Part shown: positions 1-64,000 of the stretch, piece by piece
How the letters are laid out: the number at the start of each line of letters is the position of its first letter
Numbering within the stretch: the stretch's first letter is position 1
Assembly: GCA_028714495.1 (NCBI GenBank)
Contig: JAQTMH010000002.1
Span: 75,471 to 139,470 of the forward strand
Origin: Patescibacteria group bacterium
GTDB taxonomy: Bacteria; Patescibacteriota; Patescibacteriia; JAHIZJ01
Length of the DNA stretch: 64,000 bases
Reading direction: 5' to 3'
The notes under the pieces: model-generated
Databases searched by the model: none
What the model was told of the DNA's origin: nothing
The model's input: only the letters and a program-made list of their open reading frames with translations
Position numbers and translations under genes: made by a program

Positions 1-457
1 CCCGGGCATCGCGGCGCAAAAAACCAAGTCTTTTTAATTGCGGACGGTTTTCTAGATCAAGCGTTACTAGCAGACGAGCCAGTCCGTGCCGAACACTGTC
101 TGCCTGACCCCTTACGCCGCCCCCGGATACCTTCACAGAAATATCGCCTTCGAGTTTATTCGCTAATACCTTAAGCGGGGCGAGAGCGAGGTTTTGAAGC
201 TCAAGGGTTTTAAAATATTTTTCAACTGGTTGCCCATTAACCGTGTATTTACCTTCGCCTTTTTTATAATATCGAACCCGGGCAATGGCTGTCTTTCTCC
301 GTCCAACCGCAAAAATATAGCTTAATCTTTTTGACTTAATTTTTTCCTCAACCGGCGCGACTGAGGTTTTTGCCACCCCTGTCTTCCTGGGCCGGCCGCG
401 CTTTCTTTTTGCCTCAATCGGTTTCTTGGCAATTGTCTTCTTTATGGCTTTTGGCAT
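1..457 (-). CDS. rpsI: 30S ribosomal protein S9, 3' end truncated by window edge
   Basis: Minus-strand translation from ATG at 455-457 gives MPKAIKK...YKKGEGKYTVNGQPVEKYF...GGGVRGQADSVRHGLARLL. S9 signature motifs; follows rplM as in the rplM-rpsI operon. Runs off the window, so absent from the ORF track. Confidence 0.85.
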   Translation of the reverse strand, partial: MPKAIKKTIAKKPIEAKRKRGRPRKTGVAKTSVAPVEEKIKSKRLSYIFAVGRRKTAIARVRYYKKGEGKYTVNGQPVEKYFKTLELQNLALAPLKVLANKLEGDISVKVSGGGVRGQADSVRHGLARLLVTLDLENRPQLKRLGFLRRDAR

Positions 458-460
458 ATT

Positions 461-823
461 TTAGATAAATAGTAATCGGGTCATTCGATGAGCGCGCAAA
501 CGGTTTGGCGGCAACATATTGTAGACCGCCTTATATAGAATTACCTGGGGTCGGCTTTTCAAATACTGGTCAAGCCTGACTTCTTTCATCCCCCCGGGGT
601 AACCGCTGTAGTGACGATAAACCTTTTTTGTTTCTTTCTTTCCCGTAATTTTAATTTCCTTAATATTCAATATTTTTACAGTTACTGAAATATCCAAATT
701 CGGAGCATAATCAGTTCGGTGTTTGCCCTGCAGTAAAAAAGCGATCTTTGAAGCCAGTCGTCCAAATGACTGGTTTCGCGCGTCCAGTTCAAAGATTTCA
801 GTTTTTTTACTTGTCTTTTTCAT
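461..823 (-). CDS. rplM: 50S ribosomal protein L13
   Basis: 120 aa. FGRLASKIAFLLQGKH and YxHxSGYPGG motifs are typical of L13. Confidence 0.93.
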   Translation of the reverse strand: MKKTSKKTEIFELDARNQSFGRLASKIAFLLQGKHRTDYAPNLDISVTVKILNIKEIKITGKKETKKVYRHYSGYPGGMKEVRLDQYLKSRPQVILYKAVYNMLPPNRLRAHRMTRLLFI

Positions 824-1256
824 GTTTTGCTCCTTTCTCTTTCTTCAATCCCTGGTCAGACTTTGGTTTTTTGACCTTGGATTTGGCGGTATCTTTTACC
901 GACCGATCCAAAAGCTCGATTACCGCCATTCGAGCGCCATCGCCCTGCCTGACGCCCGCCTTGATAATTCTGACAAAACCGCCGGATCTATTCGCGAATC
1001 TGATCGCTATCTCTGACATCAGCTTGCGGGCCGCTTTTTTACTATTAAGCAAGCTGATAAGTTGGCGGTGGCTGGCAAGATTCTGCTTTTTAGCAATGGT
1101 GACAAGGTGCTCGAAAAACGGCCGGAGCCACTTGGCCTTGGCTAGAGTAGTCACCATGTGCTCGGCCTCAATCAAACTAACCGCCATGTTGCGACGGAGT
1201 AAAACCCGCTGTGAGCGTGGTCGGTCAAGTGTCTTTTTTTCGTTCCGATGGCGCAT
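807..1256 (-). CDS. rplQ: 50S ribosomal protein L17
   Basis: 149 aa. MRHRNEKKTLDR...RFANRSGGFVRIIK is an L17 signature; Lys-rich C-terminal extension. Its end overlaps the rplM start by 17 nt. Confidence 0.92.
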   Translation of the reverse strand: MRHRNEKKTLDRPRSQRVLLRRNMAVSLIEAEHMVTTLAKAKWLRPFFEHLVTIAKKQNLASHRQLISLLNSKKAARKLMSEIAIRFANRSGGFVRIIKAGVRQGDGARMAVIELLDRSVKDTAKSKVKKPKSDQGLKKEKGAKHEKDK

Positions 1257-1274
1257 GAAAAATCGTTGAAGTTA

Positions 1275-2054
1275 TTATTCTTCCTTGCTTTCGGTCTTTT
1301 TCGGTCGGCCGCGTTTTTTCTTCGGTTCGGGAGTTTCCGCTTTAGTTTGAGCCTCAACTTTCGGCTTTTCAATATTTTCAACTATGTAGCCGAATTGGTC
1401 ATCCAGCACTTTGGCCGCCTGATATAGAGCCTCTTCCGGCTTGATCGTCCCGTCGGTAGTGATATCCAGCATCAGTTTATCGTAATTCGTCATCTGGCCG
1501 ACCCGGACATTATCGATATCGAAATTAACATTGCGAACCGGCGTGTAAACCGCGTCAATCGCGATCAGGCCAATCTCGCCTTTTTCTTTTTCCCGGCTTT
1601 CTACTGGCACGTAGCCTCGGCCCTTCTCAACCCTCAGTTCCATCTCAAATTCAGCCTTTTTATCGGTCAGCGTGGCGATTACCTGGTCAGGATTGCCTAT
1701 CTCAATTTCGCTGGTAAGCTTGATGTCCTTGGCCGTAACCTTCTTTTCCCCTTTTTCTTTCAGGGTAACTGTCACCGGGCCGTCTGAAAAAATCTTAAAA
1801 CGAACAGTTTTTAAATTCAGAATAATTTCCACTACGTCTTCCTTGACAAAAGGCAAGGTGGAAAATTCATGACTGACATTTTTAATCTTAACCGCGGTAA
1901 TCGCCGCTCCTTCAAGCGAAGACAGCAACACCCGGCGCAAGGCGTTGCCAAGCGTATTGCCATATCCGGGGTAGCACGGTTCAATCGTAAAAACGGCCCG
2001 GTTATGATCAATCTTTTTCACTTCGATATTCTTTGGCAGTGGGAGTGGTTCCAT
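1275..2054 (-). CDS. rpoA: DNA-directed RNA polymerase subunit alpha (short, 259 aa)
   Basis: N-terminal dimerisation domain motifs (GYGNTLGNALRRVLLSSLEGAAITAVKI) and alpha-operon position; C-terminal domain shortened. Confidence 0.9.
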   Translation of the reverse strand: MEPLPLPKNIEVKKIDHNRAVFTIEPCYPGYGNTLGNALRRVLLSSLEGAAITAVKIKNVSHEFSTLPFVKEDVVEIILNLKTVRFKIFSDGPVTVTLKEKGEKKVTAKDIKLTSEIEIGNPDQVIATLTDKKAEFEMELRVEKGRGYVPVESREKEKGEIGLIAIDAVYTPVRNVNFDIDNVRVGQMTNYDKLMLDITTDGTIKPEEALYQAAKVLDDQFGYIVENIEKPKVEAQTKAETPEPKKKRGRPKKTESKEE

Positions 2055-2075
2055 ATGTTTTTAAAAATTATTATT

Positions 2076-2711
2076 TTATCTAGAATAAAACTCGATAATC
2101 AACTGGGATTGGAAACTTTGTTTTAATTCTTCGGCCGTCGGATCGCCAATCACCTTGCCCTTAAGCTCTTTTTTATCTAAAGACAGCCAGCTTGGCGTTT
2201 CATGCTTGGCGATTCTTTTTACCAGTTCCTGGAAATAGGCTTTTTTCATTCGCCCCTCTTTCACAATAATTTCATCGCCGACCTTCACTTGATACGATGG
2301 GATGTTCACCGACCGGCCGTTAACCAAGAAATGGCCGTGGCTGACTAATTGCCTGGCTTGATTTCGGGAAACGCCAAAGCCCAAACGGAAGGCTGCATTG
2401 TCCAAACGGAATTCTAATAGTCTGGCTAAATTTACGGCAGTGTCGCCCTTCTGCTGTAAAGCCTTTTTGAAATAATTAAAAAACTGAGTTTCACGCAAGC
2501 CATATTGGCGTTTGGCTTTTTGCTTCTCCCTCAGCTGTAGTCCGTAATTCGAAAGCCTTCCCCGGCCCTTAACGCCCTGAAGTCCCGGCGGGTAGTTGCG
2601 CTTAAGCACGGGACATTTAGTAGTAAAACACTTCTCGCCCTTAATAAAAAGCTTTTCTCCCTCGCGCCGGCATTTTGAACACTTTGAATTTTTCAGTACG
2701 CTCATTATCAA
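2076..2711 (-). CDS. rpsD: 30S ribosomal protein S4 with N-terminal Cys4 zinc ribbon
   Basis: 211 aa. CSKCRREGEKLFIKGEKCFTTKCP zinc ribbon; S4 domain with LSNYGLQLREKQK...RLDN. Confidence 0.92.
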   Translation of the reverse strand: MIMSVLKNSKCSKCRREGEKLFIKGEKCFTTKCPVLKRNYPPGLQGVKGRGRLSNYGLQLREKQKAKRQYGLRETQFFNYFKKALQQKGDTAVNLARLLEFRLDNAAFRLGFGVSRNQARQLVSHGHFLVNGRSVNIPSYQVKVGDEIIVKEGRMKKAYFQELVKRIAKHETPSWLSLDKKELKGKVIGDPTAEELKQSFQSQLIIEFYSR

Positions 2712-2725
2712 ATATTATTTATTGT

Positions 2726-3193
2726 TTAGACGCGGCGCACCTTGGGCGGTCGAGGCCCATTATGCGGTATCGGAGTGACGTCCTTGATCGAAAGAATGCT
2801 CAAACCCTGAGCATTAAGCGCCCGAATCGCTCCCTCTCGGCCTGAGCCAACGCCCTTGATCCGAACATCGACCTCTTTAACGCCAAAATCACGGACCTTG
2901 TCCATAATTGATTTCACGATTATGCCAGCCGCGTAGGGCGTTGATTTTTTGGGTCCGGCAAATCCGCACCGTCCCGCTGATGAATTGGCCAAAACATTGC
3001 CTTCGGGATCGGTAAAGGTTACCAAAGTATTGTTGTAGGTAGCCAAAATATTTACTATGGCCCGGGTAACAAACTTCTTCGCGGCTTTTTTCTTCCGATA
3101 GCTCGGCTTGATAATTTTCTTCGAAGATTTTTCAGCCGTCTCTTTTTTCTCTGATTCAGGTTTTGGCTCTACTGATTTATTTTCTTCTGGCAT
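2726..3193 (-). CDS. rpsK: 30S ribosomal protein S11
   Basis: 155 aa. C-terminal 120 aa are a canonical S11 (GRCGFAGPKKSTPYAAG...). Basic, Lys-rich N-terminal extension. Confidence 0.92.
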   Translation of the reverse strand: MPEENKSVEPKPESEKKETAEKSSKKIIKPSYRKKKAAKKFVTRAIVNILATYNNTLVTFTDPEGNVLANSSAGRCGFAGPKKSTPYAAGIIVKSIMDKVRDFGVKEVDVRIKGVGSGREGAIRALNAQGLSILSIKDVTPIPHNGPRPPKVRRV

Positions 3194-3228
3194 ATTATTA
3201 AATAATTCTATTTACAATTTTCTTGGAT

Positions 3229-3621
3229 TTAGGTCTTCTCGGCAGACGGCCGGCGCCCGGAACCCATGGTGTGTCTAATATTGCCCCGGACAGTCCGATT
3301 ATTCGTCTTGGTTCGCTGGCCGCGCACCGGCAAGCCCTTGGCGTGCCTGGTTCCCCGATAGCAACCGATTTCTTTTAATCTTTTGACATTTGAGAAGCGG
3401 TCGCGCTTAAGCTCGCCTTCGACGCGGTAATTTTTGTTAATAAAGTCATTTATTTTTTTTATCTGTTCTTCGGTGAGGTCCTGGGTTCGGGTGTCTGGAT
3501 TTATGCCAGTGACGTCTAGGATTTTTTTAGCTAAAGGCCGGCCGACACCATAAATATAGGTAAGACCGATTTCAACGCGTTTATTTTGTGGAAGGGTTAC
3601 TCCGGCTAAGCGGGCAGCCAT
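3229..3621 (-). CDS. rpsM: 30S ribosomal protein S13
   Basis: 130 aa. [28 protein letters not shown] is an S13 signature. Confidence 0.93.
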
Positions 3622-3802
3622 GTTTTTATAATTACTGGTTACGGATTACGAGTATAAATTACGTATGCGTAAAGTATTTTTTATTTTCTAGAACAATTAT
3701 TTGTTACTTGAAACCCATAGCTCATTACCCAAAACTTGTATCTCTGAACTTACAACCTGTAACCTGAAACTTGTAGCTTTAAACTTGTAACTCTTCTATC
3801 TT
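3622..3802 (-). promoter_or_regulatory. rpmJ-rpsM spacer; putative alpha-operon leader with four AAC(C/T)TGTA tandem repeats
   Basis: An unusually long 181-bp non-coding gap inside the normally compact infA-rpmJ-rpsM block. Repeats AAACTTGTA / CAACCTGTA / AAACTTGTA / AAACTTGTA sit at about 3731-3792 with 12-14 bp period. The position corresponds to the S4-regulated rpsM leader of E. coli and B. subtilis. Confidence 0.4.
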
Positions 3803-3916
3803 CTACCCTTGGCGTTGTTTGTGTTTTGGATTTGAACAAATCACCATCAGCCTTTTCTTGCGCCGAATGAGTTTGCATTCTTTGCACATTTTTTTTACGG
3901 AGGCTCTCACTTTCAT
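3803..3916 (-). CDS. rpmJ: 50S ribosomal protein L36 (37 aa); missing from the ORF track because it is under 60 aa
   Basis: Manual translation: [37 protein letters not shown]. Canonical L36 with C-x2-C...C-x4-H zinc ribbon; lies between infA and rpsM. Confidence 0.9.
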
Positions 3917-3924
3917 GGATTTTT

Positions 3925-4182
3925 TTAATCACGATAGACGATTCTGGCTTTGCTCAAATCATAGGGAGTCATTTCCAGGCTAACTCTGTCACCCGGCAAT
4001 ATTTTAATCCGATTCAGACGCATCCGGCCAGAGAGATGGGCCAAAACCAAGTGACCGTTTTCCAAAACTACTTTGAAAGTCGCGTTTGGCAATAATTCAT
4101 CAACTACCCCCTTGGCCTCAATAAATCCCGGCTTTGCTTTCGGACGTACTCTCGTTGGCTGATTTATTGGACGTTTTCGCAT
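3925..4182 (-). CDS. infA: translation initiation factor IF-1
   Basis: 85 aa. [31 protein letters not shown] is an IF-1 S1-like OB fold. Confidence 0.93.
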
Positions 4183-4343
4183 ACTTAAACAAAAATTCTT
4201 CGGTCAAGCTGCTCGACTAAAGAATTGCATTATCCCAACAATTCTAGACGAAAGCTTGACTTCTGGGTTAGTTTTTAATGTAAAATCATTCTACAATAGG
4301 CCTTAATGCTTGTCAAATCAGATTCCCACTTAACCGGCAGTTT

Positions 4344-4372
4344 TTGACCATTTTGCCTATCCCTGGTACAAT
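4344..4372 (+). promoter_or_regulatory. sigma-70 type promoter (TTGACC-N17-TACAAT) for the ABC transporter operon; transcript probably leaderless
   Basis: -35 TTGACC at 4344-4349, 17-nt spacer, -10 TACAAT at 4367-4372. The ATG at 4379 is 7 nt after the -10, which implies a leaderless mRNA. Confidence 0.5.
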
Positions 4373-4378
4373 TTCCCT

Positions 4379-5311
4379 ATGCCAATTATTGAAGTAAAAA
4401 ATCTGGTCAAGAAATTTCCCCAGCCTGGCGGTGGCGAGCTTATGGCAGTGGCGGATATATCTTTCACAATTGAGCCAGGCGAGATTTTTGGTCTAGTTGG
4501 GCCGAACGGCGCAGGTAAAACTACCACCCTGGAAATAATTGAGGGGCTGCAAAAGCCTTCCGGCGGCAATACCATCGTTCTTGGTTTCGATTCCCAACAC
4601 GAAGTGGCCAAGGTAAAAGAGCGGATCGGCATCCAGCTTCAATCCTCTTCCTTCTTTGATTATCTGAACTTAATGGAAATTCTGAAACTTTACGGCGGGT
4701 TCTACCCAAAACAGTCTGACCCGGAAGAGCTCCTGCGGATCGTTGAGCTTAGTGAAAAAAGAAAATCTTTGGTCAAACAGCTTTCGGGCGGTCAACAGCA
4801 GCGCTTTTCAATCGCGGTCAGCCTGGTCAATGAACCTGAGGTAGTTTTCTTGGATGAACCAACAACCGGTCTAGATCCACAGGCTCGCCGGCATATGTGG
4901 GATTTCATTCGAAAAATAAATGAACGGGGCAAGACGATTGTTTTAACTACTCACTACATGGAAGAAGCGGAAACACTGTGCGATCGAGTCGGCATAATCG
5001 ACCACGGTAAAATTGTCGCCCTCGATACCCCGGATAATTTAATCAATCACCTTGAGGCCACGGCGCATTTGAGTTTTCAAACAGAAAAAGAGATGGATCC
5101 ATATGAACTTGGTAAAATCACCGGCGTCCTAGCCAGCGAAAAAAACGGCGAAGGAATCTACCGTTTAAAAATTACCAACGCTTCTGAAGTCCTGCCACCG
5201 CTTTTCCGCTGGTCTCATGAGCAAAATAACCGACTTAATAATATAGAAATTTCCCGCGCCAATTTGGAAGACGTCTTTTTAGCCTTAACCGGGAGTCGAA
5301 TCCGTGAATAG
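4379..5311 (+). CDS. ABC transporter ATP-binding protein (ABC-2 exporter family)
   Basis: Walker A GPNGAGKTT, ABC signature LSGGQQQR, Walker B VVFLDEPTTGLD, H-loop. Confidence 0.9.
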   Translation: MPIIEVKNLVKKFPQPGGGELMAVADISFTIEPGEIFGLVGPNGAGKTTTLEIIEGLQKPSGGNTIVLGFDSQHEVAKVKERIGIQLQSSSFFDYLNLMEILKLYGGFYPKQSDPEELLRIVELSEKRKSLVKQLSGGQQQRFSIAVSLVNEPEVVFLDEPTTGLDPQARRHMWDFIRKINERGKTIVLTTHYMEEAETLCDRVGIIDHGKIVALDTPDNLINHLEATAHLSFQTEKEMDPYELGKITGVLASEKNGEGIYRLKITNASEVLPPLFRWSHEQNNRLNNIEISRANLEDVFLALTGSRIRE

Positions 5312-6401
5312 CCCGACTTTCAAGCTTTTTATAGCCAATATCAAGATGACCTTCCGGGATAAGCAGTCTCTTTTCTGGTCTTTGCTTTTTCCTTTACTTT
5401 TCTTGCTTATTTTTGGTTTATTTCGTTTCGATTCGCCGCAGAAATACAATGTTCAGTTTCTCGATGAATCCAAAACCCCGGTTTCACAGCAGTTGATTGA
5501 TAATCTCATGTCGCTCAACGTCTTTTTCCAGAAGGATTTCGGTACCTTAGACGCTGCCCGCGAACAATTAAAGAAAGGCGAACTTGCGGGTATCATTATT
5601 ATCCCATCCCAGTTCGGCACGATCAATCCAAAAGAGCAGAAAGAGCCAGTTCCCTTTAACGTTATTATTGATGGAAGCAATCAGCAGGCGCAAATTATCG
5701 GCACTATCCTAAACCAGTTTTTAAATGACTACACGCTTCAGACGACTGGCACGCCCAAACTCTTTACCGTCGCAACAGAGGGAGTCCAGGGCCACAATGT
5801 CAAATATCTGGATTTTATCATGCCAGGCATCCTCGGCATGGCGATTATGTTCTCATCGATTATCGGAATCGCCGTAGGCATTACCCGTTATCGTGAACGA
5901 AAAATCCTGAAGCGTCTGATGGCCACTCCGATAAAAATCCGAAGCTACCTGATTTCTGAGGTTGGCAATTATCTTTTCCTAGCTTTAATGCAAATTACTC
6001 TGATTATCGGCGTCGGCCGCTTCCTCTTTCATGTCCAGGTTTATGGAAGCTATCTCTGGCTTGTTTTAATTACCTTGGCTGGGACAATTATTTTCCTCAA
6101 TATCGGGTTTTTCGTGGCTGGGCAAGCAAAAACTGTAAACACGGCTGAAGCCATGTCTAACGCGTTTACAACGCCAATGATGTTTCTCTCTGGCGTCTTT
6201 TTCTCACCCGATATGCTGCCGAAACTCGTGGGTAAGATAGTTGATTATTTGCCGTTGACTTCGCTTCTCAAAATTTTACGCGGCATATCAATTGACGGTC
6301 GTGCGCCAACTGAGTATCCTCTGGCACTGGCTATCCTTGGCGGCTGGATCATAGTTTCGTTTATCCTGGCCTGGAAATCTTTCCGTTTGGATAGAGTTTA
6401 A
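5304..6401 (+). CDS. ABC-2 type transporter permease
   Basis: 365 aa. N-terminal TM helix, large extracytoplasmic loop, then 5 C-terminal TM helices; 8-nt overlap with the upstream ATPase gene. Confidence 0.8.
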   Translation: MNSPTFKLFIANIKMTFRDKQSLFWSLLFPLLFLLIFGLFRFDSPQKYNVQFLDESKTPVSQQLIDNLMSLNVFFQKDFGTLDAAREQLKKGELAGIIIIPSQFGTINPKEQKEPVPFNVIIDGSNQQAQIIGTILNQFLNDYTLQTTGTPKLFTVATEGVQGHNVKYLDFIMPGILGMAIMFSSIIGIAVGITRYRERKILKRLMATPIKIRSYLISEVGNYLFLALMQITLIIGVGRFLFHVQVYGSYLWLVLITLAGTIIFLNIGFFVAGQAKTVNTAEAMSNAFTTPMMFLSGVFFSPDMLPKLVGKIVDYLPLTSLLKILRGISIDGRAPTEYPLALAILGGWIIVSFILAWKSFRLDRV

Positions 6402-6472
6402 TTTACATATTTTTTATATTAAAAAACGGTCTATCTTTCCGATAAACCGGATTTTGTTTTTGATTAGAATTC

Positions 6473-7072
6473 TTATTGGATTTTCGGATATACCTTATAG
6501 TCGTTAGGCACGATCCGGAGCTTGCAATTACCCGTGAAATAAACAAAAAATTCATCAGTATCGGCGTTAGAGAATGATTCAATATTAAACAGACTGCTTA
6601 GCCCTTTTAAATACGGCTTTGTGAATGAATCCTCATCGGAATTGATAGACAGATCTGGGAATTTACTAAAAGTTTTATAATAATCCTGCAGGCTTTGTGA
6701 AACTTTGACTACCGCGGTATCTTTTTCATCGCATACGGCGCCCTGGAACTTTATAGGCGGAAGACCATATAACAATAAAACCGCGGCGACAATCGTGGTA
6801 ATCGGTATATATCTTGGTAAACTTCTGTTTCTAAGTACCCGATACAAACCAAATCCGTTAAACACCGTGGAGAATAATAGATAGCCAAGGGCAAAAGCGT
6901 CTGACCATGGATTTAAAGCTGGCTGGCTGATGTGTCCAGAGATCCTTTCCGCGTATTCTAGGACAACCGGAGAAAACAACAGCCAAGGCAAACTTAATGC
7001 CACCAAAAAAAGAAATAAATTCGTAATTTTTTTCTCAAGTGTTTTTTGCATAAATCTATTTGTAATAAACAT
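6473..7072 (-). CDS. hypothetical membrane protein (about 4 TM helices, soluble C-terminal domain)
   Basis: 199-aa ORF with hydrophobic N-terminal half; no recognisable motifs. Confidence 0.55.
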   Translation of the reverse strand: MFITNRFMQKTLEKKITNLFLFLVALSLPWLLFSPVVLEYAERISGHISQPALNPWSDAFALGYLLFSTVFNGFGLYRVLRNRSLPRYIPITTIVAAVLLLYGLPPIKFQGAVCDEKDTAVVKVSQSLQDYYKTFSKFPDLSINSDEDSFTKPYLKGLSSLFNIESFSNADTDEFFVYFTGNCKLRIVPNDYKVYPKIQ

Positions 7073-7304
7073 TATATCAAATTTTCAATTTAATTAAAAA
7101 TGTGAGGCGGAAGACTCCAGAATTATACTAAAGCCTCCCGCCTATTGTGAATGAACACGTGCTCTCCCCCTCTCCACCCACCCTCGTGGATAGAAACCCT
7201 CGAAGCAGGCCCGTTTTTTTGTCGAGACAACCTCGAAGGAAAAAGACGGCAGGGAGATTTGTCTTAATTCTAAATGCACGAATGGCGGGCGGAGAGGGAG
7301 ATTG

Positions 7305-7342
7305 AAACAAAAAGACGGGGAAATAACCCGTCTTTTTGTTTC
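7305..7342. terminator. bidirectional intrinsic terminator (AAAAAGACGGG-gaaataa-CCCGTCTTTTTGTTT)
   Basis: Perfect 6-bp GC-rich stem flanked by an A5 run upstream and T5GT3 downstream, so it is terminator-like on both strands. Confidence 0.55.
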
Positions 7343-7498
7343 TCTCGATTTTCAAACAGCCTATTATTTGCCCACCTCCTCTTCCGCCAGTGAAGACCAG
7401 AGGACGGGTTGACCTCCACCAGATGAAAGTACTAAAGGCGAGCAAACAATAAACTGCTTGGTTTGTGAATGAACAATTTGTATTTTTATTTTTATTAG

Positions 7499-7532
7499 AA
7501 GGGGCCTTGAGGGCAGACCCGAAGGCCCCCGT
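7499..7532 (-). terminator. GC-rich hairpin immediately 3' of ssb (GGGGCCTT...AAGGCCCC)
   Basis: 8-bp stem starting 8 nt after the ssb stop. The U-tract on the ssb strand is poor (UUCUAAUAAAAA), so this may be a stability element rather than an efficient terminator. Confidence 0.4.
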
Positions 7533-7538
7533 AATATT

Positions 7539-7970
7539 TTAGGCGGCTGGCTCTTCCACCGGCACTTCCTGGAGGCTTATCTCTTCCTTTGCCAGGGCTT
7601 CTTGTTTCTTGGCTTCATCCTGCTCCACTTTCTTCGAGCCCAAATGGCCGAGCATAATGACATTGTCAGCGATAATTTCCGTGCGCGACCGGCGGTTGCC
7701 CGATTTATCAGCCCAGAAGCGCGTTTGCAGGCGGCCTTCCAAATAAATCTTCGCGCCCTTTTTCAGATACTGGCCGCAAATCTCGCCCAGTTTTCCCCAA
7801 GCCACAACATTGTGGAATTCGGTCGATTCTTTCTTTTCGCGTGACTTGAGATCGCGCCAAACGTAATTGGTCGCCACGCTGAACGAAGCCATGTTTTGAC
7901 CAGATGGCAATGTTCGGATCATGGGGTCTTTGGTCAGATTCCCGATGATGCTTGCTTTATTAAGGTTCAT
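7539..7970 (-). CDS. ssb: single-stranded DNA-binding protein lacking the canonical acidic C-terminal tip
   Basis: OB-fold motifs (ASIIGNLTKDP...HNVVAWGKLGE...GRLQTRFW). Probable start is the ATG at 7970 (GAGAGG 7 nt upstream); the track start at 7985 is a TTG. C-terminus ends ...EVPVEEPAA, not D-D-D-I-P-F. Confidence 0.88.
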   Translation of the reverse strand: MNLNKASIIGNLTKDPMIRTLPSGQNMASFSVATNYVWRDLKSREKKESTEFHNVVAWGKLGEICGQYLKKGAKIYLEGRLQTRFWADKSGNRRSRTEIIADNVIMLGHLGSKKVEQDEAKKQEALAKEEISLQEVPVEEPAA

Positions 7971-8033
7971 AACCTTTCCTCTCAAACTCCCAAGCCGGCT
8001 TTTTGATATTTCAACCTGTTGTCCACAATCCCT

Positions 8034-8140
8034 AGCGACGGCTCTAAATCTTGACGGCTCTGTCGCTACTCTCTTTTTATCCGCTCAACCGGTGATTTTC
8101 CTTTTTATAGCGACGGCTCTAATCTCCGCGACGGCTCTAT
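8034..8140 (+). promoter_or_regulatory. four direct GCGACGGCTCTA (GACGGCTCT) repeats in the ssb upstream region, with a TTGTCCACA DnaA-box-like site at 8018-8026
   Basis: GACGGCTCT at 8037, 8053, 8112 and 8130, as two pairs 16-18 bp apart and separated by about 75 bp. All four are direct, suggesting an iteron-like array. Confidence 0.45.
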
Positions 8141-8298
8141 CACCTATCTTCATTTTAGCACCAGTGTCATTTCTGTCAATAAAAACGCTGACGCATTATA
8201 TGCCCCAGACATATTAAAATAGCGCTGCAACTTTCTACAGCGTATATTCTTTGGCGGTAACAAAGATAAATACTATTTCAACCTTCGCTGGCTTGTGA

Positions 8299-8901
8299 TT
8301 ATTGTATCCTTTTCTTCCGATACTTTCGGTATTCCTCGTCCTTCTTTATCAAATCCTCAATCAGACGCCGGAGATAATCAGCCTTTGAGAGATTGGTATT
8401 ATGGGTTTTCCAGTGGAGATATTGCTCTATTTGATGGGTGATCCGAAGCGTGAATTTAATCGTGGGCGCGCCGGCAAATTCGCTGTCTTCAAGTTGGCCA
8501 AGCATTTCATAAAGTGAGGGTTCAAGCGTCGGCGTGGAATAAATTTTCACCACGACATGGCTCGGAATCTTTTTCGAGGCGAGAAAGACCAGCGGATTGT
8601 TTGCCTGGCTCCCCTTCTCCATGAGATACAGAGTTGGCTTTTTTGCCGAAATAGCGTAAGCCAGGAGATAGCCAATCTCCGGATCGCTCCCCGAACCCTC
8701 AATAACCAAGACATCAATTTGATCAAGCACGCTCTGGCCAAGCTCTTCCGCCTTTTCCATCAGACTTTCGGCAATTTCGCCGGTTGGATTTAAATTTGAT
8801 ATGACAACCGAGCCAGACTGCTCCAAAAGCTTGCGCATCCGGTTTTGATTCTGCCGGGTTGATTCCCTGGCGGTATGGCTGGCAAAGAAGTATATCTTCA
8901 T
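8299..8901 (-). CDS. fusion protein: N-terminal nucleoside 2-deoxyribosyltransferase/Rcl-like Rossmann domain plus C-terminal ribbon-helix-helix DNA-binding domain
   Basis: N-terminus has MKIYFFAS...DVLVIEGSGSDPEIGYLLAYAISAKKP, matching the NDT family pattern with the conserved E-I-G-Y glutamate. C-terminus has IKFTLRITHQIEQYLHWKTHNTNLSKADYLRRLIEDL, which fits an RHH strand-helix-helix pattern. 4-bp overlap with the upstream asparaginase-like gene. Confidence 0.5.
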   Translation of the reverse strand: MKIYFFASHTARESTRQNQNRMRKLLEQSGSVVISNLNPTGEIAESLMEKAEELGQSVLDQIDVLVIEGSGSDPEIGYLLAYAISAKKPTLYLMEKGSQANNPLVFLASKKIPSHVVVKIYSTPTLEPSLYEMLGQLEDSEFAGAPTIKFTLRITHQIEQYLHWKTHNTNLSKADYLRRLIEDLIKKDEEYRKYRKKRIQ

Positions 8902-9914
8902 TTTCCCTCCTCCAGAGGCTTCAGAAATTCATTGGCTAGATTTTCGTTGACCAATTCGCGAAGTTGAGTTAATGACTTGGTTTGTCCCAGTGCCCACATT
9001 ACTTTGACCAAAGCCACTTCAGGCAACATGGAAGGAAGCTCAATAAGATGGGGCAACTTCGGGCCTTTTGCCTCTGTCATTTGAGAAAGAAAAACCGGTA
9101 AACGTCTCTGACTGGCGAATCTTTCCAGAAATTGATAGTCTGGTGTTTTTAGCGCCACATCGGTTGCGCGGATTAGCAAACCCTTCACGCCCGGACCAAG
9201 CAGATCCAGACCGCTTTTGAGGTTCATGCCCGGGTGAAGATGGAGACTGAAAACATTCGGTTCAAGCTCAGGATGAACAATTACCGCGGTTCGACGTCGG
9301 CGCTGATGTTCCTCGGATAGCTTTATTCCAAAATCGGCCTTACCCAAACCTTCGCCTGTTGCCTCTGCCAGGCTTTGGGTTTCCGACGGAGTCTTGCGCG
9401 TCTGGGTGGCTCGAAGCAAATGATTTCCGTACATGATCGACACCTCGGCCAAATCCATAGTTGCCACTTGAACCGCGTTGATCAGATTGGCTCGGATTCC
9501 CAGACGTAGGAAGCTGTCAAAAACTTTTTGGCTTCCTTTCACCGGCAGCCCTGGACTGTCTTGCGAGCCGGTCAAGACAATTGGTTTGCCCAAATTTTGA
9601 AGCATAAAGCTAAGAGCCGCTCCAGTATAAACAATTGAATCGAAATCATGGGTAATGACAAAACCGTCATACGCGCTGTAGTTCTTCTTTATCTCCTTAG
9701 CCAGGGTAGTCCAGATCTCCGGAGAAACCGACTCGGCCGCGCCCCCGAAAACAAAAATCGGCTCGATACTTGAAATGACAGCGAGTTCGGGTACGTCATC
9801 CAGCCAAGGCTTGATATCCGATTTGGCGTGAACCTCGGTTGTTTTATCGTTCCGGCTAATGAGAGTGGTACCCCCGCAGAACAAGAGGCAAATTTTCGGT
9901 CGTTTTATCGCCAT
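8898..9914 (-). CDS. L-asparaginase / GatD family protein (divergent second active-site motif)
   Basis: 338 aa. N-terminal ICLLFCGGTTLIS is the asparaginase TGGTIAG-type motif with a catalytic Thr. Second motif reads ITHDFDS rather than HGTDT. C-terminal asparaginase domain is present. Confidence 0.75.
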   Translation of the reverse strand: MAIKRPKICLLFCGGTTLISRNDKTTEVHAKSDIKPWLDDVPELAVISSIEPIFVFGGAAESVSPEIWTTLAKEIKKNYSAYDGFVITHDFDSIVYTGAALSFMLQNLGKPIVLTGSQDSPGLPVKGSQKVFDSFLRLGIRANLINAVQVATMDLAEVSIMYGNHLLRATQTRKTPSETQSLAEATGEGLGKADFGIKLSEEHQRRRRTAVIVHPELEPNVFSLHLHPGMNLKSGLDLLGPGVKGLLIRATDVALKTPDYQFLERFASQRRLPVFLSQMTEAKGPKLPHLIELPSMLPEVALVKVMWALGQTKSLTQLRELVNENLANEFLKPLEEGK

Positions 9915-9922
9915 TTCTTAGC

Positions 9923-9979
9923 GCCGTCTCTATTCTATTAGACGGCTTTAAGTATAAATACTAGCAATTCTTTTGTAAA
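9923..9979 (-). promoter_or_regulatory. promoter (TTTACA-N17-TATACT) and palindromic operator GCCGTCT-N10-AGACGGC in the leader of the asparaginase/NDT-RHH operon
   Basis: On the minus strand: -35 at 9974-9979, -10 at 9951-9956. Inverted repeat at 9923-9946 between the -10 and the start codon. Its half-site GACGGC(T) equals the core of the ssb-upstream direct repeats. Confidence 0.45.
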
Positions 9980-9980
9980 G

Positions 9981-10036
9981 CATCGCATCCGCCTTGGGCG
10001 GATTCTTTCATTTTTAATTTTTGAATTTTTCATAAG
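9981..10036. repeat. R-element copy 1: hairpin ATCCGCC-N4-GGCGGAT followed by TCTTTCATTTTTAATTTTTGAATTTTT
   Basis: Near-identical to 45441-45497 (stem identical, loop differs TTGG vs CAGG) and partially to 10244-10275. Each copy lies directly upstream of a TTTACA -35 of a minus-strand gene. Confidence 0.7.
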
Positions 10037-10243
10037 ACCGAACTTAAGTTCGGATTGAGAAGGCTTTAGCCTGGATGGGAATTCCCTGCCTTTAGTTTCG
10101 ACATTAAATCAAACTCCGGAAGCTTCCGCGCTTCCATCAGATAATGTTTCTCCCTTGGTGAAGAAACCTTTACCCGCCTCTTTATTGAGAATTCAAAATG
10201 TAAAATGAAGGAAGCCCGGCATTCGCTGGGCAACAACCATTTT

Positions 10244-10275
10244 TAATTCTTAATTTTGAATTTTCAATTTCCTAA
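10244..10275. repeat. R-element copy 3 (A/T-rich half only: CATTTTTAATTCTTAATTTTGAATTTT)
   Basis: 28/28 identity to the A/T-rich arm of the copy at 45465-45492; lacks the hairpin arm. Confidence 0.6.
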
Positions 10276-10284
10276 TTGGCCCAA

Positions 10285-10588
10285 ATAAAAAAGGCCAAGA
10301 GCTTGTCGTGTCTGGGAAGCACCCGCAGTAACCTTGGCGTGATTACTGGGGCAAAGCAACAACACTCTTGGCCTTCGAAAGAAATGGGCAGTACACTGGT
10401 GCGTCTTAGGCGTATACCAGTGCGTTTGCTGTCGGGGCATAGCACAGCTGGCAACGCCCTTGGTCGTTCTTAGGGATTGCCCCGACCACTCCCCCAGTGG
10501 TCCAAGGAGGTCCCCCCCAATTTGAAAGGAATTCTCCTTTCTCCAAGGGATGTCCCGTACTGCCCGAATCTATACTTGCTTAAGGAAC
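10285..10588 (-). ncRNA. candidate structured ncRNA A (about 300 nt) with its own promoter and intrinsic terminator; family unassigned
   Basis: Minus-strand TTGACA (10617-10622), 16-nt spacer, TG-extended TATTAT (10595-10600). Terminator stem GGCCAAGAG/CTCTTGGCC (10293-10301 / 10365-10373) then U6AUU. GC-rich interior with a closing helix GGGCAGUAC/GUACUGCCC (10386-10394 / 10557-10565) and several internal hairpins. No ORF with an RBS. Confidence 0.45.
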
Positions 10589-10625
10589 AAAAATATAATA
10601 ACAGTTCTATTCTTTCTGTCAACCA

Positions 10626-10878
10626 ATAAAAAAGGGCCAAAGCTATCGTGGGGCAACAGGAGGCATGCGAACGCGCCGCGAGAAAAAACGATAGCCTTGG
10701 CCTTTATCACACAGGCAAAGGGCTTTTAGTTGTCAAACCAGTTGTTAGACTCTGAAGGCTTCCCTTGCCTTACTAGGCCGGCAGGACGGGTAAGCTGAGG
10801 ATTCCAGAAAGGTAGCTTGATGGCAGTCATGGCTGCTACCGACGGATCTCACGCGCCCTGCCGCAGTCACGAAAGTAT
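10626..10878 (-). ncRNA. candidate structured ncRNA B (about 250 nt), a paralogous arrangement to A; family unassigned
   Basis: Minus-strand TTGACT (10907-10912), 16-nt spacer, TG-extended TAATAT (10885-10890). Terminator stem GGGCCAAAGCTATCG/CGATAGCCTTGGCC (10634-10648 / 10689-10702) then U6AUU. The base of the terminator stem (AAAAAAGGCCAAG...CTTGGCCTTT) is shared with A. Long-range CGGCAGG/CCUGCCG pairing inside. Confidence 0.45.
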
Positions 10879-11023
10879 GTCCTTATATTAACACCACTGA
10901 TTTTGAAGTCAAGACTCAATAAAAACCCCTGGTTCCCAAAGCGCTTCGTGGTGCTTTGGGTGGTAAAGCTGCTTGCGAAAGGACTTTGCCTGATCAAAAG
11001 CAGGAAGCGCGTAAGTCCTAAAA

Positions 11024-12307
11024 TCAATTATTTTGCCACTCTGGTCCTTGTCTAACTAAAAGCTCTGAAGCCCGCATGGGTTCAGCCATCAGCTCTTTGA
11101 CGACCTTCTCGAGTCTGGCCACTTGGGAACCTTTAACTAGGATCAGGTCGCCTGGTTTAATTCGGTCTTCAAGGAACTTACCGGCTGGCTCAGCGTAATC
11201 AAATGAATATATTTCTTCTTTTGGAAAACCCTGGGCTTGGGCAGCCTCGGCGATTATTTTCGCCTTTTCGCCGACTGTCACCAGATAATTCACACACGAT
11301 ACCGCCATCTCCCCTACTTCACGATGGCCCTGTTCAGTATAGGAACCGAGTTCAGCCATATCACCAAGTACCGCGTATTTCGCGCCTCTAGCCGGGAGTT
11401 CCTCAAGTGTTTTTAAGGCAGCCACGGCGGCGGTCGGCGAAGAATTATAAGAATCGTCTATGATAAGAGTTTTTTTAATTCCAGCGATCAGGTTCATTCG
11501 GCCGGCTGGTGGACGAAACCCTTTTATCCTCTCGCTCATTTCCACGGCGTTCAAATTAAAACCTGAACCCACGGCCAGGGCCGCGATCGCCGCGTAAATC
11601 TGATGTCGGCCGATGGCGTGCGGCAGAAAAACTGGGAAGGTGCTGCCGTGGAATTTAACCTTAAAACTCAAACCCGGTGTCGCCTCCTTGGTCTGATCTT
11701 CGCTTAGTCGAATATCAAAGGCTCGAATACCCGCTTCCTCGCTAAAACCATAGGTTACAACTTGAGCGCTGGTTTTTTCGCGCATGGGTATAACCAAATC
11801 ATCATCATTGTTTAAAACCGCCCAGCCGGCTGTGGGCAGGCTTTTTATCAGGTGGCTTTTTTCCTGGGCAATCCTTTCTATCTTCGAAAAGTACTCGAGA
11901 TGGACTGGCCCGACCGCCGTAACCACGCCCACAAATGGCCTAGTAAATTTAACTAGATATTGGATGTCTCCGGGATGGTCAGCGCCCATTTCTAAAATCA
12001 AGATCTGGGGATAATCAACCCTCGGGCCATAAATCAGGCGCCAGCCATACAGAAATACTCCCAGCCAAGCCAGGGGATTTTTTCTCCCAGATTCACGACC
12101 AATAATTGTCAGGGGTACGCCGATTTCATTATTGTAATTTTTCTGATTGCGACGGCATTTGTAATGGCTGCTCATAACCGTAAAGATCGCCTCTTTAGTC
12201 GAGGTTTTCCCAACGCTACCGGTAATGCCGATAACTTTTGGTTGATAGCGATGGAGGATTTTCCTGGCTAGGTAACGGAGGATCGATTGGAGAACTTTTT
12301 TAGACAT
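11024..12307 (-). CDS. murF: UDP-N-acetylmuramoyl-tripeptide--D-alanyl-D-alanine ligase (short form, no N-terminal domain)
   Basis: GITGSVGKTSTKE P-loop, NYNNEIGVPLT motif and Mur ligase C-terminal domain. 427 aa. Confidence 0.85.
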   Translation of the reverse strand: MSKKVLQSILRYLARKILHRYQPKVIGITGSVGKTSTKEAIFTVMSSHYKCRRNQKNYNNEIGVPLTIIGRESGRKNPLAWLGVFLYGWRLIYGPRVDYPQILILEMGADHPGDIQYLVKFTRPFVGVVTAVGPVHLEYFSKIERIAQEKSHLIKSLPTAGWAVLNNDDDLVIPMREKTSAQVVTYGFSEEAGIRAFDIRLSEDQTKEATPGLSFKVKFHGSTFPVFLPHAIGRHQIYAAIAALAVGSGFNLNAVEMSERIKGFRPPAGRMNLIAGIKKTLIIDDSYNSSPTAAVAALKTLEELPARGAKYAVLGDMAELGSYTEQGHREVGEMAVSCVNYLVTVGEKAKIIAEAAQAQGFPKEEIYSFDYAEPAGKFLEDRIKPGDLILVKGSQVARLEKVVKELMAEPMRASELLVRQGPEWQNN

Positions 12308-12352
12308 TTTAGGTGAAAATACAAATTTCTATAAACATTCGAATCTCGAATT

Positions 12353-14113
12353 TTACTCTTGATCTGTTCTCGTTGGCGGCACTTCATAGTAGTTTAGCAA
12401 AAATTCGGCAATATCGCCAAAAAGCGGGGCCGCTGAACTTTCCGCCCAAATCACATCTTTGGGTACGTCCAACTTCACCACCATCACGAATGAAGGATTA
12501 TCAACCGGGCCGTATCCGGCAAAAGTACCGATGGTTCGATTTGGATCGTAGCCAGCTCGATCAGTATTGGGTATCTGAGCCGTGCCCGTCTTACCGGCTA
12601 TGTAATACCCTTTAACGCCAGCTTGCTTGCCGTGACCGTTCTCTACCACCCGCACCAACATGGCGCCTAAGGTAGCTGCTGTTTTTGAAGAAATTACCTG
12701 TCTTATTTCCTTGGGTTGAGTTTTTACCTTGACGCCGTTGTCGCTTATTATTTCGTCAACAATATACGGCTGTAAAAGTTTTCCCCCATTGGCGATTGCC
12801 AAAAATGCTTTAGCTATCTGCAAGGGCGTCACCGTAATGCCCTGCCCGAATGAAGCTGTCGAGCGATATATATCCCTCATCTTGGAGAGTGAACTGATAT
12901 CACCGGTAGATTCTGAATCGAGCGTAATATCGGTCGCTTCACCAAAGCCGAAAGATTTCACATACTCATAAAATTTTTCGTTGCCAATTTGCTCTGAGGC
13001 ATAGATCGCGCCGGTGTTTATCGAATTTTCCAAAACTTCGGTCATGGTCTGCTCCCCGTAAACCTTGTTGTCAGCATTGCGAATAGTATATTTGCCGATC
13101 TGGACGCTTCCTTCATCGACATATTTACTGTTGGGTCCAACCGCGCCCTCATTAATCGCCGAGGCCATGGTGAAGGGTTTAAAAACTGAACCGGGCTCGT
13201 ATTGATTATAAATTGCTCGGTTGATAAAAATATTTTGATCTTCAACTTCATTATACTTGTTCGGGTCAAAATCCGGGACATTGCACATAGCGATAATCGC
13301 TCCAGTTTTTGGATCGAGAATAATCAGGCTGCCGGAGTCAGCGCCGTGCTTTTCAACCGCTTTGGCCAATTTATCGCAAGCGGTAAATTGAATAGTCCGG
13401 TCAAGTGTCAAGACAACGTCTGTCCCGTCGACCGCTTCCTGTAATTTCGTATCACCCATCGTAATCCAGCGGCCCCCCGCGTCAAGTTGCGCCTGAAAAA
13501 ATCCTGCCTGTCCAGCCAGCTCTTTATCAAAATAGCCCTCGATGCCATACTGGCCTTTGCGCTCATCACCCTGATAGCCGACAAAACCCGTTACGTGACT
13601 GAAATATTCGCCTTCGGGATAATAACGGTAGCTTTCATCAGAGAATTCAATGCCGTCCAACTTTAATTCTTTTATTTTTGTCACGGTTTCTTCAGGAACT
13701 TGATGTTTCAACGGTTCATAAAGATCGTCGGCCTTTTGTAAACGAGGCAATATTTCTTCGGCTTCTAATTCAAGAATCGGGGCCAGTTTATCGGCCGTCT
13801 CTTCAGCCTTGGTTATCTTTTTTGGAACCGCGTAAACCAGCTGGTATGTCTTATTTGTGGCTATAGAATAGAGGTCGTTTCCCGAATAACGATCATGGAC
13901 ATAAATTTCGCCGCGCTGAGGCACCAGCTTTTCATAAATATCGTGCTGGTCCGAGGCCAGGGCGGCGTAAAAGCCGTGTTGAAAAACTTGTAGCACAAAC
14001 AAGCGATAAGTAATCGCGGCCACAAAAACAAAAATGACCACGCTGAGAAAAGTCAATCGGTCAAAACGCCTTTCCGAACGACGTTTTGTCTCAAATCTTT
14101 TCCGCCAGACCAT
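12353..14113 (-). CDS. ftsI: peptidoglycan D,D-transpeptidase (penicillin-binding protein 2 / FtsI-like)
   Basis: N-terminal TM anchor and dimerisation domain. Transpeptidase motifs S-V-F-K, SxN and KTGT (AGKTGTAQ). Confidence 0.88.
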   Translation of the reverse strand: MVWRKRFETKRRSERRFDRLTFLSVVIFVFVAAITYRLFVLQVFQHGFYAALASDQHDIYEKLVPQRGEIYVHDRYSGNDLYSIATNKTYQLVYAVPKKITKAEETADKLAPILELEAEEILPRLQKADDLYEPLKHQVPEETVTKIKELKLDGIEFSDESYRYYPEGEYFSHVTGFVGYQGDERKGQYGIEGYFDKELAGQAGFFQAQLDAGGRWITMGDTKLQEAVDGTDVVLTLDRTIQFTACDKLAKAVEKHGADSGSLIILDPKTGAIIAMCNVPDFDPNKYNEVEDQNIFINRAIYNQYEPGSVFKPFTMASAINEGAVGPNSKYVDEGSVQIGKYTIRNADNKVYGEQTMTEVLENSINTGAIYASEQIGNEKFYEYVKSFGFGEATDITLDSESTGDISSLSKMRDIYRSTASFGQGITVTPLQIAKAFLAIANGGKLLQPYIVDEIISDNGVKVKTQPKEIRQVISSKTAATLGAMLVRVVENGHGKQAGVKGYYIAGKTGTAQIPNTDRAGYDPNRTIGTFAGYGPVDNPSFVMVVKLDVPKDVIWAESSAAPLFGDIAEFLLNYYEVPPTRTDQE

Positions 14114-14148
14114 GGCCTAAATAATCAATTCAAAGATTTTTCTATAAA

Positions 14149-14517
14149 CTAGCGCTCTAAAGCGACGGCGCCTTGAGTCGGTTCAAGATATTCAAGCTTC
14201 GTCCTAGCAACTAGCTGGAGGCGCTCAGTCGCTGCCTGAATTTTCTGCAGGGATTGGAGATCGGCCACCTGTAGCTCCATCTTTTGGCTGGATTCCTGGA
14301 GATTTTTAATATCTTTATTCAAACTATCGATCGCAAAACCACTGGTCGCGGTCCGATTCACCTGAACCAGATAAGCCAAACCAAGAACAACAATTAGAAC
14401 GAGTAAAGCGATATTTAAAGTCTTCGGCTTTTGACTCAGACGCTGAAACAAACTCGGCCGCTTAGTCGCCGCATATTTCTGCTGATTAGTTTTGCACAAG
14501 AAGAAGTATTTAGACAT
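14149..14517 (-). CDS. ftsL: cell division protein FtsL-like (single TM plus coiled coil)
   Basis: 122 aa; sits between rsmH and ftsI. TM helix LNIALLVLIVVLGLAYLV followed by a heptad-like region. Confidence 0.65.
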   Translation of the reverse strand: MSKYFFLCKTNQQKYAATKRPSLFQRLSQKPKTLNIALLVLIVVLGLAYLVQVNRTATSGFAIDSLNKDIKNLQESSQKMELQVADLQSLQKIQAATERLQLVARTKLEYLEPTQGAVALER

Positions 14518-14523
14518 AAAAAA

Positions 14524-15486
14524 TCAAATTTTTTCTGCCACCCTCAAGTGGGCGCTCCGCGAACGGGGGTTTTCCCTCCGTTCGACTGCCCCAGCCGTGA
14601 CGCCCTTTTTGGTCAGACGCTTTAGGCTGGCCCGGTGATGGCACTGGCAAACGGGGATTTCCGGCGGGCAAATACATTTACGACTTTCTCGCTGAAAAAA
14701 ATCTTTGACGATTTTATCCTCCAGAGAATGGAAGCTGATTACCGCCAGCCGTCCGCCTGTTTTTAGAATGCTCAGCGCCCCTTCAAGACCCTTGGGCAAA
14801 TTAGACAGTTCGCGATTAACAGCCAGGCGCAGGGCTTGAAAAGTTTTCGTGGCTGGATGAGTGCCCCCCACCCAGGGCTTTGGTTTATGTGAATGAAGCT
14901 TATTGATATATACCCGGAGTATAGCCGCGGTCAAATCGCCGACTTTAGAAAATTTTTGTTTTTGACGGAAGAGGAGAATTTCTTTGGCGATTTGGCGAGT
15001 ATGGTTTTCTTGGCCATACTCCGATAGTATTTTTGTTAGTTCATTTTCAGGGTACGTGTTTAGGATGTCAGCGGCTGTCAGACCTTCTCCCGACATCCGC
15101 ATATCCAGGGGTGCCTCGGGCTTCAGGAAAGAAAATCCCCGAGTTTCGTCCCCGAGCTCAAATGATGATACGCCAAGATCGAGTAGAAAAGCACTAATTG
15201 GAAGATTTCGAAATTGTTCATGATGAATCCGAGGTAAATTTACAAAGTTTGTCTGAAAGAGATGAACGCGTCTACCGAATCTGGCCAATCTTTTTTTGGC
15301 GGCCGCGATAGCTTTCGGATCAAGGTCGCAGCCGATCAACTGACCCTGAGGCGCCGTTTTCTCTAAAATCGCTTCGGCATGCCCGCCTCCGCCGATAGTT
15401 CCGTCAATAACATTGAAGTTTGGTTTCAGGTCAAGCCAGGAAATCGTCTCCTTGAGAAGAACGGGCGTATGGAACTCTGTTGTCAT
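14524..15486 (-). CDS. rsmH: 16S rRNA (cytosine1402-N4)-methyltransferase
   Basis: DGTIGGGGHAEAIL SAM-binding motif; MraW family; placed after mraZ. Confidence 0.92.
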   Translation of the reverse strand: MTTEFHTPVLLKETISWLDLKPNFNVIDGTIGGGGHAEAILEKTAPQGQLIGCDLDPKAIAAAKKRLARFGRRVHLFQTNFVNLPRIHHEQFRNLPISAFLLDLGVSSFELGDETRGFSFLKPEAPLDMRMSGEGLTAADILNTYPENELTKILSEYGQENHTRQIAKEILLFRQKQKFSKVGDLTAAILRVYINKLHSHKPKPWVGGTHPATKTFQALRLAVNRELSNLPKGLEGALSILKTGGRLAVISFHSLEDKIVKDFFQRESRKCICPPEIPVCQCHHRASLKRLTKKGVTAGAVERRENPRSRSAHLRVAEKI

Positions 15487-15491
15487 GGTAC

Positions 15492-15923
15492 TTATACCCC
15501 CAATTCACCCAGGGCTTCAGCAATGTCACCGGAATTTTTTTCAGTACCCAGTTTGTACTTTTCCCAAACCAGAGCGTCCCAGATTTCCAACCGGTTGTAT
15601 AAACCCGCGATAACCACCTTTTTCTTGATCGAAGCGTATTTCCTTAAATAATCCGGCAAAATGACCCTCCCCTGCTTATCAACATCCGCATCCATGGCCC
15701 CAGCCAGCATTAAACGCGCGAAAGCCCTGGTATTCGCCTGGCTGATCGGGAGCTTGGCCAAACGGTCAGCCAGCTTAGTCCATTCCTCTTTGGTGTATAA
15801 AAACAAGCAATTATCAAGACCGCGAGTTACGACCGCGCCTTTTGACAAGTCTGTCCGGAATTTCACCGGTACAGCCACTCGGCCTTTTTCATCTAGATTA
15901 TGATGATACTCTCCGATAAACAT
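15492..15923 (-). CDS. mraZ: transcriptional regulator MraZ
   Basis: 143 aa. Duplicated DxxGR motifs (DEKGRVAVP and DKQGRVILP) are typical of MraZ. Confidence 0.92.
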   Translation of the reverse strand: MFIGEYHHNLDEKGRVAVPVKFRTDLSKGAVVTRGLDNCLFLYTKEEWTKLADRLAKLPISQANTRAFARLMLAGAMDADVDKQGRVILPDYLRKYASIKKKVVIAGLYNRLEIWDALVWEKYKLGTEKNSGDIAEALGELGV

Positions 15924-15953
15924 TTATGTGTGCTTTAGACTAAGGTGTGTTAT

Positions 15954-16037
15954 CCACCATTGTTATGGGTTATCCCCACTTTTATCCACTTTCAACCACT
16001 CTATTACCATTTTACACCACAACAACACACGCGTCAA
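15954..16037 (-). promoter_or_regulatory. Pmra promoter (TTGACG-N17-TAAAAT) followed by an MraZ operator: GTGG repeats phased at 10 bp
   Basis: Minus-strand -35 at 16032-16037, -10 at 16009-16014. Downstream of it: GTGGttgaaaGTGGataaaaGTGGggataa. On the plus strand CCAC occurs at 15976, 15986, 15996 and again at 15954. This matches the known AAAGTG[GT] / GTGGG MraZ boxes with 10-bp periodicity. Confidence 0.6.
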
Positions 16038-16154
16038 CACTATGTTACAACAGTTTTTATACCTAAAGGTCAAGTTTTTTGGATAAAAAACAGTCCCCTT
16101 TCAATATCTTGTGTGGGGTTGAGAAAAATGACACTAAATAACCGGCATGTGCCC

Positions 16155-16183
16155 TTGACAGAATATTTTTTATTTGCTAATAT
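16155..16183 (+). promoter_or_regulatory. consensus sigma-70 promoter TTGACA-N17-TAATAT, divergent from Pmra
   Basis: -35 at 16155-16160, -10 at 16178-16183. Drives the small basic ORF/transcript below. Confidence 0.55.
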
Positions 16184-16253
16184 TATCTGTTTTGCTGTTC
16201 CTTCGCATCTATGCGCTGCATTAATTCCTAGGTCTTCGAATGAAGGAGGGGTT

Positions 16254-16433
16254 ATGTGCCGCCGAAGGTCAAGAGGCAGCATTCCTGATCGAATCCGAGC
16301 TGCTGAGAATCGGGTGAGCCGACGTTTGCCCAGGGACAAGGCCGACCACATCCAGGCGCTCAACCGAATCATTCAGGGACGGCCACCCAGACCCGTGCCC
16401 TTCTCCGATCTCCGCCAACCCATCACCACCTAG
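16254..16433 (+). CDS. small basic Arg-rich protein (59 aa); alternatively the coding part of an sRNA
   Basis: GAAGGAGGGG Shine-Dalgarno 4-6 nt before the ATG. Translation: MCRRRSRGSIPDRIRAAENRVSRRLPRDKADHIQALNRIIQGRPPRPVPFSDLRQPITT. The 162-aa track ORF 15945..16433 shares this frame but its N-terminus covers the MraZ boxes and promoters, so only the last 59 codons are plausible. Confidence 0.45.
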   Translation: MCRRRSRGSIPDRIRAAENRVSRRLPRDKADHIQALNRIIQGRPPRPVPFSDLRQPITT

Positions 16434-16458
16434 CCCACCAGCGAGCGCAGCACAAAAA

Positions 16459-16500
16459 GCCATCCAAGCTTTCTAGCAAGGGTGGCTTCTTTTTTTATTA
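16459..16500 (+). terminator. intrinsic terminator (AGCCATCC-N14-GGGTGGCT then TCTTTTTTTATT)
   Basis: 8-bp stem with one G-U pair, followed by a T7 run, 25 nt after the small-ORF stop. Confidence 0.6.
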
Positions 16501-16536
16501 ATTATTACAAAAAACCATGACCAGCCGCTGGGGGGT

Positions 16537-16652
16537 CTGGGGGAAATCCTGAGCGTCAAGGTAGGCTATACAAAGTGGCTATGCTAATGAGAGCGAATAT
16601 TTCCCCCAGCAGTTCTTTTCTGTCACTTTTCTTGCTGTCAAGAAAAGTGACA
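16537..16652. repeat. two inverted-repeat structures downstream of murB: an 11-bp long-range pair and a perfect 14-4-14 palindrome
   Basis: CTGGGGGAAAT (16537-16547) pairs with ATTTCCCCCAG (16599-16609), enclosing 51 nt. The palindrome TGTCACTTTTCTTG-ctgt-CAAGAAAAGTGACA lies at 16621-16652. Confidence 0.6.
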
Positions 16653-16712
16653 AAATATTAACGCAAGTAAAAATGATAATCCTTGCCTATGTATATGTGA
16701 TATCAATATGTA

Positions 16713-17597
16713 TCAAAACCCAACCAGGTGTATTTCTTCGTGCAGTTCAATACCGTATTTTTCTTTGACCTTCTCTTTGATTAAGGCAATCAATTTAATC
16801 ACCTCGCTCGCTTTAGCTTGGCCGGCGTTAATAATAAAATTTGCGTGGGTTGATGATATTTGAGCATCCCCAATCCGTGTGCCTTTCAAACCCAGCTCAT
16901 CAATCAGCTTGGCCGCCGGATTGCCCGATGGATTTACGAAAACGCAGCCGGCCGAGGGTATCGAATAGTCTTGTTTGGCTGTGCGTTGTTTCGTATATTT
17001 ATCAACCAACGCCAGGCTCTCCACTTTATTTCCTGGTCGCAATTTAAAAGTTGCCGTCAAGATAATGTCATCAGAATGCTTAAATACGCTTTCACGATAA
17101 CCGAAAGCGCATTCTGACTTCGATAATATTGTCCGTCGATTACCAGCTGTTAATACTTCAACCGACTCCACGAATTCTTTCATTTCCGATCCAAAAGCTC
17201 CGGCATTGCCTCGAATCGCGCCGCCGATTGTTCCAGGAATGCCCGAAGCAAATTCAAGGCCGGCCAAACCCTGATTGATAGTCCAAATCACAAACTCTCC
17301 CAAACCCGCTCCGGCAGCAACCGTAACCAGGTTATTATTTTTTGTCCTCTCAGTTGTTTCGACAGAAATTACTAGGCCTTTTATCCCCTTATCCGCTACC
17401 AGAATATTGCTCCCCCTCCCCAGGATAAAGAGAGGCAGTTGAAGCTGACGCGCGGCAATAATCGCTTTTACTAAATCATCTGTTGTCTTGGTCCGATAAA
17501 AAAATTCGGCCGGGCCGCCTATCCGGTAAGTGGTGTGCCGGGACATCGGCTCGTTCTCGATAACGCCAGTTAATTTTTGGGTGATATCAATCGGCAT
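16713..17597 (-). CDS. murB: UDP-N-acetylenolpyruvoylglucosamine reductase
   Basis: FAD-binding domain (YRIGGPAEFF...LGRGSNILV) and MurB C-terminal domain. Confidence 0.9.
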   Translation of the reverse strand: MPIDITQKLTGVIENEPMSRHTTYRIGGPAEFFYRTKTTDDLVKAIIAARQLQLPLFILGRGSNILVADKGIKGLVISVETTERTKNNNLVTVAAGAGLGEFVIWTINQGLAGLEFASGIPGTIGGAIRGNAGAFGSEMKEFVESVEVLTAGNRRTILSKSECAFGYRESVFKHSDDIILTATFKLRPGNKVESLALVDKYTKQRTAKQDYSIPSAGCVFVNPSGNPAAKLIDELGLKGTRIGDAQISSTHANFIINAGQAKASEVIKLIALIKEKVKEKYGIELHEEIHLVGF

Positions 17598-17601
17598 TAA
17601 A

Positions 17602-18963
17602 TTATTTTTTTATAACCAGTTCGCGCGCCAGATTGTCAATTGTGCCAGCGCCCATCACTAAAATTAAATCGCGCGGAGATACTATCTTCTTTATTAGGTG
17701 CTTGGCCGCATGGAAGTCCTTGGCGAATTGTGCGTCCCGGCCCGATTTCTTAATCGCCTCGGCTAATTGAAACGAGCTTATGCGCGTGCTTCCGGTTTCT
17801 CGTCCGGCTACGTCATAGATTTCAGTCAAAATAACCTTATCGGCCGAAGCGAAGGCGTGGGCGAATTCATGAAAAAGCTTTTTTGTGCGACTGCGCTGGT
17901 GGGGCTGGAATACCGCAATAATTCTACGGCCGGGATGGGCTTCTCGAGCTGATTCCAGCGTCGCCTTGAGCTCAGTTGGGTGGTGGGCATAATCAGAAAT
18001 AACCAAAGCCCCCTGGAATTTTCCCACCAGCTCAAACCTTCGCCAGACGCCGGTGAAATGAGTCAGACTTTTTTTGATTATCTCCGGCGGAATTCCCAAT
18101 TTATGGGCGCAGGCAATGACCGCCAAGGCGTTTAGGACATTGTGGCGTCCGGCCAAACCCAGCTCGACCTGACCCAGGTGTTTTTCGATAAACACCGCCC
18201 GGCGTCCATAGCGTATTTTCTCGGCTCGGTATTCGCCCTGATTTATACCGTAGGTCACAACCGGAACTTTTATTGTTTTAAGGGCTGATTGAACAATCTG
18301 GTCATCAGCGTTGGCCACAATAAAGCCCTTTCGATCAACATTTTTTAAAAATTGCGTAAAGGTCTCCTGGATATCCCTCAAATCCCGATAGACATCTAAA
18401 TGATCAGGTTCAATGTTGGTTACAATCGCCACCCGAGGCCGGTAATTCAAAAAGGCTCGGCCGTACTCGTCAGCTTCCAGCACGTACGTATCGCTTTTGC
18501 CCAATCTGGCGTTTCCGTCAAATTTAGGTACTAAGCTGCCGACAATGATTGTCGGATCCCAATCAGCCTTGACCAATACCTGGCCCAAAAGCGCCGTCGT
18601 GGTGGTTTTGCCGTGAGTGCCTGAAACTGTAATTAGCTTTTTCCTTCTGGTTAATTCGCCCAGCGCCGCCGGGTAGGACAATAAAGTCAGTTTCCTTTTT
18701 TTCGCTTCCAGCAGTTCGGGATGATCGTTCGGAATAGCCAAGCTGTGGATCACCACTTCAGTCTCTCGGGATATATGCGTCGGTTTGGGCTGGCCGATGT
18801 GAATTTGGATGCCGAGCTGTTTCAAACTTTCGGTCACGGCGCCGCGAACTAGATCTGAGCCGATAACCTTTTTTCCCCGCCAGTGAAGCAGCCGTGCTAA
18901 AGCCGAAAGTCCGATGCCGCCAATGCCGATGCAAAAAATATTTTTTGCCGAATTAAGATTCAT
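17602..18963 (-). CDS. murC: UDP-N-acetylmuramate--L-alanine ligase
   Basis: FCIGIGGIGLSALARLL Rossmann N-terminus, GTHGKTTTT P-loop and Mur ligase domains. Confidence 0.9.
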   Translation of the reverse strand: MNLNSAKNIFCIGIGGIGLSALARLLHWRGKKVIGSDLVRGAVTESLKQLGIQIHIGQPKPTHISRETEVVIHSLAIPNDHPELLEAKKRKLTLLSYPAALGELTRRKKLITVSGTHGKTTTTALLGQVLVKADWDPTIIVGSLVPKFDGNARLGKSDTYVLEADEYGRAFLNYRPRVAIVTNIEPDHLDVYRDLRDIQETFTQFLKNVDRKGFIVANADDQIVQSALKTIKVPVVTYGINQGEYRAEKIRYGRRAVFIEKHLGQVELGLAGRHNVLNALAVIACAHKLGIPPEIIKKSLTHFTGVWRRFELVGKFQGALVISDYAHHPTELKATLESAREAHPGRRIIAVFQPHQRSRTKKLFHEFAHAFASADKVILTEIYDVAGRETGSTRISSFQLAEAIKKSGRDAQFAKDFHAAKHLIKKIVSPRDLILVMGAGTIDNLARELVIKK

Positions 18964-20030
18964 TTTGGTTTCTTGATTAACGACAGAAGCTTGTCGGCCA
19001 GTATTTCTCTGGCTTCAGGTTTGACCAGCTGACGGATGTTCTTGCTCAAAACTCGCCGCCATTCCATGTTTGAAAGAAGACCGTGGATAACATTGACCAA
19101 AAAATCCGGATCAACGGTCGACTGGTCCAACACCACCGCGGCATTGGCTCGCTTAAAAACCGCCGCGTTGGCTTCCTGGTGGGTATCCGGCATCGGTATG
19201 ATTATTGCCGGTAAACCGACGGCCGCAACCTCGGTTAAGCTGCCCAAGCCGGCCCGGCAAAGTACGATATCAGCAACGGCGAAGGCCTCCTTCATCTCGC
19301 CAACTAGAAATTCATAACCGTGATAGCGTTCTTCTTTGATTTTGTACATCATTTTTTCCTTACCAAATAGATGGACGACTTGGCAGAACTTTGTCAGTTT
19401 AAAAATCATTTCCATCATCATTTCATTTATTTTCTGGGCACCGGTTCCGCCGCCAAACACCAGCACTGTGGGTAAACTCGGATCTAGGCCAAAATCTTTT
19501 TGCCCGGCGTCACGACTCCCGGTCAGGAGTTCCTCTCTGATTGGATTCCCCACCCAGATTGTCTTCTCTTTAGGGAAATTCTTCAGGGAAGATTCAAAAG
19601 TTACGGTAATGAGAGTCGCGATTCGCTGGAGCATTTTATTGGCCAAACTCGGAATTACATCCTGCTGGTGGATAAGCGCGGGTATATGCAGAAACCAGGC
19701 CGCCCAGACTACCGGTACGCTGACAAAACTGCCAGCCGCCAAAATCACCTCGGGTCGGTACTCTTTAAGTATTTTCAACGACTGAAAAAAACCGGCCAAA
19801 ACCCGAAATGGATCTATAAAGTTTCTCCAGGAAAAATAGCGCCTCAGCTTCCCCGCTGAAATTGCCTGAAAACCTATCCCTTTCTCCCTGACTAAATTAC
19901 CCTCTGGACCATACTGCGTTCCAATAAACAAAAAATCCGCTTCTGGATATTTCTCACTAATTTCATCGGCGACGGCCAGGAGTGGCGTGGCTGAGCCACC
20001 GGTTCCGCCGCCGGCAAAAATGATTTTCAT
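18960..20030 (-). CDS. murG: undecaprenyldiphospho-muramoylpentapeptide beta-N-acetylglucosaminyltransferase
   Basis: MKIIFAGGGTGGSATP (GT28 N-terminal glycine-rich motif); C-terminal GT28 domain with GLPAIIIP...HQEANA. Confidence 0.9.
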   Translation of the reverse strand: MKIIFAGGGTGGSATPLLAVADEISEKYPEADFLFIGTQYGPEGNLVREKGIGFQAISAGKLRRYFSWRNFIDPFRVLAGFFQSLKILKEYRPEVILAAGSFVSVPVVWAAWFLHIPALIHQQDVIPSLANKMLQRIATLITVTFESSLKNFPKEKTIWVGNPIREELLTGSRDAGQKDFGLDPSLPTVLVFGGGTGAQKINEMMMEMIFKLTKFCQVVHLFGKEKMMYKIKEERYHGYEFLVGEMKEAFAVADIVLCRAGLGSLTEVAAVGLPAIIIPMPDTHQEANAAVFKRANAAVVLDQSTVDPDFLVNVIHGLLSNMEWRRVLSKNIRQLVKPEAREILADKLLSLIKKPK

Positions 20031-20069
20031 AATTCAAATATACTAAAAAGGTGGATTTTTTAAAGTTAT

Positions 20070-21218
20070 TTATCGTTTTCGAGAGGTAGAAACGACCGCC
20101 TGGCCTTGTCTTGAGATATTAACCAAAACTCCCATCGCCGTCAATGAAGTCACTATCGCCGTGCTGCCGTGGCTAATGAACGGCAAGGGAATGCCGGAGA
20201 TAGGCACAATTCCAACCATGGCGGCGATATTAAAGAATGCTTGGAAAGAAATCCAGGTAACTATGCCAATCGCCACGTATTTACCAAAGGCATCCGGCGC
20301 CTGCCGGGCAATTTTAAATCCGCGAATCATCAGTACCACAAACAACACAATTAAGAAAAGGCAAAAGATGAATCCAAGTTCCTCGGCAATCACCGCGAAA
20401 ATCGAATCCCCCGCGGCCTCCGGCAAATAATTATACTTCTGGCGCGAATGCCCCAAGCCTAAGCCAAAGAGCCCGCCCGACCCAATAGCCAAAAGCGCCT
20501 GATTGATATGATAGCCGATGCCCTGGGGATCCACTTCGGGATGGAGAAAAACCGTAAAACGGGCGGCGCGATAGGGCGCGATTTTTATCAGCAACAGAAA
20601 CAATCCGACGCTGGCACCGCCAAGCCAGGTTACATGAACCAAATTGGCTCCGGCGATAAAAAAAACCGTTACCGCCATAAAGCATAAAACAAGCATCGTA
20701 CTGAAATCTGGCTCAAGGATGATCAGACCGGCCACCAATCCCAACAAAACCAAAAACGGCAAAAAGCCATATGAGAAACTCTTCAAGCCCTCTCCTCTTT
20801 TTTGCAGCCAAGTGGCTAAATAGAAAAGAAAAGTCAATTTTGCCAGCTCAGCCGGCTGTAAAGTAAAGCCTCCCAGATTTATCCAGCGATTGGCGCCCTT
20901 CAAGCCCAGTCCAAGGCCGGGAATGAAAACAACAATCAGCAACCCGATCGTAATAATGAGCAAAGGAAAGGCCAGTTTTTCCCAGAGATGATAATCCAGC
21001 CTTGCCGCCAGCCAAAAACCAAAGGCGCCGATCAATACGCCGTAAACCAACTGATGCTTGAGGTAGTAATTGCTGTCGCCAAACCGTTCATATCCGATAA
21101 CGGTGCTAGCCGAAGAAAGTAAAATAATCCCCAAAAAAACAATCAACGCCAAAACAGCTATGAGAATATAGTCTGGAGCGTGATAGCGACTATTAGTCCT
21201 GTTTTGGGTGGGACGCAT
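20070..21218 (-). CDS. ftsW: SEDS-family peptidoglycan glycosyltransferase FtsW/RodA
   Basis: 10-TM protein with the GxxGxxLG...LPEAxxDxIF SEDS signature; located within the dcw fragment. Confidence 0.88.
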   Translation of the reverse strand: MRPTQNRTNSRYHAPDYILIAVLALIVFLGIILLSSASTVIGYERFGDSNYYLKHQLVYGVLIGAFGFWLAARLDYHLWEKLAFPLLIITIGLLIVVFIPGLGLGLKGANRWINLGGFTLQPAELAKLTFLFYLATWLQKRGEGLKSFSYGFLPFLVLLGLVAGLIILEPDFSTMLVLCFMAVTVFFIAGANLVHVTWLGGASVGLFLLLIKIAPYRAARFTVFLHPEVDPQGIGYHINQALLAIGSGGLFGLGLGHSRQKYNYLPEAAGDSIFAVIAEELGFIFCLFLIVLFVVLMIRGFKIARQAPDAFGKYVAIGIVTWISFQAFFNIAAMVGIVPISGIPLPFISHGSTAIVTSLTAMGVLVNISRQGQAVVSTSRKR

Positions 21219-21219
21219 T

Positions 21220-22605
21220 CTACGTTAAGTCTTTTACCGCTTGAAGATATTTTTCTCCGCGGTCAAATTCATTGTTAAATAAATTGAAACTGGCCGCGGC
21301 CGGCGAAAGCAACACCGTATCGCCGGGTTCAGCCAATTGGAAGGCCTTTCGCACGGCCAGGTTCATGTTTTTGGCTAGATGGACAGGCGTTTTTTTAACG
21401 GCTTGGCGGATTTTTTTAGAGGCTGTGCCAGGTAAAAGCACCAGTGACTTGGCCAGGCGATCAATCAAACGCCCTAGCTCGCGATAATCCAACCCCTTGT
21501 CCTGCCCGCCGGCGATTAATATTATCTGTCGGCCGGGGCTAAGAGCTTTCAAAGCGGCCAGCGTGGCAATCGGCGCCGTGGCGGTTGTGTCATTTACAAA
21601 AGTCACGCCTTTAAATCTTCGCGCTGTCTCAAGCCTGCTGCCCACGCTTTTGAATCGCCGAATGCTCGCGCTGATGATCTGATCCGGAACCTTGAGCGAC
21701 CGGGTTAAAGCCACGGCCGCCAAAACATTTTCCAGATTATGCTCGCCCAGCAAATGAACTCCTGAAACTGGCAATATCGGCTGAAACTTCTTGGTTGTAC
21801 CAAAAACAATATTACCCTCATTAACAAACGCCCCTCGCGCGGCCGGACTGGTAAACGGCCTTTTGGAAAACCAAATAACCTGGCTCCTGGCTTGGTTGCT
21901 CAGCTTGCGCGTTATCCGATTGTCATAGTTTAAAACAATCAGATCTCCGGGTTTCTGAAAGCGAAAGATAATTCCCTTAGCCTGGGCATAAGCATTGAAC
22001 GAAGAATACCGATTGAGGTGGTCAGGCAATACGTTGGTAATTAAAGCGTATCTGGGGCTTACCTTGCGCCTAACCAATCCCTCAAGCTGCCAGGAAGAAA
22101 GTTCTAATACGACTTTTGTATTCTTGTCGATCTTGGGCAGAATATCGAGCATGGCCGCGGTCCGGATATTGCCGGCCACAATCGTTCTGGGAAAAAACTT
22201 TTTTAATATTTCACCGACTAAAGTGGTAACTGTACTTTTGCCCTTGGTTCCGGTAATGCCGATCACCGGCACTTTCACCAGCTCAAAAAATATTCCGGCC
22301 TCGTTTTCAATCGGTACTCCGGCCTTCCTGGCTAACTTTAAATAAGGCGAATCATTCGGCACGCCCGGGTTTTGGACGACTAAATCAGTCTCTCGAAAAT
22401 CCTCTACCCGGTGCCGGCCCAGGACGTATTTAATCGGCCACCCCTTAAGCTTTTCCAGAGACGGCATTAAAACAACTTCCGATCGCAAATCAGTAGCCGT
22501 AACCTTAGCTCCAGCCCTGGCAAAAAACCTGGTTACCGCCACTCCCCCGCCGTGCAAGCCCAGGCCCATGACTGTTACCTTTTTATCTTTCCAATTGAGT
22601 TTCAT
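21220..22605 (-). CDS. murD: UDP-N-acetylmuramoylalanine--D-glutamate ligase
   Basis: KVTVMGLGLHGGGVAVTRFF N-terminus and GITGTKGKSTVTT P-loop. Confidence 0.9.
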   Translation of the reverse strand: MKLNWKDKKVTVMGLGLHGGGVAVTRFFARAGAKVTATDLRSEVVLMPSLEKLKGWPIKYVLGRHRVEDFRETDLVVQNPGVPNDSPYLKLARKAGVPIENEAGIFFELVKVPVIGITGTKGKSTVTTLVGEILKKFFPRTIVAGNIRTAAMLDILPKIDKNTKVVLELSSWQLEGLVRRKVSPRYALITNVLPDHLNRYSSFNAYAQAKGIIFRFQKPGDLIVLNYDNRITRKLSNQARSQVIWFSKRPFTSPAARGAFVNEGNIVFGTTKKFQPILPVSGVHLLGEHNLENVLAAVALTRSLKVPDQIISASIRRFKSVGSRLETARRFKGVTFVNDTTATAPIATLAALKALSPGRQIILIAGGQDKGLDYRELGRLIDRLAKSLVLLPGTASKKIRQAVKKTPVHLAKNMNLAVRKAFQLAEPGDTVLLSPAAASFNLFNNEFDRGEKYLQAVKDLT

Positions 22606-22671
22606 CTCTATGATTATAGCCTAATTCGATAAAAAAATAAACTGTTTTGAGAATAAATACAAAATTCTGGT

Positions 22672-23170
22672 TTATATTATTTCATAGATTAATTTTTCGT
22701 TGATATAAAGGTATGGATATTTTTCACCCTCTTTCACTAGGCCATGCTTCACAGGGTTGATACGCAAATATTCAACGTGACGGTTAAAATCTTCTTCGTC
22801 GCGAATAATGTGGTCGTGGAAAGAAGATTGCCAAATTCCTCCCTGCAGGCGAGGATGGCCATCCTCGCCTACGAGTTTCCGTGATATCAGCGTGCGAATG
22901 TTTCGCGACGAGTGTCTTTTTAAATAATGCATGAAATCCGATATTGTATATTTCCCAAAAGGTTGTACTAACAAATGTACGTGATCGGGTATTACTACAT
23001 AACCAAAAAATATTGCATCTCTTATATATTCGCGCCATACGAATAACCTCAATTAAATACTCCACCAATATTAGATTCCTAAAATATGGGTAATTTTCTT
23101 TTGTCTTTGTGGTCACAAAATATATCGCGTTTTCTAGGTAATATCGTTTTTGGCTGTTTTTGTATAACAT
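22672..23170 (-). mobile_element. IS200/IS605-type HuH (Y1) transposase gene (PF01797-like), split by a frameshift, so likely a pseudogene
   Basis: The N-terminal 47 codons from 23170 (YYLENAIYFVTTKTKENYPYF...LIEVIR) are in one frame. The HuH/Tyr region (PDHVHLLV...GGIWQSSFHDHIIRDEEDFNRHVEYLRINPVKHGLV) is in another frame, beginning at a TTG at 23052 just after a TAA. The shift is at about 23030-23052. A small hairpin (CAGGG-N8-CCCTG) sits at 23177-23194 on the 5' side. Confidence 0.7.
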
Positions 23171-23260
23171 AAAACAGGGTGGAGTCTCCCTGCTGTATAT
23201 TCAGAGTACATACTTTTTTATGGAGTGGCAAGACGTGAATAGCCCGTCGAGTGTCTTCAG

Positions 23261-23752
23261 CTAGACATTAACTAACTGCTGCTGAATTTCCGAAAGCGGG
23301 CTCTCCATATCCAGAGTGATGTACTCCAGGCCCGCACTTTTCAATTGCTTTATATGCTCATCTGGAAAATCCCGCTGAAGCCGGCGCTCCATCGCCTCCA
23401 TGTCATCGCCCCGAGCCCGAATCTTTATCCGCGCGCGGCAGGTCTCAACTGAGGCAGTGCATAGATAAACTCGAACTTCAAATTGCTGGCTTAGTTTTTT
23501 CAGTTCCTTGATATTAAACTCGGCGTGGTTTGTTCCCAGCTCTAGAATAACTAAAGCGTCATTTAATGACTCTAAATGACGATACATATCTTGATAGGCG
23601 TTTAGAGTTTTTTCTTCCGGAACTCGGCCATTCACTTTATACGACCAGACATAGGGCTGGACATCGATGATTTTCTGGTCTGGAAAAACCTTGTTTATTA
23701 ATGTTGTTTTGCCTACCCCAGGCTTTCCAATAAAAACCAATAGCTTTTTCAT
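23261..23752 (-). CDS. P-loop NTPase / small kinase-like protein, hypothetical
   Basis: GKPGVGKTT Walker A at residues 9-17. 163 aa. 4-bp overlap with the upstream GT2 gene. Confidence 0.6.
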   Translation of the reverse strand: MKKLLVFIGKPGVGKTTLINKVFPDQKIIDVQPYVWSYKVNGRVPEEKTLNAYQDMYRHLESLNDALVILELGTNHAEFNIKELKKLSQQFEVRVYLCTASVETCRARIKIRARGDDMEAMERRLQRDFPDEHIKQLKSAGLEYITLDMESPLSEIQQQLVNV

Positions 23753-24471
23753 TTTATAAACTTTGGTTTGTAATAAATCTTATGCGTCTTCATCACATAG
23801 TCGGACCAGCGGCGACGGATTGTCTGCTCTATCTTGAATCGTTTATCCAGACGCTTTCTTTCCCCCGCCGCCTTATAACCGCTGATTGTCGCCTTAATGT
23901 CTTTTAGATAGAACCAGCGGAAGCCCGCCAGGTATGCGCGACGACAATAGTCTGCGTCTTCACTGCGACAGCTTTTATCAAAGAAATAGCCGACCTTATA
24001 AAAAACCTTTTTGGAAAAAGAGAAAAAACAGCCAGCCAGGTTCCAAAACGGCCGGGGGTCGAGGTAATGCCGGCCGTTTTTCACAAACGGGTAACCGGTC
24101 ATATAGGTGTAGGCTCCGAGAATAACTTGGTTGTTCCAGTCACGATGAGCCTGTCTTAAAATATTAGGCCAATTCTTGGTTTTAACCGTCACATCATTGT
24201 CGATAATCGTGTAATAATCCATCCTGGGAAATTTCTTCAGGACTAGATTAAGGCATCGTGGTTTGCCGAGATTTTTATTGTTCCGGATGAGAACAACTTC
24301 CGGGTGTTTGTCTTCGAATCTTTGAAGATATACCTTTGTTGATATTGAACTTGCGTCGTCAATAACACACAATATATTCTTTTTTAAATCAGTTGTGGCA
24401 ACTAAAGATTCCAGACAACGCTTGGTTAAACCTGGCTTATTGAATACTGTAACGATAATGCAGTGTTTCAT
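23749..24471 (-). CDS. glycosyltransferase family 2
   Basis: GT-A N-terminus IIVTVFNKPGLTKRCLESL..., CVIDDASS and DNDV (DxD) motifs. Confidence 0.8.
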   Translation of the reverse strand: MKHCIIVTVFNKPGLTKRCLESLVATTDLKKNILCVIDDASSISTKVYLQRFEDKHPEVVLIRNNKNLGKPRCLNLVLKKFPRMDYYTIIDNDVTVKTKNWPNILRQAHRDWNNQVILGAYTYMTGYPFVKNGRHYLDPRPFWNLAGCFFSFSKKVFYKVGYFFDKSCRSEDADYCRRAYLAGFRWFYLKDIKATISGYKAAGERKRLDKRFKIEQTIRRRWSDYVMKTHKIYYKPKFIK

Positions 24472-24482
24472 TTATACCAAAC

Positions 24483-25535
24483 CTACGTCTTATCAATCAA
24501 AACGATTATTAAACCCAATCCCGAAGTCACGGCCGCGATAATCCAGAAACGCATGACAATCTTTGTCTCAGGCCAGCCAGTCGCTTCCAGGTGATGGTGG
24601 ACCGGGGCTGACAGAAACACCTTCCGCTTAAAGAATTTCCTGGAAAAAAGCTGAATAATCACCGAGAGCGACTCAATCACGAAAAGCAAGCCGATAATCG
24701 GCAACAGTAAGGCGGTATTCGTCAGCATTGCCACAATGCCCAAAGTGGTGCCGAGGGCCATGGCTCCTGTGTCGCCCATGAAAAATCTGGCTGGCGGAAT
24801 ATTGAACCATAAAAAAGCCAGCAGCGCGCCCGCGATCACCCCGCAAAAAGCAGATAGATTGTAATCGCCCTGGGCAAAGGCGATCGCGCCGTAAACTCCA
24901 AATGCGGCCAACAGCGTTCCCCCGGCCAGGCCGTCAAGCCCGTCGATTTCGTTCACGGAAAACGAGGTCGCCACTATCACAAAAATAAAAATCGGGATAT
25001 ACCACCAGCCGATCTGAAAACTTCCCAGGAACGGAACGTGCAAGACATCCCAATCCAGCTTGAAATAAAACCAGTAAGCTCCGACTATGGCAATCAGGGT
25101 ATAGATTAAAAGCCGATGGCGGATCTTAAAGCCGCCTCCATACGGTCCGAGTCCTTTGACGTTCAAAAAATCATCAATCAAACCGACTATCGCCGTGGCG
25201 ACCAAGGCGCCCAGCGGTAAAAGAGTTTCGGAGCGCGTTAGAAAGTTGAACTTTCGCAATAATTCGATATCGAATATTTTCCCCAGGTAAAAAAACAATA
25301 GGGCCAGAACCAGCGTCGTTCCCCAGATCAAAACTCCGCCCATAGTCGGCGTGCCTGATTTCTTCCGGTGAAGCGCGGAAAAAACCGGCGCGCTTTTGTC
25401 GTCTCGAATCTGCTTGCCAAGTTTGTACTTGTATAAAAAATGGGTCAGGGCCGGCGTCCAGAAGATAGTCACGACAAAAGACAAAACTGTCAGTACAAAA
25501 ATTTTGATAATGTGAAAATCTACTGTGAAATGCAT
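24483..25535 (-). CDS. mraY: phospho-N-acetylmuramoyl-pentapeptide transferase (MraY / GT4-family polyprenyl-phosphate sugar-phosphate transferase), displaced from the dcw cluster
   Basis: KxGTPTMGG motif (KKSGTPTMGGVLIW), DDFLNV and NEIDGLDGLAGG motifs; 10 TM helices; 350 aa. Confidence 0.8.
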   Translation of the reverse strand: MHFTVDFHIIKIFVLTVLSFVVTIFWTPALTHFLYKYKLGKQIRDDKSAPVFSALHRKKSGTPTMGGVLIWGTTLVLALLFFYLGKIFDIELLRKFNFLTRSETLLPLGALVATAIVGLIDDFLNVKGLGPYGGGFKIRHRLLIYTLIAIVGAYWFYFKLDWDVLHVPFLGSFQIGWWYIPIFIFVIVATSFSVNEIDGLDGLAGGTLLAAFGVYGAIAFAQGDYNLSAFCGVIAGALLAFLWFNIPPARFFMGDTGAMALGTTLGIVAMLTNTALLLPIIGLLFVIESLSVIIQLFSRKFFKRKVFLSAPVHHHLEATGWPETKIVMRFWIIAAVTSGLGLIIVLIDKT

Positions 25536-25538
25536 ATC

Positions 25539-25907
25539 TTAAACGATTAATTCACGGACAATCAAATAGCCGGCGCCAAGCAATATCAGCTCGCTTAGAC
25601 ACAGTCCAATTATTAAAATATGACTGAACATTTTTACCCTCTTATACATTATAAGCGATAGGCCAAAATTGATAAAGAAAAACGCCAGCCCGGAGAGCGG
25701 AATCAGCAGAATTTTGTACCAGGGCCCGAATAGATCAATGCCAAAATAAATGTTATAATGAAGGGGTACGTAATCCGTTTGACCATGAAATTTTGTGTAA
25801 AGCAACCACCACAGCCCAGCGTCAATTAGCAATGAAACGGCTAGTGGTACTGAAATTATCGGGTCTTTGAAAAAAGATTTTAGGCGAATTATCTTATCAT
25901 TATCCAT
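25539..25907 (-). CDS. small integral membrane protein (4 TM), hypothetical
   Basis: 122-aa hydrophobic ORF, divergent from the GT-C gene. Confidence 0.5.
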   Translation of the reverse strand: MDNDKIIRLKSFFKDPIISVPLAVSLLIDAGLWWLLYTKFHGQTDYVPLHYNIYFGIDLFGPWYKILLIPLSGLAFFFINFGLSLIMYKRVKMFSHILIIGLCLSELILLGAGYLIVRELIV

Positions 25908-25918
25908 ATTCGAACTTT

Positions 25919-27823
25919 ATGCTTGACCTAATTAAAAAGCGCGCGTGGTTTATTGTCATTGGACTGCTGATATTGATGTTCACCCTCGAAATTTCTAGCG
26001 CTGTTAAACAGTCCCAAATAATTGATGAATCGCCTCACATTGTCGCTGGCTACTCCTATCTCAAGACTGGCGATTTTCGTTTAAACCCTGAGCATCCGCC
26101 GCTGATAAAGATGTTGAGTGGCCTGCCGCTTCAGTTTATGAAATTGCGCCCCTTGTCTGAAAACACTTCTTGGTTGACTGGCGAACAATGGTCAGCCGGG
26201 CGGATTTTCCTTTATGAGAATACGGTCGATCACTTCTGGCTGCTTTTCTGGGCCCGGTTGCCTATCATGCTTTTGAGTATACTCTTGGGCTTGATAATTT
26301 TCAAATGGACCAAGTCGCTCTTCGGGGTATTAGGTGGACTCATCGCCTTGCTTTTTTATGTTTTTGATCCGACCACGCTGGCTCACTCGCGCTGGATCAC
26401 CACTGACCTGGGAATCGCGCTTTTTATTTTTGCCACGCTTTATTTTCTGTATCGTTTTTTCCAAAAGCCGACCCTGGGCCGGACCTTCGCTTTTGCTTTC
26501 GTTTTTGCCCTGGCCCTGCTGGCAAAATTTTCTGCGGTAATTTTAATACCGCTTACTTTACTCTACCTCATCATCGCTAAATGGCAGGGCTGGCCGTGTA
26601 CCGTTCTGGTGCACGGCTGGCCCCGTACCGACATGGTACAGGGCTGGCCGAAAAATCAGATAACCCAGCAAATCCCAAAACCAGTTGGTGCCGGCAAGTT
26701 TATCCTGATTACCATAATCGTATCAATCATCACTGTTTGGGGCGTCTATGGCTTCGAATTAAAAAAGCCCTATAGCGATCCCGAAATCCCGGCAGCCTTC
26801 GCGCCGGGTAAATCACAGCAGCATTTTGATAAGGCCTGGCTGACTTTCGTGAATAAATTCACTGACACTGATACAGCCGAAGGAAGGCTGACTGAAAAAT
26901 TGGCCAAGACAATTCCGATACCGGCCTACACTTATATAAAAGGCTTCGCCACTCTGGCCAATCATAATTACTGGGGGCACACTGCTTTTCTGATGGGTAA
27001 GTATTCCGCGGTAGGCTGGTGGTATTACTTTATCGTGGCTTTTCTGGTGAAAACCCCCTTGGTGACGATTCTATTTTTACTGGTGACCATTGGTCTGATC
27101 GGGATTCGAGCCTGGTCCCGACTTAAAAAGGGCTGGATCCAGCCAAATCAACTTGTCGCTACTAAAGGTCTAAATATGATAGGCGGCTTTTTCAAGAAGT
27201 TGTTCAACTTTTTCCGGGGAATTCCTGTTTACTGGTACATGGTAATCCTTACGCCTACGCTTTATTTCATCTGGACGCTTTCCAGTAAATTAAATCTTGG
27301 GGTACGGCATCTCTTGCCAATCTATCCGTTTATCTTTCTGCTCTTTGGCGCATTCACGACCATCAGGCTCGGGCGTCGGGCTAAATTATGGCGGGGTCTA
27401 TTTATCGTTTTGATAATTTTATACATCGCTTCATCAATAATGATCTATCCGAATTACCTATCATATTTTAACGAAGCGGTGGGCGGACCAAGCCAGGGGC
27501 ATAAATATTTGCTTGATTCAAATATCGACTGGGGGCAGGATCTCATCGGCCTGAAAAAATACGTCGACGAGCACCAGCTGGGAAAAATATATTTTCACTA
27601 CTTTGGCACCGCTGACCCAACGGCCTATGGCATTATCCACGAATCCCCTCCCACCAATGAGCAGATCCGCCAGCTGCCGAATTTCAAAGGCACCGTGGCC
27701 ATCAGCGTTTCCGGTCTCTATTCCGAAACTCGGGAATTTTCTTGGCTTCTCAAATACGAACCAATAGACCGAATCGGTTATTCGATTTGGATATACGACA
27801 TCGAGTGTCCCTGTTCAAACTAG
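25919..27823 (+). CDS. GT-C fold membrane glycosyltransferase, PMT/ArnT-like (GT39/GT83 family)
   Basis: 634 aa, polytopic. DE motif in the first loop (IIDESPHIVAG) and HPPL motif. Contains an internal GC-rich tandem repeat (GWPCTVLVHGWPRTDMVQGWP). Confidence 0.75.
   Translation: MLDLIKKRAWFIVIGLLILMFTLEISSAVKQSQIIDESPHIVAGYSYLKTGDFRLNPEHPPLIKMLSGLPLQFMKLRPLSENTSWLTGEQWSAGRIFLYENTVDHFWLLFWARLPIMLLSILLGLIIFKWTKSLFGVLGGLIALLFYVFDPTTLAHSRWITTDLGIALFIFATLYFLYRFFQKPTLGRTFAFAFVFALALLAKFSAVILIPLTLLYLIIAKWQGWPCTVLVHGWPRTDMVQGWPKNQITQQIPKPVGAGKFILITIIVSIITVWGVYGFELKKPYSDPEIPAAFAPGKSQQHFDKAWLTFVNKFTDTDTAEGRLTEKLAKTIPIPAYTYIKGFATLANHNYWGHTAFLMGKYSAVGWWYYFIVAFLVKTPLVTILFLLVTIGLIGIRAWSRLKKGWIQPNQLVATKGLNMIGGFFKKLFNFFRGIPVYWYMVILTPTLYFIWTLSSKLNLGVRHLLPIYPFIFLLFGAFTTIRLGRRAKLWRGLFIVLIILYIASSIMIYPNYLSYFNEAVGGPSQGHKYLLDSNIDWGQDLIGLKKYVDEHQLGKIYFHYFGTADPTAYGIIHESPPTNEQIRQLPNFKGTVAISVSGLYSETREFSWLLKYEPIDRIGYSIWIYDIECPCSN
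26581..26660 (+). repeat. imperfect 27-bp tandem repeat (about 2.7 units) inside the GT-C glycosyltransferase CDS
   Basis: cagggctggccgtgtaccgttctggtg / cacggctggccccgtaccgacatggta / cagggctggccgaaaaatcag, encoding QGWPCTVLV-HGWPRTDMV-QGWPKNQ. Confidence 0.6.
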
Positions 27824-27903
27824 CTTAAGGAAGGATATTAGACACGCAAAAAATATCCGCGAAATTGTTTACTGTTTTTTGCTTCAGACAGAAAAAACAC
27901 GAG

Positions 27904-27932
27904 TTGACGAAACTTTTTTTTCGTGATATAAT
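27904..27932 (+). promoter_or_regulatory. near-consensus sigma-70 promoter TTGACG-N17-TATAAT for the pilus operon
   Basis: -35 at 27904-27909, -10 TATAAT at 27927-27932, 25 nt before the pilB ATG. Confidence 0.55.
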
Positions 27933-27956
27933 ATATAGGTAAAAATCAAGAAATCT

Positions 27957-29690
27957 ATGCTGAAACCCGATCAAATCAAGGAAATTGTCCTGAAATCAAA
28001 AATCCTGCCCGAAGCAGACCTGAAAAAGGCCATTACTGAGTCAGCAAACGAGAACATGCCTTTTACCGATTATTTAATTGGACAAAAGCTCCTGTCGGAA
28101 AACGGCCTCTATGAAAGCATCGCAAATTATTTCGGTGCTTCTTTTATTGACCTGCGCCGGACCACCATCAGAAAAGATCTGCTTCGAGTTGTCCCCGACA
28201 GTATCGTTCAGGCGCACCAGATCTTGGCTTTTGATCAGGACAACGAAAATATCAAACTGGCGACTACTGACCCGACTGATTTAGAAATTATTGAATTTAT
28301 AAAAAAGAAGACAAACCTTCAACCAGACATCTACGTTACCACACCCTCATCAATAAAAGAGGTTTTGAAGCAATATCATAAAGGGATAAAAGCCAGGTTT
28401 GAGGAGATGGCCACGCCGGGCGAAAAACCCGAAATTCCGGCCGACCAAAAGGATTTAAAAAAATTAGCTCAAGATCTTCCAATTATCAGGATTGTCGATA
28501 CTCTGCTTGAATACGCGATTTATGAAAGCGCTTCTGACATTCACATCGAGCCAAACGAAAAAGACGTTATTGTCCGATACCGAATTGATGGCGTTTTGCG
28601 CGAAGTCATGACCTTGCCAAAAAAAATCCAGTCTGGCGTGGTTGCCAGAATAAAAATTCTTTCAAACCTTAAACTTGATGAGCACCGCCTGCCTCAAGAC
28701 GGCCGCTTTAAAGTCAGTACCGAGGAATACAAGGTCGCTTTTCGTGTTTCAATAATCCCGGTCTACGACGGAGAAAAAATTGTTCTGCGTTTATTAAACG
28801 AGTCAGCTCAGATATTAAGCCTGGAACAAATCGGCCTCCTGCCCAAAGCCTTCAACATTGTCAAAGCCAATATTCAGAAGCCTCATGGCATGATTCTGGT
28901 AACTGGTCCGACTGGCTCAGGCAAAACGACTACCCTCTATACCATCTTAAACATTCTCAATAAACCCGGGGTCAATATTTCAACGGTTGAAGATCCGATC
29001 GAATACCGCATTCCGCGCGTCAATCAAAGCCAGGTGAATCCCAAAATCGGCTTTACCTTCTCGGTCGGCCTGCGCGCCCTTCTCCGCCAGGATCCAAACA
29101 TTATCATGGTGGGAGAAATTCGCGACCTGGAAACAGCCCAAATCGCAGCCAACGCGGCCATGACCGGCCACCTAGTGCTTTCAACCCTGCACACCAACGA
29201 CGCCGTGGGAACTCTGCCACGGTTGCTGGAAATCGGCATCCCCTCTTTTCTCGTTGCCTCGACGACAAACTTGGTGATGGGACAGCGGCTGGTAAGAAAA
29301 ATCTGCCCGAACTGCGTCACCAGCTATAACTTAAGCAAAAAAGCGATTATTGAGCTTGAACGGCAAATCAACTTCAAGGAGCTTCTCTCGACCCTGGAAA
29401 AAGAAGAGGCCATCTCTTCGGCCAAGATCGCGCCTGAATCGCTCCTTTTCTATCGCGGCAAGGGCTGTCGTGAGTGCGGCCAAACCGGCTATAAAGGGCG
29501 GATCGGTATTTATGAAACTTTGGCCGTGGATCATGAAATTGCCGACTTAATTACTAAAAACACGCAACGAGAGCAGCTAATGGAAGTGGCCAGGAGAAAA
29601 GGCATGATTACCATGCTTGAAGATGGTTTTATAAAAGCAAAGATGGGAATCACCAGCGTTGAAGAAGTGCTTCGCGTGACCAAAGATTAA
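27957..29690 (+). CDS. pilB: type IV pilus assembly ATPase PilB/GspE family
   Basis: N-terminal T2SSE_N domain, Walker A GPTGSGKTT, Asp/His boxes, tetracysteine CPNC...CREC. Confidence 0.9.
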   Translation: MLKPDQIKEIVLKSKILPEADLKKAITESANENMPFTDYLIGQKLLSENGLYESIANYFGASFIDLRRTTIRKDLLRVVPDSIVQAHQILAFDQDNENIKLATTDPTDLEIIEFIKKKTNLQPDIYVTTPSSIKEVLKQYHKGIKARFEEMATPGEKPEIPADQKDLKKLAQDLPIIRIVDTLLEYAIYESASDIHIEPNEKDVIVRYRIDGVLREVMTLPKKIQSGVVARIKILSNLKLDEHRLPQDGRFKVSTEEYKVAFRVSIIPVYDGEKIVLRLLNESAQILSLEQIGLLPKAFNIVKANIQKPHGMILVTGPTGSGKTTTLYTILNILNKPGVNISTVEDPIEYRIPRVNQSQVNPKIGFTFSVGLRALLRQDPNIIMVGEIRDLETAQIAANAAMTGHLVLSTLHTNDAVGTLPRLLEIGIPSFLVASTTNLVMGQRLVRKICPNCVTSYNLSKKAIIELERQINFKELLSTLEKEEAISSAKIAPESLLFYRGKGCRECGQTGYKGRIGIYETLAVDHEIADLITKNTQREQLMEVARRKGMITMLEDGFIKAKMGITSVEEVLRVTKD

Positions 29691-29691
29691 T

Positions 29692-30906
29692 ATGACCGAA
29701 TTTCTATACACAGCCAAACGATCAGACGGCTCAGTAATCAAAGAAAGACTGGACGCCGGCAACCAGACCGAGCTTGAAGATAAACTGAAAAGAGACGGGC
29801 TGTCTCTGATTTCCGCTACCGTCGCCCGTAAATCAGACAGTCAAAAAATATCCTGGCTGGATAAACTCAGCCGCGTTTCGTTGGTTGACCGGATGTTCTT
29901 TACCCAAAATCTCGAAGTAATGGTGCGGACTGGTTTTTCGATCGCCAAAGCCTTAAAAACTCTGTCCGCTCAAACCAGCAATAAATATTTCGCCAAGATT
30001 ATCAACCATTTGTCCAGTGAGGTCGAGAAAGGCAAGACTTTGGCTTCCGCTATGCGGCCCTATCCCAAGGTCTTTTCTTCCATTTTTGTGAATATGATCG
30101 AGGCGGGAGAAGTCTCGGGCCAGTTGGAGTCTGTTTTGAAACGGCTGACTCTTCAAATGAAAAAAGATCACGGCTTGATTTCTAAGGTTAAGAGTGCCCT
30201 CACTTATCCGGCAATCATTCTAGTCGCCATGCTCGGTATTGGAACCCTAATGTTCATTTTTGTCATTCCAAAAATTACCAGCATGTACGCCGAGACCTCG
30301 GTGCAACTTCCCTGGGCAACCAAGCTACTGATCACCACTAGCGGCTTTGCTGCAAAAAACGCCTACTATGTTATCGGATCTCTTTTCGCGATAGTCTTTG
30401 GCTTTTTTAGAATAATAAAAACCAGGCGCGGACGAAGAGCTTACCATGCCTTGTTGCTTAAAACCCCAATCTTCGGAAAAATCATAAAAAAAATAAACCT
30501 GGCCAGATTCGCTCGAACGCTAAGCTCGCTTTTGAAAACCGACATTCCCATTGTCCAGGCCTTTCAAATAATATCCAAAACACTGGGCAATGTATATTAT
30601 CAGGAGGTTATGAGCATAGTCGCGGAAAAAGTCAAACAAGGCGTTACCGTTACGTCGGTCCTGGAAAAAAACCTTAAGCTCTTCCCGCCAGTAGTCACGC
30701 AGATAATCGACGTGGGTGAGCAGTCTGGAACGCTTGATACTATTTCTGAAGAGATCGCTGTTTTTTACGAAGATGACGTGGAACAAACAATGTCCACTCT
30801 CTCGACTATCATCGAACCGCTGCTGATGCTTATCCTGGGCGCCGGGGTCGGTCTAATCGCCGTGGCCGTCTTGATGCCGATGTACAATATTGTCGAGGCT
30901 TTCTAA
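29692..30906 (+). CDS. pilC: type IV pilus inner-membrane platform protein PilC/GspF family
   Basis: Two T2SSF repeats; 3 TM helices; 404 aa. Confidence 0.88.
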   Translation: MTEFLYTAKRSDGSVIKERLDAGNQTELEDKLKRDGLSLISATVARKSDSQKISWLDKLSRVSLVDRMFFTQNLEVMVRTGFSIAKALKTLSAQTSNKYFAKIINHLSSEVEKGKTLASAMRPYPKVFSSIFVNMIEAGEVSGQLESVLKRLTLQMKKDHGLISKVKSALTYPAIILVAMLGIGTLMFIFVIPKITSMYAETSVQLPWATKLLITTSGFAAKNAYYVIGSLFAIVFGFFRIIKTRRGRRAYHALLLKTPIFGKIIKKINLARFARTLSSLLKTDIPIVQAFQIISKTLGNVYYQEVMSIVAEKVKQGVTVTSVLEKNLKLFPPVVTQIIDVGEQSGTLDTISEEIAVFYEDDVEQTMSTLSTIIEPLLMLILGAGVGLIAVAVLMPMYNIVEAF

Positions 30907-30909
30907 AAA

Positions 30910-32244
30910 ATGATTAGGAGGAATACAAAAGGAGTAACTCTCATCGAGGTCATTGTTGGACTGGCGATTTTCGCTATGGCCATGGCCGGCATCTATAATC
31001 TCTTTAATTTGGCCACTAAGATGCTGGGTGACAATCGAGCGCGCGTCGACGCGATTGCGATGGCAAATAAACGGATTGAGATGATCCGAAATCTTGCGTA
31101 CGACAATGTCGGCATCACGGGTGGTATCCCAAACGGAACAATTCCACAGACCGAACAGCTGGTCGTAAACAACATTACTTATACCCTCGAAACGGATATC
31201 CGATATGTCGACGACCCTTTTGACGGTACGGCCACTGGCGCCCCGCCTGATACAAATAGCGCTGACTATAAACGCATCCGAATCGAAGTAACCTGGCCGC
31301 GGATGCTGAACAATAAACCCGTTATCTTGGTCACCGACGTGACGCCGAAGGGTATGGAAAAAACAGTCGGCGGTGGAACGATTTTGCTGACCGTATTTGA
31401 CGCCCTAGGACAGCCTGTGCCGTCAGCCGCCGTGCATGTCGAAAATACCGACGTCAACCCGATTGTTAACTATGATACGACAACCCAAGCCAACGGTACA
31501 CTTGTCCTACCCGGCATGCCCCCTTCGATCGAAACCTATGACGTCCGCGTGACCAAGGGCGGCTACAGCACGGATCAAACATATGAAATCGATCCCATCG
31601 CCAATCCCAATCCCACTCGTCCACCCCTGTCGGTGTATTTGAATGTTGTGACGGAAGCCAGCTTCTCTATTGATCGTCTAAGCACGGTGAATATCCAAAC
31701 GTTTGATCAGGCTAGTCAACCACTCCCAAATATCGACTTTACGTTGCGCGGTTCAAAAACAATTGGAACCGATGGCGTCGGTGCCCCGATCTATAAATAC
31801 TCTCAAGCATTCACCACGAACGCGACTGGAGAAATCACGATTTCAGATCTTGAATGGGATTCGTACAACTTTATTATTGATAATGCTGGGATAAATTACG
31901 ACATCGCGGGAGCTAACCCACCGCTTCCGATTAATCTCGATCCAGACGCAACTCAAACAACACAAATTTCACTCGCCACGCCTCACACGAATCATACGCT
32001 TCTCGTCACAGTCCGCGATCAAAACATGGTCCTTATGCCAAACATCGCCGTTCAGCTAAACCGCTTAGTACCACCCTACGATGAAACGCAAACAACCTCC
32101 GCCTGGGGACAGACGTTTTTCCCGTCGCTTGTCCAGGGCGATTACACTATCTTTATCCAAGCAACCGGCTATCAGGATCATAACGAGGTTATAACAATCG
32201 ACGGCCAACGGACCATAGAAATAGTGATGATCCCCCCAATCTAA
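30910..32244 (+). CDS. large prepilin-type protein (class III signal peptide) with three CarboxypepD_reg / transthyretin-like beta-sandwich domains; putative minor pilin or adhesin
   Basis: N-terminus MIRRNTKG|VTLIEVIVGLAIFAMAMAG fits the prepilin G-(F/V)TLIE cleavage/methylation motif. C-terminus has repeated GTIxLxVxDxxGxPxxxAxV...GxYxV blocks. Confidence 0.75.
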   Translation: MIRRNTKGVTLIEVIVGLAIFAMAMAGIYNLFNLATKMLGDNRARVDAIAMANKRIEMIRNLAYDNVGITGGIPNGTIPQTEQLVVNNITYTLETDIRYVDDPFDGTATGAPPDTNSADYKRIRIEVTWPRMLNNKPVILVTDVTPKGMEKTVGGGTILLTVFDALGQPVPSAAVHVENTDVNPIVNYDTTTQANGTLVLPGMPPSIETYDVRVTKGGYSTDQTYEIDPIANPNPTRPPLSVYLNVVTEASFSIDRLSTVNIQTFDQASQPLPNIDFTLRGSKTIGTDGVGAPIYKYSQAFTTNATGEITISDLEWDSYNFIIDNAGINYDIAGANPPLPINLDPDATQTTQISLATPHTNHTLLVTVRDQNMVLMPNIAVQLNRLVPPYDETQTTSAWGQTFFPSLVQGDYTIFIQATGYQDHNEVITIDGQRTIEIVMIPPI

Positions 32245-32247
32245 ACC

Positions 32248-32865
32248 ATGCGCGCCTATTCCAATAAAACCGGATTTACGCTTGTTGAAGCGCTGGTCGC
32301 GCTGGCAATTTTTGGCATTATCTTAGCGATTTTATCAAACTTTTTATTACAGGGGATGCGTTTTCAAACATTTGCCAGCGAACAGCAACAGCAGGTCGAA
32401 TTCGCGCGAAGCAGCGCCCAAACAATGGTTAAAGAATTGCGCGAAGCCGAGCCCGGCGATGATGGTTCATACATACTCAATCGGGCCGAGGATCAGGAGA
32501 TTATCTTTTTTAGCAATATTGATGCCGATCAAGCGACCGAACGCGTCCGGTATTTTCTTGACGGCACGACCTTCAAAAAAGGAATTATCGAACCCAGTGG
32601 CGAACCGATCATTTATGACCAGGCAACCGAGACAGTAACCACGCTCGTAGAATACATACGCAATGGAACGACACCGATCTTCTTGTACTACAACGGGGAC
32701 TATCCGGGCGACATGACACACAATCCCCTGCCCACGCCGACCCGTTTAACCGAAACAAAGTTATTAAACGTATATTTACGGATTAATGTCAACGAAAGCC
32801 AGGCGCCAAATCAAACCGAGGTTATAACCGAGGTTCAAATACGTAATTTGAAAAATAATTTATGA
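32248..32865 (+). CDS. prepilin-type N-terminal cleavage/methylation domain protein (pilin/pseudopilin)
   Basis: MRAYSNKTG|FTLVEALVALAIFGIIL; 205 aa. Confidence 0.8.
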   Translation: MRAYSNKTGFTLVEALVALAIFGIILAILSNFLLQGMRFQTFASEQQQQVEFARSSAQTMVKELREAEPGDDGSYILNRAEDQEIIFFSNIDADQATERVRYFLDGTTFKKGIIEPSGEPIIYDQATETVTTLVEYIRNGTTPIFLYYNGDYPGDMTHNPLPTPTRLTETKLLNVYLRINVNESQAPNQTEVITEVQIRNLKNNL

Positions 32866-34256
32866 TACGTATTATACGAAATAATAAATCACAAGGCGCT
32901 ACCCTGGTTATGGCGATCGTTTTGTTGACGATTTATATGCTTATGCTTGGCGGTATTATCAACCTCGTCATGTCGCAAAACAAGCAAACTATTCGACAAA
33001 TCTCCTGGGAACGCTCACTCGCCATCGCGGAGGCTGGCGCAAACTTCAGCCGTTGGCGCTTAGTCCACGACTCTAATGATTTCAGTTTTTCGGGCACCTA
33101 TGATTACAGCGACCCCCAGGGTGGAGTTATCGGTCAGTATTCCTTGGAAATAACCGAACCCGTTACCTGCACCACCATGGTTACGGTCAAGTCAACGGGT
33201 TGGACGCTCGACTTCCCAAACGTCAAGCGAACTGTCAAAGTACGCTATAACCGAGCTTCATTGGCCCAATATGCTTTTTTGACTAATTCAGATATCTGGA
33301 TTGGCGAGAACGAAGACGTACAAGGGCCGCTTCACTCAAATGGCGGCGTTCGAATGGATGGCACCCAAAACGCCGAATCGACATCATCTAAAGAAACCTA
33401 TACCTGCCAGCCGATGCATGGTTGTAATCCCGCCACGCAAAAGCCCGGCATCTGGGGCAGCGGCAGTGGCGGCGCCAGCGGCTTATGGAGATTTCCCGTG
33501 TCAGTCGTAGATTTTAATGTCATTACGACCGACCTGGCTGATCTGAAGACTAAAGCGCAGAATGGCGGGTATTACTTTGAACCGTCTGGCGCCTTTGGCT
33601 ATCATATCATTTTTAAAAATACCGGCGCCTTTGATCTCTATAAAGTTACTGAGCTAGAACCGGATGTCTGGGGTTGCGACACCGAGTGGAATTGCGCTTG
33701 GGATTCGAACGACATTAAACACGAAGAACTTGTCGACCGGTATGATTTGGCGGAAGATCAATGCGATATCCAAAACCTGATCTTTGTTGAAGATAAAAAA
33801 GTCTGGGTTGACGGAGTGTTAAAAGAAAAAGCTACAGTCGCGGCGGCTCAATTTCCCGATACTGCCGCCACTAATTCGTCCATAATCATTAACGGCAACA
33901 TTACACGCGCCGATCCCGCTGACACTATGCTTGGTCTTATCGCTCAAAAAAACGTACTGGTGCCATATTACTCGCCGAATATTTTGGAAATCCAGGCGGT
34001 CATGGTCGCCCAGAAAGGCGCGGTCCAACGTTTATATTATGCCGGCAATGTAAAAAATAAAATACTGGTTCGAGGTTCAATCATCACCAACAACGTCTGG
34101 ACCTGGTCATGGGTGAATGGTGGTGGCACGGTAGTTTCTGGGTATGAGCTCACGGAATCGCATTTCGAACCGGCCTTAATCTACGCTCCGCCGCCGTTCT
34201 TTCCCGGCACTGGCGAATACAATTTTATCTCCTGGGAGGAACTTCCTCAGGAGTAA
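32862..34256 (+). CDS. PilX-like minor pilin / pilus assembly protein with Cys-rich globular domain
   Basis: N-terminus KSQG|ATLVMAIVLLTIYML (prepilin-like, no Glu5); 464 aa. Confidence 0.6.
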   Translation: MIRIIRNNKSQGATLVMAIVLLTIYMLMLGGIINLVMSQNKQTIRQISWERSLAIAEAGANFSRWRLVHDSNDFSFSGTYDYSDPQGGVIGQYSLEITEPVTCTTMVTVKSTGWTLDFPNVKRTVKVRYNRASLAQYAFLTNSDIWIGENEDVQGPLHSNGGVRMDGTQNAESTSSKETYTCQPMHGCNPATQKPGIWGSGSGGASGLWRFPVSVVDFNVITTDLADLKTKAQNGGYYFEPSGAFGYHIIFKNTGAFDLYKVTELEPDVWGCDTEWNCAWDSNDIKHEELVDRYDLAEDQCDIQNLIFVEDKKVWVDGVLKEKATVAAAQFPDTAATNSSIIINGNITRADPADTMLGLIAQKNVLVPYYSPNILEIQAVMVAQKGAVQRLYYAGNVKNKILVRGSIITNNVWTWSWVNGGGTVVSGYELTESHFEPALIYAPPPFFPGTGEYNFISWEELPQE

Positions 34257-34318
34257 AGCTTTTAATTATCCGAGCGGCCTGGTAAAATAGTAGCAGTAGG
34301 CGGAATCTAAAACTTATT

Positions 34319-35401
34319 ATGTCTTTTTTCCAAAACAACCAAAACGCCATCGGGCTTGATATTAGTGATTTAACCTTGCGCGCCGTCCAATTCAAGGGTC
34401 AGGGCCGAGGCCTGGCTTTTGAAGGATACGGTCAGATTGACGTTCCCCCGGGAATTATAAAAAATGGTGAAATTCTCGAGCCTAGAACCGTCTCTGATTT
34501 AATTAAAAGAATGATCTCCCGCCCGAGTTTTGGCCGTTTCTCTACTAAAAATGTCATAGCTTCTTTACCCGAACGTCGATCATTTATAAAAGCGCTGGAA
34601 ATACCCCAGATTGACAGCCAGCAGTTAGAGGTAACGATTCGTCAAGAAATGAGCCAGCATGTTCCTTTTTCGGCCGATGAAATATACCTCGACTGGCAAA
34701 TGTTTAAGTCTGGGGCCTCGGCCGATACGTCCAGGGTGCTAATTGGAGCAACTCCAAAGTCGATTGTTGACTCATACATCGCGGCCCTCGAGGACGCTGA
34801 CTTGAGGCCAGTCTCCTTGGTTATCGAATCAATGGCTATTGCCTACGCTCTCATCCCGCCAAACGCCGAAAAGAACACTTCGGCCATGATTTTGGACATC
34901 GGTCTCAACCGGACTAGTTTCCTGGTTTTTGACCAGGGGGCGGTTCGTTTCAGCGCCTCAAGCAAGGTAATCTCCGGGTCGGCAATGACTCGGCTGATTG
35001 CCCAAAAACTTAGTCTGAGTAACGATCAGGCTGAAGAGGCGAAAAGGCTGTGCGGACTTGATCCAACCCAGGGTAAAGCCGTCATTCCCAAAACTCTGAT
35101 GCCGGCGATTGACCAATTAGCCAAACAAATCGAGAAATTTTTACAATATTACAAGACCCATGTGCCTCAGGCCAACGAAATTTCTCAGATCATTCTGGCG
35201 GGTGGCGGAGCCAATTTGAAAAACCTGACCAAGGTATTAAGCGAGAAGCTTGGCCGAAAGGTTGTTCTCGGAAACCCTTGGTGCCAATTCGAGCATCTCC
35301 AAAAAACCAAAGTTATTCCCAGCCAGCAATATCTCTCACAACCAACCTCTTTCGGCCTCGGTCTGCTTGGACTGGCAAACCTTTCTCGAAAAAAGAAATG
35401 A
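34319..35401 (+). CDS. pilM: type IV pilus assembly protein PilM (actin-like ATPase)
   Basis: IGLDISDLTLRAVQFK N-terminus and ILAGGGANL are actin-fold motifs. Confidence 0.85.
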   Translation: MSFFQNNQNAIGLDISDLTLRAVQFKGQGRGLAFEGYGQIDVPPGIIKNGEILEPRTVSDLIKRMISRPSFGRFSTKNVIASLPERRSFIKALEIPQIDSQQLEVTIRQEMSQHVPFSADEIYLDWQMFKSGASADTSRVLIGATPKSIVDSYIAALEDADLRPVSLVIESMAIAYALIPPNAEKNTSAMILDIGLNRTSFLVFDQGAVRFSASSKVISGSAMTRLIAQKLSLSNDQAEEAKRLCGLDPTQGKAVIPKTLMPAIDQLAKQIEKFLQYYKTHVPQANEISQIILAGGGANLKNLTKVLSEKLGRKVVLGNPWCQFEHLQKTKVIPSQQYLSQPTSFGLGLLGLANLSRKKK

Positions 35402-35967
35402 TTGTATTAAACCTCTTACCACCAGATAAAAAAATCCTGCTTGCCTCGGAACACAATCTCCTCCAAATAAAAAGGGCGGCGATGATCTTTTTGGGCTGCG
35501 GACTATTGGTAGTTGGCCTGGCCTTAAGTTGTCGTATCCTCTTAAGCGGGGAGCTGAAAAAATTGGATGAGGAGATCAATCAAATAAAACAATTATCTGA
35601 AAATACAGGCAATACCGCTGGTGACCTGATTAAAAGAATTGCTTTGAAATCCAATGTCATAGCCGAAGCTCAAAAGAACTTCATTCCCTGGTCAAGCGTC
35701 CTGTCTCTCATCGGCCAGTCAGCCGGTCAAAATATTCAATTGAAAACCTGCTCTTTTGACGCTGAAAAGAAAACCTTTCAGATTCAAGGCCAGGCCAAAA
35801 CTCGAAATGACCTATTAAATTTCAAAACTTCGTTGGAAAAACTGACTTTTCTCGAAAACCTCAACGCTCCGATTACTAATTTGATTCAAAAGGAAGATAT
35901 CTCCTTTCAATTCTCGGGAACCCTTAATCCAGAAAATATTGCCAAACATGAAAATACAGGGTCATAA
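35398..35967 (+). CDS. pilN: PilN-like pilus assembly protein
   Basis: ATG at 35398 overlaps the pilM stop (ATGA). Single TM (IFLGCGLLVVGLAL) plus coiled coil. The track ORF 35278..35967 starts upstream, inside pilM. Confidence 0.65.
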   Translation: MIVLNLLPPDKKILLASEHNLLQIKRAAMIFLGCGLLVVGLALSCRILLSGELKKLDEEINQIKQLSENTGNTAGDLIKRIALKSNVIAEAQKNFIPWSSVLSLIGQSAGQNIQLKTCSFDAEKKTFQIQGQAKTRNDLLNFKTSLEKLTFLENLNAPITNLIQKEDISFQFSGTLNPENIAKHENTGS

Positions 35968-36505
35968 ATCAATCATAATCATCGGCGGCGCGCTTATTAT
36001 TATAGTGGGATTATTGGTTTTTGCCTTTTTGCCTCTTAATCGCACTATCGATGATCTCAAAACTCAGATCCTGGGCAAACGCATCGACTCAGCCCTACTT
36101 AAACAACAACAAAACACCGCCGCCCGTTCCCAAGACGAGGCCAGTTTAGTTGAAAAAGATGAAGAGCTTCGGGCCTATTTTATTCAAAAGAGTAAATTTT
36201 TGGAATTCATTTCACAAATTGAAGAGCTGGCAAAAAACAACAGCGTTAAGGAAGAAGTCACTCTGACCGAATTTCCAAATAACACCCAGGAGGTGTTTAC
36301 CCACCCGATCTCAGTTAGCTTTACCGGTGACTATAACAATATATTAAAACTGATGGCCGAGCTTGAATCGCTCAACTATTATCTGGATTTTGCCCAAATC
36401 ACTCTGAGCAATGCCGGAGATGGCGGCCTCAATGTCAATACCAACACTTCTAAACAAAGTCAGCTCCAGGTTTCCTTAACCGGCTTAACTTATTGGCAAA
36501 AATAA
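35939..36505 (+). CDS. pilO: PilO-like pilus assembly protein
   Basis: N-terminal TM (IIIIGGALIIIVGLLVFAF), coiled coil, 188 aa; follows pilN. Confidence 0.6.
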   Translation: MPNMKIQGHKSIIIIGGALIIIVGLLVFAFLPLNRTIDDLKTQILGKRIDSALLKQQQNTAARSQDEASLVEKDEELRAYFIQKSKFLEFISQIEELAKNNSVKEEVTLTEFPNNTQEVFTHPISVSFTGDYNNILKLMAELESLNYYLDFAQITLSNAGDGGLNVNTNTSKQSQLQVSLTGLTYWQK

Positions 36506-36514
36506 CCCACTAAG

Positions 36515-36805
36515 ATGAAACTTTTAAGCGAACCGTTAAAAAAATATATCATAAAAATCGTTTGGCTGACCAGTTTCCTTTTCGTGGCCTGGGTTATTTT
36601 TTCCTTTTACCAAACGATAAACGAGGCAATCCTGAATCCTCCGCCGATTGAGCAAAACCAAGTAAGCGAACGCCAGGGCAAGCTAAATACCAAGTTCCTG
36701 GAAGATATCAAGACTTTCCACGCCGCCAAAACGAAAAAAGTTCTTCCGGCTGAACTCGAGCGAGACCCTTTTGAACCCCTTGCCCTTGACATCCCAGCTG
36801 AATAA
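36515..36805 (+). CDS. small membrane-anchored protein, PilP-like (conserved DPFEP motif)
   Basis: 96 aa; TM helix then ...ELERDPFEPL. Confidence 0.45.
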   Translation: MKLLSEPLKKYIIKIVWLTSFLFVAWVIFSFYQTINEAILNPPPIEQNQVSERQGKLNTKFLEDIKTFHAAKTKKVLPAELERDPFEPLALDIPAE

Positions 36806-36851
36806 GTATAAACTTTTCTTTAGTAATTATTAAGCACAAGAAAATCCGTTT

Positions 36852-37133
36852 ATGGCCCATACAAAATCAGGTGGCTCAACTAATCTCGGCCGCGATTCCC
36901 AGAGTCAACGTCTAGGCGTAAAAATTTTTGGCGGCGAGCCCGCCCGCCGGGGTCAGGTTATTATCCGTCAACGCGGGACTAAATTTCACCCGGGCAAAAA
37001 CGTCAAAGTCGGCAAAGACGATACGCTGTTTGCGCTGGTTGATGGTGTGGTCGAGTTTATTCGAAAAAAACACCGCCGGTTTGATGGCAATCTCAAACCC
37101 GCGGTATTCGTCAACGTTGTGCCACAAAAATAA
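36852..37133 (+). CDS. rpmA: 50S ribosomal protein L27
   Basis: [29 protein letters not shown]...[24 protein letters not shown] is a canonical L27. Confidence 0.93.
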
Positions 37134-37147
37134 TTCAATCCATAAAA

Positions 37148-37183
37148 CCAAAACCCGCTAAACAGCGGGTTTTTTGTTTTTTG
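37148..37183. terminator. bidirectional intrinsic terminator AAACCCGC-taaaca-GCGGGTTTTTTGTTTTTT
   Basis: Sits between convergent rpmA (+) and pyrG (-). Confidence 0.65.
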
Positions 37184-37187
37184 AGAA

Positions 37188-38834
37188 TTACCTTTTTAAG
37201 TCGCGCCTCTGACTGCAGGCTTTCACAAAAGCCAGAAACAATGGATGAGGCCGTTCTGGCCGAGAAATATATTCAGGATGAAATTGGGTGCCGACAAAAA
37301 ACGGATGATCGGGTATTTCGATTGCTTCAACCAGCTTGCCGTCTGGAGAAGTTCCAGAGACAATTAAGCCCTTGTCTTCTAATCGCTTGCGGTAAGCCGC
37401 ATTAAATTCATAGCGGTGGCGATGGCGTTCCTGCACAGTCTTCGCTTTCTGGCCATAGGCTCTGGCCGTAACCGTGTTAGGAGTCAAGCGGCAGGGCCAA
37501 TTGCCCAGCCGAATCGTGCCGCCGTACTGCTTCTTAGCCAAGTATTTCTGCTGTTCAGGCATTATGTGAATTACCGGGTGGGGCGTCTTGGGATCAACTT
37601 CTATGGAATTAGCGCGATCCAGACCAACTACATGGCGGGCAAACTCAATAACCGCCATTTGCATGCCATAGCACAGACCAAAATAGGGAATTTTATTTTC
37701 ACGGCAGAAGCGTATAGCCTTAATTTTACCCTCTGAACCGCGGTTTCCCCAACCTTGAGGTACGATGATGCCGTTCAGGTCTTTCAAACCGCTGACCGCT
37801 GATGGATTTTTCTCGAATTCCTCTGAATTGATCCACTTGAGATCTGGTTTAAATCCTAAATGCCAAACCGCGTGTTTTATCGCTTCAATCACGGAAATAT
37901 ACGAGTCAGCCAGCGTGAAATTACCAGTAGCAAAGTATTTTCCCACAATACCGATCTTGATCGGCTGTCTGACCGTTTTGATTTCCTTAACCAGATTAAG
38001 CCAGAATTTTATTTGCTTCTGCCTGGGTCGGAGACCGAAGTGGCTTAGAATTTTATCCGTCAATTTTTCTTTTTCGAAATTAAGCGGCACTTCATAAATA
38101 CTGTCCACGTCAACAGCTGACAATACGCTGCCGGCTGACATATTGCAGAAAATCCCCAGCTTTTCCCGACGGGGCTTGTCCATCGGCTTTTCCGAACGGC
38201 ACAGAAGAAAATCTGGCTGGATCCCGGCTGAGTTTAAAGTTCGAACAGCGTATTGGGTGGGTTTGGTTTTCATTTCTCCAATTTTCGAGGGAATCGGCAG
38301 ATAGCTTACTAAAACAAAGGCTACGTCTTTGGGCTGGCTTAAGCGCATCATCCTGGCCGCCTCGAGAAAGAGTAAATTTTGATACTCCCCAACCGTGCCA
38401 CCAATTTCGACTAAGACAAAATCGGACTTGGTTTTAGCACCAGCTAACTTTATCCGCCTGATTACCTCCTCAGGAATATGCGGCACCACTTCAACGCACC
38501 GGCCGCTGTATTCTAAATTCCGTTCTTTCTGGATAACCGAGAGGTAAACCGCGCCGGTGGTCATATAATTGTCCCGGGTCATATCAGTATTCAAAAAACG
38601 CTCATAGTTGCCGATGTCTTGATCGGTTTCCAGGCCGTCTTTGGTGACAAAAACCTCTCCATGCTCGGTGGGATTCATTGTCCCGGCGTCAACGTTCACA
38701 TAGGGATCAATCTTCATGGCCGTGACCTTGAACCCACGGCTTTTTAACAGCATCGCGATTGAGGAAACGGCTATCCCCTTGCCTAAGCCGGAAAGGACGC
38801 CGCCCATGACAAAAATGTACTTTCTATTTTTCAT
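37188..38834 (-). CDS. pyrG: CTP synthase
   Basis: IFVMGGVLSGLGKGIAVSS N-terminus; C-terminal glutamine amidotransferase domain (GLCYGMQ, HRHRYEFN). Confidence 0.95.
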   Translation of the reverse strand: MKNRKYIFVMGGVLSGLGKGIAVSSIAMLLKSRGFKVTAMKIDPYVNVDAGTMNPTEHGEVFVTKDGLETDQDIGNYERFLNTDMTRDNYMTTGAVYLSVIQKERNLEYSGRCVEVVPHIPEEVIRRIKLAGAKTKSDFVLVEIGGTVGEYQNLLFLEAARMMRLSQPKDVAFVLVSYLPIPSKIGEMKTKPTQYAVRTLNSAGIQPDFLLCRSEKPMDKPRREKLGIFCNMSAGSVLSAVDVDSIYEVPLNFEKEKLTDKILSHFGLRPRQKQIKFWLNLVKEIKTVRQPIKIGIVGKYFATGNFTLADSYISVIEAIKHAVWHLGFKPDLKWINSEEFEKNPSAVSGLKDLNGIIVPQGWGNRGSEGKIKAIRFCRENKIPYFGLCYGMQMAVIEFARHVVGLDRANSIEVDPKTPHPVIHIMPEQQKYLAKKQYGGTIRLGNWPCRLTPNTVTARAYGQKAKTVQERHRHRYEFNAAYRKRLEDKGLIVSGTSPDGKLVEAIEIPDHPFFVGTQFHPEYISRPERPHPLFLAFVKACSQRRDLKR

Positions 38835-39276
38835 GGCTTGGTTCTATTTTGAGAGTTATTAAACGAGTCTGCTCGGCCAGCTTAATCGTAACTTTCTGCT
38901 CGCCGACTTCCTTGATCGGTTTTTCTAGCATAATCGCATCAGTGGGAACCAAAATACCCTTTTGTTCACGCAAAGCCCGGGCGATTGCCTTCCGGTCGAC
39001 TCCGGCGAAAAGCCTGCCCTCAGGCGTCGCCTTGGCGAGAATTGAAAGCTGAACCTCAGCCAACGCTGCTAAAACCTTCTGAAAATTATCTTCGAGCTTT
39101 TGCTTCTTCAATTTCCTCTTTTTCTTTAAGTCCTCGACCTTCTTCAAGTTTGTTTCAGTCACTGGCAATATTAACCCTTTGGGAATGAGAAAATTGCGGG
39201 CAAAACCGTCCGAGACATTTTTAACATCGCCGGCCTGACCGAGATTAGGCACTGTTTGACGCAAAATTACTTTCAC
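38824..39276 (-). CDS. rplI: 50S ribosomal protein L9
   Basis: MKVILRQTVPNLGQAGDVKNVSDGFARNFLIPKG. Confidence 0.92.
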   Translation of the reverse strand: MKVILRQTVPNLGQAGDVKNVSDGFARNFLIPKGLILPVTETNLKKVEDLKKKRKLKKQKLEDNFQKVLAALAEVQLSILAKATPEGRLFAGVDRKAIARALREQKGILVPTDAIMLEKPIKEVGEQKVTIKLAEQTRLITLKIEPSHEK

Positions 39277-39290
39277 GGTTTCTTTGATAA

Positions 39291-39566
39291 TTAATCCTTA
39301 ATCACAAAATCGCTGTACTCACCGGTCGCCTCCGACCAATTTTCTGTCATCCGGTCAATTTGGGCGTGGCCGGGACGAGAATTTAACCAAGTCATGAACT
39401 TCTCTAATACTTCTTTTTCTCCCTCAGCCTCAATTTCGACCGTTCCGTCGTTCTGATTTGTCACGCAACCGGTTAAACTAAGCACCATGGCTTGTACCTT
39501 GACCATCGAGCGAAGATTAATGCCTTGGACTTCACCAAAGACTTTTAGGGAAAGTCTTTGTTTCAT
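39291..39566 (-). CDS. acyP: acylphosphatase
   Basis: VFGEVQGINLRSMVKVQA (VxGxVQGVxFR motif); 91 aa. Confidence 0.85.
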   Translation of the reverse strand: MKQRLSLKVFGEVQGINLRSMVKVQAMVLSLTGCVTNQNDGTVEIEAEGEKEVLEKFMTWLNSRPGHAQIDRMTENWSEATGEYSDFVIKD

Positions 39567-40822
39567 GGAGTTTGGGTTAGCTGTTTAATCGCGGCTTCAA
39601 GCTGAGGATCGACTCCCGCTTGATACTGTTCCAGGGTATACTTAACCGCAACGTCAGGCGTGATACCCTTCTTATCGATTGATCGGCCGGAGGGCGTTAA
39701 CCATTCGGCTACGCTTACCTTCAAACTTGAACCGTCGTCAAACTCAGTATAATCCTGAACCGTTCCTTTGCCAAATGTGGTTTCACCGACTAGGGTCGCC
39801 AAATGGTAATCTTGCAATGCTCCAGCTAGAATCTCGGCGGCTGAAGCCGTTCCCGGATTAACCAGAATCACGGTTGGCACGCTCTTTAAACGACTGGTTC
39901 CATCGGAAAAATGCTCCTGGCGCCGGTCGCCGCTCATCTTCTCTGTTACCACTAGGTCATCTTCGATAAATTCGCCGGCCACTTTCACGGCCACATCTAA
40001 ATAACCGCCCGGGTTGTTGCGTAAATCAAGAATCAAGCCCTTGGGCTCTTCTAAGAGGATCTCAGTTATGGCCTTGTTAAATTGGGTAACCGTGTCATTA
40101 CTAAAGCTGGTGATAGCGACGTAGGCAAGCTTCGAATCAAGCATTTTCCAGCTGACACTTTCGGTAGTAATAGTGTCTCGGGCAATCGAGATGGCGACTG
40201 GTTCTGACTCGCCTTCATGAACTATTAAAAGCGTCACCCGGGTTCCTTTTTCTCCCCGGATCAACTGGATTGCTTGATCAACGGTTAAATTATAGGCATC
40301 CGTTTCATCAATCTTTATAATTTGGTCGCCAGCTTTCAAGCCCGCTTCCTCCGACGGTGAGCCAGGCATCGGAGAAATCACCACAAGTTTCTCGTCTTTA
40401 ATCCCGATCTCCGCGCCAATGCCCTCAAACTGCCCGCTTATTTCGACATCAAACTCTTTGGCTTCCTGCGGGTCAAAATATACGGAATATGGGTCGTCCA
40501 ACGAGGCCACTAAACCTTTTAAGGCGCCATAAAAAGCCGTCGTCTCATCAATTGGCTGGTGCACGTACTCATTTCCCAGGTATTGCCAAACCTCCCAAAA
40601 CTGGTTGAAGTCAATATTCTTGTCTTTGACGTACTGCGGCGCTCTTTCGACAATCTGTGATAGAATCTCCGAACTGGAAAAGGTGCCCGGCCGGGCCAGC
40701 CCAACAAAGTAACCTACAAAAAACACCAACACTAACAACGAAAAAATAATATAACCAAAAAGAAATTTAAAAAAGAACGGCGTTTTATTTGTTGAGGGTG
40801 TCAGTTTATTTCGTACGTCCAT
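39563..40822 (-). CDS. ctpA: C-terminal processing peptidase (S41 family) with PDZ domain
   Basis: N-terminal TM; PDZ domain (GDQIIKIDE); TFGKGTVQ catalytic Ser/Lys region. Confidence 0.88.
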   Translation of the reverse strand: MDVRNKLTPSTNKTPFFFKFLFGYIIFSLLVLVFFVGYFVGLARPGTFSSSEILSQIVERAPQYVKDKNIDFNQFWEVWQYLGNEYVHQPIDETTAFYGALKGLVASLDDPYSVYFDPQEAKEFDVEISGQFEGIGAEIGIKDEKLVVISPMPGSPSEEAGLKAGDQIIKIDETDAYNLTVDQAIQLIRGEKGTRVTLLIVHEGESEPVAISIARDTITTESVSWKMLDSKLAYVAITSFSNDTVTQFNKAITEILLEEPKGLILDLRNNPGGYLDVAVKVAGEFIEDDLVVTEKMSGDRRQEHFSDGTSRLKSVPTVILVNPGTASAAEILAGALQDYHLATLVGETTFGKGTVQDYTEFDDGSSLKVSVAEWLTPSGRSIDKKGITPDVAVKYTLEQYQAGVDPQLEAAIKQLTQTP

Positions 40823-42081
40823 TATTGTTTCAATCTAGTGATCTTGGCTCCGAGGGAACGTAACCTCTCGTCAATGGCTTCATAACCCCGGTCTATCTGG
40901 TAAATATTATCAATCTCACTTTTGCCGCTGGAGATCAGGGCGGCAATAACCAGGGCGATACCGGCTCGAATATCCGGGCTCTCAAATTTTCCACCAACTA
41001 ATTTAGTCGGCCCCAGCACTACCACGCGATGAGGATCACACATAATTATCTTGGCGCCCATCTTATTGAGCTTATCAATATAAAACAGGCGGCCTTCGTA
41101 AATCGTCTCATGGATCAAGCTTAACCCCTTAGCCTGGGTCATCATTACCGTAAAAGGCGCCTGCAGATCAGTGACAAAGCCTGGATATTCGTGGGTCACC
41201 AAATTCGTGGCAATTAAATCCGGCGAATGCCAAACCTTGACCTGGTCTCGGCTTAATTCGAATTTAACGCCGGCCTGACCCAGAATTTTCCAAGGAACCT
41301 CGAGATGGGCTGGATCGCAGTCGCGAATCACGATTTCTCGACCGGCCAGAGCGCCCAAGATCGCGAAGGTGCCGGTTTCGATTCGATCAGGCATAATTTT
41401 TATGTCACCTCCGGTCAGCGATTTGACTCCCTCGATAGTAATAGTGTGGGTGCCGGCGCCTTTTATTTTTGCCCCGCGGCTGTTTAAGTAATTAGCTAAT
41501 TCCTCAACCTCGGGCTCACAGACGGCGAATATTAATCTGGTCGTACCTTTGGCCAAAGTAGCGGCTGACATCAGAGTTTCAGTGGCCGTAACGCTCATTC
41601 TGGGAAAAACAAATGTATTGCCTGAAAGTCTTTTGGTCCGGAAAAGGTAGCCTTCGGAATCTTCGGTTATTTCTACACCCAGCGCCTTAAAGCCGTCAAG
41701 AAATATGTCGATCGGCCGCTGTCCGATCACGCAGCCGCCCGGATGGGGAAATTTGACTTCGCCAAAACGCGCCAGGATTGGTCCCAATAAAACCACCGAG
41801 GCGCGTAATTTTCTGACTAGCTCTGGTTTTAATACTGGCTTATCAATCCGGCTGGTATCTATCTGATAGGTATGGCTGTCTATTTGCTCCACGGCCGCGC
41901 CTAAGTCTCTCAGTATCTCAAGCATCACCCGAATATCGGCAATATCCGGCACATTCTCAATCCGGCAGGAACCCTCTGACAGCAGGGTGCTGGCTAAAAT
42001 TTTCAGGGCTGAATTTTTCGCCCCGTTGACCCGGATTTCTCCCTCGAGTAGATTACCGGGTTCAATGATGAATCTTTCCAT
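40822..42081 (-). CDS. murA: UDP-N-acetylglucosamine 1-carboxyvinyltransferase
   Basis: RVNGAKNSALKILAS N-terminus; active-site Cys region (HPGGCVIGQRPIDI). Confidence 0.92.
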   Translation of the reverse strand: MERFIIEPGNLLEGEIRVNGAKNSALKILASTLLSEGSCRIENVPDIADIRVMLEILRDLGAAVEQIDSHTYQIDTSRIDKPVLKPELVRKLRASVVLLGPILARFGEVKFPHPGGCVIGQRPIDIFLDGFKALGVEITEDSEGYLFRTKRLSGNTFVFPRMSVTATETLMSAATLAKGTTRLIFAVCEPEVEELANYLNSRGAKIKGAGTHTITIEGVKSLTGGDIKIMPDRIETGTFAILGALAGREIVIRDCDPAHLEVPWKILGQAGVKFELSRDQVKVWHSPDLIATNLVTHEYPGFVTDLQAPFTVMMTQAKGLSLIHETIYEGRLFYIDKLNKMGAKIIMCDPHRVVVLGPTKLVGGKFESPDIRAGIALVIAALISSGKSEIDNIYQIDRGYEAIDERLRSLGAKITRLKQ

Positions 42082-42103
42082 TGGCTTTTGGCTACCCTAA
42101 CTT

Positions 42104-43495
42104 GTGTGTTATTATAAAAACAAGTTTACTCCTCCTATTTTACCCAGTAATCCAAAAAACGTCAAAATGACCCGTCGAACGCGCCGGATTCTCTATCTTT
42201 CTTTCATTCTGATGTTCTTTATATTGGCTCCGATTCTGGTGCTCTACTCTTCTGGCTACCGTTTTGACTGGTCCAGAAAACAGCTTCTGAAGACAGCCTT
42301 ACTCCGTCTCAACACTGAGCCCGGGGGCGCCACAGTCTATGTCAATGGTCAGCCTCAAAAGAATAAAACCCCCACCGCCATAAACAATCTTTTGCCTGGT
42401 ACCTACGATATCCGGGTTGAAAAGGACGGCTATCTTCCCTGGCAAAATTCCATCAGTCTAAAATCTAAAACTGTCGAATTTCTGACCGATATCACTTTAT
42501 TCCGAGACACCTCGCCTGAACTTGTCCTGGATAAAACGATTGGCAAATTGACGGCCCTGCCGGATTCTAACGAAGCGCTCTTTGTGACGCCCATTGAAAA
42601 CGGTTTTGAACTTAACAAGCTCAACCTGGCAAACCAGAAAGAAACGAATATGCTAACACGGCCGACTGAAATAAATATTGAAACAGAGGCCGTAAACAAC
42701 CACTTAATTATTTCTTCCCTTGCCAACGGCCTTCCGGTTTATGAAGACATGGACATCACCGTGCCGGAGAAAGCCACGGCAATAAATTGGGCCCCGAAAG
42801 ACATTTCAAAGCTCCAGTGGCTGGACAATAAAAGCTTCTTCGGGATTGCCGAGGGAGTCCTGTGCCAGATTTTTCTGGAAAAACCTGAATTTAATTGCGC
42901 TGGCCCAGCCGTGACCGAGTTTTTACTGCAGGATAAATATGTTTACTATCTTTCCTCCGATATTGAATCTACCCTGCTCTACCGAGCGCCAATTAATAAT
43001 CTCGAGGGGGAGCTGATTGTCCGGCTGCCAAAATCCGAAGACTACCGCTTTATCCCAAAATCAGAACCATTGGTGGTTTTTATCGACGGCCAGACCGAAG
43101 ACCTTGTCCTGATTGATCCGGAGAACACCCCCGGGAAGATAACCACCATACCCAGGACAGCCAAAGATGCTTTTTGGCATGAGGCGGGGGAACAATTGGT
43201 ATATTATAACGATTTTGAGATTTGGCGCTGGAATATTGAAACCGATGAACGAACGCTTCTGACGCGCTTAAGCGAGCCGATCCAATGGGCCAATCGCTAT
43301 GGCTGGTTTGATTACGTGATTTTTTCCCAGGAAAAAAACATTCAAGCCCTTGAGCTTGAAAGTCACACTCCATCCCGAACCACCACCTCCCTGGTCAATA
43401 ATGCCACGGGTCACTTTATCCTTGACCGTGAAAGTAAAAACCTTTTTTATATCGGCAGTAACGGGGATAGACTCTGGAAACGCCCCTTGCGTTAA
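42104..43495 (+). CDS. membrane-anchored PEGA-domain protein, hypothetical
   Basis: TM near the N-terminus, then a PEGA domain (TEPGGATVYVNGQPQ...GTYDIRVEKDGYLPW). The true start is probably the internal Met at 42167, which leaves an 85-bp divergent promoter region with murA. Confidence 0.6.
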   Translation: MCYYKNKFTPPILPSNPKNVKMTRRTRRILYLSFILMFFILAPILVLYSSGYRFDWSRKQLLKTALLRLNTEPGGATVYVNGQPQKNKTPTAINNLLPGTYDIRVEKDGYLPWQNSISLKSKTVEFLTDITLFRDTSPELVLDKTIGKLTALPDSNEALFVTPIENGFELNKLNLANQKETNMLTRPTEINIETEAVNNHLIISSLANGLPVYEDMDITVPEKATAINWAPKDISKLQWLDNKSFFGIAEGVLCQIFLEKPEFNCAGPAVTEFLLQDKYVYYLSSDIESTLLYRAPINNLEGELIVRLPKSEDYRFIPKSEPLVVFIDGQTEDLVLIDPENTPGKITTIPRTAKDAFWHEAGEQLVYYNDFEIWRWNIETDERTLLTRLSEPIQWANRYGWFDYVIFSQEKNIQALELESHTPSRTTTSLVNNATGHFILDRESKNLFYIGSNGDRLWKRPLR

Positions 43496-44316
43496 ACCTT
43501 TTTACTCTTGAGATAATCAGCCAAAGCCTCGGTCCAAGGTCTGAGGGGTTTGAATTTGGTGTTAAGCAGCGATGAATTGGCTGGCCGCTTAGCGGCGGTT
43601 TTGTATTCTTTTGAACTGATGGCTTTCAGTTTGACCGGCATATCAGCAAGTTCAAATATCTTTTTGGCAAATTCATACCAGCTGACAGTTCCCTCGTTAA
43701 CCAAATGGTAGATACCATAATCAGGCTGCGTGTCAATCAGCACGGCGATGGCTCTGGCCAAATCAAAGGTGTAGGTCGGCCTGATAAATTGATCACTGAC
43801 TATCTTGATTTCACCGCCAGCTTTGCCTTTCTCAAGCATGGTATCCACGAAATTCTTGCCGTTCGGTCCGTAAAGTCCCTGGGTGCGGACGAGAAAATAT
43901 GCTTCGGTGATTTTACGGAGTTTTTTTTCGCCTTCAGCTTTCGTCTTGCCGTAGGTGTTTATCGGCTTGGGCGGATCATCTTCCCTATAACCATCAGTGG
44001 TCTGGCCATCGAAGACGTAATCAGTGCTGATATGAATCAACGGGGTATTCAACTGTTCACAGCCCTCGGCTAAAATCGCCACCCCATCGGCATTTACGGC
44101 CTTGGCTTCTTTCTTATGTTTTTCCGCGCCGTCAACATCAGTAAAGGCGGCGACATTAATTACCACTTCGGGATTCTCAGCCACCATTTTGTCGATAATT
44201 GTCTCGTCCGTGATATTATACTCAGGCAAATCCCAAAGAACAAGCTGGTGGCCCTTAAGAACCTCTTTCAGGGCCGTACCAAGCATTCCCTTGTGGCCGA
44301 TAATGAGTAATTTCAT
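43492..44316 (-). CDS. rfbD: dTDP-4-dehydrorhamnose reductase
   Basis: MKLLIIGHKGMLGTAL Rossmann N-terminus; RmlD family; 274 aa. Confidence 0.85.
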   Translation of the reverse strand: MKLLIIGHKGMLGTALKEVLKGHQLVLWDLPEYNITDETIIDKMVAENPEVVINVAAFTDVDGAEKHKKEAKAVNADGVAILAEGCEQLNTPLIHISTDYVFDGQTTDGYREDDPPKPINTYGKTKAEGEKKLRKITEAYFLVRTQGLYGPNGKNFVDTMLEKGKAGGEIKIVSDQFIRPTYTFDLARAIAVLIDTQPDYGIYHLVNEGTVSWYEFAKKIFELADMPVKLKAISSKEYKTAAKRPANSSLLNTKFKPLRPWTEALADYLKSKKV

Positions 44317-44404
44317 TTTTTTATAACTTAATTGGATAATTACACCTTTCTGGCTGCTTTATCTTACCTGGTATTTTTTCCTGTGTAAAGAATTATTTGC
44401 AGAC

Positions 44405-45403
44405 TTAGCGGTTATACTGTTGTTTGTAATATTTAAGATATTCGCCGCTTTTCAGCTTCTTCCACCAATCCTGATGTTCTCGATACCACTCGATTGTTTC
44501 TTTAAGCGCTTGTTCAAATGAATGCTCCGGCTCCCACCCAAGGCGGCGCAATTTTTCGGAATTCACGGCATAACGACGGTCGTGTCCTGGTCTGTCTTTA
44601 ACATATTCAATCATGGCTTCATCCAGACCCATGATTTCCAAAACCAAACGGGTAATCTCAATGTTTGTCTTACGCTCACCCGTGCCGATATTATAAACTT
44701 CACCATCCTCGCCTTTCTGGATAATTGTATCTAAGGCCTGGCAATAATCGGGCACGTAAATCCACTCCCGGATATTCAAACCATCGCCGTAGACCGGCAC
44801 CTTCCTACCTTCAACCAGATTGGTGATAAAAAGTGGTATCAGCTTCTCGGGATATTGATAGGGTCCGTAAAAATTGCAACTGTGCGTAACAATAGTCGGC
44901 AAGCCGAAAGTTTTCCAATAGGCCCTGACCATATGATCGCCCCCGGCCTTTGATGCCGAGTAGGGGCTGTTCGGTTCAAAAGCCGTCTCCTCAGTAAATT
45001 CTCCGTCTTCGGTCGAACCGAATACTTCATCAGTGGAGACTTGGATATACCGCTTGACCCCGTATTTCCTGGCCGCTTCGAGAAGTGTGTAAGTGCCGAA
45101 AACGTCAGTCATGATAAAGCTCTTGGCGCCGAGAATTGAACGGTCAACGTGGGTTTCAGCCGCGAAATTAATTATCTGGTCAATCCCCTTTTTCATCACT
45201 TTATCAACCATTTTCTCGTCAGCGATATCGCCTTTGACAAATTCATATCTTGGATTATTTTCAATGTCTTTTAAATTTTCCAAATTGCCGGCATAGGTCA
45301 GCTTATCTAAATTGACCACCTGGAATTCCGGATAGTTGTTGATGAGATAGCGGATAAAGTTGGAGCCCATAAATCCCGCACCGCCGGTAATTAAGAATTT
45401 CAT
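44405..45403 (-). CDS. rfbB: dTDP-glucose 4,6-dehydratase
   Basis: MKFLITGGAGFMGSNF, YSASKAGGD (YxxxK motif), RmlB family. Confidence 0.9.
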   Translation of the reverse strand: MKFLITGGAGFMGSNFIRYLINNYPEFQVVNLDKLTYAGNLENLKDIENNPRYEFVKGDIADEKMVDKVMKKGIDQIINFAAETHVDRSILGAKSFIMTDVFGTYTLLEAARKYGVKRYIQVSTDEVFGSTEDGEFTEETAFEPNSPYSASKAGGDHMVRAYWKTFGLPTIVTHSCNFYGPYQYPEKLIPLFITNLVEGRKVPVYGDGLNIREWIYVPDYCQALDTIIQKGEDGEVYNIGTGERKTNIEITRLVLEIMGLDEAMIEYVKDRPGHDRRYAVNSEKLRRLGWEPEHSFEQALKETIEWYREHQDWWKKLKSGEYLKYYKQQYNR

Positions 45404-45407
45404 AATT

Positions 45408-45497
45408 AATTTAAAATTAATAATTTAAAATGTAAAATTATTGTATCCGCCCAGGGCGGATTCTTTCATTTTTAATTCTTAATTTTGAATTTTTCCC
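45408..45497 (-). promoter_or_regulatory. rfbB promoter (TTTACA-N17-TAAATT) with R-element copy 2 directly upstream
   Basis: Minus-strand -35 at 45431-45436, -10 at 45408-45413. R-element (ATCCGCC-CAGG-GGCGGAT plus A/T arm) at 45441-45497. Same architecture as the asparaginase-operon promoter. Confidence 0.5.
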
Positions 45498-45504
45498 AGA
45501 ACCA

Positions 45505-45558
45505 CGTTGGGTTCTGGGAACCCCGTACCCAAGCCTGCGAGCGGTACGGGGTTAATTG
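45505..45558. repeat. two adjacent GC-rich palindromic hairpins (REP-like) 3' of ahcY
   Basis: CCCAGAACC-acgttg-GGTTCTGGG (9-bp stem) and AACCCCGTACC-N13-GGTACGGGGTT (11-bp stem). Confidence 0.55.
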
Positions 45559-45560
45559 CC

Positions 45561-46820
<1,260 letters not shown>

Positions 46821-46857
46821 TTAGTTTATTGGTTAATTTGTTAATTGGTTGATTTGT

Positions 46858-48516
46858 TTACTCTGTGAATTGGAAGGTGGAAAGAAGCTGTGTGCGGAGT
46901 GAAGCATCACTATAGAATGCGTTTGTAGTATTGTCGCACTCACCGAAATACAATTTCATTATCTTATCGGTAGAAAGTGCTGTTTGAATCATATCTCCCC
47001 CGCAACCCGCGTCGCCTTCGCGGTACTGATAGCCGCTTTGCGTCCCTACTGTCACGGTGGTCGTAGCCTGTTTACCATAGATGCCTATGATGTTATTTGG
47101 ATCGAGTGGTCCAGCTATAAAATTAATCTTGAATGCCTTGGAGTGGTCCGTAGCTGAGAATGACACTCCATCAGCACCGGTAATGTTGGCATAGGTCATA
47201 TCAGCTGGATACCTCAGAGAAAAATGATGCTCAGTGTTCGTATATGTTAACCAATCCGCAGTTTCGTCGGTGAATTGGAAAGTGGAGAGAAGTTGGTCGA
47301 TGTAATTCAGATTATTCTCTGTTTCGGCGGTCAAGTTTGTACGATCATACAAATTCCTGAGATCGTTTCTTCGGGCGCTCTCATTTTGATCCTCGCTCCC
47401 TAAACATTCTTGCGAAGATGGCAATGAGGCTGATAAAAGAAGACCGACATAATCCCCTGCCGTAAGATTAAGCCGGACTTCTCGGAGATTCCAAAACGAG
47501 CATTCATCACCCCAGGCAACAAAGGCATCATAAGTCTGTTGGCCATCAATCGTTGTGCGTCGGCAAATGTTTGTTGCCGTATCATTGAGGACACCTTCGT
47601 TTTCGCACCCTAACGCGAGGTTCTCGCCGCCATTGTATTTTAATTGCTTAAACTGGTTAAAATCACTCGAGCTTCCAATGAACGAAATACTCGCGGCTTG
47701 CGTAAAGTTGATTTGAATGGCCTTACCAGAAAATATTTTCGAACCTGTTTCTTGAACACTCATTGACGAGTCAATGGCTTTTGCGGTCACCTCACCCCAA
47801 GCTGGTGGATAGCTAAAAGAAATTCTAAGGTCTGCATTCGTATATGTTTTCCAGTCAGCGGTTTCGTCGGTGAATTGGAAAGAAGCCACCAATTGAGTAA
47901 AGTCGTCATGTGAGGGAACCGCTGTAACATTTGCCGAGTCATATTCCAAACCCCAGGTTTTACCGTTGTGGTTGAAATAATAATAATCAATAGTGGCTGA
48001 TGTCGCACCCTTGACCCTATGCTTACCAACACCGAGCATACCAGTTATGCGGTAGGCGGTTTCACCAGCGACAGTGGTTGTGGTTGGCTCTAGATTGCCA
48101 CCTGCTTGACTCGAAGCGAAAGCTGAAAGATCACCTTGGTATGTATCGTATAATACGACTCCAATCGGACCAGGCCCAACCGCATCAGTGTACCTCGGAC
48201 CATTCTTGTCCGGATCGGTATTGGCGATTATGCGAACGGCCGTACCATTTGTGTATTTTCGGACAACTGCTTGATTCGGATATTCAAAACTAATGCCAAG
48301 GTCGGCATTAATATATGTGTTGTTTGTCGCCGTATTCGTGTTCTTGTTTGATTTAATCGTTAAACCGGCAGTATTGTTGTCATCAAGTTCTGTGAAAGTA
48401 TTGTAAAAAAAGAAAGCGCCGCCGGCAAAAAGGGCAAAAGCGATAACAATCGCCAGAGCGATGACAGGAGAGAAGCCGGGAAAAGTAATTTTGGGTTGAA
48501 TTTTCTTTTTTGTCAT
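46858..48516 (-). CDS. surface-anchored protein (N-terminal TM, N/T-rich linker) with three tandem copies of an uncharacterised 'W-TYTN ... FQFT' domain
   Basis: Domains start at ...NNTYINADLGISFEYP, DETADWKTYTNADLRISFSYP and DETADWLTYTNTEHHFSLRYP. They end at QLVASFQFTD, QLLSTFQFTD and QLLSTFQFTE; the last is the C-terminus. Confidence 0.6.
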   Translation of the reverse strand: MTKKKIQPKITFPGFSPVIALAIVIAFALFAGGAFFFYNTFTELDDNNTAGLTIKSNKNTNTATNNTYINADLGISFEYPNQAVVRKYTNGTAVRIIANTDPDKNGPRYTDAVGPGPIGVVLYDTYQGDLSAFASSQAGGNLEPTTTTVAGETAYRITGMLGVGKHRVKGATSATIDYYYFNHNGKTWGLEYDSANVTAVPSHDDFTQLVASFQFTDETADWKTYTNADLRISFSYPPAWGEVTAKAIDSSMSVQETGSKIFSGKAIQINFTQAASISFIGSSSDFNQFKQLKYNGGENLALGCENEGVLNDTATNICRRTTIDGQQTYDAFVAWGDECSFWNLREVRLNLTAGDYVGLLLSASLPSSQECLGSEDQNESARRNDLRNLYDRTNLTAETENNLNYIDQLLSTFQFTDETADWLTYTNTEHHFSLRYPADMTYANITGADGVSFSATDHSKAFKINFIAGPLDPNNIIGIYGKQATTTVTVGTQSGYQYREGDAGCGGDMIQTALSTDKIMKLYFGECDNTTNAFYSDASLRTQLLSTFQFTE

Positions 48517-48531
48517 AATACGAAATTATAA

Positions 48532-50148
48532 TTAGTCCTTAACAGTGAATTTTATAACCTTTTGATTTTGTGACACTAGTAGGTTATAGTTAAGCCCAAT
48601 TGCAATATCTTGTACCCACTGCGCCCGATAAAAAATTTGTTTTGCATTTGTAAACTTTTCTCCATCAAAAACATACGTATCTCCAACAGTACCGATATAC
48701 CAGTATTTTTTATCACTCGCGATTGTCGTCACACTCATTTCTTCTCCTGTATCAGTCACTGTTTTATTACCGTCGAATTTATAAACATGTGCATTTTCCT
48801 GGCCGCGTGTTCCGAGAAGCCAATATGATCCATTCCATGCACCCTTGCTGATATGATAATCATTAAGAGCGGATACACGGGTAATGTTATCCCCATTATA
48901 CCAATATGCTTTTCCATCGTAAGTCAAAATGAGCCATCTTGCGCCGTCCCAAATGGCCTCCTCAATATTTTGAACATTATTATCTAATTGGTCTGGTATC
49001 TGGCTGGTAAGATCGGTGAATGTCGATCCATCATAACGGATCAGTTGCCCAAGCCTGTTCCCGAGGAGCCAATATTGGCCGTTCCAGCCGATGGCATCAA
49101 AACCCGTTAAACCAGACGAATTGGGCATTTGGCTGGATAAATTGATCATCGTGTTCCCATCAAACTCGAGAAGGGGCGCGTTCGGACTTTGAACGAGTGA
49201 AATAATCCAGTTCTGGCCATTACTTCTCAAGTTAGCCACTGATCGGTATTCTGGTCTATCAACCAAAGGTAATTTATTGGTAAGATCCACAACCCCGTTA
49301 GAATCATACTGAAATAGTTTACTGTTTGTTCCACCGATCAACGCGGTCGAACCATTAATATTAACTGTTTCTATTCCATTTCCACCAAAACCAGAAAATA
49401 ATCCACTGATATCCTCAACCTCAAGGTCTTGCAAATCCTCTATGCCAGTGAATTGGAATGTTGAAAGAACCAATTCAGCAATAGATCCTTGTTCAGGATG
49501 AACAGTTGTCTGAAGTTTGTAGTTTATTCCGTTCCGTTCAATACATAGGATATATTGAACATTGCCCTTATCGTCAATTTTTTGTCCGCGCGTTCCTTCA
49601 ACACTATCGATTGTTGTCTTGCTGGTATTGCTTAAATCCTGTAGGCACCATGACTGTGCTTGATTAGTCTGTATTTCAAAATCAATATAATACATACCCA
49701 ACTGTAAAGTGGGCAAATATCTATCGTTATATTCATCAATATTGTAGAAATTATTCATCTGAATGTGTGTGCTTGTCGATATTGATGTTTGTCTTAAATC
49801 TGGTGGATATTTAAATGAGACACTCTCGATAGTATCGGTATATGTATCCCAATATTTCAGTCGTTCATTGGTGACTAACGAGTTCGTATTCAAATTTACG
49901 CTAGAATTAGTGTTTCTGTTTAGGTTTGCATCGAGATCGTCATTTAGATTGGTGCTTGCCACCGTATTGGTATTATTGTTCGTTTGAATTGATGTAATCG
50001 TGTTGGTATTATCATTTTTAGTCTGAATCGATAGATAATAAAATACTCCGCCGACGATCAAAGCGATGGCAACTACTATGACTATCCCAATCGCCGATGA
50101 AAACCCTGCTTTTGAAGTTTTAGTTGTCTTTTTCTTCGTTCTTTTCAT
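48532..50148 (-). CDS. surface-anchored protein, paralogue of the previous one: TM, N/T-rich linker, one W-TYT...FQFT domain, C-terminal W-repeat (beta-propeller-like) domain
   Basis: KYWDTYTDTIESVSFKYP ... ELVLSTFQFTG. Then repeats NGQNWIISL / NGQYWLLGN / DGARWLILT / NGSYWLLGT / KKYWYIGT. Confidence 0.6.
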   Translation of the reverse strand: MKRTKKKTTKTSKAGFSSAIGIVIVVAIALIVGGVFYYLSIQTKNDNTNTITSIQTNNNTNTVASTNLNDDLDANLNRNTNSSVNLNTNSLVTNERLKYWDTYTDTIESVSFKYPPDLRQTSISTSTHIQMNNFYNIDEYNDRYLPTLQLGMYYIDFEIQTNQAQSWCLQDLSNTSKTTIDSVEGTRGQKIDDKGNVQYILCIERNGINYKLQTTVHPEQGSIAELVLSTFQFTGIEDLQDLEVEDISGLFSGFGGNGIETVNINGSTALIGGTNSKLFQYDSNGVVDLTNKLPLVDRPEYRSVANLRSNGQNWIISLVQSPNAPLLEFDGNTMINLSSQMPNSSGLTGFDAIGWNGQYWLLGNRLGQLIRYDGSTFTDLTSQIPDQLDNNVQNIEEAIWDGARWLILTYDGKAYWYNGDNITRVSALNDYHISKGAWNGSYWLLGTRGQENAHVYKFDGNKTVTDTGEEMSVTTIASDKKYWYIGTVGDTYVFDGEKFTNAKQIFYRAQWVQDIAIGLNYNLLVSQNQKVIKFTVKD

Positions 50149-50161
50149 GGTTTGTAAAGTA

Positions 50162-51106
50162 TCAAATCTTTATATCTTCATGAAAATTTTCCTTGTACCG
50201 ATTGATAAACTCCTGCGTTGTATACGACTGTTCCTGCGTGCCATAGTACTCGATCGGATAAACCGCGGTTAAGGCGGCCAGGCGGCCAATTACCTCCAGG
50301 GAATAACTGCCTAAAAAACCCTTGATCAATCCAGCTCGATAAGCGTCTCCGGCGCCGGTTGGATCCTTAATCTCCCGAGGCTTGGCAATCGGTATCTGAA
50401 AACCCTTGTCTTTGGTTTCGATTAATGAACCAGCCTCGCCCTTGGTGGTAATGACCAGCTCGGTTTTTTTTAAAATGTCTGACTTGGTTAAACCGGTTTT
50501 TTTTAAAATCAAACCAATCTCATAGTCGTTGCCGATCACGATGCGCGCTCCCTGGATGGCAAATTTCAAATGATCAGCTGAAATTACGGGAATCTGCTGG
50601 GCCGGATCGAAGATGTAGGGTATGCTCAAACGCTGGTATTCCTTAGCATAATATAGCATATCATCCACGTTGCCGGCGACCACTATTCCGAAAAGTCCTC
50701 CGGTTTGCTTTTTTATCGCTTCAATATCGACATGGCTGGCCTCTTTCATCGCGCCCGGGTGGAAAGCGGTAATCTGGTTGTCGTCCTGGTCAGTCATAAT
50801 ATAAGCGCCGGCCGTGTGATCGTCATTTATTTTTATATGGCTTATGTCTACTCCATGCTGATTCAGCCAGTCGCGATAGGGTGAAAAATCTTTCCCGGCC
50901 GTAGCCAAAATAATCGGTTTTTCTTTTAGCAGTGAGAGGTTATAGGCAATGTTACCGGCGGTTCCGCCAAAATTCTCCCTCAGATTATTTACGTGGAAGC
51001 TGACGCTAAGCACGTGGATTTTTTCCGGCAGAATATGGTCTTTGAACCGTCCGGGAAAATCCATGATTCGATCATAGGCTAGTGAACCGGAGACGAGGAT
51101 TTTCAT
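50162..51106 (-). CDS. PfkB-family carbohydrate/sugar kinase
   Basis: Ribokinase-like fold; DPTGAGDAYRAG anion-hole motif near the C-terminus. Confidence 0.8.
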   Translation of the reverse strand: MKILVSGSLAYDRIMDFPGRFKDHILPEKIHVLSVSFHVNNLRENFGGTAGNIAYNLSLLKEKPIILATAGKDFSPYRDWLNQHGVDISHIKINDDHTAGAYIMTDQDDNQITAFHPGAMKEASHVDIEAIKKQTGGLFGIVVAGNVDDMLYYAKEYQRLSIPYIFDPAQQIPVISADHLKFAIQGARIVIGNDYEIGLILKKTGLTKSDILKKTELVITTKGEAGSLIETKDKGFQIPIAKPREIKDPTGAGDAYRAGLIKGFLGSYSLEVIGRLAALTAVYPIEYYGTQEQSYTTQEFINRYKENFHEDIKI

Positions 51107-51192
51107 TTGAAATTAAGAATTCAGAATTTAGAAGTAAGAATGAATGTATTTGACAAAGTCAAACACTTAAATTATTCATTCTTAATTATCAA

Positions 51193-51675
51193 TTATAAAT
51201 TGTTTTTCTTCCAGTCAAACCCGATTGTCTGATCATCAGGCGCTAGGCGCTTTTCATCCGGGTTTTTAATGTCATACGGTTCGGTCGTGTGATAAAAAAG
51301 CAGCACCGGCTCTTCGCTCAAAACTTTGTAGCCGTGCGCCACGCCAATGGGAATGCGAACTACCTTGTAATCGTCCTGGCCGGCGAAAACAACCTGGGTT
51401 TCGCCCTTAGTCGCGGAATCTTCCCGCAGATCATAAAGCACGATCATCGCTTTTCCCGTGGCCACGAACCAAAGATCCTCCTGCCGCTCGTGGTAGTGGA
51501 AGGCCTTGATCGTACCTTGATAAGCCACCGTGAAAGTGGTTTGGCCGAACTTCTTGAGCAAGTCCTCGTCGTTTCGAATCACCTCCATCAGGAAACCTGG
51601 TTTGTCCGAATCCTCTTTCCGATCGGGTATGTCTTGGTGGACTTTTAAAGATTTAATCTGTACACCATGGATCAT
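51193..51675 (-). CDS. rfbC: dTDP-4-dehydrorhamnose 3,5-epimerase-like cupin (short RmlC)
   Basis: HYHERQEDLWFVATGKAMIVLYDLR...VRIPIGVAHGY; 160 aa. Confidence 0.75.
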   Translation of the reverse strand: MIHGVQIKSLKVHQDIPDRKEDSDKPGFLMEVIRNDEDLLKKFGQTTFTVAYQGTIKAFHYHERQEDLWFVATGKAMIVLYDLREDSATKGETQVVFAGQDDYKVVRIPIGVAHGYKVLSEEPVLLFYHTTEPYDIKNPDEKRLAPDDQTIGFDWKKNNL

Positions 51676-52402
51676 GGCCGGTATCTTTAATGGTCTTGGC
51701 TACGAGTTGTCCCGCCTCTAATAAACTTTCGAAAGATTCGCCGCCGTCTCCCCACCAACCCTTGAGCACGCTGTAAGTCATGGTACTTTCCTTGATGAAA
51801 TAATTATTTACGTCAGTGATTTCGAGTTCACCGCGTTTCGACGGTTTGAGGGTATTTACCACATCAAATACGCTACTGTCATACATGTACAAACCGATAA
51901 CCGCTAAATTGGACTTTGGTTTTTTCGGCTTTTCTTCAATGTTAATGATGCGGTCGCCGTCAATCTCCGCGATGCCTAGAGATTGCGGATATTTCGTCTC
52001 CTTCAAAAATATCTTTGCCCCGCTTGGCTGTTTTTCAAAATCTTGAACCGCCTCTTTTATGTCATCAACTAGGATATTATCGCCCAACATCACAATAATC
52101 TTGCCCCCGTCGATAAAATCCTTGGCCAAACCCAGGGCTTGGGCGATTCCCCCCGGTTCTTCTTGCACTTCATACGAGAATTTTACGCCAAATCTTTTTC
52201 CTGAACCCAGTAATTCCAGCAAATGGCCTACATGTCCTTTTCCGGAAACCACGAGAATATCCTCGATGCCCGCTTTTTTTAAAGTCGCGATCGGATAGTA
52301 AATCATCGGTCTATTAAACACCGGCAAAAGGTGTTTATTTGTCACCCGGGTGAGTGGGGCTAAACGCGAACCAGTCCCCCCGGCTAAAATTACGCCTTTC
52401 AT
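51653..52402 (-). CDS. rfbA: glucose-1-phosphate thymidylyl/uridylyltransferase-like sugar nucleotidyltransferase (short RmlA-like)
   Basis: MKGVILAGGTGSRLAPLTRVTNKHLLPV is a nucleotidyltransferase signature; 249 aa. Confidence 0.8.
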   Translation of the reverse strand: MKGVILAGGTGSRLAPLTRVTNKHLLPVFNRPMIYYPIATLKKAGIEDILVVSGKGHVGHLLELLGSGKRFGVKFSYEVQEEPGGIAQALGLAKDFIDGGKIIVMLGDNILVDDIKEAVQDFEKQPSGAKIFLKETKYPQSLGIAEIDGDRIINIEEKPKKPKSNLAVIGLYMYDSSVFDVVNTLKPSKRGELEITDVNNYFIKESTMTYSVLKGWWGDGGESFESLLEAGQLVAKTIKDTGHDPWCTD

Positions 52403-52418
52403 AGTTTTTTATTATGTG

Positions 52419-52658
52419 TTAATGGTTTTTTAGGTCGTCTCGTAGCAAGCTAGTTAATAAGCCACTGATCAATGTTACCACCAGCAAAATCGACAAGTCA
52501 AAGTAGTTTGAGACGAAGTTTTCAAATATTTTATCCAGCAATAATAAGCCTAAATAGGTTACCAGCGAACTAATAAATATTTGCTCAGTTAACTTTTTTA
52601 GAAACCAGAAAAGGCTTTGGCTGCTGGTGGCTACTGGTTTGGCTTCGGTCTGGCTCAT
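52419..52658 (-). CDS. small membrane protein (2 TM), hypothetical
   Basis: 79 aa, hydrophobic; 3-nt gap to the upstream gene. Confidence 0.45.
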   Translation of the reverse strand: MSQTEAKPVATSSQSLFWFLKKLTEQIFISSLVTYLGLLLLDKIFENFVSNYFDLSILLVVTLISGLLTSLLRDDLKNH

Positions 52659-52661
52659 TTC

Positions 52662-54347
52662 TTAAAAAATCTTTTTTAAAAATGACTTAAATCTGGGCAG
52701 TAGATTGCTGAAGGTAATCGGATCTTTTTCAAACTTTACCGAGACTTCATTAATCTTGAATATTCTGTTGTTCTCGACCAAACCCGGCAAATGAACCATA
52801 AATCTAACAGTATTATTTTCAGTGTACAAATAGGGCACCTCAACTGTCTGGCTCACCACTTCCCAGTTTCCTTCATGGAGAGCTTCCGGGTAATCGGCGA
52901 TAATGTAATCATATTTATCAATATCCGATTGTTTCATAATAACGCTTAATTCACTGATTCCAAAGTACGGATCAAAGTACTGTTCTGGCTCAAACGAGAA
53001 AAAACCGTTGCCTCTAATGAAAATATCGTTTTTCGGCGACACAATCTCCTGAATTTTTCCAGCTCCGCCGGTTTCCACCGAATATTCTTTGTGAAGTTGA
53101 TCTATTTTTACCTCAGCTCCACCGATTTTTACCGTTTGAAAACCGTTGGCATGAGCGGTGCGCACTTGAAAACTATTTCCGTTTGAATAAATCGTCGTTG
53201 GCCGCTCCACCAAATCAGGAAAAGCTCCACGATACTCGTTATTATCAGTCAGGTAAAGGAAATCGGCGAAAACTATCAGGTGTTGTTTGGTTTCGATTTT
53301 CCGTATAAATATCTCATCGTTTTTTATGCCCAAACGGATGCGATACAAACCGTTCGCTGGCTTGGGAATAGATAATTGGACTTCTTTCTGGACTGATGGC
53401 TTACCGTTGGCGGAAGAATTACCATCATCAGCTACTTCAATGCTTTCCACCTTTTCCTCACCCTTAAATACGTCAATTGCGAAATCATCCGCGCCTGAAT
53501 GCCGATTTATATCCTGAATGAAAAATTTAAAGTCGAGCGGTTCATTCTCAAGGTAGGCATATATCTCATGCTCACCCCTGATGCTTGAATCAATAGTGGT
53601 AATCTCCTGGGATGACTGATAGTCGGGTATTTTCAGATATGGACTTAGATCAATATTACTGCGCAGGACTTTTGCGTGGTTCGGAATTCTATTTAAAAAT
53701 TCTTTTATACTGGAAGAGGTCGCTCCGTTTTCTGGTTCGTCCAATCGATCGTTTAAAGTACTCAACTCGGCCTTCAACCTTGAGATCTCACCGCTGTTTA
53801 GGCCACCCTCTTTCTCCTCTTCAGTTTGAATCTGCTCTTCAAGCTTATTTATTTCCTGGTCCAAAACCATAGCCTCGTCATCTCGCTGGTACAAAACCAG
53901 ATTGTCTTCGCGGATTTTTTTCCAATAGCCAGGCAGGTTTTCCAGAGTCGAATTATAAACCCCAAGGTTTTTAAAATAATTATCTCCGCCCTTTTGGGTA
54001 ACGCCCAATATTATATTGTTTTGCCCTGATGGATTCTGATATTTCAAAGTAACTGTGGCTTTTGGAAATACCCGGGGAACTTTTACGTCAAAATAGACGG
54101 GTTCCTGGGTGATATAGCGAAAATAGTCCATTGTCCCCTTGGCCGATCCGATCAATTCGTCTTTCTCTTTTGAAGCGAAATTTTGAACCAGGGGCGATTC
54201 CTGGTCCCCCACCCGATAAACCACCATCATTGAACCGAATGGCACGAAATTTTTATTCAAAAGCCACACCACAATCGCAATCGGGGCAATTATAAAAATT
54301 ATTCCGGTTATCCGCAAAGCTCTTTTGGCTGATTTGCTTGGTTCCAT
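52662..54347 (-). CDS. hypothetical membrane-anchored extracytoplasmic protein (561 aa) with a coiled-coil segment
   Basis: Single N-terminal TM (ITGIIFIIAPIAIVVWLL); coiled coil at about residues 160-210; no recognisable catalytic motifs. Confidence 0.55.
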   Translation of the reverse strand: MEPSKSAKRALRITGIIFIIAPIAIVVWLLNKNFVPFGSMMVVYRVGDQESPLVQNFASKEKDELIGSAKGTMDYFRYITQEPVYFDVKVPRVFPKATVTLKYQNPSGQNNIILGVTQKGGDNYFKNLGVYNSTLENLPGYWKKIREDNLVLYQRDDEAMVLDQEINKLEEQIQTEEEKEGGLNSGEISRLKAELSTLNDRLDEPENGATSSSIKEFLNRIPNHAKVLRSNIDLSPYLKIPDYQSSQEITTIDSSIRGEHEIYAYLENEPLDFKFFIQDINRHSGADDFAIDVFKGEEKVESIEVADDGNSSANGKPSVQKEVQLSIPKPANGLYRIRLGIKNDEIFIRKIETKQHLIVFADFLYLTDNNEYRGAFPDLVERPTTIYSNGNSFQVRTAHANGFQTVKIGGAEVKIDQLHKEYSVETGGAGKIQEIVSPKNDIFIRGNGFFSFEPEQYFDPYFGISELSVIMKQSDIDKYDYIIADYPEALHEGNWEVVSQTVEVPYLYTENNTVRFMVHLPGLVENNRIFKINEVSVKFEKDPITFSNLLPRFKSFLKKIF

Positions 54348-54411
54348 GGCTTGAAAAACTATTTTCTGATATCGCTAGAATAGCACAATTCTATCAATAA
54401 ATCCAGGCTCT

Positions 54412-56094
54412 TTAGGGAAATTCCAGTTTATAAAAGCTTGCCTGGTCAGACAGAGTGGAGAGTTCGATTAGTTTAATCGTGGGTAAAAACGCTGCCGCTT
54501 GCTTCTCGAGTTCTTGGCAATTTATTTCAACCGGCTGGCAATAATAATAAATCGGCGCCTGCTTTGCCAAACCTTTTATTTCGACGCGCAACTTAATGTT
54601 TCCCAGGTCAAAAGCGGCGATAACTTTGCGCTCAGGAAAAATCACCTTGTCCCCTTTGCCGGTTATCACCACGGAATTCTTCGGGGTTAATTTGACAACC
54701 TCTTGGCTAACTTTTTCATATCCGGCAATATCTCGACGAATTTTTGCCAGACCATAAAGCGGATCAAAAAGCACCGTCGTGATCGAAAGAGCGACGATTA
54801 AACATGCCAGGAAAATTCCGAAAAATATTTTCAACTTTTTCGTCTTAAACCAATCGATCATCCATGATAAACCAGTTGCGCAAAACGGCAAGCTAAAAAT
54901 AAACACTGGCAGCCAATAACGCAGATATGAGTGTCCGAGGATGATCCGATCCGGGTCGGAGAATTCCTTGAGATCCCAGCTGCCATAATACAAAACCAAC
55001 CAAATTAAAATAAACAAGAATGCTAAGGCGTATGTCTTTTGCCCTCGGGTAATTCTTCCTGATTCGCTTGGCTTTAGCCAATCTCTCAGCCAATTTCTAA
55101 AGAATAAAACTAGGCCGAGACCAAAGGGAATCGCGTACCAGGGAAAGATGACGATAAAATAATCATAAAAATTGTGAAGCGCCAGTCCGAGGTTCAAGCC
55201 AAAGGGAAATAGCGCCTGGCTGATTTTTAAACCTAGGCCGGTTGTGGCTGAACCGATCGTGCCAAAATCAAGCGTTTCCTGGGAATAGCCAAAAGCCAGA
55301 GGGTTTCCGTATAACTTATTGTTTAAATAGCCAATCGGCAACAAGAACAGGCAGAGAGTGAGTAAAGAGACGGCGGCTTTAAGCCAGCTAATGCGCTTTT
55401 TAAAAACTAAAAATAATATTAACAGCATTGGCAAAAGCCAGATGGCCTCTGAAACTCGAAATATTATCGCTAAACCCAACGCAATTCCAAGAAAGATGTA
55501 ATTCATTAGTTTGGAAAAACGCACTGCCTTGATAAAAAAATAAACCGTGATAATAACGCAACTCGCGAAAGGAACATTGTGCATCATGCTTCGTCCTGAA
55601 AAATACCAAAAAGCCGGCTGGAGAAAAAGCAGCAACGAGCTAAAAAAAGCAATTCTATTATCAAATAACTGTTTTACCAACAAATAGAAAAATATCACGG
55701 CGATGATCGCGATCATCGGTGTGATAAATCTGACCATTGCTAGACTAAAAACTTTCGCTATTAAACCATAGATTAGCGGCAAACCAATAAAGCTATTCGG
55801 CACCAGCTTGCCCTGTACCATATCGGTATAGGGCTTGCCCTCAACTAAATCCACGCTGCGCGGTCGGATCAAGCCCGGAGCAAAGGAATCAAGCGGCTCT
55901 GAAACGCTTAAGCTGGAACTTTGCGCAAACGACTTGGTAAAAAAATAATTGGCTGTTTCGTCAGGAGATACAAATTTTGTAGGCGAACCAAAGGAACTGA
56001 AAGAGTACAAAACGAAAAAAGCCGCCCCAAGCAATACTAACATTATTAGCTCGGGTTTGCGCTTCAAAAAAGATGTTCTCGGTAATAACGTCAT
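54412..56094 (-). CDS. GT-C fold polytopic membrane glycosyltransferase (PMT/ArnT-like), second copy
   Basis: 560 aa, at least 11 TM helices; DE motif in the first periplasmic loop (FVSPDETANYFF); large C-terminal soluble domain. Confidence 0.65.
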   Translation of the reverse strand: MTLLPRTSFLKRKPELIMLVLLGAAFFVLYSFSSFGSPTKFVSPDETANYFFTKSFAQSSSLSVSEPLDSFAPGLIRPRSVDLVEGKPYTDMVQGKLVPNSFIGLPLIYGLIAKVFSLAMVRFITPMIAIIAVIFFYLLVKQLFDNRIAFFSSLLLFLQPAFWYFSGRSMMHNVPFASCVIITVYFFIKAVRFSKLMNYIFLGIALGLAIIFRVSEAIWLLPMLLILFLVFKKRISWLKAAVSLLTLCLFLLPIGYLNNKLYGNPLAFGYSQETLDFGTIGSATTGLGLKISQALFPFGLNLGLALHNFYDYFIVIFPWYAIPFGLGLVLFFRNWLRDWLKPSESGRITRGQKTYALAFLFILIWLVLYYGSWDLKEFSDPDRIILGHSYLRYWLPVFIFSLPFCATGLSWMIDWFKTKKLKIFFGIFLACLIVALSITTVLFDPLYGLAKIRRDIAGYEKVSQEVVKLTPKNSVVITGKGDKVIFPERKVIAAFDLGNIKLRVEIKGLAKQAPIYYYCQPVEINCQELEKQAAAFLPTIKLIELSTLSDQASFYKLEFP

Positions 56095-56266
56095 ACTATC
56101 TCATAGTTTACACGTTTTTCGACATAATTCAAACACCCTTAGGCATACTAAATTGTCCTACCCAGCAATCCCTCTCGTGTAATTGCTGACCTCTCTATCC
56201 CTTGCCAAAGAATGGCCTTTTGTGGTTAAATATAAACGTAAATCAAAATTAAATAGGCAAGGAACC

Positions 56267-56356
56267 ATGAAATTTTTAGTTACCGGCGGCGCTGGAGCCT
56301 GCCCCACACCCCGGCAAGTTAATAGAATCATTTATCAACATAATTACTACTTATGA
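56267..56356 (+). CDS. 29-codon upstream ORF / 5' gene stub duplicating the first 10 residues (MKFLVTGGAG) of the downstream epimerase; its stop overlaps the epimerase ATG (ATGA)
   Basis: Translation MKFLVTGGAGACPTPRQVNRIIYQHNYYL; AGGAA 3 nt upstream. All six nucleotide differences against the epimerase's first 10 codons are synonymous. Confidence 0.4.
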   Translation: MKFLVTGGAGACPTPRQVNRIIYQHNYYL

Positions 56357-57279
56357 AATTCTTAGTAACCGGTGGTGCGGGGTTTATTGGCTCTCATCTG
56401 GTCGAAACCCTGATCAAACAAGGCAATCAAGTCCGAATTTTAGACAATCTCTCAACCGGCAAACGAAAAAATCTGCACCCAAAGGCCGAATTCATCGAAG
56501 CAGACATACGGAACCTTGATCAAACACGCCCGGCTTTTGTAGGGATTGACGGTGTTTTCCACGTCGCCGCTCTTCCCCGTGTCCAGGCTTCAATCGCTAA
56601 TCCCCTAGAATGCAATGGTTCAAATATCGATGGCACTTTAAACGTAATCTGGGCGGCCAAGGAAGCAGGTGTGAAAAAAATTGTTTACTCAGCCTCCTCA
56701 TCAGCTTATGGAGATTCGAAAGAGCTGCCTCTGAAAGAAACGATGAAGTCTGATCCGATCAGCCCCTACGCTCTCCAGAAATACGTCGGCGAGGTATATA
56801 TGAAATTAGCCGCCATGTTCTGGGGATTGGAAACAGTCTCACTCCGTTATTTCAACGTCTTTGGTCCGAATATGGCCGCCGAAGGAGCCTATGTTACAGT
56901 CATCGCCATATTTAACAGGCAAAAGCTTAATAATCAGCCACTAACTGCCACTGGAGACGGCGAGCAAACCCGTGATTTTACCTATGTCGATGACGTTATC
57001 CGAGCCAATTTATTAGCCATGGCTAGCACAAAAGTCGGCCAAGGCGAAGTTATTAATATCGGTAATAGCGACAATCGCAGCGTGAATTACATCGCGAAGG
57101 TAATCGGCGGGCCAGTCGAACATATCGCGGCGCGTGTCGAACCGCGCAACACTCTGGCTGACACCAGTAAAGCGAAGGAGCTTATCGGCTGGCAGCCTCA
57201 AGTCAGCTTCGACGAGGGTTTAAAAAGAACTATTAAATGGTATCAAGATAACGCGAATGAATTCATTACCCGAAAATAA
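56353..57279 (+). CDS. NAD-dependent epimerase/dehydratase (GalE/WbpP-like UDP-sugar 4-epimerase family)
   Basis: MKFLVTGGAGFIGSHL Rossmann N-terminus, S-x24-YxxxK (SPYALQK); 308 aa. Confidence 0.85.
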   Translation: MKFLVTGGAGFIGSHLVETLIKQGNQVRILDNLSTGKRKNLHPKAEFIEADIRNLDQTRPAFVGIDGVFHVAALPRVQASIANPLECNGSNIDGTLNVIWAAKEAGVKKIVYSASSSAYGDSKELPLKETMKSDPISPYALQKYVGEVYMKLAAMFWGLETVSLRYFNVFGPNMAAEGAYVTVIAIFNRQKLNNQPLTATGDGEQTRDFTYVDDVIRANLLAMASTKVGQGEVINIGNSDNRSVNYIAKVIGGPVEHIAARVEPRNTLADTSKAKELIGWQPQVSFDEGLKRTIKWYQDNANEFITRK

Positions 57280-58213
57280 ATCGATTTTAAAATATTCAGT
57301 CATTGTCCCAGTTTATAACGAAGAAGGGGCAGTAACCACACTCCATGCCGAAATAAAGTCGGTCATGGAACGCTTGGCCGAACCCTACGAAATTATCTTT
57401 GTTGATGATGGAAGCAAGGATAAAACATACGATAATCTTTTTACTCTCTCCCCTATAAAAATAATCCGCTTCCGGAAAAACTACGGTCAGACTGCGGCGC
57501 TGGATGCCGGTTTCAAAAACGCTCAGGGAGAAATCTTTATTACCATGGATGGCGATGGACAAAACGATCCGGCTGACATTCCGCGCCTGCTCAAGAAAAT
57601 GGATGAGGGCTATGATCTGGTTTCAGGCTGGCGTAGAAATAGAAAGGATTCATATTCGAAGCGATTTATATCCCGCGGCGCAAACTTGCTTCGCAAGTTC
57701 TTCGTCGCCGACCATATTAGAGATTCGGGCTGTACTCTCAAGGTTTACCGGCGAGAGTGTTTTGTCGATCTCGATCTCTTCGGTGAAATCCACCGTCTCA
57801 TACCGGCGGTACTGGCCTGGAAAGGCTTTAAAATCGGCGAACTAGAAGTCAATCATCGGCCGCGTCTTCACGGCAAAACAAAGTACAATTGGAAACGCAT
57901 GCTAAAAGGCCTCATTGACATGATGAGTGTCTGGTTCTGGCGGAAATACGCCAGCCGACCCCTGCATCTCTTTGGCGGGCTCGGTATTTTGTTCGGCAGT
58001 ATCGGATTCATTCTTGGTCTTACGCTGACTGTCCTGCGAATTTTACGAATTATCTCATTACAGAACAGCATTTGGCCGTTGGTGGCCGTCTTTCTCATCC
58101 TCGCTAGCATCCAGCTTTTTGTTTCGGGACTCCTGGGCGATATTGCGGTTAAAACATACTATAATGGCAAACGGAGCGTTTACACCATCCGGGAAATAAT
58201 TGAGAAAAAGTAA
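57257..58213 (+). CDS. GT2 polyprenol-phosphate glycosyltransferase (GtrB/ArnC/Dpm1-like) with C-terminal TM helices
   Basis: YSVIVPVYNEEGAV..., IFVDDGSKDKT and DGDGQND motifs; 2 C-terminal TM helices. Confidence 0.85.
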   Translation: MNSLPENKSILKYSVIVPVYNEEGAVTTLHAEIKSVMERLAEPYEIIFVDDGSKDKTYDNLFTLSPIKIIRFRKNYGQTAALDAGFKNAQGEIFITMDGDGQNDPADIPRLLKKMDEGYDLVSGWRRNRKDSYSKRFISRGANLLRKFFVADHIRDSGCTLKVYRRECFVDLDLFGEIHRLIPAVLAWKGFKIGELEVNHRPRLHGKTKYNWKRMLKGLIDMMSVWFWRKYASRPLHLFGGLGILFGSIGFILGLTLTVLRILRIISLQNSIWPLVAVFLILASIQLFVSGLLGDIAVKTYYNGKRSVYTIREIIEKK

Positions 58214-59359
58214 TTGGAGAAGTCAGTGAAACGACGCATTTTAATGCTTAATTATGAGTTCCCGCCGCTTGGGGGTGGGGCCGGGAATGCCACTTATTAC
58301 CTATTAAAAGAATTCTCTAAAAATCCCGACGTTGAGATCGATCTTGTAACTTCTTCAACGGGCAAATATAAGGAATATAGGTTTTCCGATAACATCACAA
58401 TATATTTTTTGGATATTGGAAAAAGCCCTGATTGGCAAAATCAGTCTGCCCGTGAATTGCTTACTTACTCTTGGAAGTCATTTTGGAAATCACACTCCTT
58501 GCTGCGAAAAAAAAATTATCATCTTGTCCACGCGTTTTTCGGTATCCCCTGCGGATTCATCGCTCTTCTACTAAATAAACCATACCTTGTTTCCCTACGT
58601 GGGATGGATGTGCCATTTTACAGCCAGAAATTCCACTGGCTTGATATCTTGTTTTTCCGCTGGTTAAGTGCACTTATCTGGAAAAGGGCTCAAATCGTAA
58701 TTGCAAATTCCCAAGGATTATGCGATTTGGCCTATCAGTCATACGCAAAAAAGAAAATAGACATTATCCCAAACGGTGTTGATACCGAACAATTCAAACC
58801 GAGATCAAAACAAAACAACATTTTTACTGTCTTGACCGTTGCCCGTTTGATACCACGGAAAGGAATCCAATATCTCGTCGAGGGTTTTGCAAAATTTACT
58901 GCTAAATTTTCCGAGAGCAAGTTAATTATCGTTGGTGATGGACCGATGAAAAATCAACTTCAGCAAAAAGCCGTCGAGCTACGGATTGACGACCGAATCG
59001 AATTCCCCGGTAATATTACCCATGACAAACTGCCTGGAATTTACCAAAAAGCTGATGTCTTCGTCCTGCCCTCATTAAACGAGGGTATGAGCAACTCAAT
59101 ACTGGAAGCCCTGGCCAGCGGCTTAGCGATTATCGCGACACCGACTGGTGGAAGTTCGGAACTGATCGATAAGGACAATGGAATAATTATTGAACCTAAA
59201 AATGCTCAAGCCATTACTTCGGCCTTGGAAAATTGCCTAGGCAATCAGAATAAACTGGCAAAAATGAAAATAAACAGCCGTGAAAAATCTGAATTATACA
59301 GCTGGCGCCGGGTAGCCGAAAAATATTATTCAGTTTATAAAAAAGTATGTGCGGAATAA
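58214..59359 (+). CDS. glycosyltransferase family 4 (GT-B)
   Basis: EGMSNSILEALASGLAIIATPTGG is the GT4 E-x7-E region; 381 aa. Confidence 0.85.
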   Translation: MEKSVKRRILMLNYEFPPLGGGAGNATYYLLKEFSKNPDVEIDLVTSSTGKYKEYRFSDNITIYFLDIGKSPDWQNQSARELLTYSWKSFWKSHSLLRKKNYHLVHAFFGIPCGFIALLLNKPYLVSLRGMDVPFYSQKFHWLDILFFRWLSALIWKRAQIVIANSQGLCDLAYQSYAKKKIDIIPNGVDTEQFKPRSKQNNIFTVLTVARLIPRKGIQYLVEGFAKFTAKFSESKLIIVGDGPMKNQLQQKAVELRIDDRIEFPGNITHDKLPGIYQKADVFVLPSLNEGMSNSILEALASGLAIIATPTGGSSELIDKDNGIIIEPKNAQAITSALENCLGNQNKLAKMKINSREKSELYSWRRVAEKYYSVYKKVCAE

Positions 59360-61212
59360 ATGGAATCGTAAAATTTGGCGACCAACCGGTCAGGGAAAAA
59401 GAGATCAGGAAAATGAACATCAAAATAAAGCATCGCGGACCTGACGATACCGGCGTTTTTATTGATAATGGCGTTGGACTGGGGCACAACCGCTTATCAA
59501 TTATTGACCTCACACTGCGCGGCCATCAACCAATGAGCTACACCTATCAGGGACGGACAGTGGTTATCACCTACAATGGAGAAATTTATAATTTCCAGGA
59601 GCTTCGTTCTGATCTTATATCCAAAGGGTACCGCTTCACTTCACAAACTGACACTGAGGTGATCTTGGCCGCTTACCTAGAATACGATACAGCCTGCTTA
59701 CAAAAATTCAACGGTATGTTTGCTTTCGTCATCTATGACGTCACAAAGCGAATTCTTTTCGGAGCACGAGATCGATTCGGAAAAAAGCCTCTTAAATATT
59801 ATCTGGATTCCGACAGGTTTATTTTCAGCTCGGAATTGAAGGCGATACTATGTTGTGGGGTAAAAAGAGAAATCGACTATTTGGCGATCAATGATTATCT
59901 TACCCTTCAATACGTTCCGGCGCCAAAGACTGGATTTCAGGGAATTTTTAAGCTGCCCCACGCACATTATTTTGTTTTAAATTTAACCACAAATAAATTC
60001 ACGATAAATCGTTACTATGATATTAACTATACAGACAAACTAGATCTTGCCGAGGCGGAATGGATTGAGGTAATAGAAAATCAGATCAGCCAAGCGGTAA
60101 AACGAAGGCTAATTTCTGATGTACCACTTGGTGCTTTTTTGTCCGGCGGAGTTGATAGTAGCGCTATTGTCGCCTTTATGAGCAAGCAAGTGACTAAAAT
60201 AAAAACCTTTACGATCGCTTTTGACTATAAGGATTTCAATGAAAGTCATTTTGCTCGTCGGGTTGCAGACCAGTATCACACAGATCATACGGAATTTAAT
60301 GTCCGATCCACGGACTTACTCAAATATATAGATTCTTTAGTGGAGCATTTTGAAGAACCCTACGCTGATAGTTCCCAACTACCGACCTATTTACTTTCGA
60401 AATATACGCGCGAACACGTCACGGTCGCATTAAGCGGCGACGCTGGCGATGAAAATTTCGGTGGCTATGATAAATACCGCCGCCACGTATTATTACGACG
60501 CTACCGACCACTCATCCACCTCCTAGCTATTGCGCAACCGTTGATTGGTTGGAGCTCGAAGCGTCTGACAAACGATTTTCTTGATCGACTTTCAATTTTC
60601 CTCCAGACTGTTCGAGCGACAACCCCCATGCGTCATTATAACTTCACATCGTATTTCGACGAATTTACGAAGGTCAATCTATATACTTCTGAATTCGCCG
60701 AACGGGTAATTCATCGCGTGAATCCGTTTGAGATGATAGCTAATACTTCCTTAACTGAAATGGATACGGTTTTTCACCTAGATTTCAATACCTACATCCC
60801 CGACGATATTAACGTTAAAGTTGACCTTGCCAGCATGGCGAATGCTCTGGAGGTTCGCGCGCCACTACTGGATTATGAGCTAGTCAACTTGATGGCGCGC
60901 ATGCCGTGGCAGCTAAAAGTCGGTATGATAAACAGCAAGATCATTTTTAAAAAAATGCTAAGAAGGTATCTACCTCATGAAATTCTTTATCGCAAAAAAT
61001 ATGGATTTTCCGTCCCCTTAAAACATTGGTTTAGGAATGAATTAAGAGATTTCGCCAAAAAAGTTGTGACGCAGGACAATGGGTTGGTTTTAAAGATTTT
61101 TAAAAAAGAAAAAATTCAGAAGCTTTTGCACGATCATCAAAAAGGCAAAGATAATTCGAAAAAGATCTGGTCCCTCATGGCGTTAAATATTTGGCACCGA
61201 CAAAACTTTTAA
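59347..61212 (+). CDS. asnB: asparagine synthetase (glutamine-hydrolysing) family amidotransferase
   Basis: N-terminal MCGI (Cys2 Ntn amidotransferase), SGGVDSS PP-loop; 621 aa. Confidence 0.88.
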   Translation: MCGINGIVKFGDQPVREKEIRKMNIKIKHRGPDDTGVFIDNGVGLGHNRLSIIDLTLRGHQPMSYTYQGRTVVITYNGEIYNFQELRSDLISKGYRFTSQTDTEVILAAYLEYDTACLQKFNGMFAFVIYDVTKRILFGARDRFGKKPLKYYLDSDRFIFSSELKAILCCGVKREIDYLAINDYLTLQYVPAPKTGFQGIFKLPHAHYFVLNLTTNKFTINRYYDINYTDKLDLAEAEWIEVIENQISQAVKRRLISDVPLGAFLSGGVDSSAIVAFMSKQVTKIKTFTIAFDYKDFNESHFARRVADQYHTDHTEFNVRSTDLLKYIDSLVEHFEEPYADSSQLPTYLLSKYTREHVTVALSGDAGDENFGGYDKYRRHVLLRRYRPLIHLLAIAQPLIGWSSKRLTNDFLDRLSIFLQTVRATTPMRHYNFTSYFDEFTKVNLYTSEFAERVIHRVNPFEMIANTSLTEMDTVFHLDFNTYIPDDINVKVDLASMANALEVRAPLLDYELVNLMARMPWQLKVGMINSKIIFKKMLRRYLPHEILYRKKYGFSVPLKHWFRNELRDFAKKVVTQDNGLVLKIFKKEKIQKLLHDHQKGKDNSKKIWSLMALNIWHRQNF

Positions 61213-61221
61213 AATTACTAT

Positions 61222-61929
61222 ATGGACTTTATAAAAAAAGGATGGAAAAGCTTTTCCGATAAAATGGGCGGCAGGCTGATTTATTGGCTCAGCGTATCGC
61301 ATCAATACCAGCTGTATCGAGCATATCACCGGATATTTAAGAAACATATTAAACCGGGACAAGAGCTTATAGACGTCGGCGCTGGACGGTTATTTTATCG
61401 TCGTATAATCCAAAATTATACAAAGAACTACAAAAGTATCGACGTCCAAAAAACTCATCCGGAAATTGATTTTATTGGAAGCAGCTCACATACCGGGCTA
61501 CCCGATAATTCGTACGACATAGTTTTTTGTTCAATGGTACTCGAACATACACCCAATCCCCAGGAGAGCTTTAAAGAATTCTTTCGTCTATTGCGACCCG
61601 GCGGCATAGCAATCATTGCCGTCCCCTTTTTAATATATCTTCACAACGAACCTCATGACTATTATCGCTATACCAAATATGCTTTGCGTCTGTTTGTTTC
61701 ATCATCTGGTTTGCAGGAAATTACACTTGATGAAATAGGCGGGATATTCGGTGCTTTCGGCAGTGTTGTAGCCATGGCATTGATCGGCCTAACCTGGAGA
61801 ATTCCGGTAATAAACTGGATAGTCTTTGCGTTCAACATGGGGATTCAGCTGATTCTATTGACTCTTGATATGCTATTCCCAACTAAAAAAATATTCCCGG
61901 CTAATTATCTACTGGTTATAACAAAATGA
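61222..61929 (+). CDS. class I SAM-dependent methyltransferase
   Basis: ELIDVGAGRLFYRR (motif I) and LLRPGGIAII (motif II/post I). Confidence 0.7.
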   Translation: MDFIKKGWKSFSDKMGGRLIYWLSVSHQYQLYRAYHRIFKKHIKPGQELIDVGAGRLFYRRIIQNYTKNYKSIDVQKTHPEIDFIGSSSHTGLPDNSYDIVFCSMVLEHTPNPQESFKEFFRLLRPGGIAIIAVPFLIYLHNEPHDYYRYTKYALRLFVSSSGLQEITLDEIGGIFGAFGSVVAMALIGLTWRIPVINWIVFAFNMGIQLILLTLDMLFPTKKIFPANYLLVITK

Positions 61930-62144
61930 ATAAACGGATATGTTTTTTTGCTCCTGATATGGCAGAACTTTTCTTTCCCGAATTTCGCAAAGTAAAATTT
62001 GGCGGATCTGAAGTCCAACCGCACATGCTGGCAAAAGAACTGGCGCGGATTTGCGGATTTTTCTGTTTCTGCGGTTACAATGCTTCAACTATCTTTCTTG
62101 GTCTTTTTATTAGATACCGATATTATGGCAAATTATTTTCATAA
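61926..62144 (+). pseudogene. N-terminal fragment of a GT4 glycosyltransferase gene (truncated remnant)
   Basis: MNKRICFFAPDMAELFFPEFRKVKFGGSEVQPHMLAKELARICGFF resembles a GT4 N-terminus (GGxExx...LAxxLA). It then degenerates and stops after 72 codons. ATGA overlap with the methyltransferase stop. Confidence 0.5.
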
Positions 62145-62243
62145 ATAACATGCTTTTTTCATATTTTTATATCGCTCTGGATAAAATCTTTTTTACCGCC
62201 AAAATCCTGCCGTTAAATTATTTAGTAATCGCGAGAAAATAAT

Positions 62244-63344
62244 ATGAGAATCGGCATTGCTGCTAGAGGGCTTTCGGAATTATGCGGCGGCGTGAAGCAA
62301 TATATCGAAAGTCTGACCAAATCTTTATTGCAAATTGATCATGAAAATCAATACTTTATTTTTTATGATAGCAAAACTCCTCAAGCAAAGTTTGACCAAG
62401 ACAAAGAAATCCTCTTAAAAACCAAGAATAAGCTCTGGTATGATTACGTAAAGTTGCCGCGAGCATTAATAAAACATAAAATCGATATATGCATTTTTCC
62501 GAAAAATGTTGTACCTTTCAACATAAAATGCAAGTCAATCGTGATTATTCACGATCTTCTTCATATCATGGATCCAAAAGTTTATAATCGGTTTGATTCT
62601 TTTTACATGCAATTAGCAATACCTTTTTCAGTAAAAAAAGCCGATATTGTTGTAACCGTCTCTGAAAATACTAAAAAAGATCTTCTAAAAATAACCGGTA
62701 TAAATGAGAAGAAAATTCACGTTATACATGAAGCGGCAGACGAAAAGTATCGAGTCATTCAAAATCACAATGAAGCCAAGAGACAATTATTGCATAAATA
62801 CCACATCACCTCCCCTTTTCTTTTATATGTCGGCTCGCTATCACCAAGAAAGAATATCCCGTGTTTGATTAAGGCCTTCGAAATATTAAATAAAACAAAC
62901 AACGTTCCTAGACAACTTGTACTGGCCGGTGGTAAAAGTTGGAAAGAGAAAGAAATTCTTAGGCTAATTAGAATATCTCCGCAATCTAAAAATATTAATT
63001 TAACCGGATTCATTACCGATGACGATTTGCCACTAATTTATAATCAAGCCGAGCTATTTATATATCCCTCACTCTACGAAGGATTTGGATTACCGATCTT
63101 GGAAGCCATGGCTTGCGGCTGTCCTGTTGTCTCCTCAAATTCAAGTTCATTACCGGAAGTGGCCGGAGACGCCGCGTTGTATTTCGATCCCACCAATGAA
63201 CATGAACTAGTAAACAAACTCTGTGCGGTAGCCGCAAACGATGAACTAAAGAAAAATCTTATTACAAGAGGATTAGTAAGAGCGAAACAATTCAAGTGGG
63301 AATATGTCGCTCAATCGATAATTAAAATCTATCATGAACTCTGA
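62244..63344 (+). CDS. glycosyltransferase family 4 (GT-B)
   Basis: C-terminal EGFGLPILEAMACGCPVVSSNSSSLPEV is a GT4 signature; 366 aa. Confidence 0.85.
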   Translation: MRIGIAARGLSELCGGVKQYIESLTKSLLQIDHENQYFIFYDSKTPQAKFDQDKEILLKTKNKLWYDYVKLPRALIKHKIDICIFPKNVVPFNIKCKSIVIIHDLLHIMDPKVYNRFDSFYMQLAIPFSVKKADIVVTVSENTKKDLLKITGINEKKIHVIHEAADEKYRVIQNHNEAKRQLLHKYHITSPFLLYVGSLSPRKNIPCLIKAFEILNKTNNVPRQLVLAGGKSWKEKEILRLIRISPQSKNINLTGFITDDDLPLIYNQAELFIYPSLYEGFGLPILEAMACGCPVVSSNSSSLPEVAGDAALYFDPTNEHELVNKLCAVAANDELKKNLITRGLVRAKQFKWEYVAQSIIKIYHEL

Positions 63345-63459
63345 TTGCTTGATGGTAAAGTCGAGAAAAAATATTTTTTTCTAATACTAGCAATAATTAA
63401 GACAAGAGATTCCTATTTGGATCAAAATTCAAAGTAGAATTAAACAATAAAAAAATACT

Positions 63460-64000
63460 ATGAATGAAGAACAATATGAAAATCTAACAGTATGTCCTAA
63501 TTGTGGTGGAAATAAAATATCGATGATTTTAAAAACTAGATATTTTTTAACAGACCAAAAAGACTTATTCTATTTAACCAAATGTAGCGATTGTTCTTTG
63601 TTTTTTCAAAACCCACGAGTAAAAGAAAATTATATTCATAATTATTACCCTGATTCTCTTCATTATTATGATTATAATGCCAATAACCATAAATTCTTTT
63701 CTAAAAGTGAATTAGAATTTTTAAGGAGAAATTGGGGTTATAGTTCTGACGGAATGATAAGGAAAGGTCCATTGTTAAATTACATAACTAAAAGAAATTT
63801 GATGATAAAACTAGTTCCAAAAAACGTGGAAAATGGCTCTCTGTTAGAAATTGGCTGTTCTTATGGACGTTATTTAAAAGCAATGAAGGAACTGGGGTGG
63901 GTAGTAAAAGGGATTGAACAAAACAAAAAGTCCGCAGATTATGCACATAATGTATTCAATTTAAACGTTCAGAATACAAATTTCGAGAAAGTTGACTTCG
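63460..64000 (+). CDS. SAM-dependent methyltransferase with N-terminal Cys4 zinc-ribbon (Methyltransf_13-like), 3' end truncated by window edge
   Basis: ATG at 63460; CPNCGG...CSDC zinc ribbon; LLEIGCSYGRYL motif I. This region is markedly more A/T-rich than the rest of the window. Confidence 0.7.
   Translation, partial: MNEEQYENLTVCPNCGGNKISMILKTRYFLTDQKDLFYLTKCSDCSLFFQNPRVKENYIHNYYPDSLHYYDYNANNHKFFSKSELEFLRRNWGYSSDGMIRKGPLLNYITKRNLMIKLVPKNVENGSLLEIGCSYGRYLKAMKELGWVVKGIEQNKKSADYAHNVFNLNVQNTNFEKVDF

Follow-up and report, generated by a model that had tools for sequence, protein, structure and literature searches.

A candidate cell-envelope glycan locus of Patescibacteria, with a conserved GT-C glycosyltransferase module and a strain-variable arm

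The window (the whole 64-kb stretch of DNA analysed here, from an uncultured, ultra-small bacterium of the Patescibacteria/CPR) contains an array of sugar-nucleotide and glycosyltransferase genes in which two membrane-anchored proteins with N/T-rich linkers, Surf1 and Surf2, are also encoded, and the question raised by this locus is what it glycosylates. An earlier note proposed an island dedicated to the O-glycosylation of Surf1 and Surf2, with two GT-C glycosyltransferases (here GTC1 and GTC2); this interpretation is partly supported. Gene classes were called with Pfam and NCBIfam profiles, and 80 Patescibacteria loci, each carrying a GTC1 relative, were fetched for comparison. Synteny was counted over 56 informative loci, those with at least 8 kb downstream of GTC1. 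All the gene classes that had been named were found, RmlA and RmlC scoring under their NCBIfam cut-offs, and the proposal of an island for cell-surface glycans that uses a lipid carrier agrees with the presence of an ArnC/GtrB-type GT2 and of GT-Cs of the PMT_2 clan. The locus is built round GTC1, a membrane transferase conserved across Patescibacteria, the acceptor of which may be either a glycan or a protein. With moderate confidence, we read the region as a cell-envelope (surface) glycan biosynthesis locus made of a conserved module and a strain-variable arm, the most likely acceptor being a wall glycopolymer or glycoconjugate that contains rhamnose.

The genes found on the GTC1 side, apart from Surf1 and Surf2, are the following:

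42104-43495, + strand: PEGA-domain membrane-anchored protein, end of the conserved module (Pfam PEGA, E 4e-12; one N-terminal TM)
43492-44316, - strand: RmlD, dTDP-4-dehydrorhamnose reductase (TIGR01214 290 bits, over the 224 cut-off)
44405-45403, - strand: RmlB, dTDP-glucose 4,6-dehydratase (TIGR01181 471 bits, over the 365 cut-off)
45561-46817, - strand: AhcY, adenosylhomocysteinase (TIGR00936 650 bits, over the 498 cut-off)
50162-51106, - strand: PfkB-family kinase (Pfam PfkB)
51193-51675, - strand: RmlC-like cupin, dTDP-4-dehydrorhamnose 3,5-epimerase family (Pfam dTDP_sugar_isom 69 bits; TIGR01221 53 bits, under the equivalog cut-off)
51653-52402, - strand: RmlA-type glucose-1-phosphate thymidylyltransferase (Pfam NTP_transferase 193 bits; best NCBIfam match rmlA_long, 243 bits, under the 320 cut-off)
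52419-52658, - strand: small membrane protein of 79 aa with two TM segments (gene call present on the source contig; no Pfam family)
52662-54347, - strand: X561, N-terminally anchored, with CBM-like beta-jelly-roll (beta-sandwich) domains and a coiled-coil insert, directly downstream of GTC1
54412-56094, - strand: GTC1, polytopic GT-C glycosyltransferase, conserved core of the locus (Pfam PMT_2, E 1e-14)

From GTC1 through RmlD, every gene has the same orientation, and neighbours either overlap slightly or are 3-157 nt apart. The conserved order is GTC1, X561, small TM protein, [RmlC, AhcY], RmlB, RmlD, RmlA and, on the opposite strand, the PEGA gene. X561 was syntenic in 33/56 informative loci, RmlA in 41/56, RmlB in 45/56 and RmlD in 37/56; homologues of the small TM protein, which elsewhere take 2-TM or ~140-aa 4-TM forms, follow X561/GTC1 in 36/56, AhcY is within the cluster in 14/56, and the PEGA gene, convergent with the rml genes, closes the cluster on the opposite strand in 34/56. 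The conserved partners of GTC1 are X561, the small TM protein, the rml genes and the PEGA protein, and not Surf1 or Surf2. Among NCBIfam models, the PfkB kinase is matched best by one for a nucleoside kinase rather than a sugar kinase; it probably phosphorylates a nucleoside (adenosine) and forms a pair with AhcY. A phylum-wide module would consist of GTC1, X561, the small TM protein, the dTDP-L-rhamnose genes and AhcY, with the nucleoside-kinase-like PfkB and the convergent PEGA membrane protein as further members. RmlB and RmlD fall outside the range covered by the earlier note (46858-63344).

The GT-C fold of GTC1 is assigned with confidence; its first external loop carries a DE motif that is invariant, and the protein shares a PDETxY loop with E. 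coli ArnT. Homology with the family of the PMT-like GTC2 extends over ~260 residues, and the alignment brings the DE motifs of both into register (hhalign probability 88%, E 3e-6). In fold comparisons (Foldseek), ArnT and the oligosaccharyltransferases STT3/AglB are equally near to GTC1, and PMTs are more distant. No Pfam STT3 match and no WWDYG-type motif were found in the window protein, its nearest conserved motif being YYGSW, located in a membrane loop; some members of its family carry precomputed Pfam STT3 matches. Characterised PMT_2-clan members use polyprenyl-monophosphate sugars. The description of both GT-Cs as PMT/ArnT-type holds in that both match Pfam PMT_2 and GTC2 is PMT-like; for GTC1, the fold ties ArnT with STT3/AglB.

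The other GT-C maps elsewhere in the window:

25919-27823, + strand: GTC2, PMT (GT39)-like GT-C (Pfam PMT 34 bits, cut-off 22.7; PMT_2)

Against the PDB, the GTC2 family profile matched only yeast Pmt1 (6p25, E 2.5e-4) and a PMT (protein O-mannosyltransferase; 9i5k, E 5.8e-3), and its DE...H and HPPLxK motifs align with these PMT matches. GTC2 lies 26 kb from the island, in a different operon, with PilB, PilC and pilin-like genes downstream. The gene opens the type IV pilus operon in five out of five homologues (35-60% identity), always with the dcw cluster on its other side. GTC2, previously counted as an island member, lies outside the island: it is a PMT-like enzyme in its own right, associated with the type IV pilus operon.

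Upstream of GTC1, genes of the opposite orientation run to the end of the window:

56353-57279, + strand: NAD-dependent sugar-nucleotide 4-epimerase (TviC/GalE-like), divergent from GTC1 (Pfam Epimerase 203 bits; best NCBIfam matches TviC and GalE, both under cut-off)
57257-58213, + strand: ArnC/GtrB/DPM1-type GT2 polyprenyl-phosphate sugar synthase (Pfam Glycos_transf_2; two C-terminal TM helices)
58214-59359, + strand: GT4 glycosyltransferase (a) (Pfam Glycos_transf_1, Glyco_transf_4; 0-nt gap after GT2)
59347-61212, + strand: AsnB-type glutamine amidotransferase (Pfam Asn_synthase 334 bits; TIGR01536 504 bits, over the 267 cut-off)
61222-61929, + strand: SAM methyltransferase with a hydrophobic C-terminal half by hydropathy (Pfam Methyltransf_11/23)
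62244-63344, + strand: GT4 glycosyltransferase (b), low GC of 0.361 (Pfam Glycos_transf_1)
63460-64000, + strand: start of a methyltransferase-like ORF cut by the window end, open for 180 codons (weak Methyltransf_23, E 6.7e-5; GC about 0.29)

Over 314 residues, i.e. full length including both TM helices, the GT2 shares 31% identity with E. coli ArnC (E 5e-50); the NCBIfam models of ArnC (E 6e-50) and PgfS (E 1e-42) also match it from end to end, each under its equivalog cut-off. The Epim-GT2-GT4 order is likewise divergent from GTC1 in L008, the GT2 of which is 66% identical. Apart from this locus, L008 is the only one in which a full-length GtrB-type GT2 adjoins GTC1; L003 has a weaker candidate (317 aa, 26% identity). 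Because such a GT2 rarely adjoins GTC1, the polyprenyl-phosphate-sugar donor that we infer is not conserved in cis.

Comparison across genomes, suggested earlier as a check for variability, showed that the arm upstream of GTC1 differs between 12 window-like loci in a changing mix, and that the GTC1 module is conserved. These 12 arms contained hexapeptide acetyltransferases (15), epimerases (11), GT4s (10), DegT aminotransferases (9), GFO/IDH/MocA oxidoreductases (8), UDP-GlcNAc 2-epimerases (7), NeuB (4) and ABC exporters of the Wzm/Wzt type (4; Wzt_C domain present in L014). Such content is what a hypervariable surface-glycan locus would hold, and the variation resembles that of O-antigen loci. 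The strain-variable arm would here comprise the epimerase, the GT2, the two GT4s, the AsnB amidotransferase and the methyltransferases.

In the pathway that we propose, nucleotide sugars would be made and tailored in the cytoplasm, and polyprenyl phosphate would be loaded with a sugar by the GT2. The GT4s adjoining the GT2 may lengthen this lipid-linked sugar, possibly with rhamnose and with sugars that have been amidated or methylated. The product, a sugar or oligosaccharide on its lipid carrier, would be flipped across the membrane, on the outside of which GTC1 would pass it to an envelope acceptor presented by X561. On our best reading, the locus is comparable with the multi-component GT-A/GT-C systems for rhamnose cell-wall polysaccharides (Rha-CWPS) in streptococci and lactococci, and the mechanism would resemble that of GacI/J/K/L, CsdA/B and WpsA-J acting on these polysaccharides. 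In Rha-CWPS loci, rml genes occur together with an ABC exporter, a polyprenyl-phosphate-sugar synthase of the GT-A type, a small helper protein in the membrane and a GT-C of divergent sequence, for which ArnT and AglB are the sole relatives recognisable by structure prediction (PMC9574508); the fold relatives of GTC1 follow the same pattern. What counts against this reading is the lack of identifiable rhamnan-type backbone machinery: the island has no GtrA-type or Wzx flippase, no LCP ligase, no adjacent ABC exporter (the only ABC-2 pair lies ~40 kb off, at 4379-6401) and no initiating phosphoglycosyl transferase, MraY being the sole one in the window. Also against it are the rarity of a GtrB-type GT2 beside GTC1 and a GTC1 fold no farther from the protein-modifying oligosaccharyltransferases than from ArnT.

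The two proteins regarded at the outset as the substrates of the system are the following:

46858-48516, - strand: Surf1, anchored, with an N/T-rich linker and three PsbP-like modules (Pfam PsbP_2, E 1.5e-12)
48532-50148, - strand: Surf2, anchored, with a ~55-aa N/T/S-rich linker (one N-terminal TM)

Their description was correct: each has a single N-terminal hydrophobic anchor, preceded by a Lys-rich N-terminus, and when all ORFs of at least 100 aa in the 64 kb were ranked, the top two N/T/S-rich 25-residue segments were those of Surf1 (60%) and Surf2 (72%), the next reaching 44%. The tracts are compositional, not DNA tandem repeats. The PsbP-like modules of Surf1 each end in FQFT (residues 213, 413, 548), and its family comprises 978 representative clusters, with an N-terminal anchor in 136 of the top 150. 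Surf2 has no Pfam match and resembles Surf1 over residues 1-90 only. No homologue of either protein was found near GTC1 in the 80 related loci (0/56 of those with at least 8 kb downstream) or near GTC2 in the five homologue contexts; Surf2 had no homologue in 87 related loci, and Surf1 was absent from all related loci. Because PfkB directly abuts AhcY in other genomes (L022, L044 and L064), exactly where Surf1 and Surf2 sit here, the pair is marked as an insertion. Surf1 and Surf2 are a lineage-specific insertion into an operon-like array, and the claim that the island is dedicated to them was not borne out. They could be incidental substrates, not what the system centres on.

A dedicated system, in which the GT2 and a GT-C would O-glycosylate Surf1 and Surf2, has a precedent in streptococcal GtrB/PgtC2 and PgfS/PgfM1, GT2 and GT-C pairs that O-glycosylate Ser/Thr-rich disordered linkers of membrane-anchored proteins (PMC12041528). 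The GT2 resembles PgfS over its full length and lies beside an epimerase, as PgfE does in the Pgf operon. The Surf genes are embedded in the array, co-oriented with neighbours 13-40 nt apart, so that co-transcription is plausible, and are flanked by no convincing terminators; their linkers are compositional outliers in the window, and 'NTNT' linkers, with at least 60% N/T/S just past the anchor, recur in 23 of the top 150 Surf1 relatives. We nevertheless judge this explanation improbable. The streptococcal GT-Cs are of the YfhO type, whereas GTC1 and GTC2 have no Pfam YfhO match, the Surf tracts contain more Asn than Ser/Thr, and the GC content of Surf2 is lower than that of the window (0.387 vs 0.449). 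In addition to the lack of Surf homologues near either GT-C and to the PfkB-AhcY adjacency, only one other TM-anchored ORF with an N/T/S linker was found among the 1352 ORFs of the 87 related loci (~1.4 Mb).

That GTC1 is an envelope protein glycosyltransferase, either general or for S-layer, PEGA or pilus proteins, is possible but rather doubtful. It might even be an AglB/STT3-like en-bloc oligosaccharyltransferase, a rhamnose-containing glycan built by GT4s on a lipid carrier being exported by Wzm/Wzt or another flippase and delivered to surface proteins. The STT3 matches in the GTC1 family and a fold at least as near to protein-modifying oligosaccharyltransferases as to ArnT are consistent with this, as are the S-layer-like PEGA protein kept at the module end, the scarcity of GtrB-type GT2s beside GTC1, and the presence in related loci of Wzm/Wzt exporters and of NeuB/CMP-sugar genes, which are typical of glycoprotein glycans. 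However, the window GTC1 itself lacks the STT3 match and the WWDYG-type motif, its sequence signals (Pfam PMT_2, PDETxY loop, GTC2-family homology) are those of the PMT_2 clan, and ArnT scores equal to STT3 in Foldseek. We give very little credence to the view that there is no single system, only independent envelope and metabolic genes kept in synteny by the stability of small CPR genomes. AhcY and the PfkB kinase are indeed housekeeping salvage genes, and CPR genomes keep long syntenic blocks, as around GTC2; but the GTC1-X561-small TM trio stays contiguous and co-oriented across lineages in which GTC1 identity is just 30-44%, whereas the arm beside it is entirely replaced, and the rml genes have no known use beyond glycan synthesis. 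A further argument against independent genes is that the epimerase and GT2 genes share 23 nt and are separated from the divergently transcribed GTC1 by 258 nt.

The window is part of a metagenome-assembled genome of Patescibacteria (CPR). Its glycan island, which it carries besides ribosomal genes, a type IV pilus operon and a dcw/mur cluster, consists of an array of rml genes, AhcY, PfkB and the glycosyltransferase GTC1, and of an arm of genes divergent from it. The gene classes that the earlier note had listed were all recovered by Pfam, NCBIfam and hydropathy: an epimerase resembling TviC and GalE, a GT2 that ends in two transmembrane (TM) helices, two GT4s, an amidotransferase of the AsnB type, one methyltransferase and the beginning of another, AhcY, a PfkB kinase and, in the window as a whole, two GT-C enzymes of the PMT_2 clan. 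The RmlA, RmlB, RmlC and RmlD families are all four present, in a synteny that is kept across related loci. RmlB and RmlD scored above the NCBIfam equivalog cut-offs, RmlA had an rmlA-type top match (243 bits, cut-off 320) and the top match of RmlC reached 53 bits (cut-off 156).

Features of the window (positions, strand where assigned)
4379-6401 (+): ABC ATPase and ABC-2 permease, the only ABC-2 exporter of the window, about 40 kb off the island
25539-25907 (-): 122-aa hydrophobic ORF
25919-27823 (+): GTC2, second GT-C enzyme
42104-43495 (+): PEGA membrane protein
45561-46817: AhcY
46858-48516: Surf1, anchored protein rich in Asn and Thr
48532-50148 (-): Surf2, anchored protein rich in Asn and Thr
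50162-51106: PfkB kinase
52419-52658 (-): small TM protein
52662-54347 (-): X561, anchored CBM-like protein
54412-56094 (-): GTC1, GT-C enzyme at the core of the island
57257-58213 (+): GT2, putative polyprenyl-phosphate sugar synthase

GT2 combines a GT-A domain (Pfam Glycos_transf_2, residues 14-169) with two C-terminal TM helices (about 235-263 and 270-298) and full-length homology to enzymes of the GtrB/ArnC/DPM1 type. It is 31% identical to Escherichia coli ArnC by BLASTP (E 5e-50), over the full length including both TM helices, and it covers 3-314 of the 316 positions of the ArnC model (E 6e-50) and 2-301 of the 308 positions of the PgfS model (E 1e-42), in both cases below the equivalog cut-off. 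GT2 is predicted from these matches to be a polyprenyl-phosphate sugar synthase, with scores that do not indicate which sugar is used.

GTC1 is 100% identical to the NCBI entry 'MAG: glycosyltransferase family 39 protein [Patescibacteria group bacterium]', and its named homologues are all from Patescibacteria. In Pfam it matches PMT_2 only and not PMT; it has an invariant P-D-E in the first external loop (D45-E46) and lacks HPPLxK. By hhalign (probability 88%, E 3e-6), its family is homologous to that of GTC2 over about 260 residues, and the alignment pairs the DE motifs of the two. PMT_4TMC, MIR and YfhO domains were found by Pfam in neither GT-C, and neither matched the NCBIfam ArnT model. 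Single-sequence searches of the PDB gave nothing useful for either enzyme, and GTC1 had no PDB sequence match with its family profile either. The AlphaFold model of GTC1 (pLDDT 90.8) placed STT3A (E 6.5e-8) and ArnT (E 8.6e-8, TM-score about 0.55) on top in Foldseek, with the PMTs much lower; similarity to the STT3/AglB-type fold was the highest of all families, marginally. GT66 enzymes (STT3/AglB/PglB) are marked by a Pfam STT3 match and by WWDYG at the start of the C-terminal domain; GTC1 has no STT3 match and no WWD-type motif among its invariant columns. From sequence and model, GTC1 is best described as a divergent member of the PMT_2 (GT39/GT83-like) clan, whose predicted fold would fit an ArnT-, OST- or PMT-like acceptor alike.

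GT2 and GTC1 recall E. coli ArnC and ArnT, by the 31% identity to ArnC, by PDETxY after the first TM helix of GTC1, as in QPDETRY of ArnT (GTC1 SPDETANY aligns with ArnT QPDETRYA), and by the overall fold and C-terminal soluble domain of GTC1 in Foldseek. They differ from the E. coli system in that the window has no ArnA, ArnB, ArnD, ArnE or ArnF gene. The GTC1 profile found nothing among the ArnT chains in the PDB at E up to 10, and hhalign against E. coli ArnT gave a probability of 3.5%, so that the resemblance to ArnT rests on a 6-residue loop motif and on the fold only. Patescibacteria (CPR) are monoderm and not known to have lipid A, which makes lipid A an implausible acceptor; it was considered and set aside on this ground.

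The surroundings of GTC1 in other genomes were surveyed by a pattern scan in which each GTDB species was represented by one genome; it found 507 stretches with a GTC1 relative. The best 80 of these 507 were taken with flanks of up to 10 kb, and the window proteins were compared by BLASTP with all ORFs of the 80 loci. The nearest GTC1 relative is 42-44% identical. The order that emerged is GTC1, X561, the small TM protein, optionally RmlC and AhcY, then RmlB, RmlD and RmlA, with the PEGA membrane protein on the opposite strand. Neighbours were counted over the 56 loci that extend at least 8 kb downstream of GTC1.

Genes near GTC1 (loci out of 56)
RmlB: 45
RmlA: 41
RmlD: 37
Small TM protein: 36
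PEGA protein: 34
X561: 33
RmlC: 19
AhcY: 14
PfkB: 2
Surf1 or Surf2: 0

Pfam assigns the small TM protein to no family, and the protein exists in a short form with two TM helices and a long form with four; no fusion of GTC1 with X561 or with the small protein was seen among the longer homologues. The conserved module, made up of the GT-C with its CBM-like partner, the small TM protein, the rml genes and the PEGA protein, is present in at least 507 species-level genomes and lends itself to testing. One X561 homologue of 698 aa (P0157) has Ser/Asn-rich and Pro/Thr-rich linkers and a C-terminal LytR_C domain (PF13399), which is a weak hint of a tie to wall-polymer attachment.

The earlier note had taken Surf1 and Surf2 as likely targets of a dedicated glycoprotein-synthesis island. 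Their description was borne out: each has a Lys-rich N-terminus and a single hydrophobic anchor, and their Asn/Thr/Ser-rich tracts are the strongest outliers of the window (60% and 72% N/T/S in the best 25-residue stretch, against 44% for the next best among ORFs of at least 100 aa over the 64 kb). Tandem Repeats Finder detected no DNA repeat under the tracts, which are compositional and not simple hypervariable repeats. The similarity between the two proteins is limited to residues 1-90 (anchor and linker). Surf2 and Surf1 (3.3 kb) fill the junction between PfkB and AhcY, genes that are directly adjacent in three related loci (L022, L044 and L064). No relative of either was found by phmmer in any of the 87 related loci, in which a single other anchored protein with an N/T/S linker was present among 1352 ORFs of at least 150 aa. 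Together, the missing relatives, the near-absence of anchored linker ORFs and the PfkB/AhcY adjacency elsewhere mark Surf1 and Surf2 as a lineage-specific insertion and not as conserved partners. In the scan of 43000-57000, promoter and terminator counts were near the shuffled expectation and no convincing terminator flanked the two genes; as they are moreover co-oriented, with gaps of 13-40 nt to their neighbours, their co-expression in the source organism is plausible.

An AT-rich tandem repeat, AATTTGTTAATTGGTT, is present in 2.5 copies at 46819-46858, in the 40-nt gap between Surf1 and AhcY and at the edge of the inserted pair. Residues 240-538 of Surf2, approximately, have no family match and contain repeated W-x-hydrophobic-G/hydrophobic motifs (NWIISL, YWLLG, RWLILT, YWYIGT), a pattern that suggests a beta-propeller-like repeat in the C-terminal 300 residues. 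PfkB and AhcY on either side look like an adenosine/SAH salvage pair inside the glycan cluster, as the adjacency in the same three loci suggests; PfkB is more likely to act in salvage with AhcY than as a sugar kinase, since its best NCBIfam match is a nucleoside kinase and it is paired with AhcY in other genomes, and the sugar-kinase assignment was dropped.

On the other side of GTC1, the divergent arm runs in the order epimerase, GT2, GT4, AsnB, methyltransferase, GT4, second methyltransferase, with a GC content that falls from 0.47 to 0.29. The epimerase-GT2-GT4 arrangement was found in one related locus only (L008), where the GT2 is 66% identical. Gene content upstream of GTC1 was examined for the 12 loci whose conserved module is most like that of the window (102 ORFs).

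Gene classes in the upstream arm of 12 related loci (number of ORFs)
Hexapeptide acetyltransferases: 15
Epimerases/dehydratases: 11
GT4s: 10
DegT aminotransferases: 9
GFO/IDH/MocA oxidoreductases: 8
UDP-GlcNAc 2-epimerases: 7
PseB-like dehydratases: 5
NeuB: 4
CMP-transferases: 4

Wzm/Wzt ABC exporters lie beside GTC1 in 4 of these 12 loci, with a Wzt_C domain in one (L014). In what it contains and in how it varies, the arm is that of a locus for O-antigen, capsule or glycoprotein glycan. A constant module beside a hypervariable sugar arm is the architecture expected of a strain-specific surface antigen, and could determine host and phage recognition. In the last 2 kb of the window (62000-64000), the GC content is 0.36 in the last GT4 and about 0.29 in a cut-off methyltransferase-like ORF that starts at 63460, for a window mean of 0.449; this low-GC end fits a recently exchanged, strain-variable segment, judging by composition. 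In 34 of the 48 other informative loci, a polytopic membrane protein of about 700 aa is divergent from GTC1 (for example L016 7811-9943(-), L025 7820-9949(-) and L032 7858-9954(-)). Pfam gave no family for it, and the window lacks a counterpart; it may be a further envelope glycosyltransferase or polymerase that awaits characterisation. Its C-terminal domain is soluble, and the conserved motif GYGFDPFIHQATEK was observed in it.

The best-supported reading of the island, by analogy, is that of a rhamnose-linked envelope-glycan locus, whose mode of action would resemble that of the multi-component systems by which streptococci and lactococci glycosylate their rhamnose-rich wall polysaccharides (Rha-CWPS) across the membrane. 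Rha-CWPS loci carry rml genes together with a GT-A that makes the polyprenyl-P-sugar; cytoplasmic GTs (WpsC-F) can extend this sugar, a small membrane helper (GacJ) and a flippase are involved, the latter possibly encoded elsewhere as is CflA in L. lactis, and a sequence-divergent GT-C (GacL, CsdB, WpsJ), of a type whose only recognisable structural relatives are ArnT and AglB, finishes the transfer outside the membrane (PMC9574508). The island likewise unites rml genes, a membrane GT-A, cytoplasmic GTs, a small membrane protein and a divergent GT-C in one locus, the fold relatives of GTC1 are also of the ArnT/AglB type, and Wzm/Wzt are present in related loci. Gene content, folds, the kept synteny with rml and the turnover of the sugar arm are directly shown by the analysis. 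By the analogy, the GT2 product would be the donor for GTC1, possibly after extension by the GT4s and tailoring by AsnB and the methyltransferases, X561 would present the glycan acceptor, and the acceptor would contain rhamnose. The likeness has limits: GTC1 belongs to a Patescibacteria-specific family without PDB sequence match, its constant partner X561 has no counterpart in the Gac, Csd and Wps systems, and the small TM protein does not match the GacJ or GtrA family models. Also against this reading is what the island lacks, namely an initiating transferase, an LCP ligase, a recognisable flippase and an adjacent exporter. No LCP ligase, Wzx/GtrA flippase, rhamnosyltransferase set or TagO/GacO-like initiator was identifiable among its genes, no island ORF matched GtrA or Polysacc_synt/Wzx in Pfam, and of such components the window holds only MraY and the distant ABC-2 pair. 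Moreover, a GtrB-type GT2 seldom adjoins GTC1 in other genomes.

Less probably, GTC1 may instead be a protein glycosyltransferase, general or directed to an S-layer or PEGA protein and possibly OST-like, for which the OST ranking of its fold, the conserved PEGA protein and the nonulosonic-acid genes of related loci can be cited. The slg cluster of Geobacillus stearothermophilus, which comprises rml, Wzm/Wzt, rhamnosyltransferases with a methyltransferase cap and the O-oligosaccharyl:protein transferase WsaB, an enzyme of the Wzy_C/O-antigen-ligase type, offers a parallel: rml genes, methyltransferase(s), GTs and (in related loci) an exporter accompany a membrane transferase that finishes a surface glycoconjugate. 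It differs in that GTC1 is a PMT_2-clan GT-C and not a WsaB-type enzyme, and in that an S-layer gene was not identified here. A second reading with protein acceptors, in which GT2 and a GT-C are dedicated to Surf1 and Surf2, has a precedent in streptococcal GtrB/PgtC2 and PgfS-PgfE-PgfM1-PgfM2, which O-glycosylate Ser/Thr-rich disordered regions (PMC12041528). As in those systems, the GT2 has an adjacent epimerase and matches the PgfS model over its full length, the GT-C would act outside the membrane, and low-complexity linkers of membrane-anchored proteins were proposed as substrates. In the wider Surf1 family, which comprises 978 representative clusters, 'NTNT' linkers behind the anchor are likewise a recurrent feature, and a stretch with at least 60% N/T/S is present in 23 of the top 150 relatives. 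However, the streptococcal GT-Cs (PgtC2, PgfM1) are of the YfhO type, as are those of LTA/WTA glycosylation, whereas GTC1 and GTC2 are of the PMT_2/PMT type, the candidate substrates are not kept beside the enzymes here, and Asn and Thr, not Ser and Thr, dominate the tracts. As the purpose of the locus, this dedication is not supported by comparative genomics, given that neither protein accompanies GTC1 in any of the 56 loci; the presence of low-complexity anchored proteins inside a glycan locus is not evidence that they are its substrates. The interpretation in the earlier note is partly supported: the surface-glycan island stands, and its dedication to Surf1 and Surf2 and the inclusion of GTC2 are not supported.

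GTC2 lies 26 kb off the island, is not part of it, and heads a same-strand operon (25919-36505; PilB, PilC, two pilin-like genes, further on PilM and then PilO). A 122-aa membrane ORF and MraY-MurD-FtsW-MurG-MurC run divergently from it. The first-gene placement was found for 5 of 5 homologues, which are 35-60% identical and on different contigs (L082, L084, L085, L087 and L088). GTC2 matches Pfam PMT (PF02366) at 34.2 bits (cut-off 22.7), and the only PDB matches of its family profile were yeast Pmt1 (E 2.5e-4) and another PMT. In the family, D36-E37, H40 and N56-P-E-H59-P60-P-L-x-K64 are invariant or nearly so and align with FDEVHF...HPPLAK of Pmt1. GTC2 resembles protein O-mannosyltransferases (GT39; yeast Pmt1/2/4 and actinobacterial Pmt), enzymes that move mannose from polyprenyl-P-mannose onto Ser/Thr of secreted proteins, in Pfam PMT, DE...H and HPPLxK, and differs from them in lacking the C-terminal PMT_4TMC module and the MIR domains, the latter a mark of the eukaryotic members. 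Judged on motifs and gene order, GTC2 appears to be a PMT-like enzyme tied to the pilus operon; by synteny alone, it is a candidate glycosyltransferase of pilin or of the pilus machinery. No Ser/Thr-rich tract was found in the downstream pilin-like proteins, and no mannose-specific donor synthase is linked to GTC2. The pilin-specific GT-C of Pseudomonas aeruginosa, TfpW, is encoded in a type IV pilus cluster, as is GTC2. The hydrophobic ORF between MraY and GTC2 matches no Pfam family; in 4 of 5 related loci, its place is taken by an ORF of 116-126 aa.

The literature searched contained genome-level remarks only and no functional study of GT-C, PMT, rhamnose or pilin glycosylation in Patescibacteria; pilin O-glycosylation has been predicted by software for TM7x. 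Systems of this kind are known. That literature does not describe the variant, in which a GT-C specific to CPR is tied, together with its anchored CBM-like partner and a small TM protein, to rml genes beside a hypervariable arm, and a PMT-like gene stands at the head of the pilus operon. It is a tentative proposal, and one that we consider rather unlikely to hold as a whole, that GTC1, X561 and the small TM protein together make up a glycosyltransferase machine outside the cytoplasm, specific to the phylum and not described before, which is structurally as near to the oligosaccharyltransferases AglB/STT3 as to ArnT and through which Patescibacteria mainly attach rhamnose-containing glycans to the envelope (to a wall polymer or an S-layer-type glycoprotein), and that their type IV pilus operon regularly includes a PMT-like GT-C. 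If true, glycosylation of the pilus or its machinery would be a general feature of the organelle that episymbionts use to reach their hosts. Patescibacteria, which account for much of bacterial diversity, spend their lives attached to other cells, and very little is known of their envelope chemistry; the GTC1 module and the link between the PMT-like enzyme and the pilus are concrete targets for the few cultivable CPR systems.

Finally, the two GT-C genes share a 25-nt imperfect palindrome, GCCCYRTACCGAYATGGTACAGGGC, at 26620-26644(+) and 55810-55834(-), which occurs twice in the window (0 expected), in frame in both genes, and encodes P(R/Y)TDMVQG. The GTC2 copy lies within a 27-nt (9-aa) segment that is missing from a 97%-identical homologue and has GGCTGG repeats at both flanks. 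The GTC1 copy corresponds to 9 residues that are absent from the family consensus; duplicated Gly-Lys pairs bracket them, in an external loop modelled with low confidence. From its sequence context, GCCCYRTACCGAYATGGTACAGGGC looks like a tiny in-frame palindromic indel element.

Follow-up and report, generated by a model that had tools for sequence, protein, structure and literature searches.

Among the closest described counterparts of the two proteins analyzed here are the extrinsic proteins of the cyanobacterial and plant PsbP group, represented by the structures of PsbP/CyanoP (2lnj/2xb3), PsbP (1v2b/2vu4) and PNSL1 in NDH-PSI (9grx), which are attached to a membrane on its outer or lumenal side. 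The same Mog1p/PsbP-like fold is found in DcrB (6e8a), MTC28/Rv0040c (4ol4), BT_1490 (3hlz) and the Jonesia protein 3lyd, all of them single-domain, non-catalytic, extracytoplasmic proteins that are either membrane-tethered or secreted and whose partner-binding roles are poorly defined. Members of this superfamily have been described as partners of membrane-anchored complexes (PMC7716261; PMC3482391). The Pfam family PsbP_2 (PF18933) has a profile that begins with a transmembrane (TM) anchor and a linker (positions 3-43), after which the domain follows. Our literature search returned no paper linking PsbP-like domains to Patescibacteria (CPR) or to non-photosynthetic bacteria, and no ligand, partner or phenotype for any PsbP_2 protein. 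Two adjacent genes in the 64,000-nucleotide stretch of Patescibacteria DNA analyzed here (the window) encode proteins, p1 and p2, with the same layout of anchor, linker and domain, but p1 carries three tight tandem copies of the domain and p2 a single copy fused to a propeller.

Both genes, and all their features given below, are on the minus strand, and both products are named 'hypothetical protein' by NCBI. The p1 gene (46858..48516) encodes 552 aa identical to the MAG protein PHI73_02250, whose source label is Patescibacteria group bacterium; in this protein a short linker joins the N-terminal TM anchor to three PsbP-like domains in tandem. The p2 gene (48532..50148) encodes 538 aa identical to PHI73_02255, in which an N/T-rich linker separates the TM anchor from a single PsbP-like domain, with a seven-bladed propeller behind it. 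Both N-termini are rich in Lys and continue into a helix of ~23 aa; as read from the sequence, the anchors occupy aa ~14-37 of p1 (48406..48477; GFSPVIALAIVIAFALFAGGAFFF) and aa ~16-38 of p2 (50035..50103), and the two N-termini are 43% identical across aa 14-73. The p1 anchor is preceded by five Lys and followed by acidic residues, flanking charges that suggest an N-in/C-out topology, and the p2 anchor is preceded by eight Lys/Arg. The low-complexity stalk of p2 extends from aa 39 to 96 (49861..50034), and N, T and S add up to 43% of the N-terminal 96 aa of this protein. The number of Cys is even in every PsbP-like domain (0, 4 and 2 in p1 domains 1, 2 and 3, and 2 in the p2 domain), which together with the Lys-rich N-terminus and the helix makes it probable that both proteins are extracytoplasmic.

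The earlier note had described a repeated extracellular domain of about 150 aa in these two adjacent, related surface proteins, and this description was borne out. The four copies measure 154, 199 and 134 aa in p1 and 140 aa in p2, so that the stated length is a fair one. Domain 1 of p1 (aa 64-217; 47866..48327) is supported by PsbP_2 and by an independent HMM, domain 2 (aa 219-417; 47266..47862) by the same HMM and, on its N-terminal motif only, by PsbP_2, and domain 3 (aa 419-552; 46861..47262) by an AF2 model and Foldseek; the p2 domain (aa 97-236; 49441..49860) is supported by the HMM. Domain 2 contains ~60 aa of insertions and domain 3 belongs to the 'EGDAGCGG' subtype. Each module starts with (W)xTYxN...FxYP, at aa 67, 224 and 424 of p1 and aa 102 of p2, and ends with ...STFQFT, the FQFT being placed at aa 213, 413 and 548 of p1 and aa 231 of p2. 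The motifs proposed previously needed some adjustment: the opening W is found in the other copies but p1 copy 1 has N at the first position (NNTYINADLGISFEYP), and the closing QL...(D/E) does not describe the p2 copy, which ends ELVLSTFQFTG with neither QL nor D/E. As had been noticed, p1 stops exactly on ...LLSTFQFTE, directly before the stop codon. The independent HMM was derived from 142 unrelated proteins with 333 domains, none of them from the window. It recovered all four copies at full length with 23.9, 42.4, 42.6 and 30.5 bits (domain E values between 4e-9 and 5e-15), the last of these being the p2 copy (E 3e-11). Judged from these scores, the likeness of the four copies to the family is far beyond chance. 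No other ORF of the window carries the domain. DNA identity among the four FQFT sites is only 66-86%, so the copies are old and their conservation operates at the protein level.

The repeat had been regarded as uncharacterised and not as a known domain, a view that did not survive comparison with Pfam, where it maps to an existing family. The whole p1 protein matched PF18933 in three stretches with 48.3 bits (E 1.5e-12), well over the gathering cut-off of 27 bits. In the whole-protein scan p2 had no PsbP_2 match, and its assignment therefore depends solely on the family HMM and the motif. When each copy was scanned alone all were under the PsbP_2 cut-off: p1 copy 1 reached 20.3 bits and covered positions 44-182 of the 184 in the profile, p1 copy 2 gave 13.2 bits, and p1 copy 3 and the p2 copy had no Pfam matches at all. 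The PF18933 model is thus weak on the branch to which p1 and p2 belong, with 0-20 bits for single copies and p2 missed. With the independent HMM, however, all four fall together with proteins scoring above the PsbP_2 cut-off. Of 21 aligned repeats, 15 match PsbP_2 at E<1. Nineteen of 20 sampled relatives are above this cut-off, nine of the 20 are also above that of PF01789 (canonical PsbP), and some relatives bear the NCBI name 'PsbP-related protein'. Among the 21 repeats no match to DUF1795, DcrB or Eag was found in Pfam, the structural likeness to these being distant (TM-score 0.39-0.47).

Structural comparisons pointed in the same direction. A profile of 42 repeat sequences aligned end to end with the cyanobacterial structures CyanoP 2lnj (E 0.0014) and PsbP 2xb3 (E 0.002), E values of about 1e-3 that make the sequence tie to solved PsbP structures a marginal one. 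The AF2 model of p1 copy 3, one of the four copies, was obtained with pLDDT 88.9 and pTM 0.82, and Foldseek matched it to PsbP/CyanoP at E values of 1e-5 to 1e-4; its top matches had a probability of 1.00 and query-normalised TM-scores of 0.53-0.67. Nearly all PDB matches are Mog1p/PsbP-like proteins: BT_1490, CyanoP, plant PsbP, PNSL1, Tsi3, MTC28, DcrB and Eag chaperones. The model has the antiparallel beta-sheet core, N-terminal hairpin and C-terminal helix of the Mog1p/PsbP-like fold and is superposable on its solved members. The module is, then, a divergent PsbP-like domain of the PF18933 family. It shares with the PsbP group an N-terminal hairpin motif, Y-x-D...GY-x-F-x-YP-x-W, and a C-terminal ...F..I.SSF.V, and the location at the outer face of a membrane would also be common to both. 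Yet identity to the PsbP group is only 9-14%, the window proteins score below the PF01789 and NF040946 thresholds, and whereas PsbP is a soluble single-domain protein, p1 and p2 are TM-anchored, multi-copy proteins of a non-photosynthetic organism. DcrB, MTC28, BT_1490 and 3lyd show no detectable sequence relationship to p1 or p2; DcrB is lipid-anchored rather than TM-anchored, and DcrB and MTC28 resemble the module less closely in structure (TM-score 0.39-0.46).

The family to which these modules belong comprises 20,108 cluster representatives at 50% identity (E<=1e-3), and nearly all of the relatives with a named source are Patescibacteria. Domains have a median length of 146 aa and occur in 1 to 6 tandem copies per protein, usually 2-3, separated by linkers with a median of 4 aa; some relatives have the module fused to other uncharacterised extracellular modules. 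A search for related loci with p1 as query gave only two partial relatives, both from Candidatus Kuenenbacteria. In the model, W-x-TYTN...F-x-YP is the N-terminal beta-hairpin, and ...QLLSTFQFT covers the C-terminal helix together with the short strand that comes last. Near-invariance is confined to seven columns (W4, T6, Y7, N9, Y18, P19 and F132), all in the hairpin or the last strand, and the core between the motifs is hypervariable and rich in insertions and deletions. Conservation is high only in the hairpin and the helix/strand because the frame of the fold is built from them, while the sheet and loops vary freely. Since no polar residue is conserved throughout the family alignment, the domain is most likely non-catalytic. 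The domain is real, then, but ordinary: a diverged version of a fold that is already on record and that tiny Patescibacteria contain very often.

The W-rich C-terminal region of p2 (aa 238-538; 48535..49437) had been thought to be a propeller-like domain of five repeats. A beta-propeller it is, but with seven blades of four strands each in the AF2 model of this region alone (pLDDT 89.5, pTM 0.89), the last blade being completed by the N-terminal strand. Seven-bladed Kelch propellers are known, galactose oxidase among them. Foldseek retrieved generic 7-bladed propellers, with WD40, BamB and Ycf48 proteins ranking equally well, and a functional PsbP-Ycf48 link was rejected, the Ycf48 likeness being taken as generic seven-blade similarity. 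A profile of the region matched Kelch proteins in the PDB (E 4e-7) and its alignment displays a GG/Y/W repeat pattern; four-stranded blades and a repeat signature of the form hhhhGG...Y...W would link p2 with the Kelch propellers 9tsn and 4yy8. In contrast to these, the p2 propeller would be extracellular, is fused to a PsbP-like domain and, like its relatives, has no Pfam Kelch match; indeed no Pfam family was above threshold for it. The repeat WNGxYWLIGG..L..YDG..FTDLS defines a small family of its own, with about ten proteins here, and the fusion of propeller and PsbP-like domain also occurs in the relative P0081.

The p1 and p2 genes sit between two dTDP-rhamnose gene pairs, rmlA-rmlC and rmlB-rmlD, and adjoin glycosyltransferase genes. 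No terminators or clear promoters were seen between the genes at this locus, and p1 and p2 may be co-transcribed with their neighbours. Linkage to rml was rejected as conserved synteny, homologues of rml, ahcY and pfkB having been found at none of six related loci. Around other relatives, P0004 has CHAP and M23 hydrolases beside it, along with another two PsbP-like genes; P0008 belongs to a trio of consecutive genes, one of them faintly PsbP_2, between YceG and MreB-MreC-PBP2; and P0005 is near PMT_2 and GT4 genes. The PMT_2 genes near P0005 showed no similarity to those near p1/p2, and the 468-aa gene upstream of P0005 has only the anchor and linker in common with p2. Over these four loci, association with envelope genes is a weak common theme.

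On the whole, we consider it likely that p1 and p2 of this Patescibacteria bacterium are extracytoplasmic proteins with a type-II membrane anchor, and that their divergent PsbP-like domains are non-catalytic binding or scaffold modules, probably for partners in the envelope. A low-complexity N/T-rich stalk would hold one to three modules, joined by ~4-aa linkers, outside the membrane, and in p2 a Kelch-like seven-bladed propeller would be added to the array. On the outer side of the membrane the modules could then serve for binding or as a scaffold, perhaps with diversified specificities, and the likeliest partner would be the envelope machinery of the cell itself or its wall polymers. Such an envelope partner would be in parallel with PsbP, DcrB and mycobacterial LpqN/MTC28, extrinsic partners of membrane complexes.

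Two other readings concern the ends of the proteins. The earlier note had offered FQFT either as a structural strand cap or as a recognition or sorting signal, and only the former agrees with our results: in the copy 3 model FQFT is the short terminal strand after the C-terminal helix, within a block with pLDDT above 90. That the module is a previously unrecognised domain whose C-terminal FQFT(E) serves for sorting, anchoring or proteolytic processing might have been suspected from p1 terminating precisely at FQFTE, from 150 of 178 relatives with their last domain <=3 aa from the protein end, and from the invisibility of p1 copy 3 and the p2 copy to single-copy Pfam scans. We judge it very improbable, as the module maps to PF18933 and the PsbP fold, and FQFT stands at the end of 206 internal copies, after which come a ~4-aa linker and the next domain, as well as of 136 terminal ones. 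Nothing follows FQFTE in p1, and in the family no hydrophobic or charged tail of the kind seen in LPXTG, PEP-CTERM and Por_Secre_tail signals comes after FQFT; Pfam and NCBIfam scans revealed no sorting domain; and PsbP has the same kind of ending, ...FKTIVSSFTV. Since the motifs correspond to the hairpin and to the C-terminal helix and strand of the fold, FQFT is read as a domain edge. At the opposite end, p1 and p2 could be pilin-like substrates of a prepilin peptidase, with a class-III signal cleaved at G|F(S/I) and the arrays displayed by the type IV pilus machinery. Candidate sites exist (...FPG|FSPVIA in p1 and ...KAG|FSSAIG in p2), a [KRQ]-(P)-G-[FIL] motif is found exactly where the TM helix begins in 47 of 183 relatives, and the window encodes PilB, PilC, PilM and two N_methyl pilins; but the motif is missing from three quarters of the family and the pilus cluster is unlinked, ~12 kb away on the other strand. 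The NCBIfam matches to an archaellin/pilin N-terminal domain (14.1 bits, cut-off 20) and to UpsA pilin are under their cut-offs. A pilin-like leader was not supported on two further counts: neither protein matches PF07963 (N_methyl) at E<=10 whereas the true pilins of the window do, and there is no Glu at +5 in p1 or p2, nor Glu or Asp at +5 in any of the 47 motif-bearing relatives. Pilin-like display thus appears improbable, if somewhat less so than a sorting signal.

The remaining readings concern what the modules do. A canonical role of the fold, as photosystem II extrinsic subunit, Eag/DUF1795 chaperone or Tsi3-like immunity protein of a T6SS, would agree with the fold common to all these proteins and with weak PF01789 and NF040946 matches on the N-terminal motif. 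These matches fall short of their cut-offs (17.5 against 23.5 bits for PF01789 and 15.9 against 60 bits for NF040946, PSII_PsbP), Eag and Tsi3 consist of one domain and do not form TM-anchored tandem arrays, the comparison with DcrB and Eag gives TM-scores of only 0.39-0.47, and none of 37 window ORFs scanned is a photosystem or T6SS gene. CPR bacteria are non-photosynthetic and monoderm, so that no T6SS is expected, and the NCBI source of the identical protein is a Patescibacteria group bacterium; organism and architecture effectively refute such a role. More weight has to be given to host contact, in which an episymbiotic CPR cell would recognise and hold the surface of its host with a variable, repeat-built array, the p2 propeller adding a second head for recognition. 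Many members of the CPR are considered episymbionts, and conservation of the structural frame alone around a hypervariable, indel-rich core, the size and diversity of a family whose named members are almost all Patescibacteria, the copy number of 1 to 6, the fusions to other uncharacterised extracellular modules and the stalk-plus-anchor architecture would all suit adhesins. A hypervariable core, however, fits envelope scaffolds equally well, the neighbouring genes have housekeeping tasks in the envelope and do not belong to pili or secretion, and no PsbP-fold protein is known to be an adhesin. We regard host-contact adhesins as possible but rather unlikely, and keep to binding or scaffold modules with envelope partners.

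The p1/p2 module is neither a new kind of domain nor a new signal. What is gained is annotation: p1 can be labelled as membrane-anchored with three domains of the PsbP-like type (PF18933), and p2 as carrying a PsbP-like domain and a Kelch-like seven-bladed propeller. Because the Pfam model is insensitive on their branch, many CPR proteins of this sort stay unannotated, and theirs is a very large extracytoplasmic family (about 20,000 clusters at 50% identity) without assigned function in non-photosynthetic bacteria. More speculatively, and with a low probability in our estimation, tandem PsbP-like modules may constitute a major, lineage-wide variable binding scaffold of Patescibacteria, in which a fixed hairpin/helix frame presents hypervariable surfaces for host recognition or envelope organisation; 1 to 6 copies might be mixed with propellers and other heads, perhaps with pilin-like G|F processing. 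If this were true, a very abundant and unexplained family of CPR surface proteins would become experimentally tractable.

The two adjacent genes that carry the repeated module lie on the minus strand, with p2 (48532-50148, an ORF of 538 aa) 15 nt ahead of p1 (46858-48516, 552 aa); NCBI lists both as hypothetical proteins (p1, PHI73_02250; p2, PHI73_02255). Each opens with a Lys/Arg-rich stretch, then a hydrophobic helix of roughly 23 aa and low-complexity sequence rich in Asn, Thr and Ser, and their top BLAST alignment corresponds to this anchor and linker (aa 14-73, 43% identity). Since positive residues precede the helix and Cys counts per domain are even, we infer an N-in/C-out topology. 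The opening motif TY(T/I)(N/D)...(Y/F)P was located at aa 67, 224 and 424 of p1 and aa 102 of p2, and the closing FQFT at aa 213, 413 and 548 of p1 and aa 231 of p2; the p1 copies thus measure 154, 199 and 134 aa, the p2 copy 140 aa. The last p1 copy ends in FQFTE with the stop immediately after. The repeat description in the earlier note, three tandem copies in p1 and one in p2, holds, with three minor amendments: copy 1 has no Trp in its opening motif, the p2 copy closes with ...STFQFTG, and the p2 tail contains seven repeats in place of five. Pairwise comparison of the four copies revealed likeness confined to both ends. At the DNA level their FQFT sites are only 66-86% identical, so the duplications are old and the motifs are kept by selection on the protein. 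An HMM of 333 domains from 142 other proteins, excluding the window proteins and their close relatives, covered all four copies at full length (23.9, 42.4 and 42.6 bits for p1 copies 1 to 3 and 30.5 bits for the p2 copy), and no ORF besides p1 and p2 in the 64-kb window contained the domain.

The module belongs, as a divergent member, to a domain family that is already known; it is neither a new domain nor a new signal. In Pfam, p1 matched PF18933 PsbP_2 in three stretches (48.3 bits, E 1.5e-12, cut-off 27) and canonical PsbP weakly. Scanned by itself, copy 1 reached 20.3 bits over profile positions 44-182 of 184, copy 2 matched PsbP_2 solely in its N-terminal motif, and copy 3 and the p2 copy were not detected by Pfam. 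When 21 repeats of p1, p2 and eight homologues were combined into a profile, it matched the solved cyanobacterial PsbP proteins 2lnj and 2xb3, aligning from the opening motif (Y-x-D...GYEFLYP-x-GW) at the N-terminus through to ...FKTIVSSFTV at the C-terminus, which resembles the FQFT ending of the module; a 42-sequence profile raised these matches to E 0.0014 and 0.002 over approximately the full length of both partners. The earlier view of the module as an unrecognised domain thus gives way to PF18933 and the PsbP fold; assignment to an existing Pfam family is the outcome that the earlier note itself named as refuting its view.

Copy 3 was modelled with AlphaFold2 from a 42-sequence alignment because Pfam is blind to it (pLDDT 88.9, pTM 0.82). 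A Foldseek search of the PDB with this model returned almost wholly Mog1p/PsbP-like folds, among them BT_1490, CyanoP, plant PsbP, the NDH subunit PNSL1, Tsi3, Jonesia 3lyd, MTC28, DcrB and Eag chaperones, the best with a probability of 1.00 and query-normalised TM-scores of 0.53-0.67. In the model, W-x-TYTN (strand 1) and F-S-L-R-Y (strand 2) form the N-terminal hairpin, the C-terminal helix is made by ASLRTQLL, and Q-F within FQFT makes up the last short strand; the near-invariant alignment columns W4, T6, Y7, N9, Y18, P19 and F132 all fall within this hairpin and helix-strand frame. The conserved "boundaries" are therefore the structural frame of a known fold, and the suggestion that FQFT is a structural beta-strand element agrees with its place after the C-terminal helix of copy 3. 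Concerning the other suggestion, one expects a sorting or processing signal at the C-terminus to be confined to the terminal copy and to have a recognisable tail after it. In the retrieved family, the consensus QILSTFKFT is identical for 206 internal and 136 terminal copies; the motif is just as much present internally, where the next domain comes directly after it, and nothing follows it in p1. This reading was rejected because the motif is also internal, belongs to confidently modelled secondary structure and has its like at the end of PsbP.

Searched exhaustively with HMMER, 1.84 billion cluster representatives yielded 20,108 family proteins at E<=1e-3, 2,498 of them at E<=1e-10. Among 183 retrieved proteins, one, two, three, four, five and six copies occur in 26, 79, 63, 11, 3 and 1, with a median domain length of 146 aa; the median spacing of successive copies is 4 aa, and the last copy lies <=3 aa from the protein end in 150 of 178. 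The PsbP_2 cut-off was passed by 19 of 20 sampled relatives, and two relatives already bear the NCBI product name 'PsbP-related protein'. Those with a named source are almost all Patescibacteria (Staskawiczbacteria, Woykebacteria, Kerfeldbacteria, Kuenenbacteria, 'Patescibacteria group'); one MAG bears the label Methylomirabilota. Copy 3 (46861-47262) represents a well-conserved subtype, 47-49% identical to copies in the relatives P0002, P0003 and P0004, marked by the loops LDPNNIxGIYGK and EGDAGCGG and, in FGxC, a second Cys; these Cys and loops could form a disulfide or a binding site. It was found in 9 of 192 retrieved proteins, including also P0060, P0067, P0071, P0081 and P0102. Another relative, P0007, shows BNR/Asp-box-like motifs (SNDRGTTW, SSNAGATW; Pfam BNR below threshold) in aa 1-255, before two PsbP-like domains. 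Other fusion partners across the family mostly have no Pfam match.

The C-terminal region of p2 (48535-49437, minus strand) is a seven-bladed propeller. The earlier note was right about repeats in this tail and counted five, whereas alignment with nine homologues and the model both give seven, of the type WNGxYWLIGG..(G)xL..YDG..FTDLS. The AlphaFold2 model (pLDDT 89.5, pTM 0.89) has seven blades of four strands, the last completed by an N-terminal strand. Foldseek returned generic seven-bladed propellers, e.g. WD40, BamB and Ycf48, and we read the Ycf48 match as fold-level only. The hhhhGG...Y...W pattern marks the propeller as apparently Kelch-like; a 14-sequence profile matched Kelch proteins of the PDB (E 4e-7 and 2.5e-5). 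Pfam gave no match at threshold in p2 or seven relatives, and the family of propeller relatives P0042-P0050 and P0081 is above threshold in no Pfam model. In P0081 this propeller is joined to two PsbP-like domains, so the architecture recurs. P0044, P0046 and P0047 have an N-terminal hydrophobic segment, and P0044 a C-terminal TM segment too, because of which some of these relatives may be archaeal-type surface proteins.

The TM helices of p1 (FPG↓FSPV, 48406-48480) and p2 (KAG↓FSSA, 50035-50110) each have a G↓F(S/I/V)-x-P motif right at their start, and the same leader motif is present in 47 of 183 relatives (e.g. MKNQKGFIVPL), P0012, P0063 and P0157 among them. It looks like a prepilin-type cleavage site as far as sequence goes; Glu at +5 was found in none of p1, p2 and the 47 relatives, and the N_methyl model was unmatched. 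The window has a plus-strand type IV pilus cluster (27957-35401) of PilB (T2SSE), PilC (T2SSF), two N_methyl pilin-like proteins, one of them of 444 aa with CarboxypepD_reg/SpaA-like domains, and PilM; a PMT-family glycosyltransferase gene (25919-27823) lies just upstream.

The minus-strand order around the two genes, with short gaps and no convincing terminators seen between them, is rmlA, rmlC, a pfkB-family kinase, p2, p1, S-adenosylhomocysteine hydrolase, rmlB and rmlD. In this block (43492-52402) the dTDP-rhamnose genes are divided, rmlA-rmlC from rmlB-rmlD, by the kinase, p2, p1 and hydrolase genes; the kinase beside AhcY could be an adenosine kinase, giving a methyl-cycle salvage pair. 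The sole plus-strand gene of the block (42104-43495), converging on rmlD, encodes a 463-aa PEGA protein with an N-terminal TM helix (surface-layer-associated fold). Between rmlA and a PMT_2 glycosyltransferase gene (54412-56094), a minus-strand gene (52662-54347) encodes a protein of 561 aa that has a TM helix at its N-terminus and matches nothing in Pfam, and the wider 40-62 kb region is rich in envelope genes (MurA-like, CtpA-like, PEGA-domain, PMT_2, GT2, GT4, epimerase). Neither tRNA genes nor Rfam families at gathering threshold were found in the 64-kb window. In other genomes, the relative P0004 neighbours two further PsbP-like genes and CHAP and M23 hydrolases; the two genes, single-domain paralogues at 9657-10406 and 11189-11890 of its locus L001, follow P0004 and flank the CHAP gene. 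P0008 closes a row of three genes between YceG and MreB-MreC-PBP2, the first faintly flagged PsbP_2 and the middle one without match, and P0005 lies near PMT_2 and GT4 genes. PsbP-like genes thus tend to cluster at the P0004 and P0008 loci; rml genes are absent from the P0004, P0008 and P0005 loci, and the neighbourhoods appear to share a loose 'cell envelope' theme rather than a conserved operon.

The evidence establishes which domain this is, how it folds, that it stands in tandem and that p2 has a propeller; the role of the modules is inferred. Because no polar residue is conserved in the family alignment, the PsbP-like modules are probably non-catalytic. The low-complexity stalk would hold them, as binding or scaffold modules, off the membrane, where they would dock onto wall polymers or envelope machinery of the same cell. 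We favour such docking by analogy with PsbP, PNSL1, DcrB and MTC28, members of the fold that serve membrane complexes as extrinsic partners or are themselves envelope proteins (PMC7716261; PMC3482391), and from the gene neighbourhoods. The hypervariable domain cores fit arrays acting as host adhesins equally well, a role that we consider less likely. The residual interest lies in the size of this CPR family and its function, in the insensitivity of the Pfam model to it and in a small family of Kelch-like propellers outside the coverage of Pfam.

What the first reader, a model, noticed from the sequence alone, without database searches (positions are those of the whole stretch)
56267..56356. 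Translationally coupled upstream mini-ORF that duplicates the epimerase N-terminus with only synonymous differences
A 29-codon ORF with its own AGGAA begins MKFLVTGGAG, identical to the first 10 residues of the epimerase. It ends with a TGA overlapping the epimerase ATG.

The six nucleotide differences against the epimerase's first 30 nt are all synonymous. This could be the stub of a second, deleted epimerase/dehydratase gene such as an rfbB-like paralogue, or a selected leader peptide/uORF that couples or attenuates epimerase translation.

Either way it records recombination inside the glycan locus. It is consistent with the GT4 fragment at 61926-62144.
Basis: seen in the sequence. Interest (0 to 1): 0.55.

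Follow-up and report, generated by a model that had tools for sequence, protein, structure and literature searches.

The report
Recombination scar upstream of epimerase gene
Between the promoter and a working sugar-epimerase gene of an uncultured Patescibacteria bacterium lie 86 bases left from older copies of the gene's start (one direct, one inverted), which mark a recombination hot spot in a surface-sugar gene cluster and are most likely a tolerated scar, not a purpose-built regulator.

Summary
A 29-codon ORF (56267-56356) starts MKFLVTGGAG, matches the epimerase start at 24/30 nt with six differences, all synonymous, and ends in a TGA overlapping the epimerase ATG. Three assemblies carry it identically. 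It is the relic of an SDR gene start, but probably not the stub of an extra deleted gene. The stub ATG lies 35 nt after a promoter-like site, where nine stub-less relatives place the epimerase ATG (33-47 nt). Its tail holds a decayed inverted copy of SDR codons 1-12 on the minus strand (56331-56297), so the layout is direct, inverted, intact gene. The "own AGGAA" carries little weight, because only 3 of 50 genes here have an SD-like motif and a second copy has lost it. That second copy (L095) shares the promoter-stub-tail-codon-12 module at 93% identity, while its epimerase body is 71% identical and its downstream genes differ. This is a recombination mosaic. The stub peptide shows no constraint (3 synonymous, 3 non-synonymous codon changes). 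A leader hairpin and uORF coupling are possible but untested. Ordinary kind, low interest.

The parts
56202..56231 (+). Promoter-like site: -35 TTGCCA, 18-nt spacer, TG-extended -10 TTAAAT. It ends 35 nt before the stub ATG.
   Evidence: One search gives this as the best site upstream of the stub (9/12 plus extended TG). Relatives have equivalent TG-extended sites ending 33-47 nt before their epimerase ATG. Nothing comparable precedes 56353. The -10 and 5'UTR (56220-56260) are 41/41 identical in L095. This is a consensus and comparative inference with no transcript data. The tool's own scan does not list the site, because the second base of the -10 is T.
56267..56296 (+). Direct relic: codons 1-10 of an extended-SDR gene (MKFLVTGGAG).
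   Evidence: 24/30 nt match the epimerase start and 26/30 match the RfbB start. A 23-mer from it occurs verbatim at the start of two intact SDR genes in metagenomes, where it continues into Phe-Ile/Val-Gly codons. Homology breaks after codon 10.
56267..56356 (+). 29-codon open frame across the scar, with its stop overlapping the epimerase ATG (ATGA).
   Evidence: It is preserved in L095 with 3 synonymous and 3 non-synonymous codon changes. Shuffled tails stay open with P = 0.34, and two of the three real frames are open.
56297..56331 (-). Inverted, indel-bearing relic of SDR codons 1-12, starting at its own ATG (56331-56329). It may extend to 56290, overlapping the direct relic by about 7 nt.
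   Evidence: Extended to 56290 and aligned with the RfbB 5' end: 0/3000 shuffles reach the score. Against the epimerase 5' end: 10/3000. Restricted to 56297-56331: p about 0.02, and 0.3-0.4% of random window 35-mers score as well. It replicates in L095 (74/5000) and with the reconstructed arm (24/5000).
56332..56352 (.). 21-nt AT-rich spacer between the inverted relic and the gene. It contains the 6-nt palindrome TAATTA (56341-56346) near its centre and is 100% identical in L095.
   Evidence: Read directly from the sequence. Identity.
56353..57279 (+). Intact NAD-dependent nucleotide-sugar 4-epimerase-like gene (308 aa, extended SDR).
   Evidence: PF01370 at 203 bits. The best solved relatives are UDP-hexose/HexNAc 4-epimerases (WbpP, WbgU), E about 1e-58 to 1e-60. 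NCBIfam hits (TviC, GalE) all fall below equivalog cut-offs.
56292..56394 (+). Imperfect inverted repeat, or long-range leader hairpin. The left arm lies in the stub tail and the right arm is epimerase codons 1-14, with the start codon in the enclosed loop.
   Evidence: MFE fold. Leader-coding duplex of -35.0 kcal/mol in the window (1/1000 shuffles) and -33.8 in L095 (2/1000). Five stub-less relatives give -10 to -14 kcal/mol, not different from shuffles. One pair changes on both sides (56297:56391, G-C to A-U).
56220..56387 (+). Module shared with contig L095 (7.1% divergence), ending at a recombination breakpoint in epimerase codon 12. The left limit is unknown because L095 starts here.
   Evidence: The maximum-likelihood breakpoint lies after 56387, with divergence 0.071 to the left and 0.335 to the right (2dLL = 58.7). 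Third-position identity is 11/15 before codon 16 and 0.42 after (p = 0.014).

Best explanation
The 86 bases between the promoter and the epimerase gene are a non-adaptive scar of aberrant recombination or template switching at the conserved 5' end (Rossmann-motif codons) of the SDR gene that heads this glycan operon.

**Shown**
- Three copies of an SDR gene start lie in the order direct (56267-96), inverted and decayed (56331-56297), and intact gene (56353 onward).
- The first copy sits where the gene's start codon belongs relative to the promoter.
- The whole module is shared with a second Patescibacteria contig. That contig's epimerase body belongs to another sub-clade and its downstream genes differ, with the identity breakpoint in codon 12.

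**Inferred**
- The direct stub is the start of the gene that formerly occupied this slot. It was a diverged homologue, which explains why only synonymous differences are seen.
- It was displaced when new sequence was joined in at codons 10-11.
- The inverted piece arose by a fold-back or template-switch step, or from an inversely oriented paralogue such as RfbB.
- The same conserved codons later served as the crossover point for swapping the downstream glycan cassette.
- Transcription still starts at the old promoter, so the mRNA carries a leader of roughly 115 nt.
- The old ATG happens to open a 29-codon frame that ends at the epimerase AUG. Ribosomes can therefore read through the leader hairpin and reinitiate, which probably made the rearrangement tolerable without having been selected for.
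For: **Anatomy and statistics of the three copies**
-.

**Promoter geometry**
- A TG-extended promoter-like site ends 35 nt before the stub ATG in the window.
- Equivalent sites end 33-47 nt before the epimerase ATG in L003, L005, L090, L092, L096, L097 and L099.
- No comparable site precedes 56353.

**Absence from relatives**
- Nine orthologous loci lack any stub or second SDR gene upstream. They are P0002, P0004, P0006, P0007, P0009, P0010, P0012, P0013 and P0044.
- Of 88 SDR N-terminal motifs in 90 loci, only this one is truncated.

**The stub came from a diverged functional gene**
- All six differences from the epimerase are synonymous.
- Its core is no closer to its own epimerase (16/21) than to orthologues elsewhere (14-17/21).
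- Its 23-mer heads intact SDR genes in metagenomes.

**Mosaic with L095**
- Non-coding stretches are 41/41 and 61/61 identical, and the breakpoint lies after 56387.
- L095's epimerase is 80% identical to L096 and 71% to the window, and its downstream genes differ.

**No sign of selection on the uORF**
- 3 synonymous against 3 non-synonymous codon changes, and AGGAA is lost in L095.
- Only 3 of 50 genes have an SD-like motif.
- P(open frame across the tail) = 0.34, and P(still open after 8 random substitutions) = 0.63.

**Concerted changes between copies**
- 56284/56370 are C/C in the window and T/T in L095. 56297/56391 are G-C and A-U.
- These fit ongoing conversion or template switching between repeat arms, as described in PMC8604942.

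**Known parallels**
- Gene remnants and partial duplications occur at O-antigen cluster junctions (PMC3715488).
- Inverted triplications are later remodelled by deletion (PMC4689423).
- One-sided homology-facilitated illegitimate recombination is described in PMC3240628.
Against: - **Thin comparative base:** only two instances of the module exist. L095 is a short-read Logan contig that begins inside the module, so its left flank is unseen and a chimeric join cannot be fully excluded.
- **Uneven divergence inside the module:** 10 differences fall in 48 nt of the stub and junction, against 5 in the 130 flanking nt (Fisher p = 0.0009). Seven of the eleven differences between 56261 and 56308 are plus-strand C-to-T. 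A single recent transfer followed by neutral drift does not predict this. It needs either local hypermutability or conversion, or constraint on the flanks.
- **Hairpin is maintained:** no difference breaks a hairpin pair and one pair is compensated on both sides. That also fits a selected RNA structure.
- **Modest support for the inverted relic:** p is about 0.005-0.02 once bases shared with the stub are excluded.
- **Homology stops at the ATGs:** in all three copies homology begins exactly at the ATG, and the flanks are unrelated. A simple local inverted triplication would not respect that boundary.
- **No transcript data:** promoter calls are consensus-based and untested in Patescibacteria.
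Confidence: 0.6

Rival explanations
1. Co-opted regulatory leader. Whatever its origin, the module now works as a translational device. The leader hairpin (left arm in the stub tail, right arm at epimerase codons 5-14) dampens initiation at 56353. Translation of the 29-codon uORF from the old start codon melts the left arm and delivers ribosomes to the overlapping UGA/AUG. Epimerase output is therefore coupled to uORF translation, and the module is kept and exchanged between glycan loci as a portable promoter-leader cassette.
For: - The duplex is strong and specific, and it is present in both copies: -35.0 and -33.8 kcal/mol, with 1-2 of 1000 shuffles reaching it. It is absent from five stub-less relatives.
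- None of the 16 differences between the copies breaks a helix pair. One pair changes on both sides, from G-C to A-U.
- The uORF frame, length and ATGA overlap are intact in both copies.
- The leader flanks are 100% identical while the stub centre has diverged about 20%.
- 4-nt stop/start overlaps are a normal gene junction in this genome, with four among adjacent pairs.
- The promoter lies upstream of the stub.
Against: - The module is absent from nine orthologous loci, whose AU-rich, SD-less leaders serve the same gene without it.
- The whole-leader fold has z = -1.42 only.
- Predicted accessibility around the epimerase AUG barely changes with or without the stub and tail, 0.57 against 0.66.
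- Most differences are C-to-U, which keep G.U pairs automatically, so pair maintenance is weak evidence.
- Conversion between inverted-repeat arms gives the same double change without selection (PMC8604942).
- Peptide changes are 3 synonymous to 3 non-synonymous, and the open frame is expected by chance.
- There is no Rfam family match.
Confidence: 0.17
2. A complete second SDR gene, an rfbB-like or duplicated epimerase paralogue, once lay between the promoter and the present epimerase. An internal deletion then removed everything from codon 11 to just before the present gene.
For: - The stub is a bona fide SDR start with only synonymous differences, so it belonged to a functional gene.
- It is slightly closer to the window's RfbB start (26/30) than to the epimerase start (24/30).
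- Tandem SDR genes do occur in such loci, for example in L101.
- An ATGA junction is typical of adjacent operon genes here.
Against: - No orthologous locus has a second SDR gene at this position. Nine loci were checked, including three with the same divergent PMT_2 or 517-aa gene next to the epimerase-GT2 layout.
- The stub ATG occupies the start position of the epimerase itself relative to the conserved promoter.
- The tail is not the 3' end of an SDR gene. Its similarity to the epimerase 3' end is not significant, with 214/500 and 61/1000 shuffles reaching it.
- Instead the tail holds an inverted 5' end, which a simple deletion does not explain.
Confidence: 0.15
3. Chance similarity or assembly or amplification artefact.
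For: - MKxLVTGGAG is a very common N-terminus.
- Short-read assemblies can mis-join repeats.
Against: - The sequence is identical in the MAG and in two independent assemblies from different runs.
- A diverged second copy exists in a third run.
- The arms are imperfect, so they are not amplification chimeras.
- The repeat and matrix scores are far above background.
Confidence: 0.03

Closest known systems
Gene remnants and partial duplications at recombination junctions of polysaccharide (O-antigen, capsule) gene clusters
   Same: - A truncated, non-functional piece of a cluster gene is left between intact genes.
- It lies next to a boundary where blocks of different relatedness meet.
- The cluster is a mosaic made by recombination in conserved sequence. 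PMC3715488 describes wzy remnants, a partial wzy duplication in group D3, and group D2 as a D1/E recombinant.
   Different: - Here the remnant is only 10 codons and sits inside the 5' leader of the first gene.
- It is accompanied by an inverted copy.
- The host is a Patescibacteria MAG.
- No IS or H-repeat element lies at the junction.
- No intact counterpart gene is seen in relatives.
Inverted triplication, tandem inversion duplication, DUP-TRP/INV-DUP, and template switching between short inverted repeats
   Same: - The topology is direct-inverted-direct, with the central copy inverted.
- The junction overlaps by a few bases.
- A short palindrome lies at the turn-around.
- Later remodelling by deletion and arm homogenisation is described in PMC4689423 and PMC8604942.
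   Different: - The scale is tens of bases, not kilobases.
- The copies are not near-identical.
- Homology starts exactly at the ATG in all three copies.
- The direct stub differs from the gene only at synonymous sites, which points to a diverged homologue and not a fresh local copy.
Homology-facilitated illegitimate recombination and sequential gene displacement
   Same: - One end of the exchange lies in homologous sequence and the other is an illegitimate join.
- The displaced resident gene leaves a relic next to the incoming one (PMC3240628; orphan relics in T6SS arrays, PMC5361080).
   Different: - Neither donor nor recipient state is observed directly.
- Natural competence of this organism is unknown.
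- The relic here is a 30-nt 5' stub, not a whole orphan gene.
Leader-peptide or uORF translational coupling and hairpin unmasking (for example erm leader peptides, coupled ribosomal-protein operons). Recalled from general knowledge, not tested here.
   Same: - A short upstream ORF traverses one arm of a hairpin whose other arm lies at the start of the downstream gene.
- The stop overlaps the start (AUGA).
   Different: - There is no conservation across orthologues.
- No stalling motif or SD sequestration is seen, and the genome is SD-less.
- There is no evidence of regulation.
- The hairpin is explained by common descent of the arms.
JUMPStart/ops-type conserved leaders upstream of different polysaccharide clusters. 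Recalled from general knowledge, not tested here.
   Same: A non-coding leader is shared almost identically by two glycan clusters with different gene content.
   Different: - Only two instances are known.
- There is no ops-like motif or known cognate NusG paralogue.
- The identity extends into the coding start and ends at a recombination breakpoint, as expected of a conserved flank and not of a dispersed element.

Membership tests
Extended SDR NAD-dependent epimerase/dehydratase (PF01370): downstream gene 56353-57279 | Full-length domain match above Pfam's gathering score, with the N-terminal TGxxGxxG motif. | tested here: met
   203 bits against a cut-off of 20.9, covering residues 4-237. 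The N-terminus is TGGAGFIG. Solved 4-epimerases match at E about 1e-60. No NCBIfam equivalog cut-off is reached, so the substrate is unassigned.
Extended SDR: the stub 56267-56356 as a gene | Complete TGxxGxxG motif and an SDR fold beyond it. | tested here: not met
   The stub reads TGGAGACP, with the third glycine missing. Homology ends after codon 10 and the ORF stops at codon 30.
Conserved regulatory uORF or leader peptide | Present upstream of the orthologous gene in related genomes. | tested here: not met
   Absent from nine orthologous loci with readable upstream DNA and present in one, L095.
Conserved regulatory uORF or leader peptide | Peptide or reading frame under purifying selection. 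| tested here: inconclusive
   The frame and length are kept in both copies. However, there are 3 synonymous against 3 non-synonymous codon changes, P(open by chance) is 0.34, and P(still open after 8 random substitutions) is 0.63.
Conserved regulatory uORF or leader peptide | Own translation-initiation signal. | tested here: inconclusive
   The window has AGGAA 1-6 nt before the ATG, but in L095 it is ACGAA. Only 3 of 50 genes have an SD-like motif, so starts here rely on AU-rich leaders, and both ATGs have one.
Conserved regulatory uORF or leader peptide | Stop codon placed so that terminating ribosomes can reinitiate on the downstream gene. | tested here: met
   An ATGA overlap at 56353-56356 in both copies. 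Four other 4-nt overlaps occur in the window.
Conserved regulatory uORF or leader peptide | Demonstrated translation and an effect on downstream expression. | not testable with these tools
   Needs ribosome profiling, a reporter or cell-free translation.
Inverted triplication or template-switch rearrangement | Three copies of one segment with the central copy inverted. | tested here: met
   Direct copy at 56267-96, inverted copy at 56331-56297, and the gene start at 56353. The inverted copy gives p about 0.02 in the window, 0.015 in L095 and 0.005 with the reconstructed arm. Extended by the 7 nt shared with the stub, it gives 0/3000 against the RfbB start and 10/3000 against the epimerase start.
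Inverted triplication or template-switch rearrangement | All copies derive from one local segment: near-identical at origin, with homology not limited to coding sequence. | tested here: not met
   Homology starts at the ATG in each copy and the upstream flanks are unrelated. The stub is no closer to its own epimerase (16/21) than to foreign orthologues (14-17/21). All six differences are synonymous.
Inverted triplication or template-switch rearrangement | Junctions at microhomology or short inverted repeats. | tested here: inconclusive
   The direct and inverted copies share about 7 nt (56290-56298), and TAATTA lies at the centre of the spacer. Both could be coincidence.
Gene remnant at a recombination junction of a polysaccharide cluster | A truncated homologue of a cluster gene lying at a boundary between blocks of different relatedness. 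| tested here: met
   The stub and inverted relic lie within 120 nt of the breakpoint after 56387, with divergence 7.1% on one side and 33.5% on the other. L095 has different downstream genes.
Gene remnant at a recombination junction of a polysaccharide cluster | An intact counterpart of the remnant at the same position in some relative. | tested here: not met
   No second SDR gene lies upstream of the epimerase in any of nine relatives.
Known structured RNA family (Rfam 15) | Covariance-model match. | tested here: not met
   No match at E <= 1 in 55900-56600 on either strand.

The most novel reading that the evidence does not exclude
The promoter, uORF, hairpin and first twelve codons together form a portable expression module for glycan operons in these Patescibacteria. 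It is kept nearly identical while the cassettes behind it are swapped. Translation of the relic uORF is required to open a leader hairpin and hand ribosomes to the epimerase start. That would make it a translational coupling device born from a rearrangement scar in an SD-less genome.
Probability: 0.13. Interest if true: 0.5.

Novelty: new member of a known kind. Interest (0 to 1): 0.24.

Why it matters
- **Where glycan cassettes recombine:** the scar shows, at base resolution, where glycan-locus cassettes recombine in an uncultured Patescibacteria lineage. The crossover lies in the conserved Rossmann-motif codons of the first gene, as in classical O-antigen clusters.
- **Annotation warning:** an ORF with a plausible RBS, a conserved N-terminus, synonymous-only differences and a coupled stop can still be a scar.
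- **Practical value:** the shared module is a marker for finding alternative glycan cassettes at the same chromosomal site.
- **If the minority reading holds:** it would be an example of a regulatory leader created by a rearrangement. That remains untested.

Tried and rejected
1. **Tail as the C-terminus of a deleted paralogue** (NRIIYQHN against KRTIKWYQDN by eye). Not significant, with 214/500 and 61/1000 shuffles reaching the score. Rejected.
2. **Left/right identity contrast as evidence of a foreign plus-strand arm** (PMT_2, 561-aa protein and rfbA at 28-47% against epimerase and GT2 at 69-83%). Relatives show the same contrast among themselves, for example L003 against L005 at 35% for PMT_2 and 85% for the epimerase. 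It reflects constraint, not transfer.
3. **Genome-contig scan with the epimerase.** It returned only distant relatives, at most 63% identity. It was useful only as background.
4. **Metagenome scan for the GC-rich 22-mer 56297-56318.** No hits. In hindsight this is the variable part of the module. The second and last scan went to the stub's 23-mer and found only intact SDR genes, so the conserved 60-mer (56310-56369) was never searched in metagenomes.
5. **Viral scan for the conserved tail.** No hits.
6. **Rfam on the region.** No match.
7. **Internal promoter for the epimerase inside the tail.** The best candidate scores only 8/12, CTGCCC-N18-TAGAAT. CATAAT at 56339-44 has no usable -35.
8. 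**GT4 identity of 61926-62144.** No Pfam match, no tblastn match, and 0.0 bits against a profile of ten GT4 N-termini.
9. **A second inverted relic upstream of rfbB.** It is only an 11-nt AT-rich match.
10. **Cluster look-up of PMT_2, P0001 and P0011.** All are singletons, so it gave no information on L095's left flank.
11. **P0044, the other MKFLVTGGAG homologue.** Its locus has no stub.
Full report
**Observation**

The region reads exactly as described. From 56267 an ORF runs ATG AAA TTT TTA GTT ACC GGC GGC GCT GGA GCC TGC ... TAC TTA TGA (MKFLVTGGAGACPTPRQVNRIIYQHNYYL*). Its TGA at 56354-56356 overlaps the ATG of a 308-aa gene at 56353-57279. The first 30 nt match the first 30 nt of that gene at 24 positions. 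The six differences are all third-position and synonymous.

It is the top direct repeat in the region. It is the third-best hit in the 64-kb window to a position matrix built from 87 SDR gene starts, after the two intact SDR genes, scoring 11.6 against 4.5 for the next hit. It is also the clear outlier when each long ORF's first 36 nt are compared with its own upstream 250 nt, scoring 33 against 22. Two independent Logan assemblies from different sequencing runs are identical to the window over 301 nt, so it is not an assembly artefact.

**Context**

The window comes from a Patescibacteria (CPR) MAG.
- The downstream gene is an extended-SDR nucleotide-sugar 4-epimerase-like protein. It scores 203 bits on PF01370, and its closest solved relatives are WbpP/WbgU-type UDP-hexose 4-epimerases. 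No NCBIfam equivalog cut-off is reached.
- It heads a plus-strand operon of an ArnC/PgfS-like GT2, a GT4, an asparagine-synthase-like gene, a methyltransferase and another GT4.
- It is transcribed divergently from a GT39/PMT_2-like membrane glycosyltransferase and rfbA/rfbC.
- A genuine dTDP-glucose 4,6-dehydratase (RfbB, 470.7 bits against a 365.1 cut-off) lies at 45403-44405 on the minus strand. It starts MKFLITGGAG, and its first 30 nt match the stub at 26/30, better than the epimerase does.

**What the stub is**

A 23-mer from the stub occurs verbatim at the start of two intact, unrelated extended-SDR genes in JGI metagenomes. There it continues into Phe-Ile/Val-Gly codons. In the window homology stops after codon 10. 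So the stub is a genuine SDR gene start, broken after GGA.

Only 22 of 90 possible single-base changes in these 30 nt are synonymous. Six out of six synonymous differences is therefore unlikely under neutral decay: about 2e-4, or about 0.004 if the functional copy drifts at synonymous sites as well (and arithmetic). The stub's core is also no closer to its own epimerase (16/21) than to orthologues in other lineages (14-17/21). The stub therefore diverged while it was part of a functional gene. It is not a fresh local copy of the present epimerase. Such stubs are rare: of 88 SDR N-terminal motifs in 90 loci (762 kb), this is the only truncated one.

**What the tail is**

I first suspected the tail encoded the C-terminus of a deleted paralogue. 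That similarity is not significant.

RNA folding instead showed the GC-rich part of the tail pairing with epimerase codons 5-14. This led to the actual finding. The minus strand from 56331 reads ATGATTCTATTAACTTGCCGGGGTGTGGGGCAGGC..., and it aligns from its own ATG, with several indels, to SDR gene starts.
- Extended to 56290 and aligned with the RfbB start, 0 of 3000 shuffles reach the score. Against the epimerase start, 10 of 3000 do.
- Restricted to bases outside the stub (56297-56331), p is about 0.02, and only 0.3-0.4% of random window 35-mers score as well.
- The test replicates on the second copy (74/5000). It strengthens when the arm is reconstructed from both copies (24/5000), where GGTGCGGGG is matched 9/9.

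The layout is therefore: direct relic (56267-96), inverted decayed relic (56331-56297), a 21-nt AT-rich spacer with a central TAATTA palindrome, then the intact gene. The GC-rich 22-mer is unique in the window, and no Rfam family matches the region.

**Promoter geometry**

The best promoter-like site upstream is TTGCCA-N18-TTAAAT with a TG extension, at 56202-56231. It ends 35 nt before the stub ATG. Seven relatives have equivalent sites, six of them TG-extended, ending 33-47 nt before their epimerase ATG: L003 38, L005 37, L090 35, L092 33, L096 47, L097 42, L099 43. Nothing comparable precedes 56353. The tool's stricter scan lists no site, and none of this is experimentally verified. Taken at face value, the stub ATG occupies the ancestral start position of this gene slot, and the stub is transcribed as part of a leader of roughly 115 nt.

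**Relatives**

Nine orthologous loci with readable upstream DNA have neither a stub nor a second SDR gene upstream. They cover epimerases 65-83% identical to the window's: P0002, P0004, P0006, P0007, P0009, P0010, P0012, P0013 and P0044. Three of them have the same divergent layout. Their leaders do not pair with their coding starts: -10 to -14 kcal/mol, not different from shuffles, against -35.0 kcal/mol in the window with 1 of 1000 shuffles reaching it.

**A second copy, and a mosaic**

Contig L095 comes from a sister run, SRR22315506. Its epimerase (P0011) is only 71% identical to the window's. It carries the same module.
- Positions 56220-56260 are 41/41 identical.
- Positions 56309-56369 are 61/61 identical.
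- The first 45 nt of the gene are 91% identical.
- Beyond that, identity falls to about 65%, with third positions saturated.
- The maximum-likelihood breakpoint lies after 56387 (codon 12), with divergence 7.1% to the left and 33.5% to the right (2dLL = 58.7).
- Third-position identity is 11/15 in codons 1-15 and 0.42 afterwards (p = 0.014).

For scale, L003 and L005 have epimerases 85% identical, yet share only 75 identical bases across their 114-130-nt upstream regions. L095's epimerase body groups with L096 (80%) and L099 (79%), and its downstream genes differ: GT4, methyltransferase, GT2, flippase. The module is therefore shared by recombination, with the right-hand crossover in the Rossmann-motif codons. 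L095 starts at the equivalent of 56219, so the left boundary is unknown. A chimeric contig cannot be wholly excluded. It would still require both genomes to share at least 31 nt of the leader.

**What the two copies say about constraint**

All eleven differences upstream of the gene fall between 56261 and 56308. Seven are plus-strand C-to-T, one is G-to-A, two are A-to-G and one is G-to-C. Ten of them lie in 56263-56310, against five differences in the 130 nt flanking that stretch (Fisher p = 0.0009).
- In L095 the ORF is intact (MKFLVTGGVGTCPAPRQVNRIIYQHNYYL*) with the same ATGA overlap.
- Codon changes are 3 synonymous and 3 non-synonymous.
- AGGAA has become ACGAA.
- Shuffled tails stay open with P = 0.34, two of the three real frames are open, and the ORF survives eight random substitutions with P = 0.63.

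So neither the open frame nor its preservation argues for selection. Only 3 of 50 long ORFs in the window have an SD-like motif, and the orthologous epimerases have none.

The hairpin is predicted in both copies, at -40.2 and -40.4 kcal/mol, and no difference breaks a pair. One pair changes on both sides (56297:56391, G-C to A-U). The direct repeat also covaries: 56284 and 56370 are C/C in the window and T/T in L095. Most changes are C-to-U, which keep G.U pairs automatically. Conversion or template switching between repeat arms produces the same double changes (PMC8604942). This is compatible with a selected structure but does not demonstrate one.

**Explanation**

The best-supported reading (about 0.6) is a tolerated scar of aberrant recombination or template switching at the conserved 5' end of the SDR gene that heads the operon.
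- The direct stub is the start of the gene that formerly occupied the slot.
- The inverted piece is a fold-back product, or derives from an inversely oriented paralogue.
- The same conserved codons later served as the crossover for exchanging the downstream cassette.
- Transcription still comes from the old promoter.
- The accidental uORF, ending at AUGA, lets ribosomes cross the leader hairpin and reinitiate. This would explain why the rearrangement was viable. That last step is inference.

The exact order of events is unresolved. A pure local inverted triplication does not explain two observations: homology starts exactly at each ATG, and the stub differs from the gene only at synonymous sites.

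There are three rival readings.
- **Co-opted uORF-hairpin coupling device, possibly a portable promoter-leader module (about 0.17).**
The missing intact counterpart in relatives, the promoter geometry and the inverted relic in the tail all disfavour it.
- **Artefact or chance (about 0.03).**

**Known parallels**

- Gene remnants, partial duplications and block boundaries in Salmonella O-antigen clusters (PMC3715488).
- Inverted triplications remodelled by deletion (PMC4689423).
- Template switching between imperfect inverted repeats (PMC8604942).
- Homology-facilitated illegitimate recombination (PMC3240628).
- Relics left by sequential gene displacement (PMC5361080).

Leader-peptide coupling and JUMPStart-type leaders are resemblances recalled from general knowledge. 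I did not test them.

**Verdict**

This is a new member of a known kind, a recombination scar in a glycan locus. Its anatomy is resolved in some detail, and it carries a small, untested chance of being a co-opted translational leader. Interest is low to moderate.

The peripheral claim that 61926-62144 is a GT4 fragment could not be confirmed. That DNA is extra relative to L005, where the methyltransferase gene abuts the GT4 gene directly.

Noticed in passing
whole window (50 ORFs of at least 150 aa): The genome is essentially Shine-Dalgarno-less. Only 3 of 50 long ORFs have an SD-like motif 5-16 nt upstream. Starts are preceded by AU-rich sequence, and 4-nt ATGA-type overlaps are frequent, with four among adjacent pairs.
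   Followed up: partly
window 61930-62243: This is 314 nt of extra DNA between the methyltransferase gene (61222-61929) and the GT4 gene (62244-63344). In relative L005 the two genes abut directly. The stretch contains a 72-aa ORF whose ATG overlaps the methyltransferase stop (ATGA). By eye it has a GG.E.Q...LAKELA-like stretch, but it gets no Pfam, tblastn or local-profile support as GT4. It may be another scar.
   Followed up: partly
window 56353-56397 (+) and 45403-45359 (-): The epimerase and the RfbB gene lie 11 kb apart in inverse orientation. Their first 45 nt are 37/45 identical, including 12 identical bases at the start. This is a potential substrate for inversion or conversion, and RfbB is the best match of the inverted relic.
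   Followed up: partly
window 56261-56308 against L095 43-90: Seven of the eleven differences between the two copies of the module are C-to-T on the plus strand, reading from window to L095. They are packed into 48 nt, while 41 and 61 flanking nt are identical. This is a strand-biased mutation cluster, or conversion patchwork, that a single transfer plus drift does not explain.
   Followed up: partly
window 45440-45555: Three consecutive GC-rich hairpins sit in the AT-rich intergenic region upstream of RfbB: ATCCGCCC-AGG-GCGGAT, TTCCCAGAACC-ACGT-TGGGTTCTGGGAA, and CCCCGTACC...GGTACGGGG. They look like stacked terminators or a structured element after the gene at 45561-46817.
   Followed up: no
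L092 544-1848; L097 1282-3923: In some relatives one or two UDP-glucose/GDP-mannose dehydrogenase genes lie directly upstream of the orthologous epimerase on the same strand. The window epimerase's best NCBIfam hit is TviC (UDP-GlcNAcA 4-epimerase), below cut-off. This hints that the enzyme may act on a uronic-acid sugar nucleotide.
   Followed up: no
window 57257-57279: The epimerase and the downstream ArnC/PgfS-like GT2 gene overlap by 23 nt. The same 23-nt overlap is seen in L096 and L097, and a 20-nt overlap in L092, so the overlap is conserved across lineages.
   Followed up: no
L003 12865 onward; L092 7383 onward: Relatives encode a protein of about 900-920 aa that fuses a methyltransferase domain to a GT4 domain. 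In the window and L005 the methyltransferase and the GT4 are separate genes.
   Followed up: no
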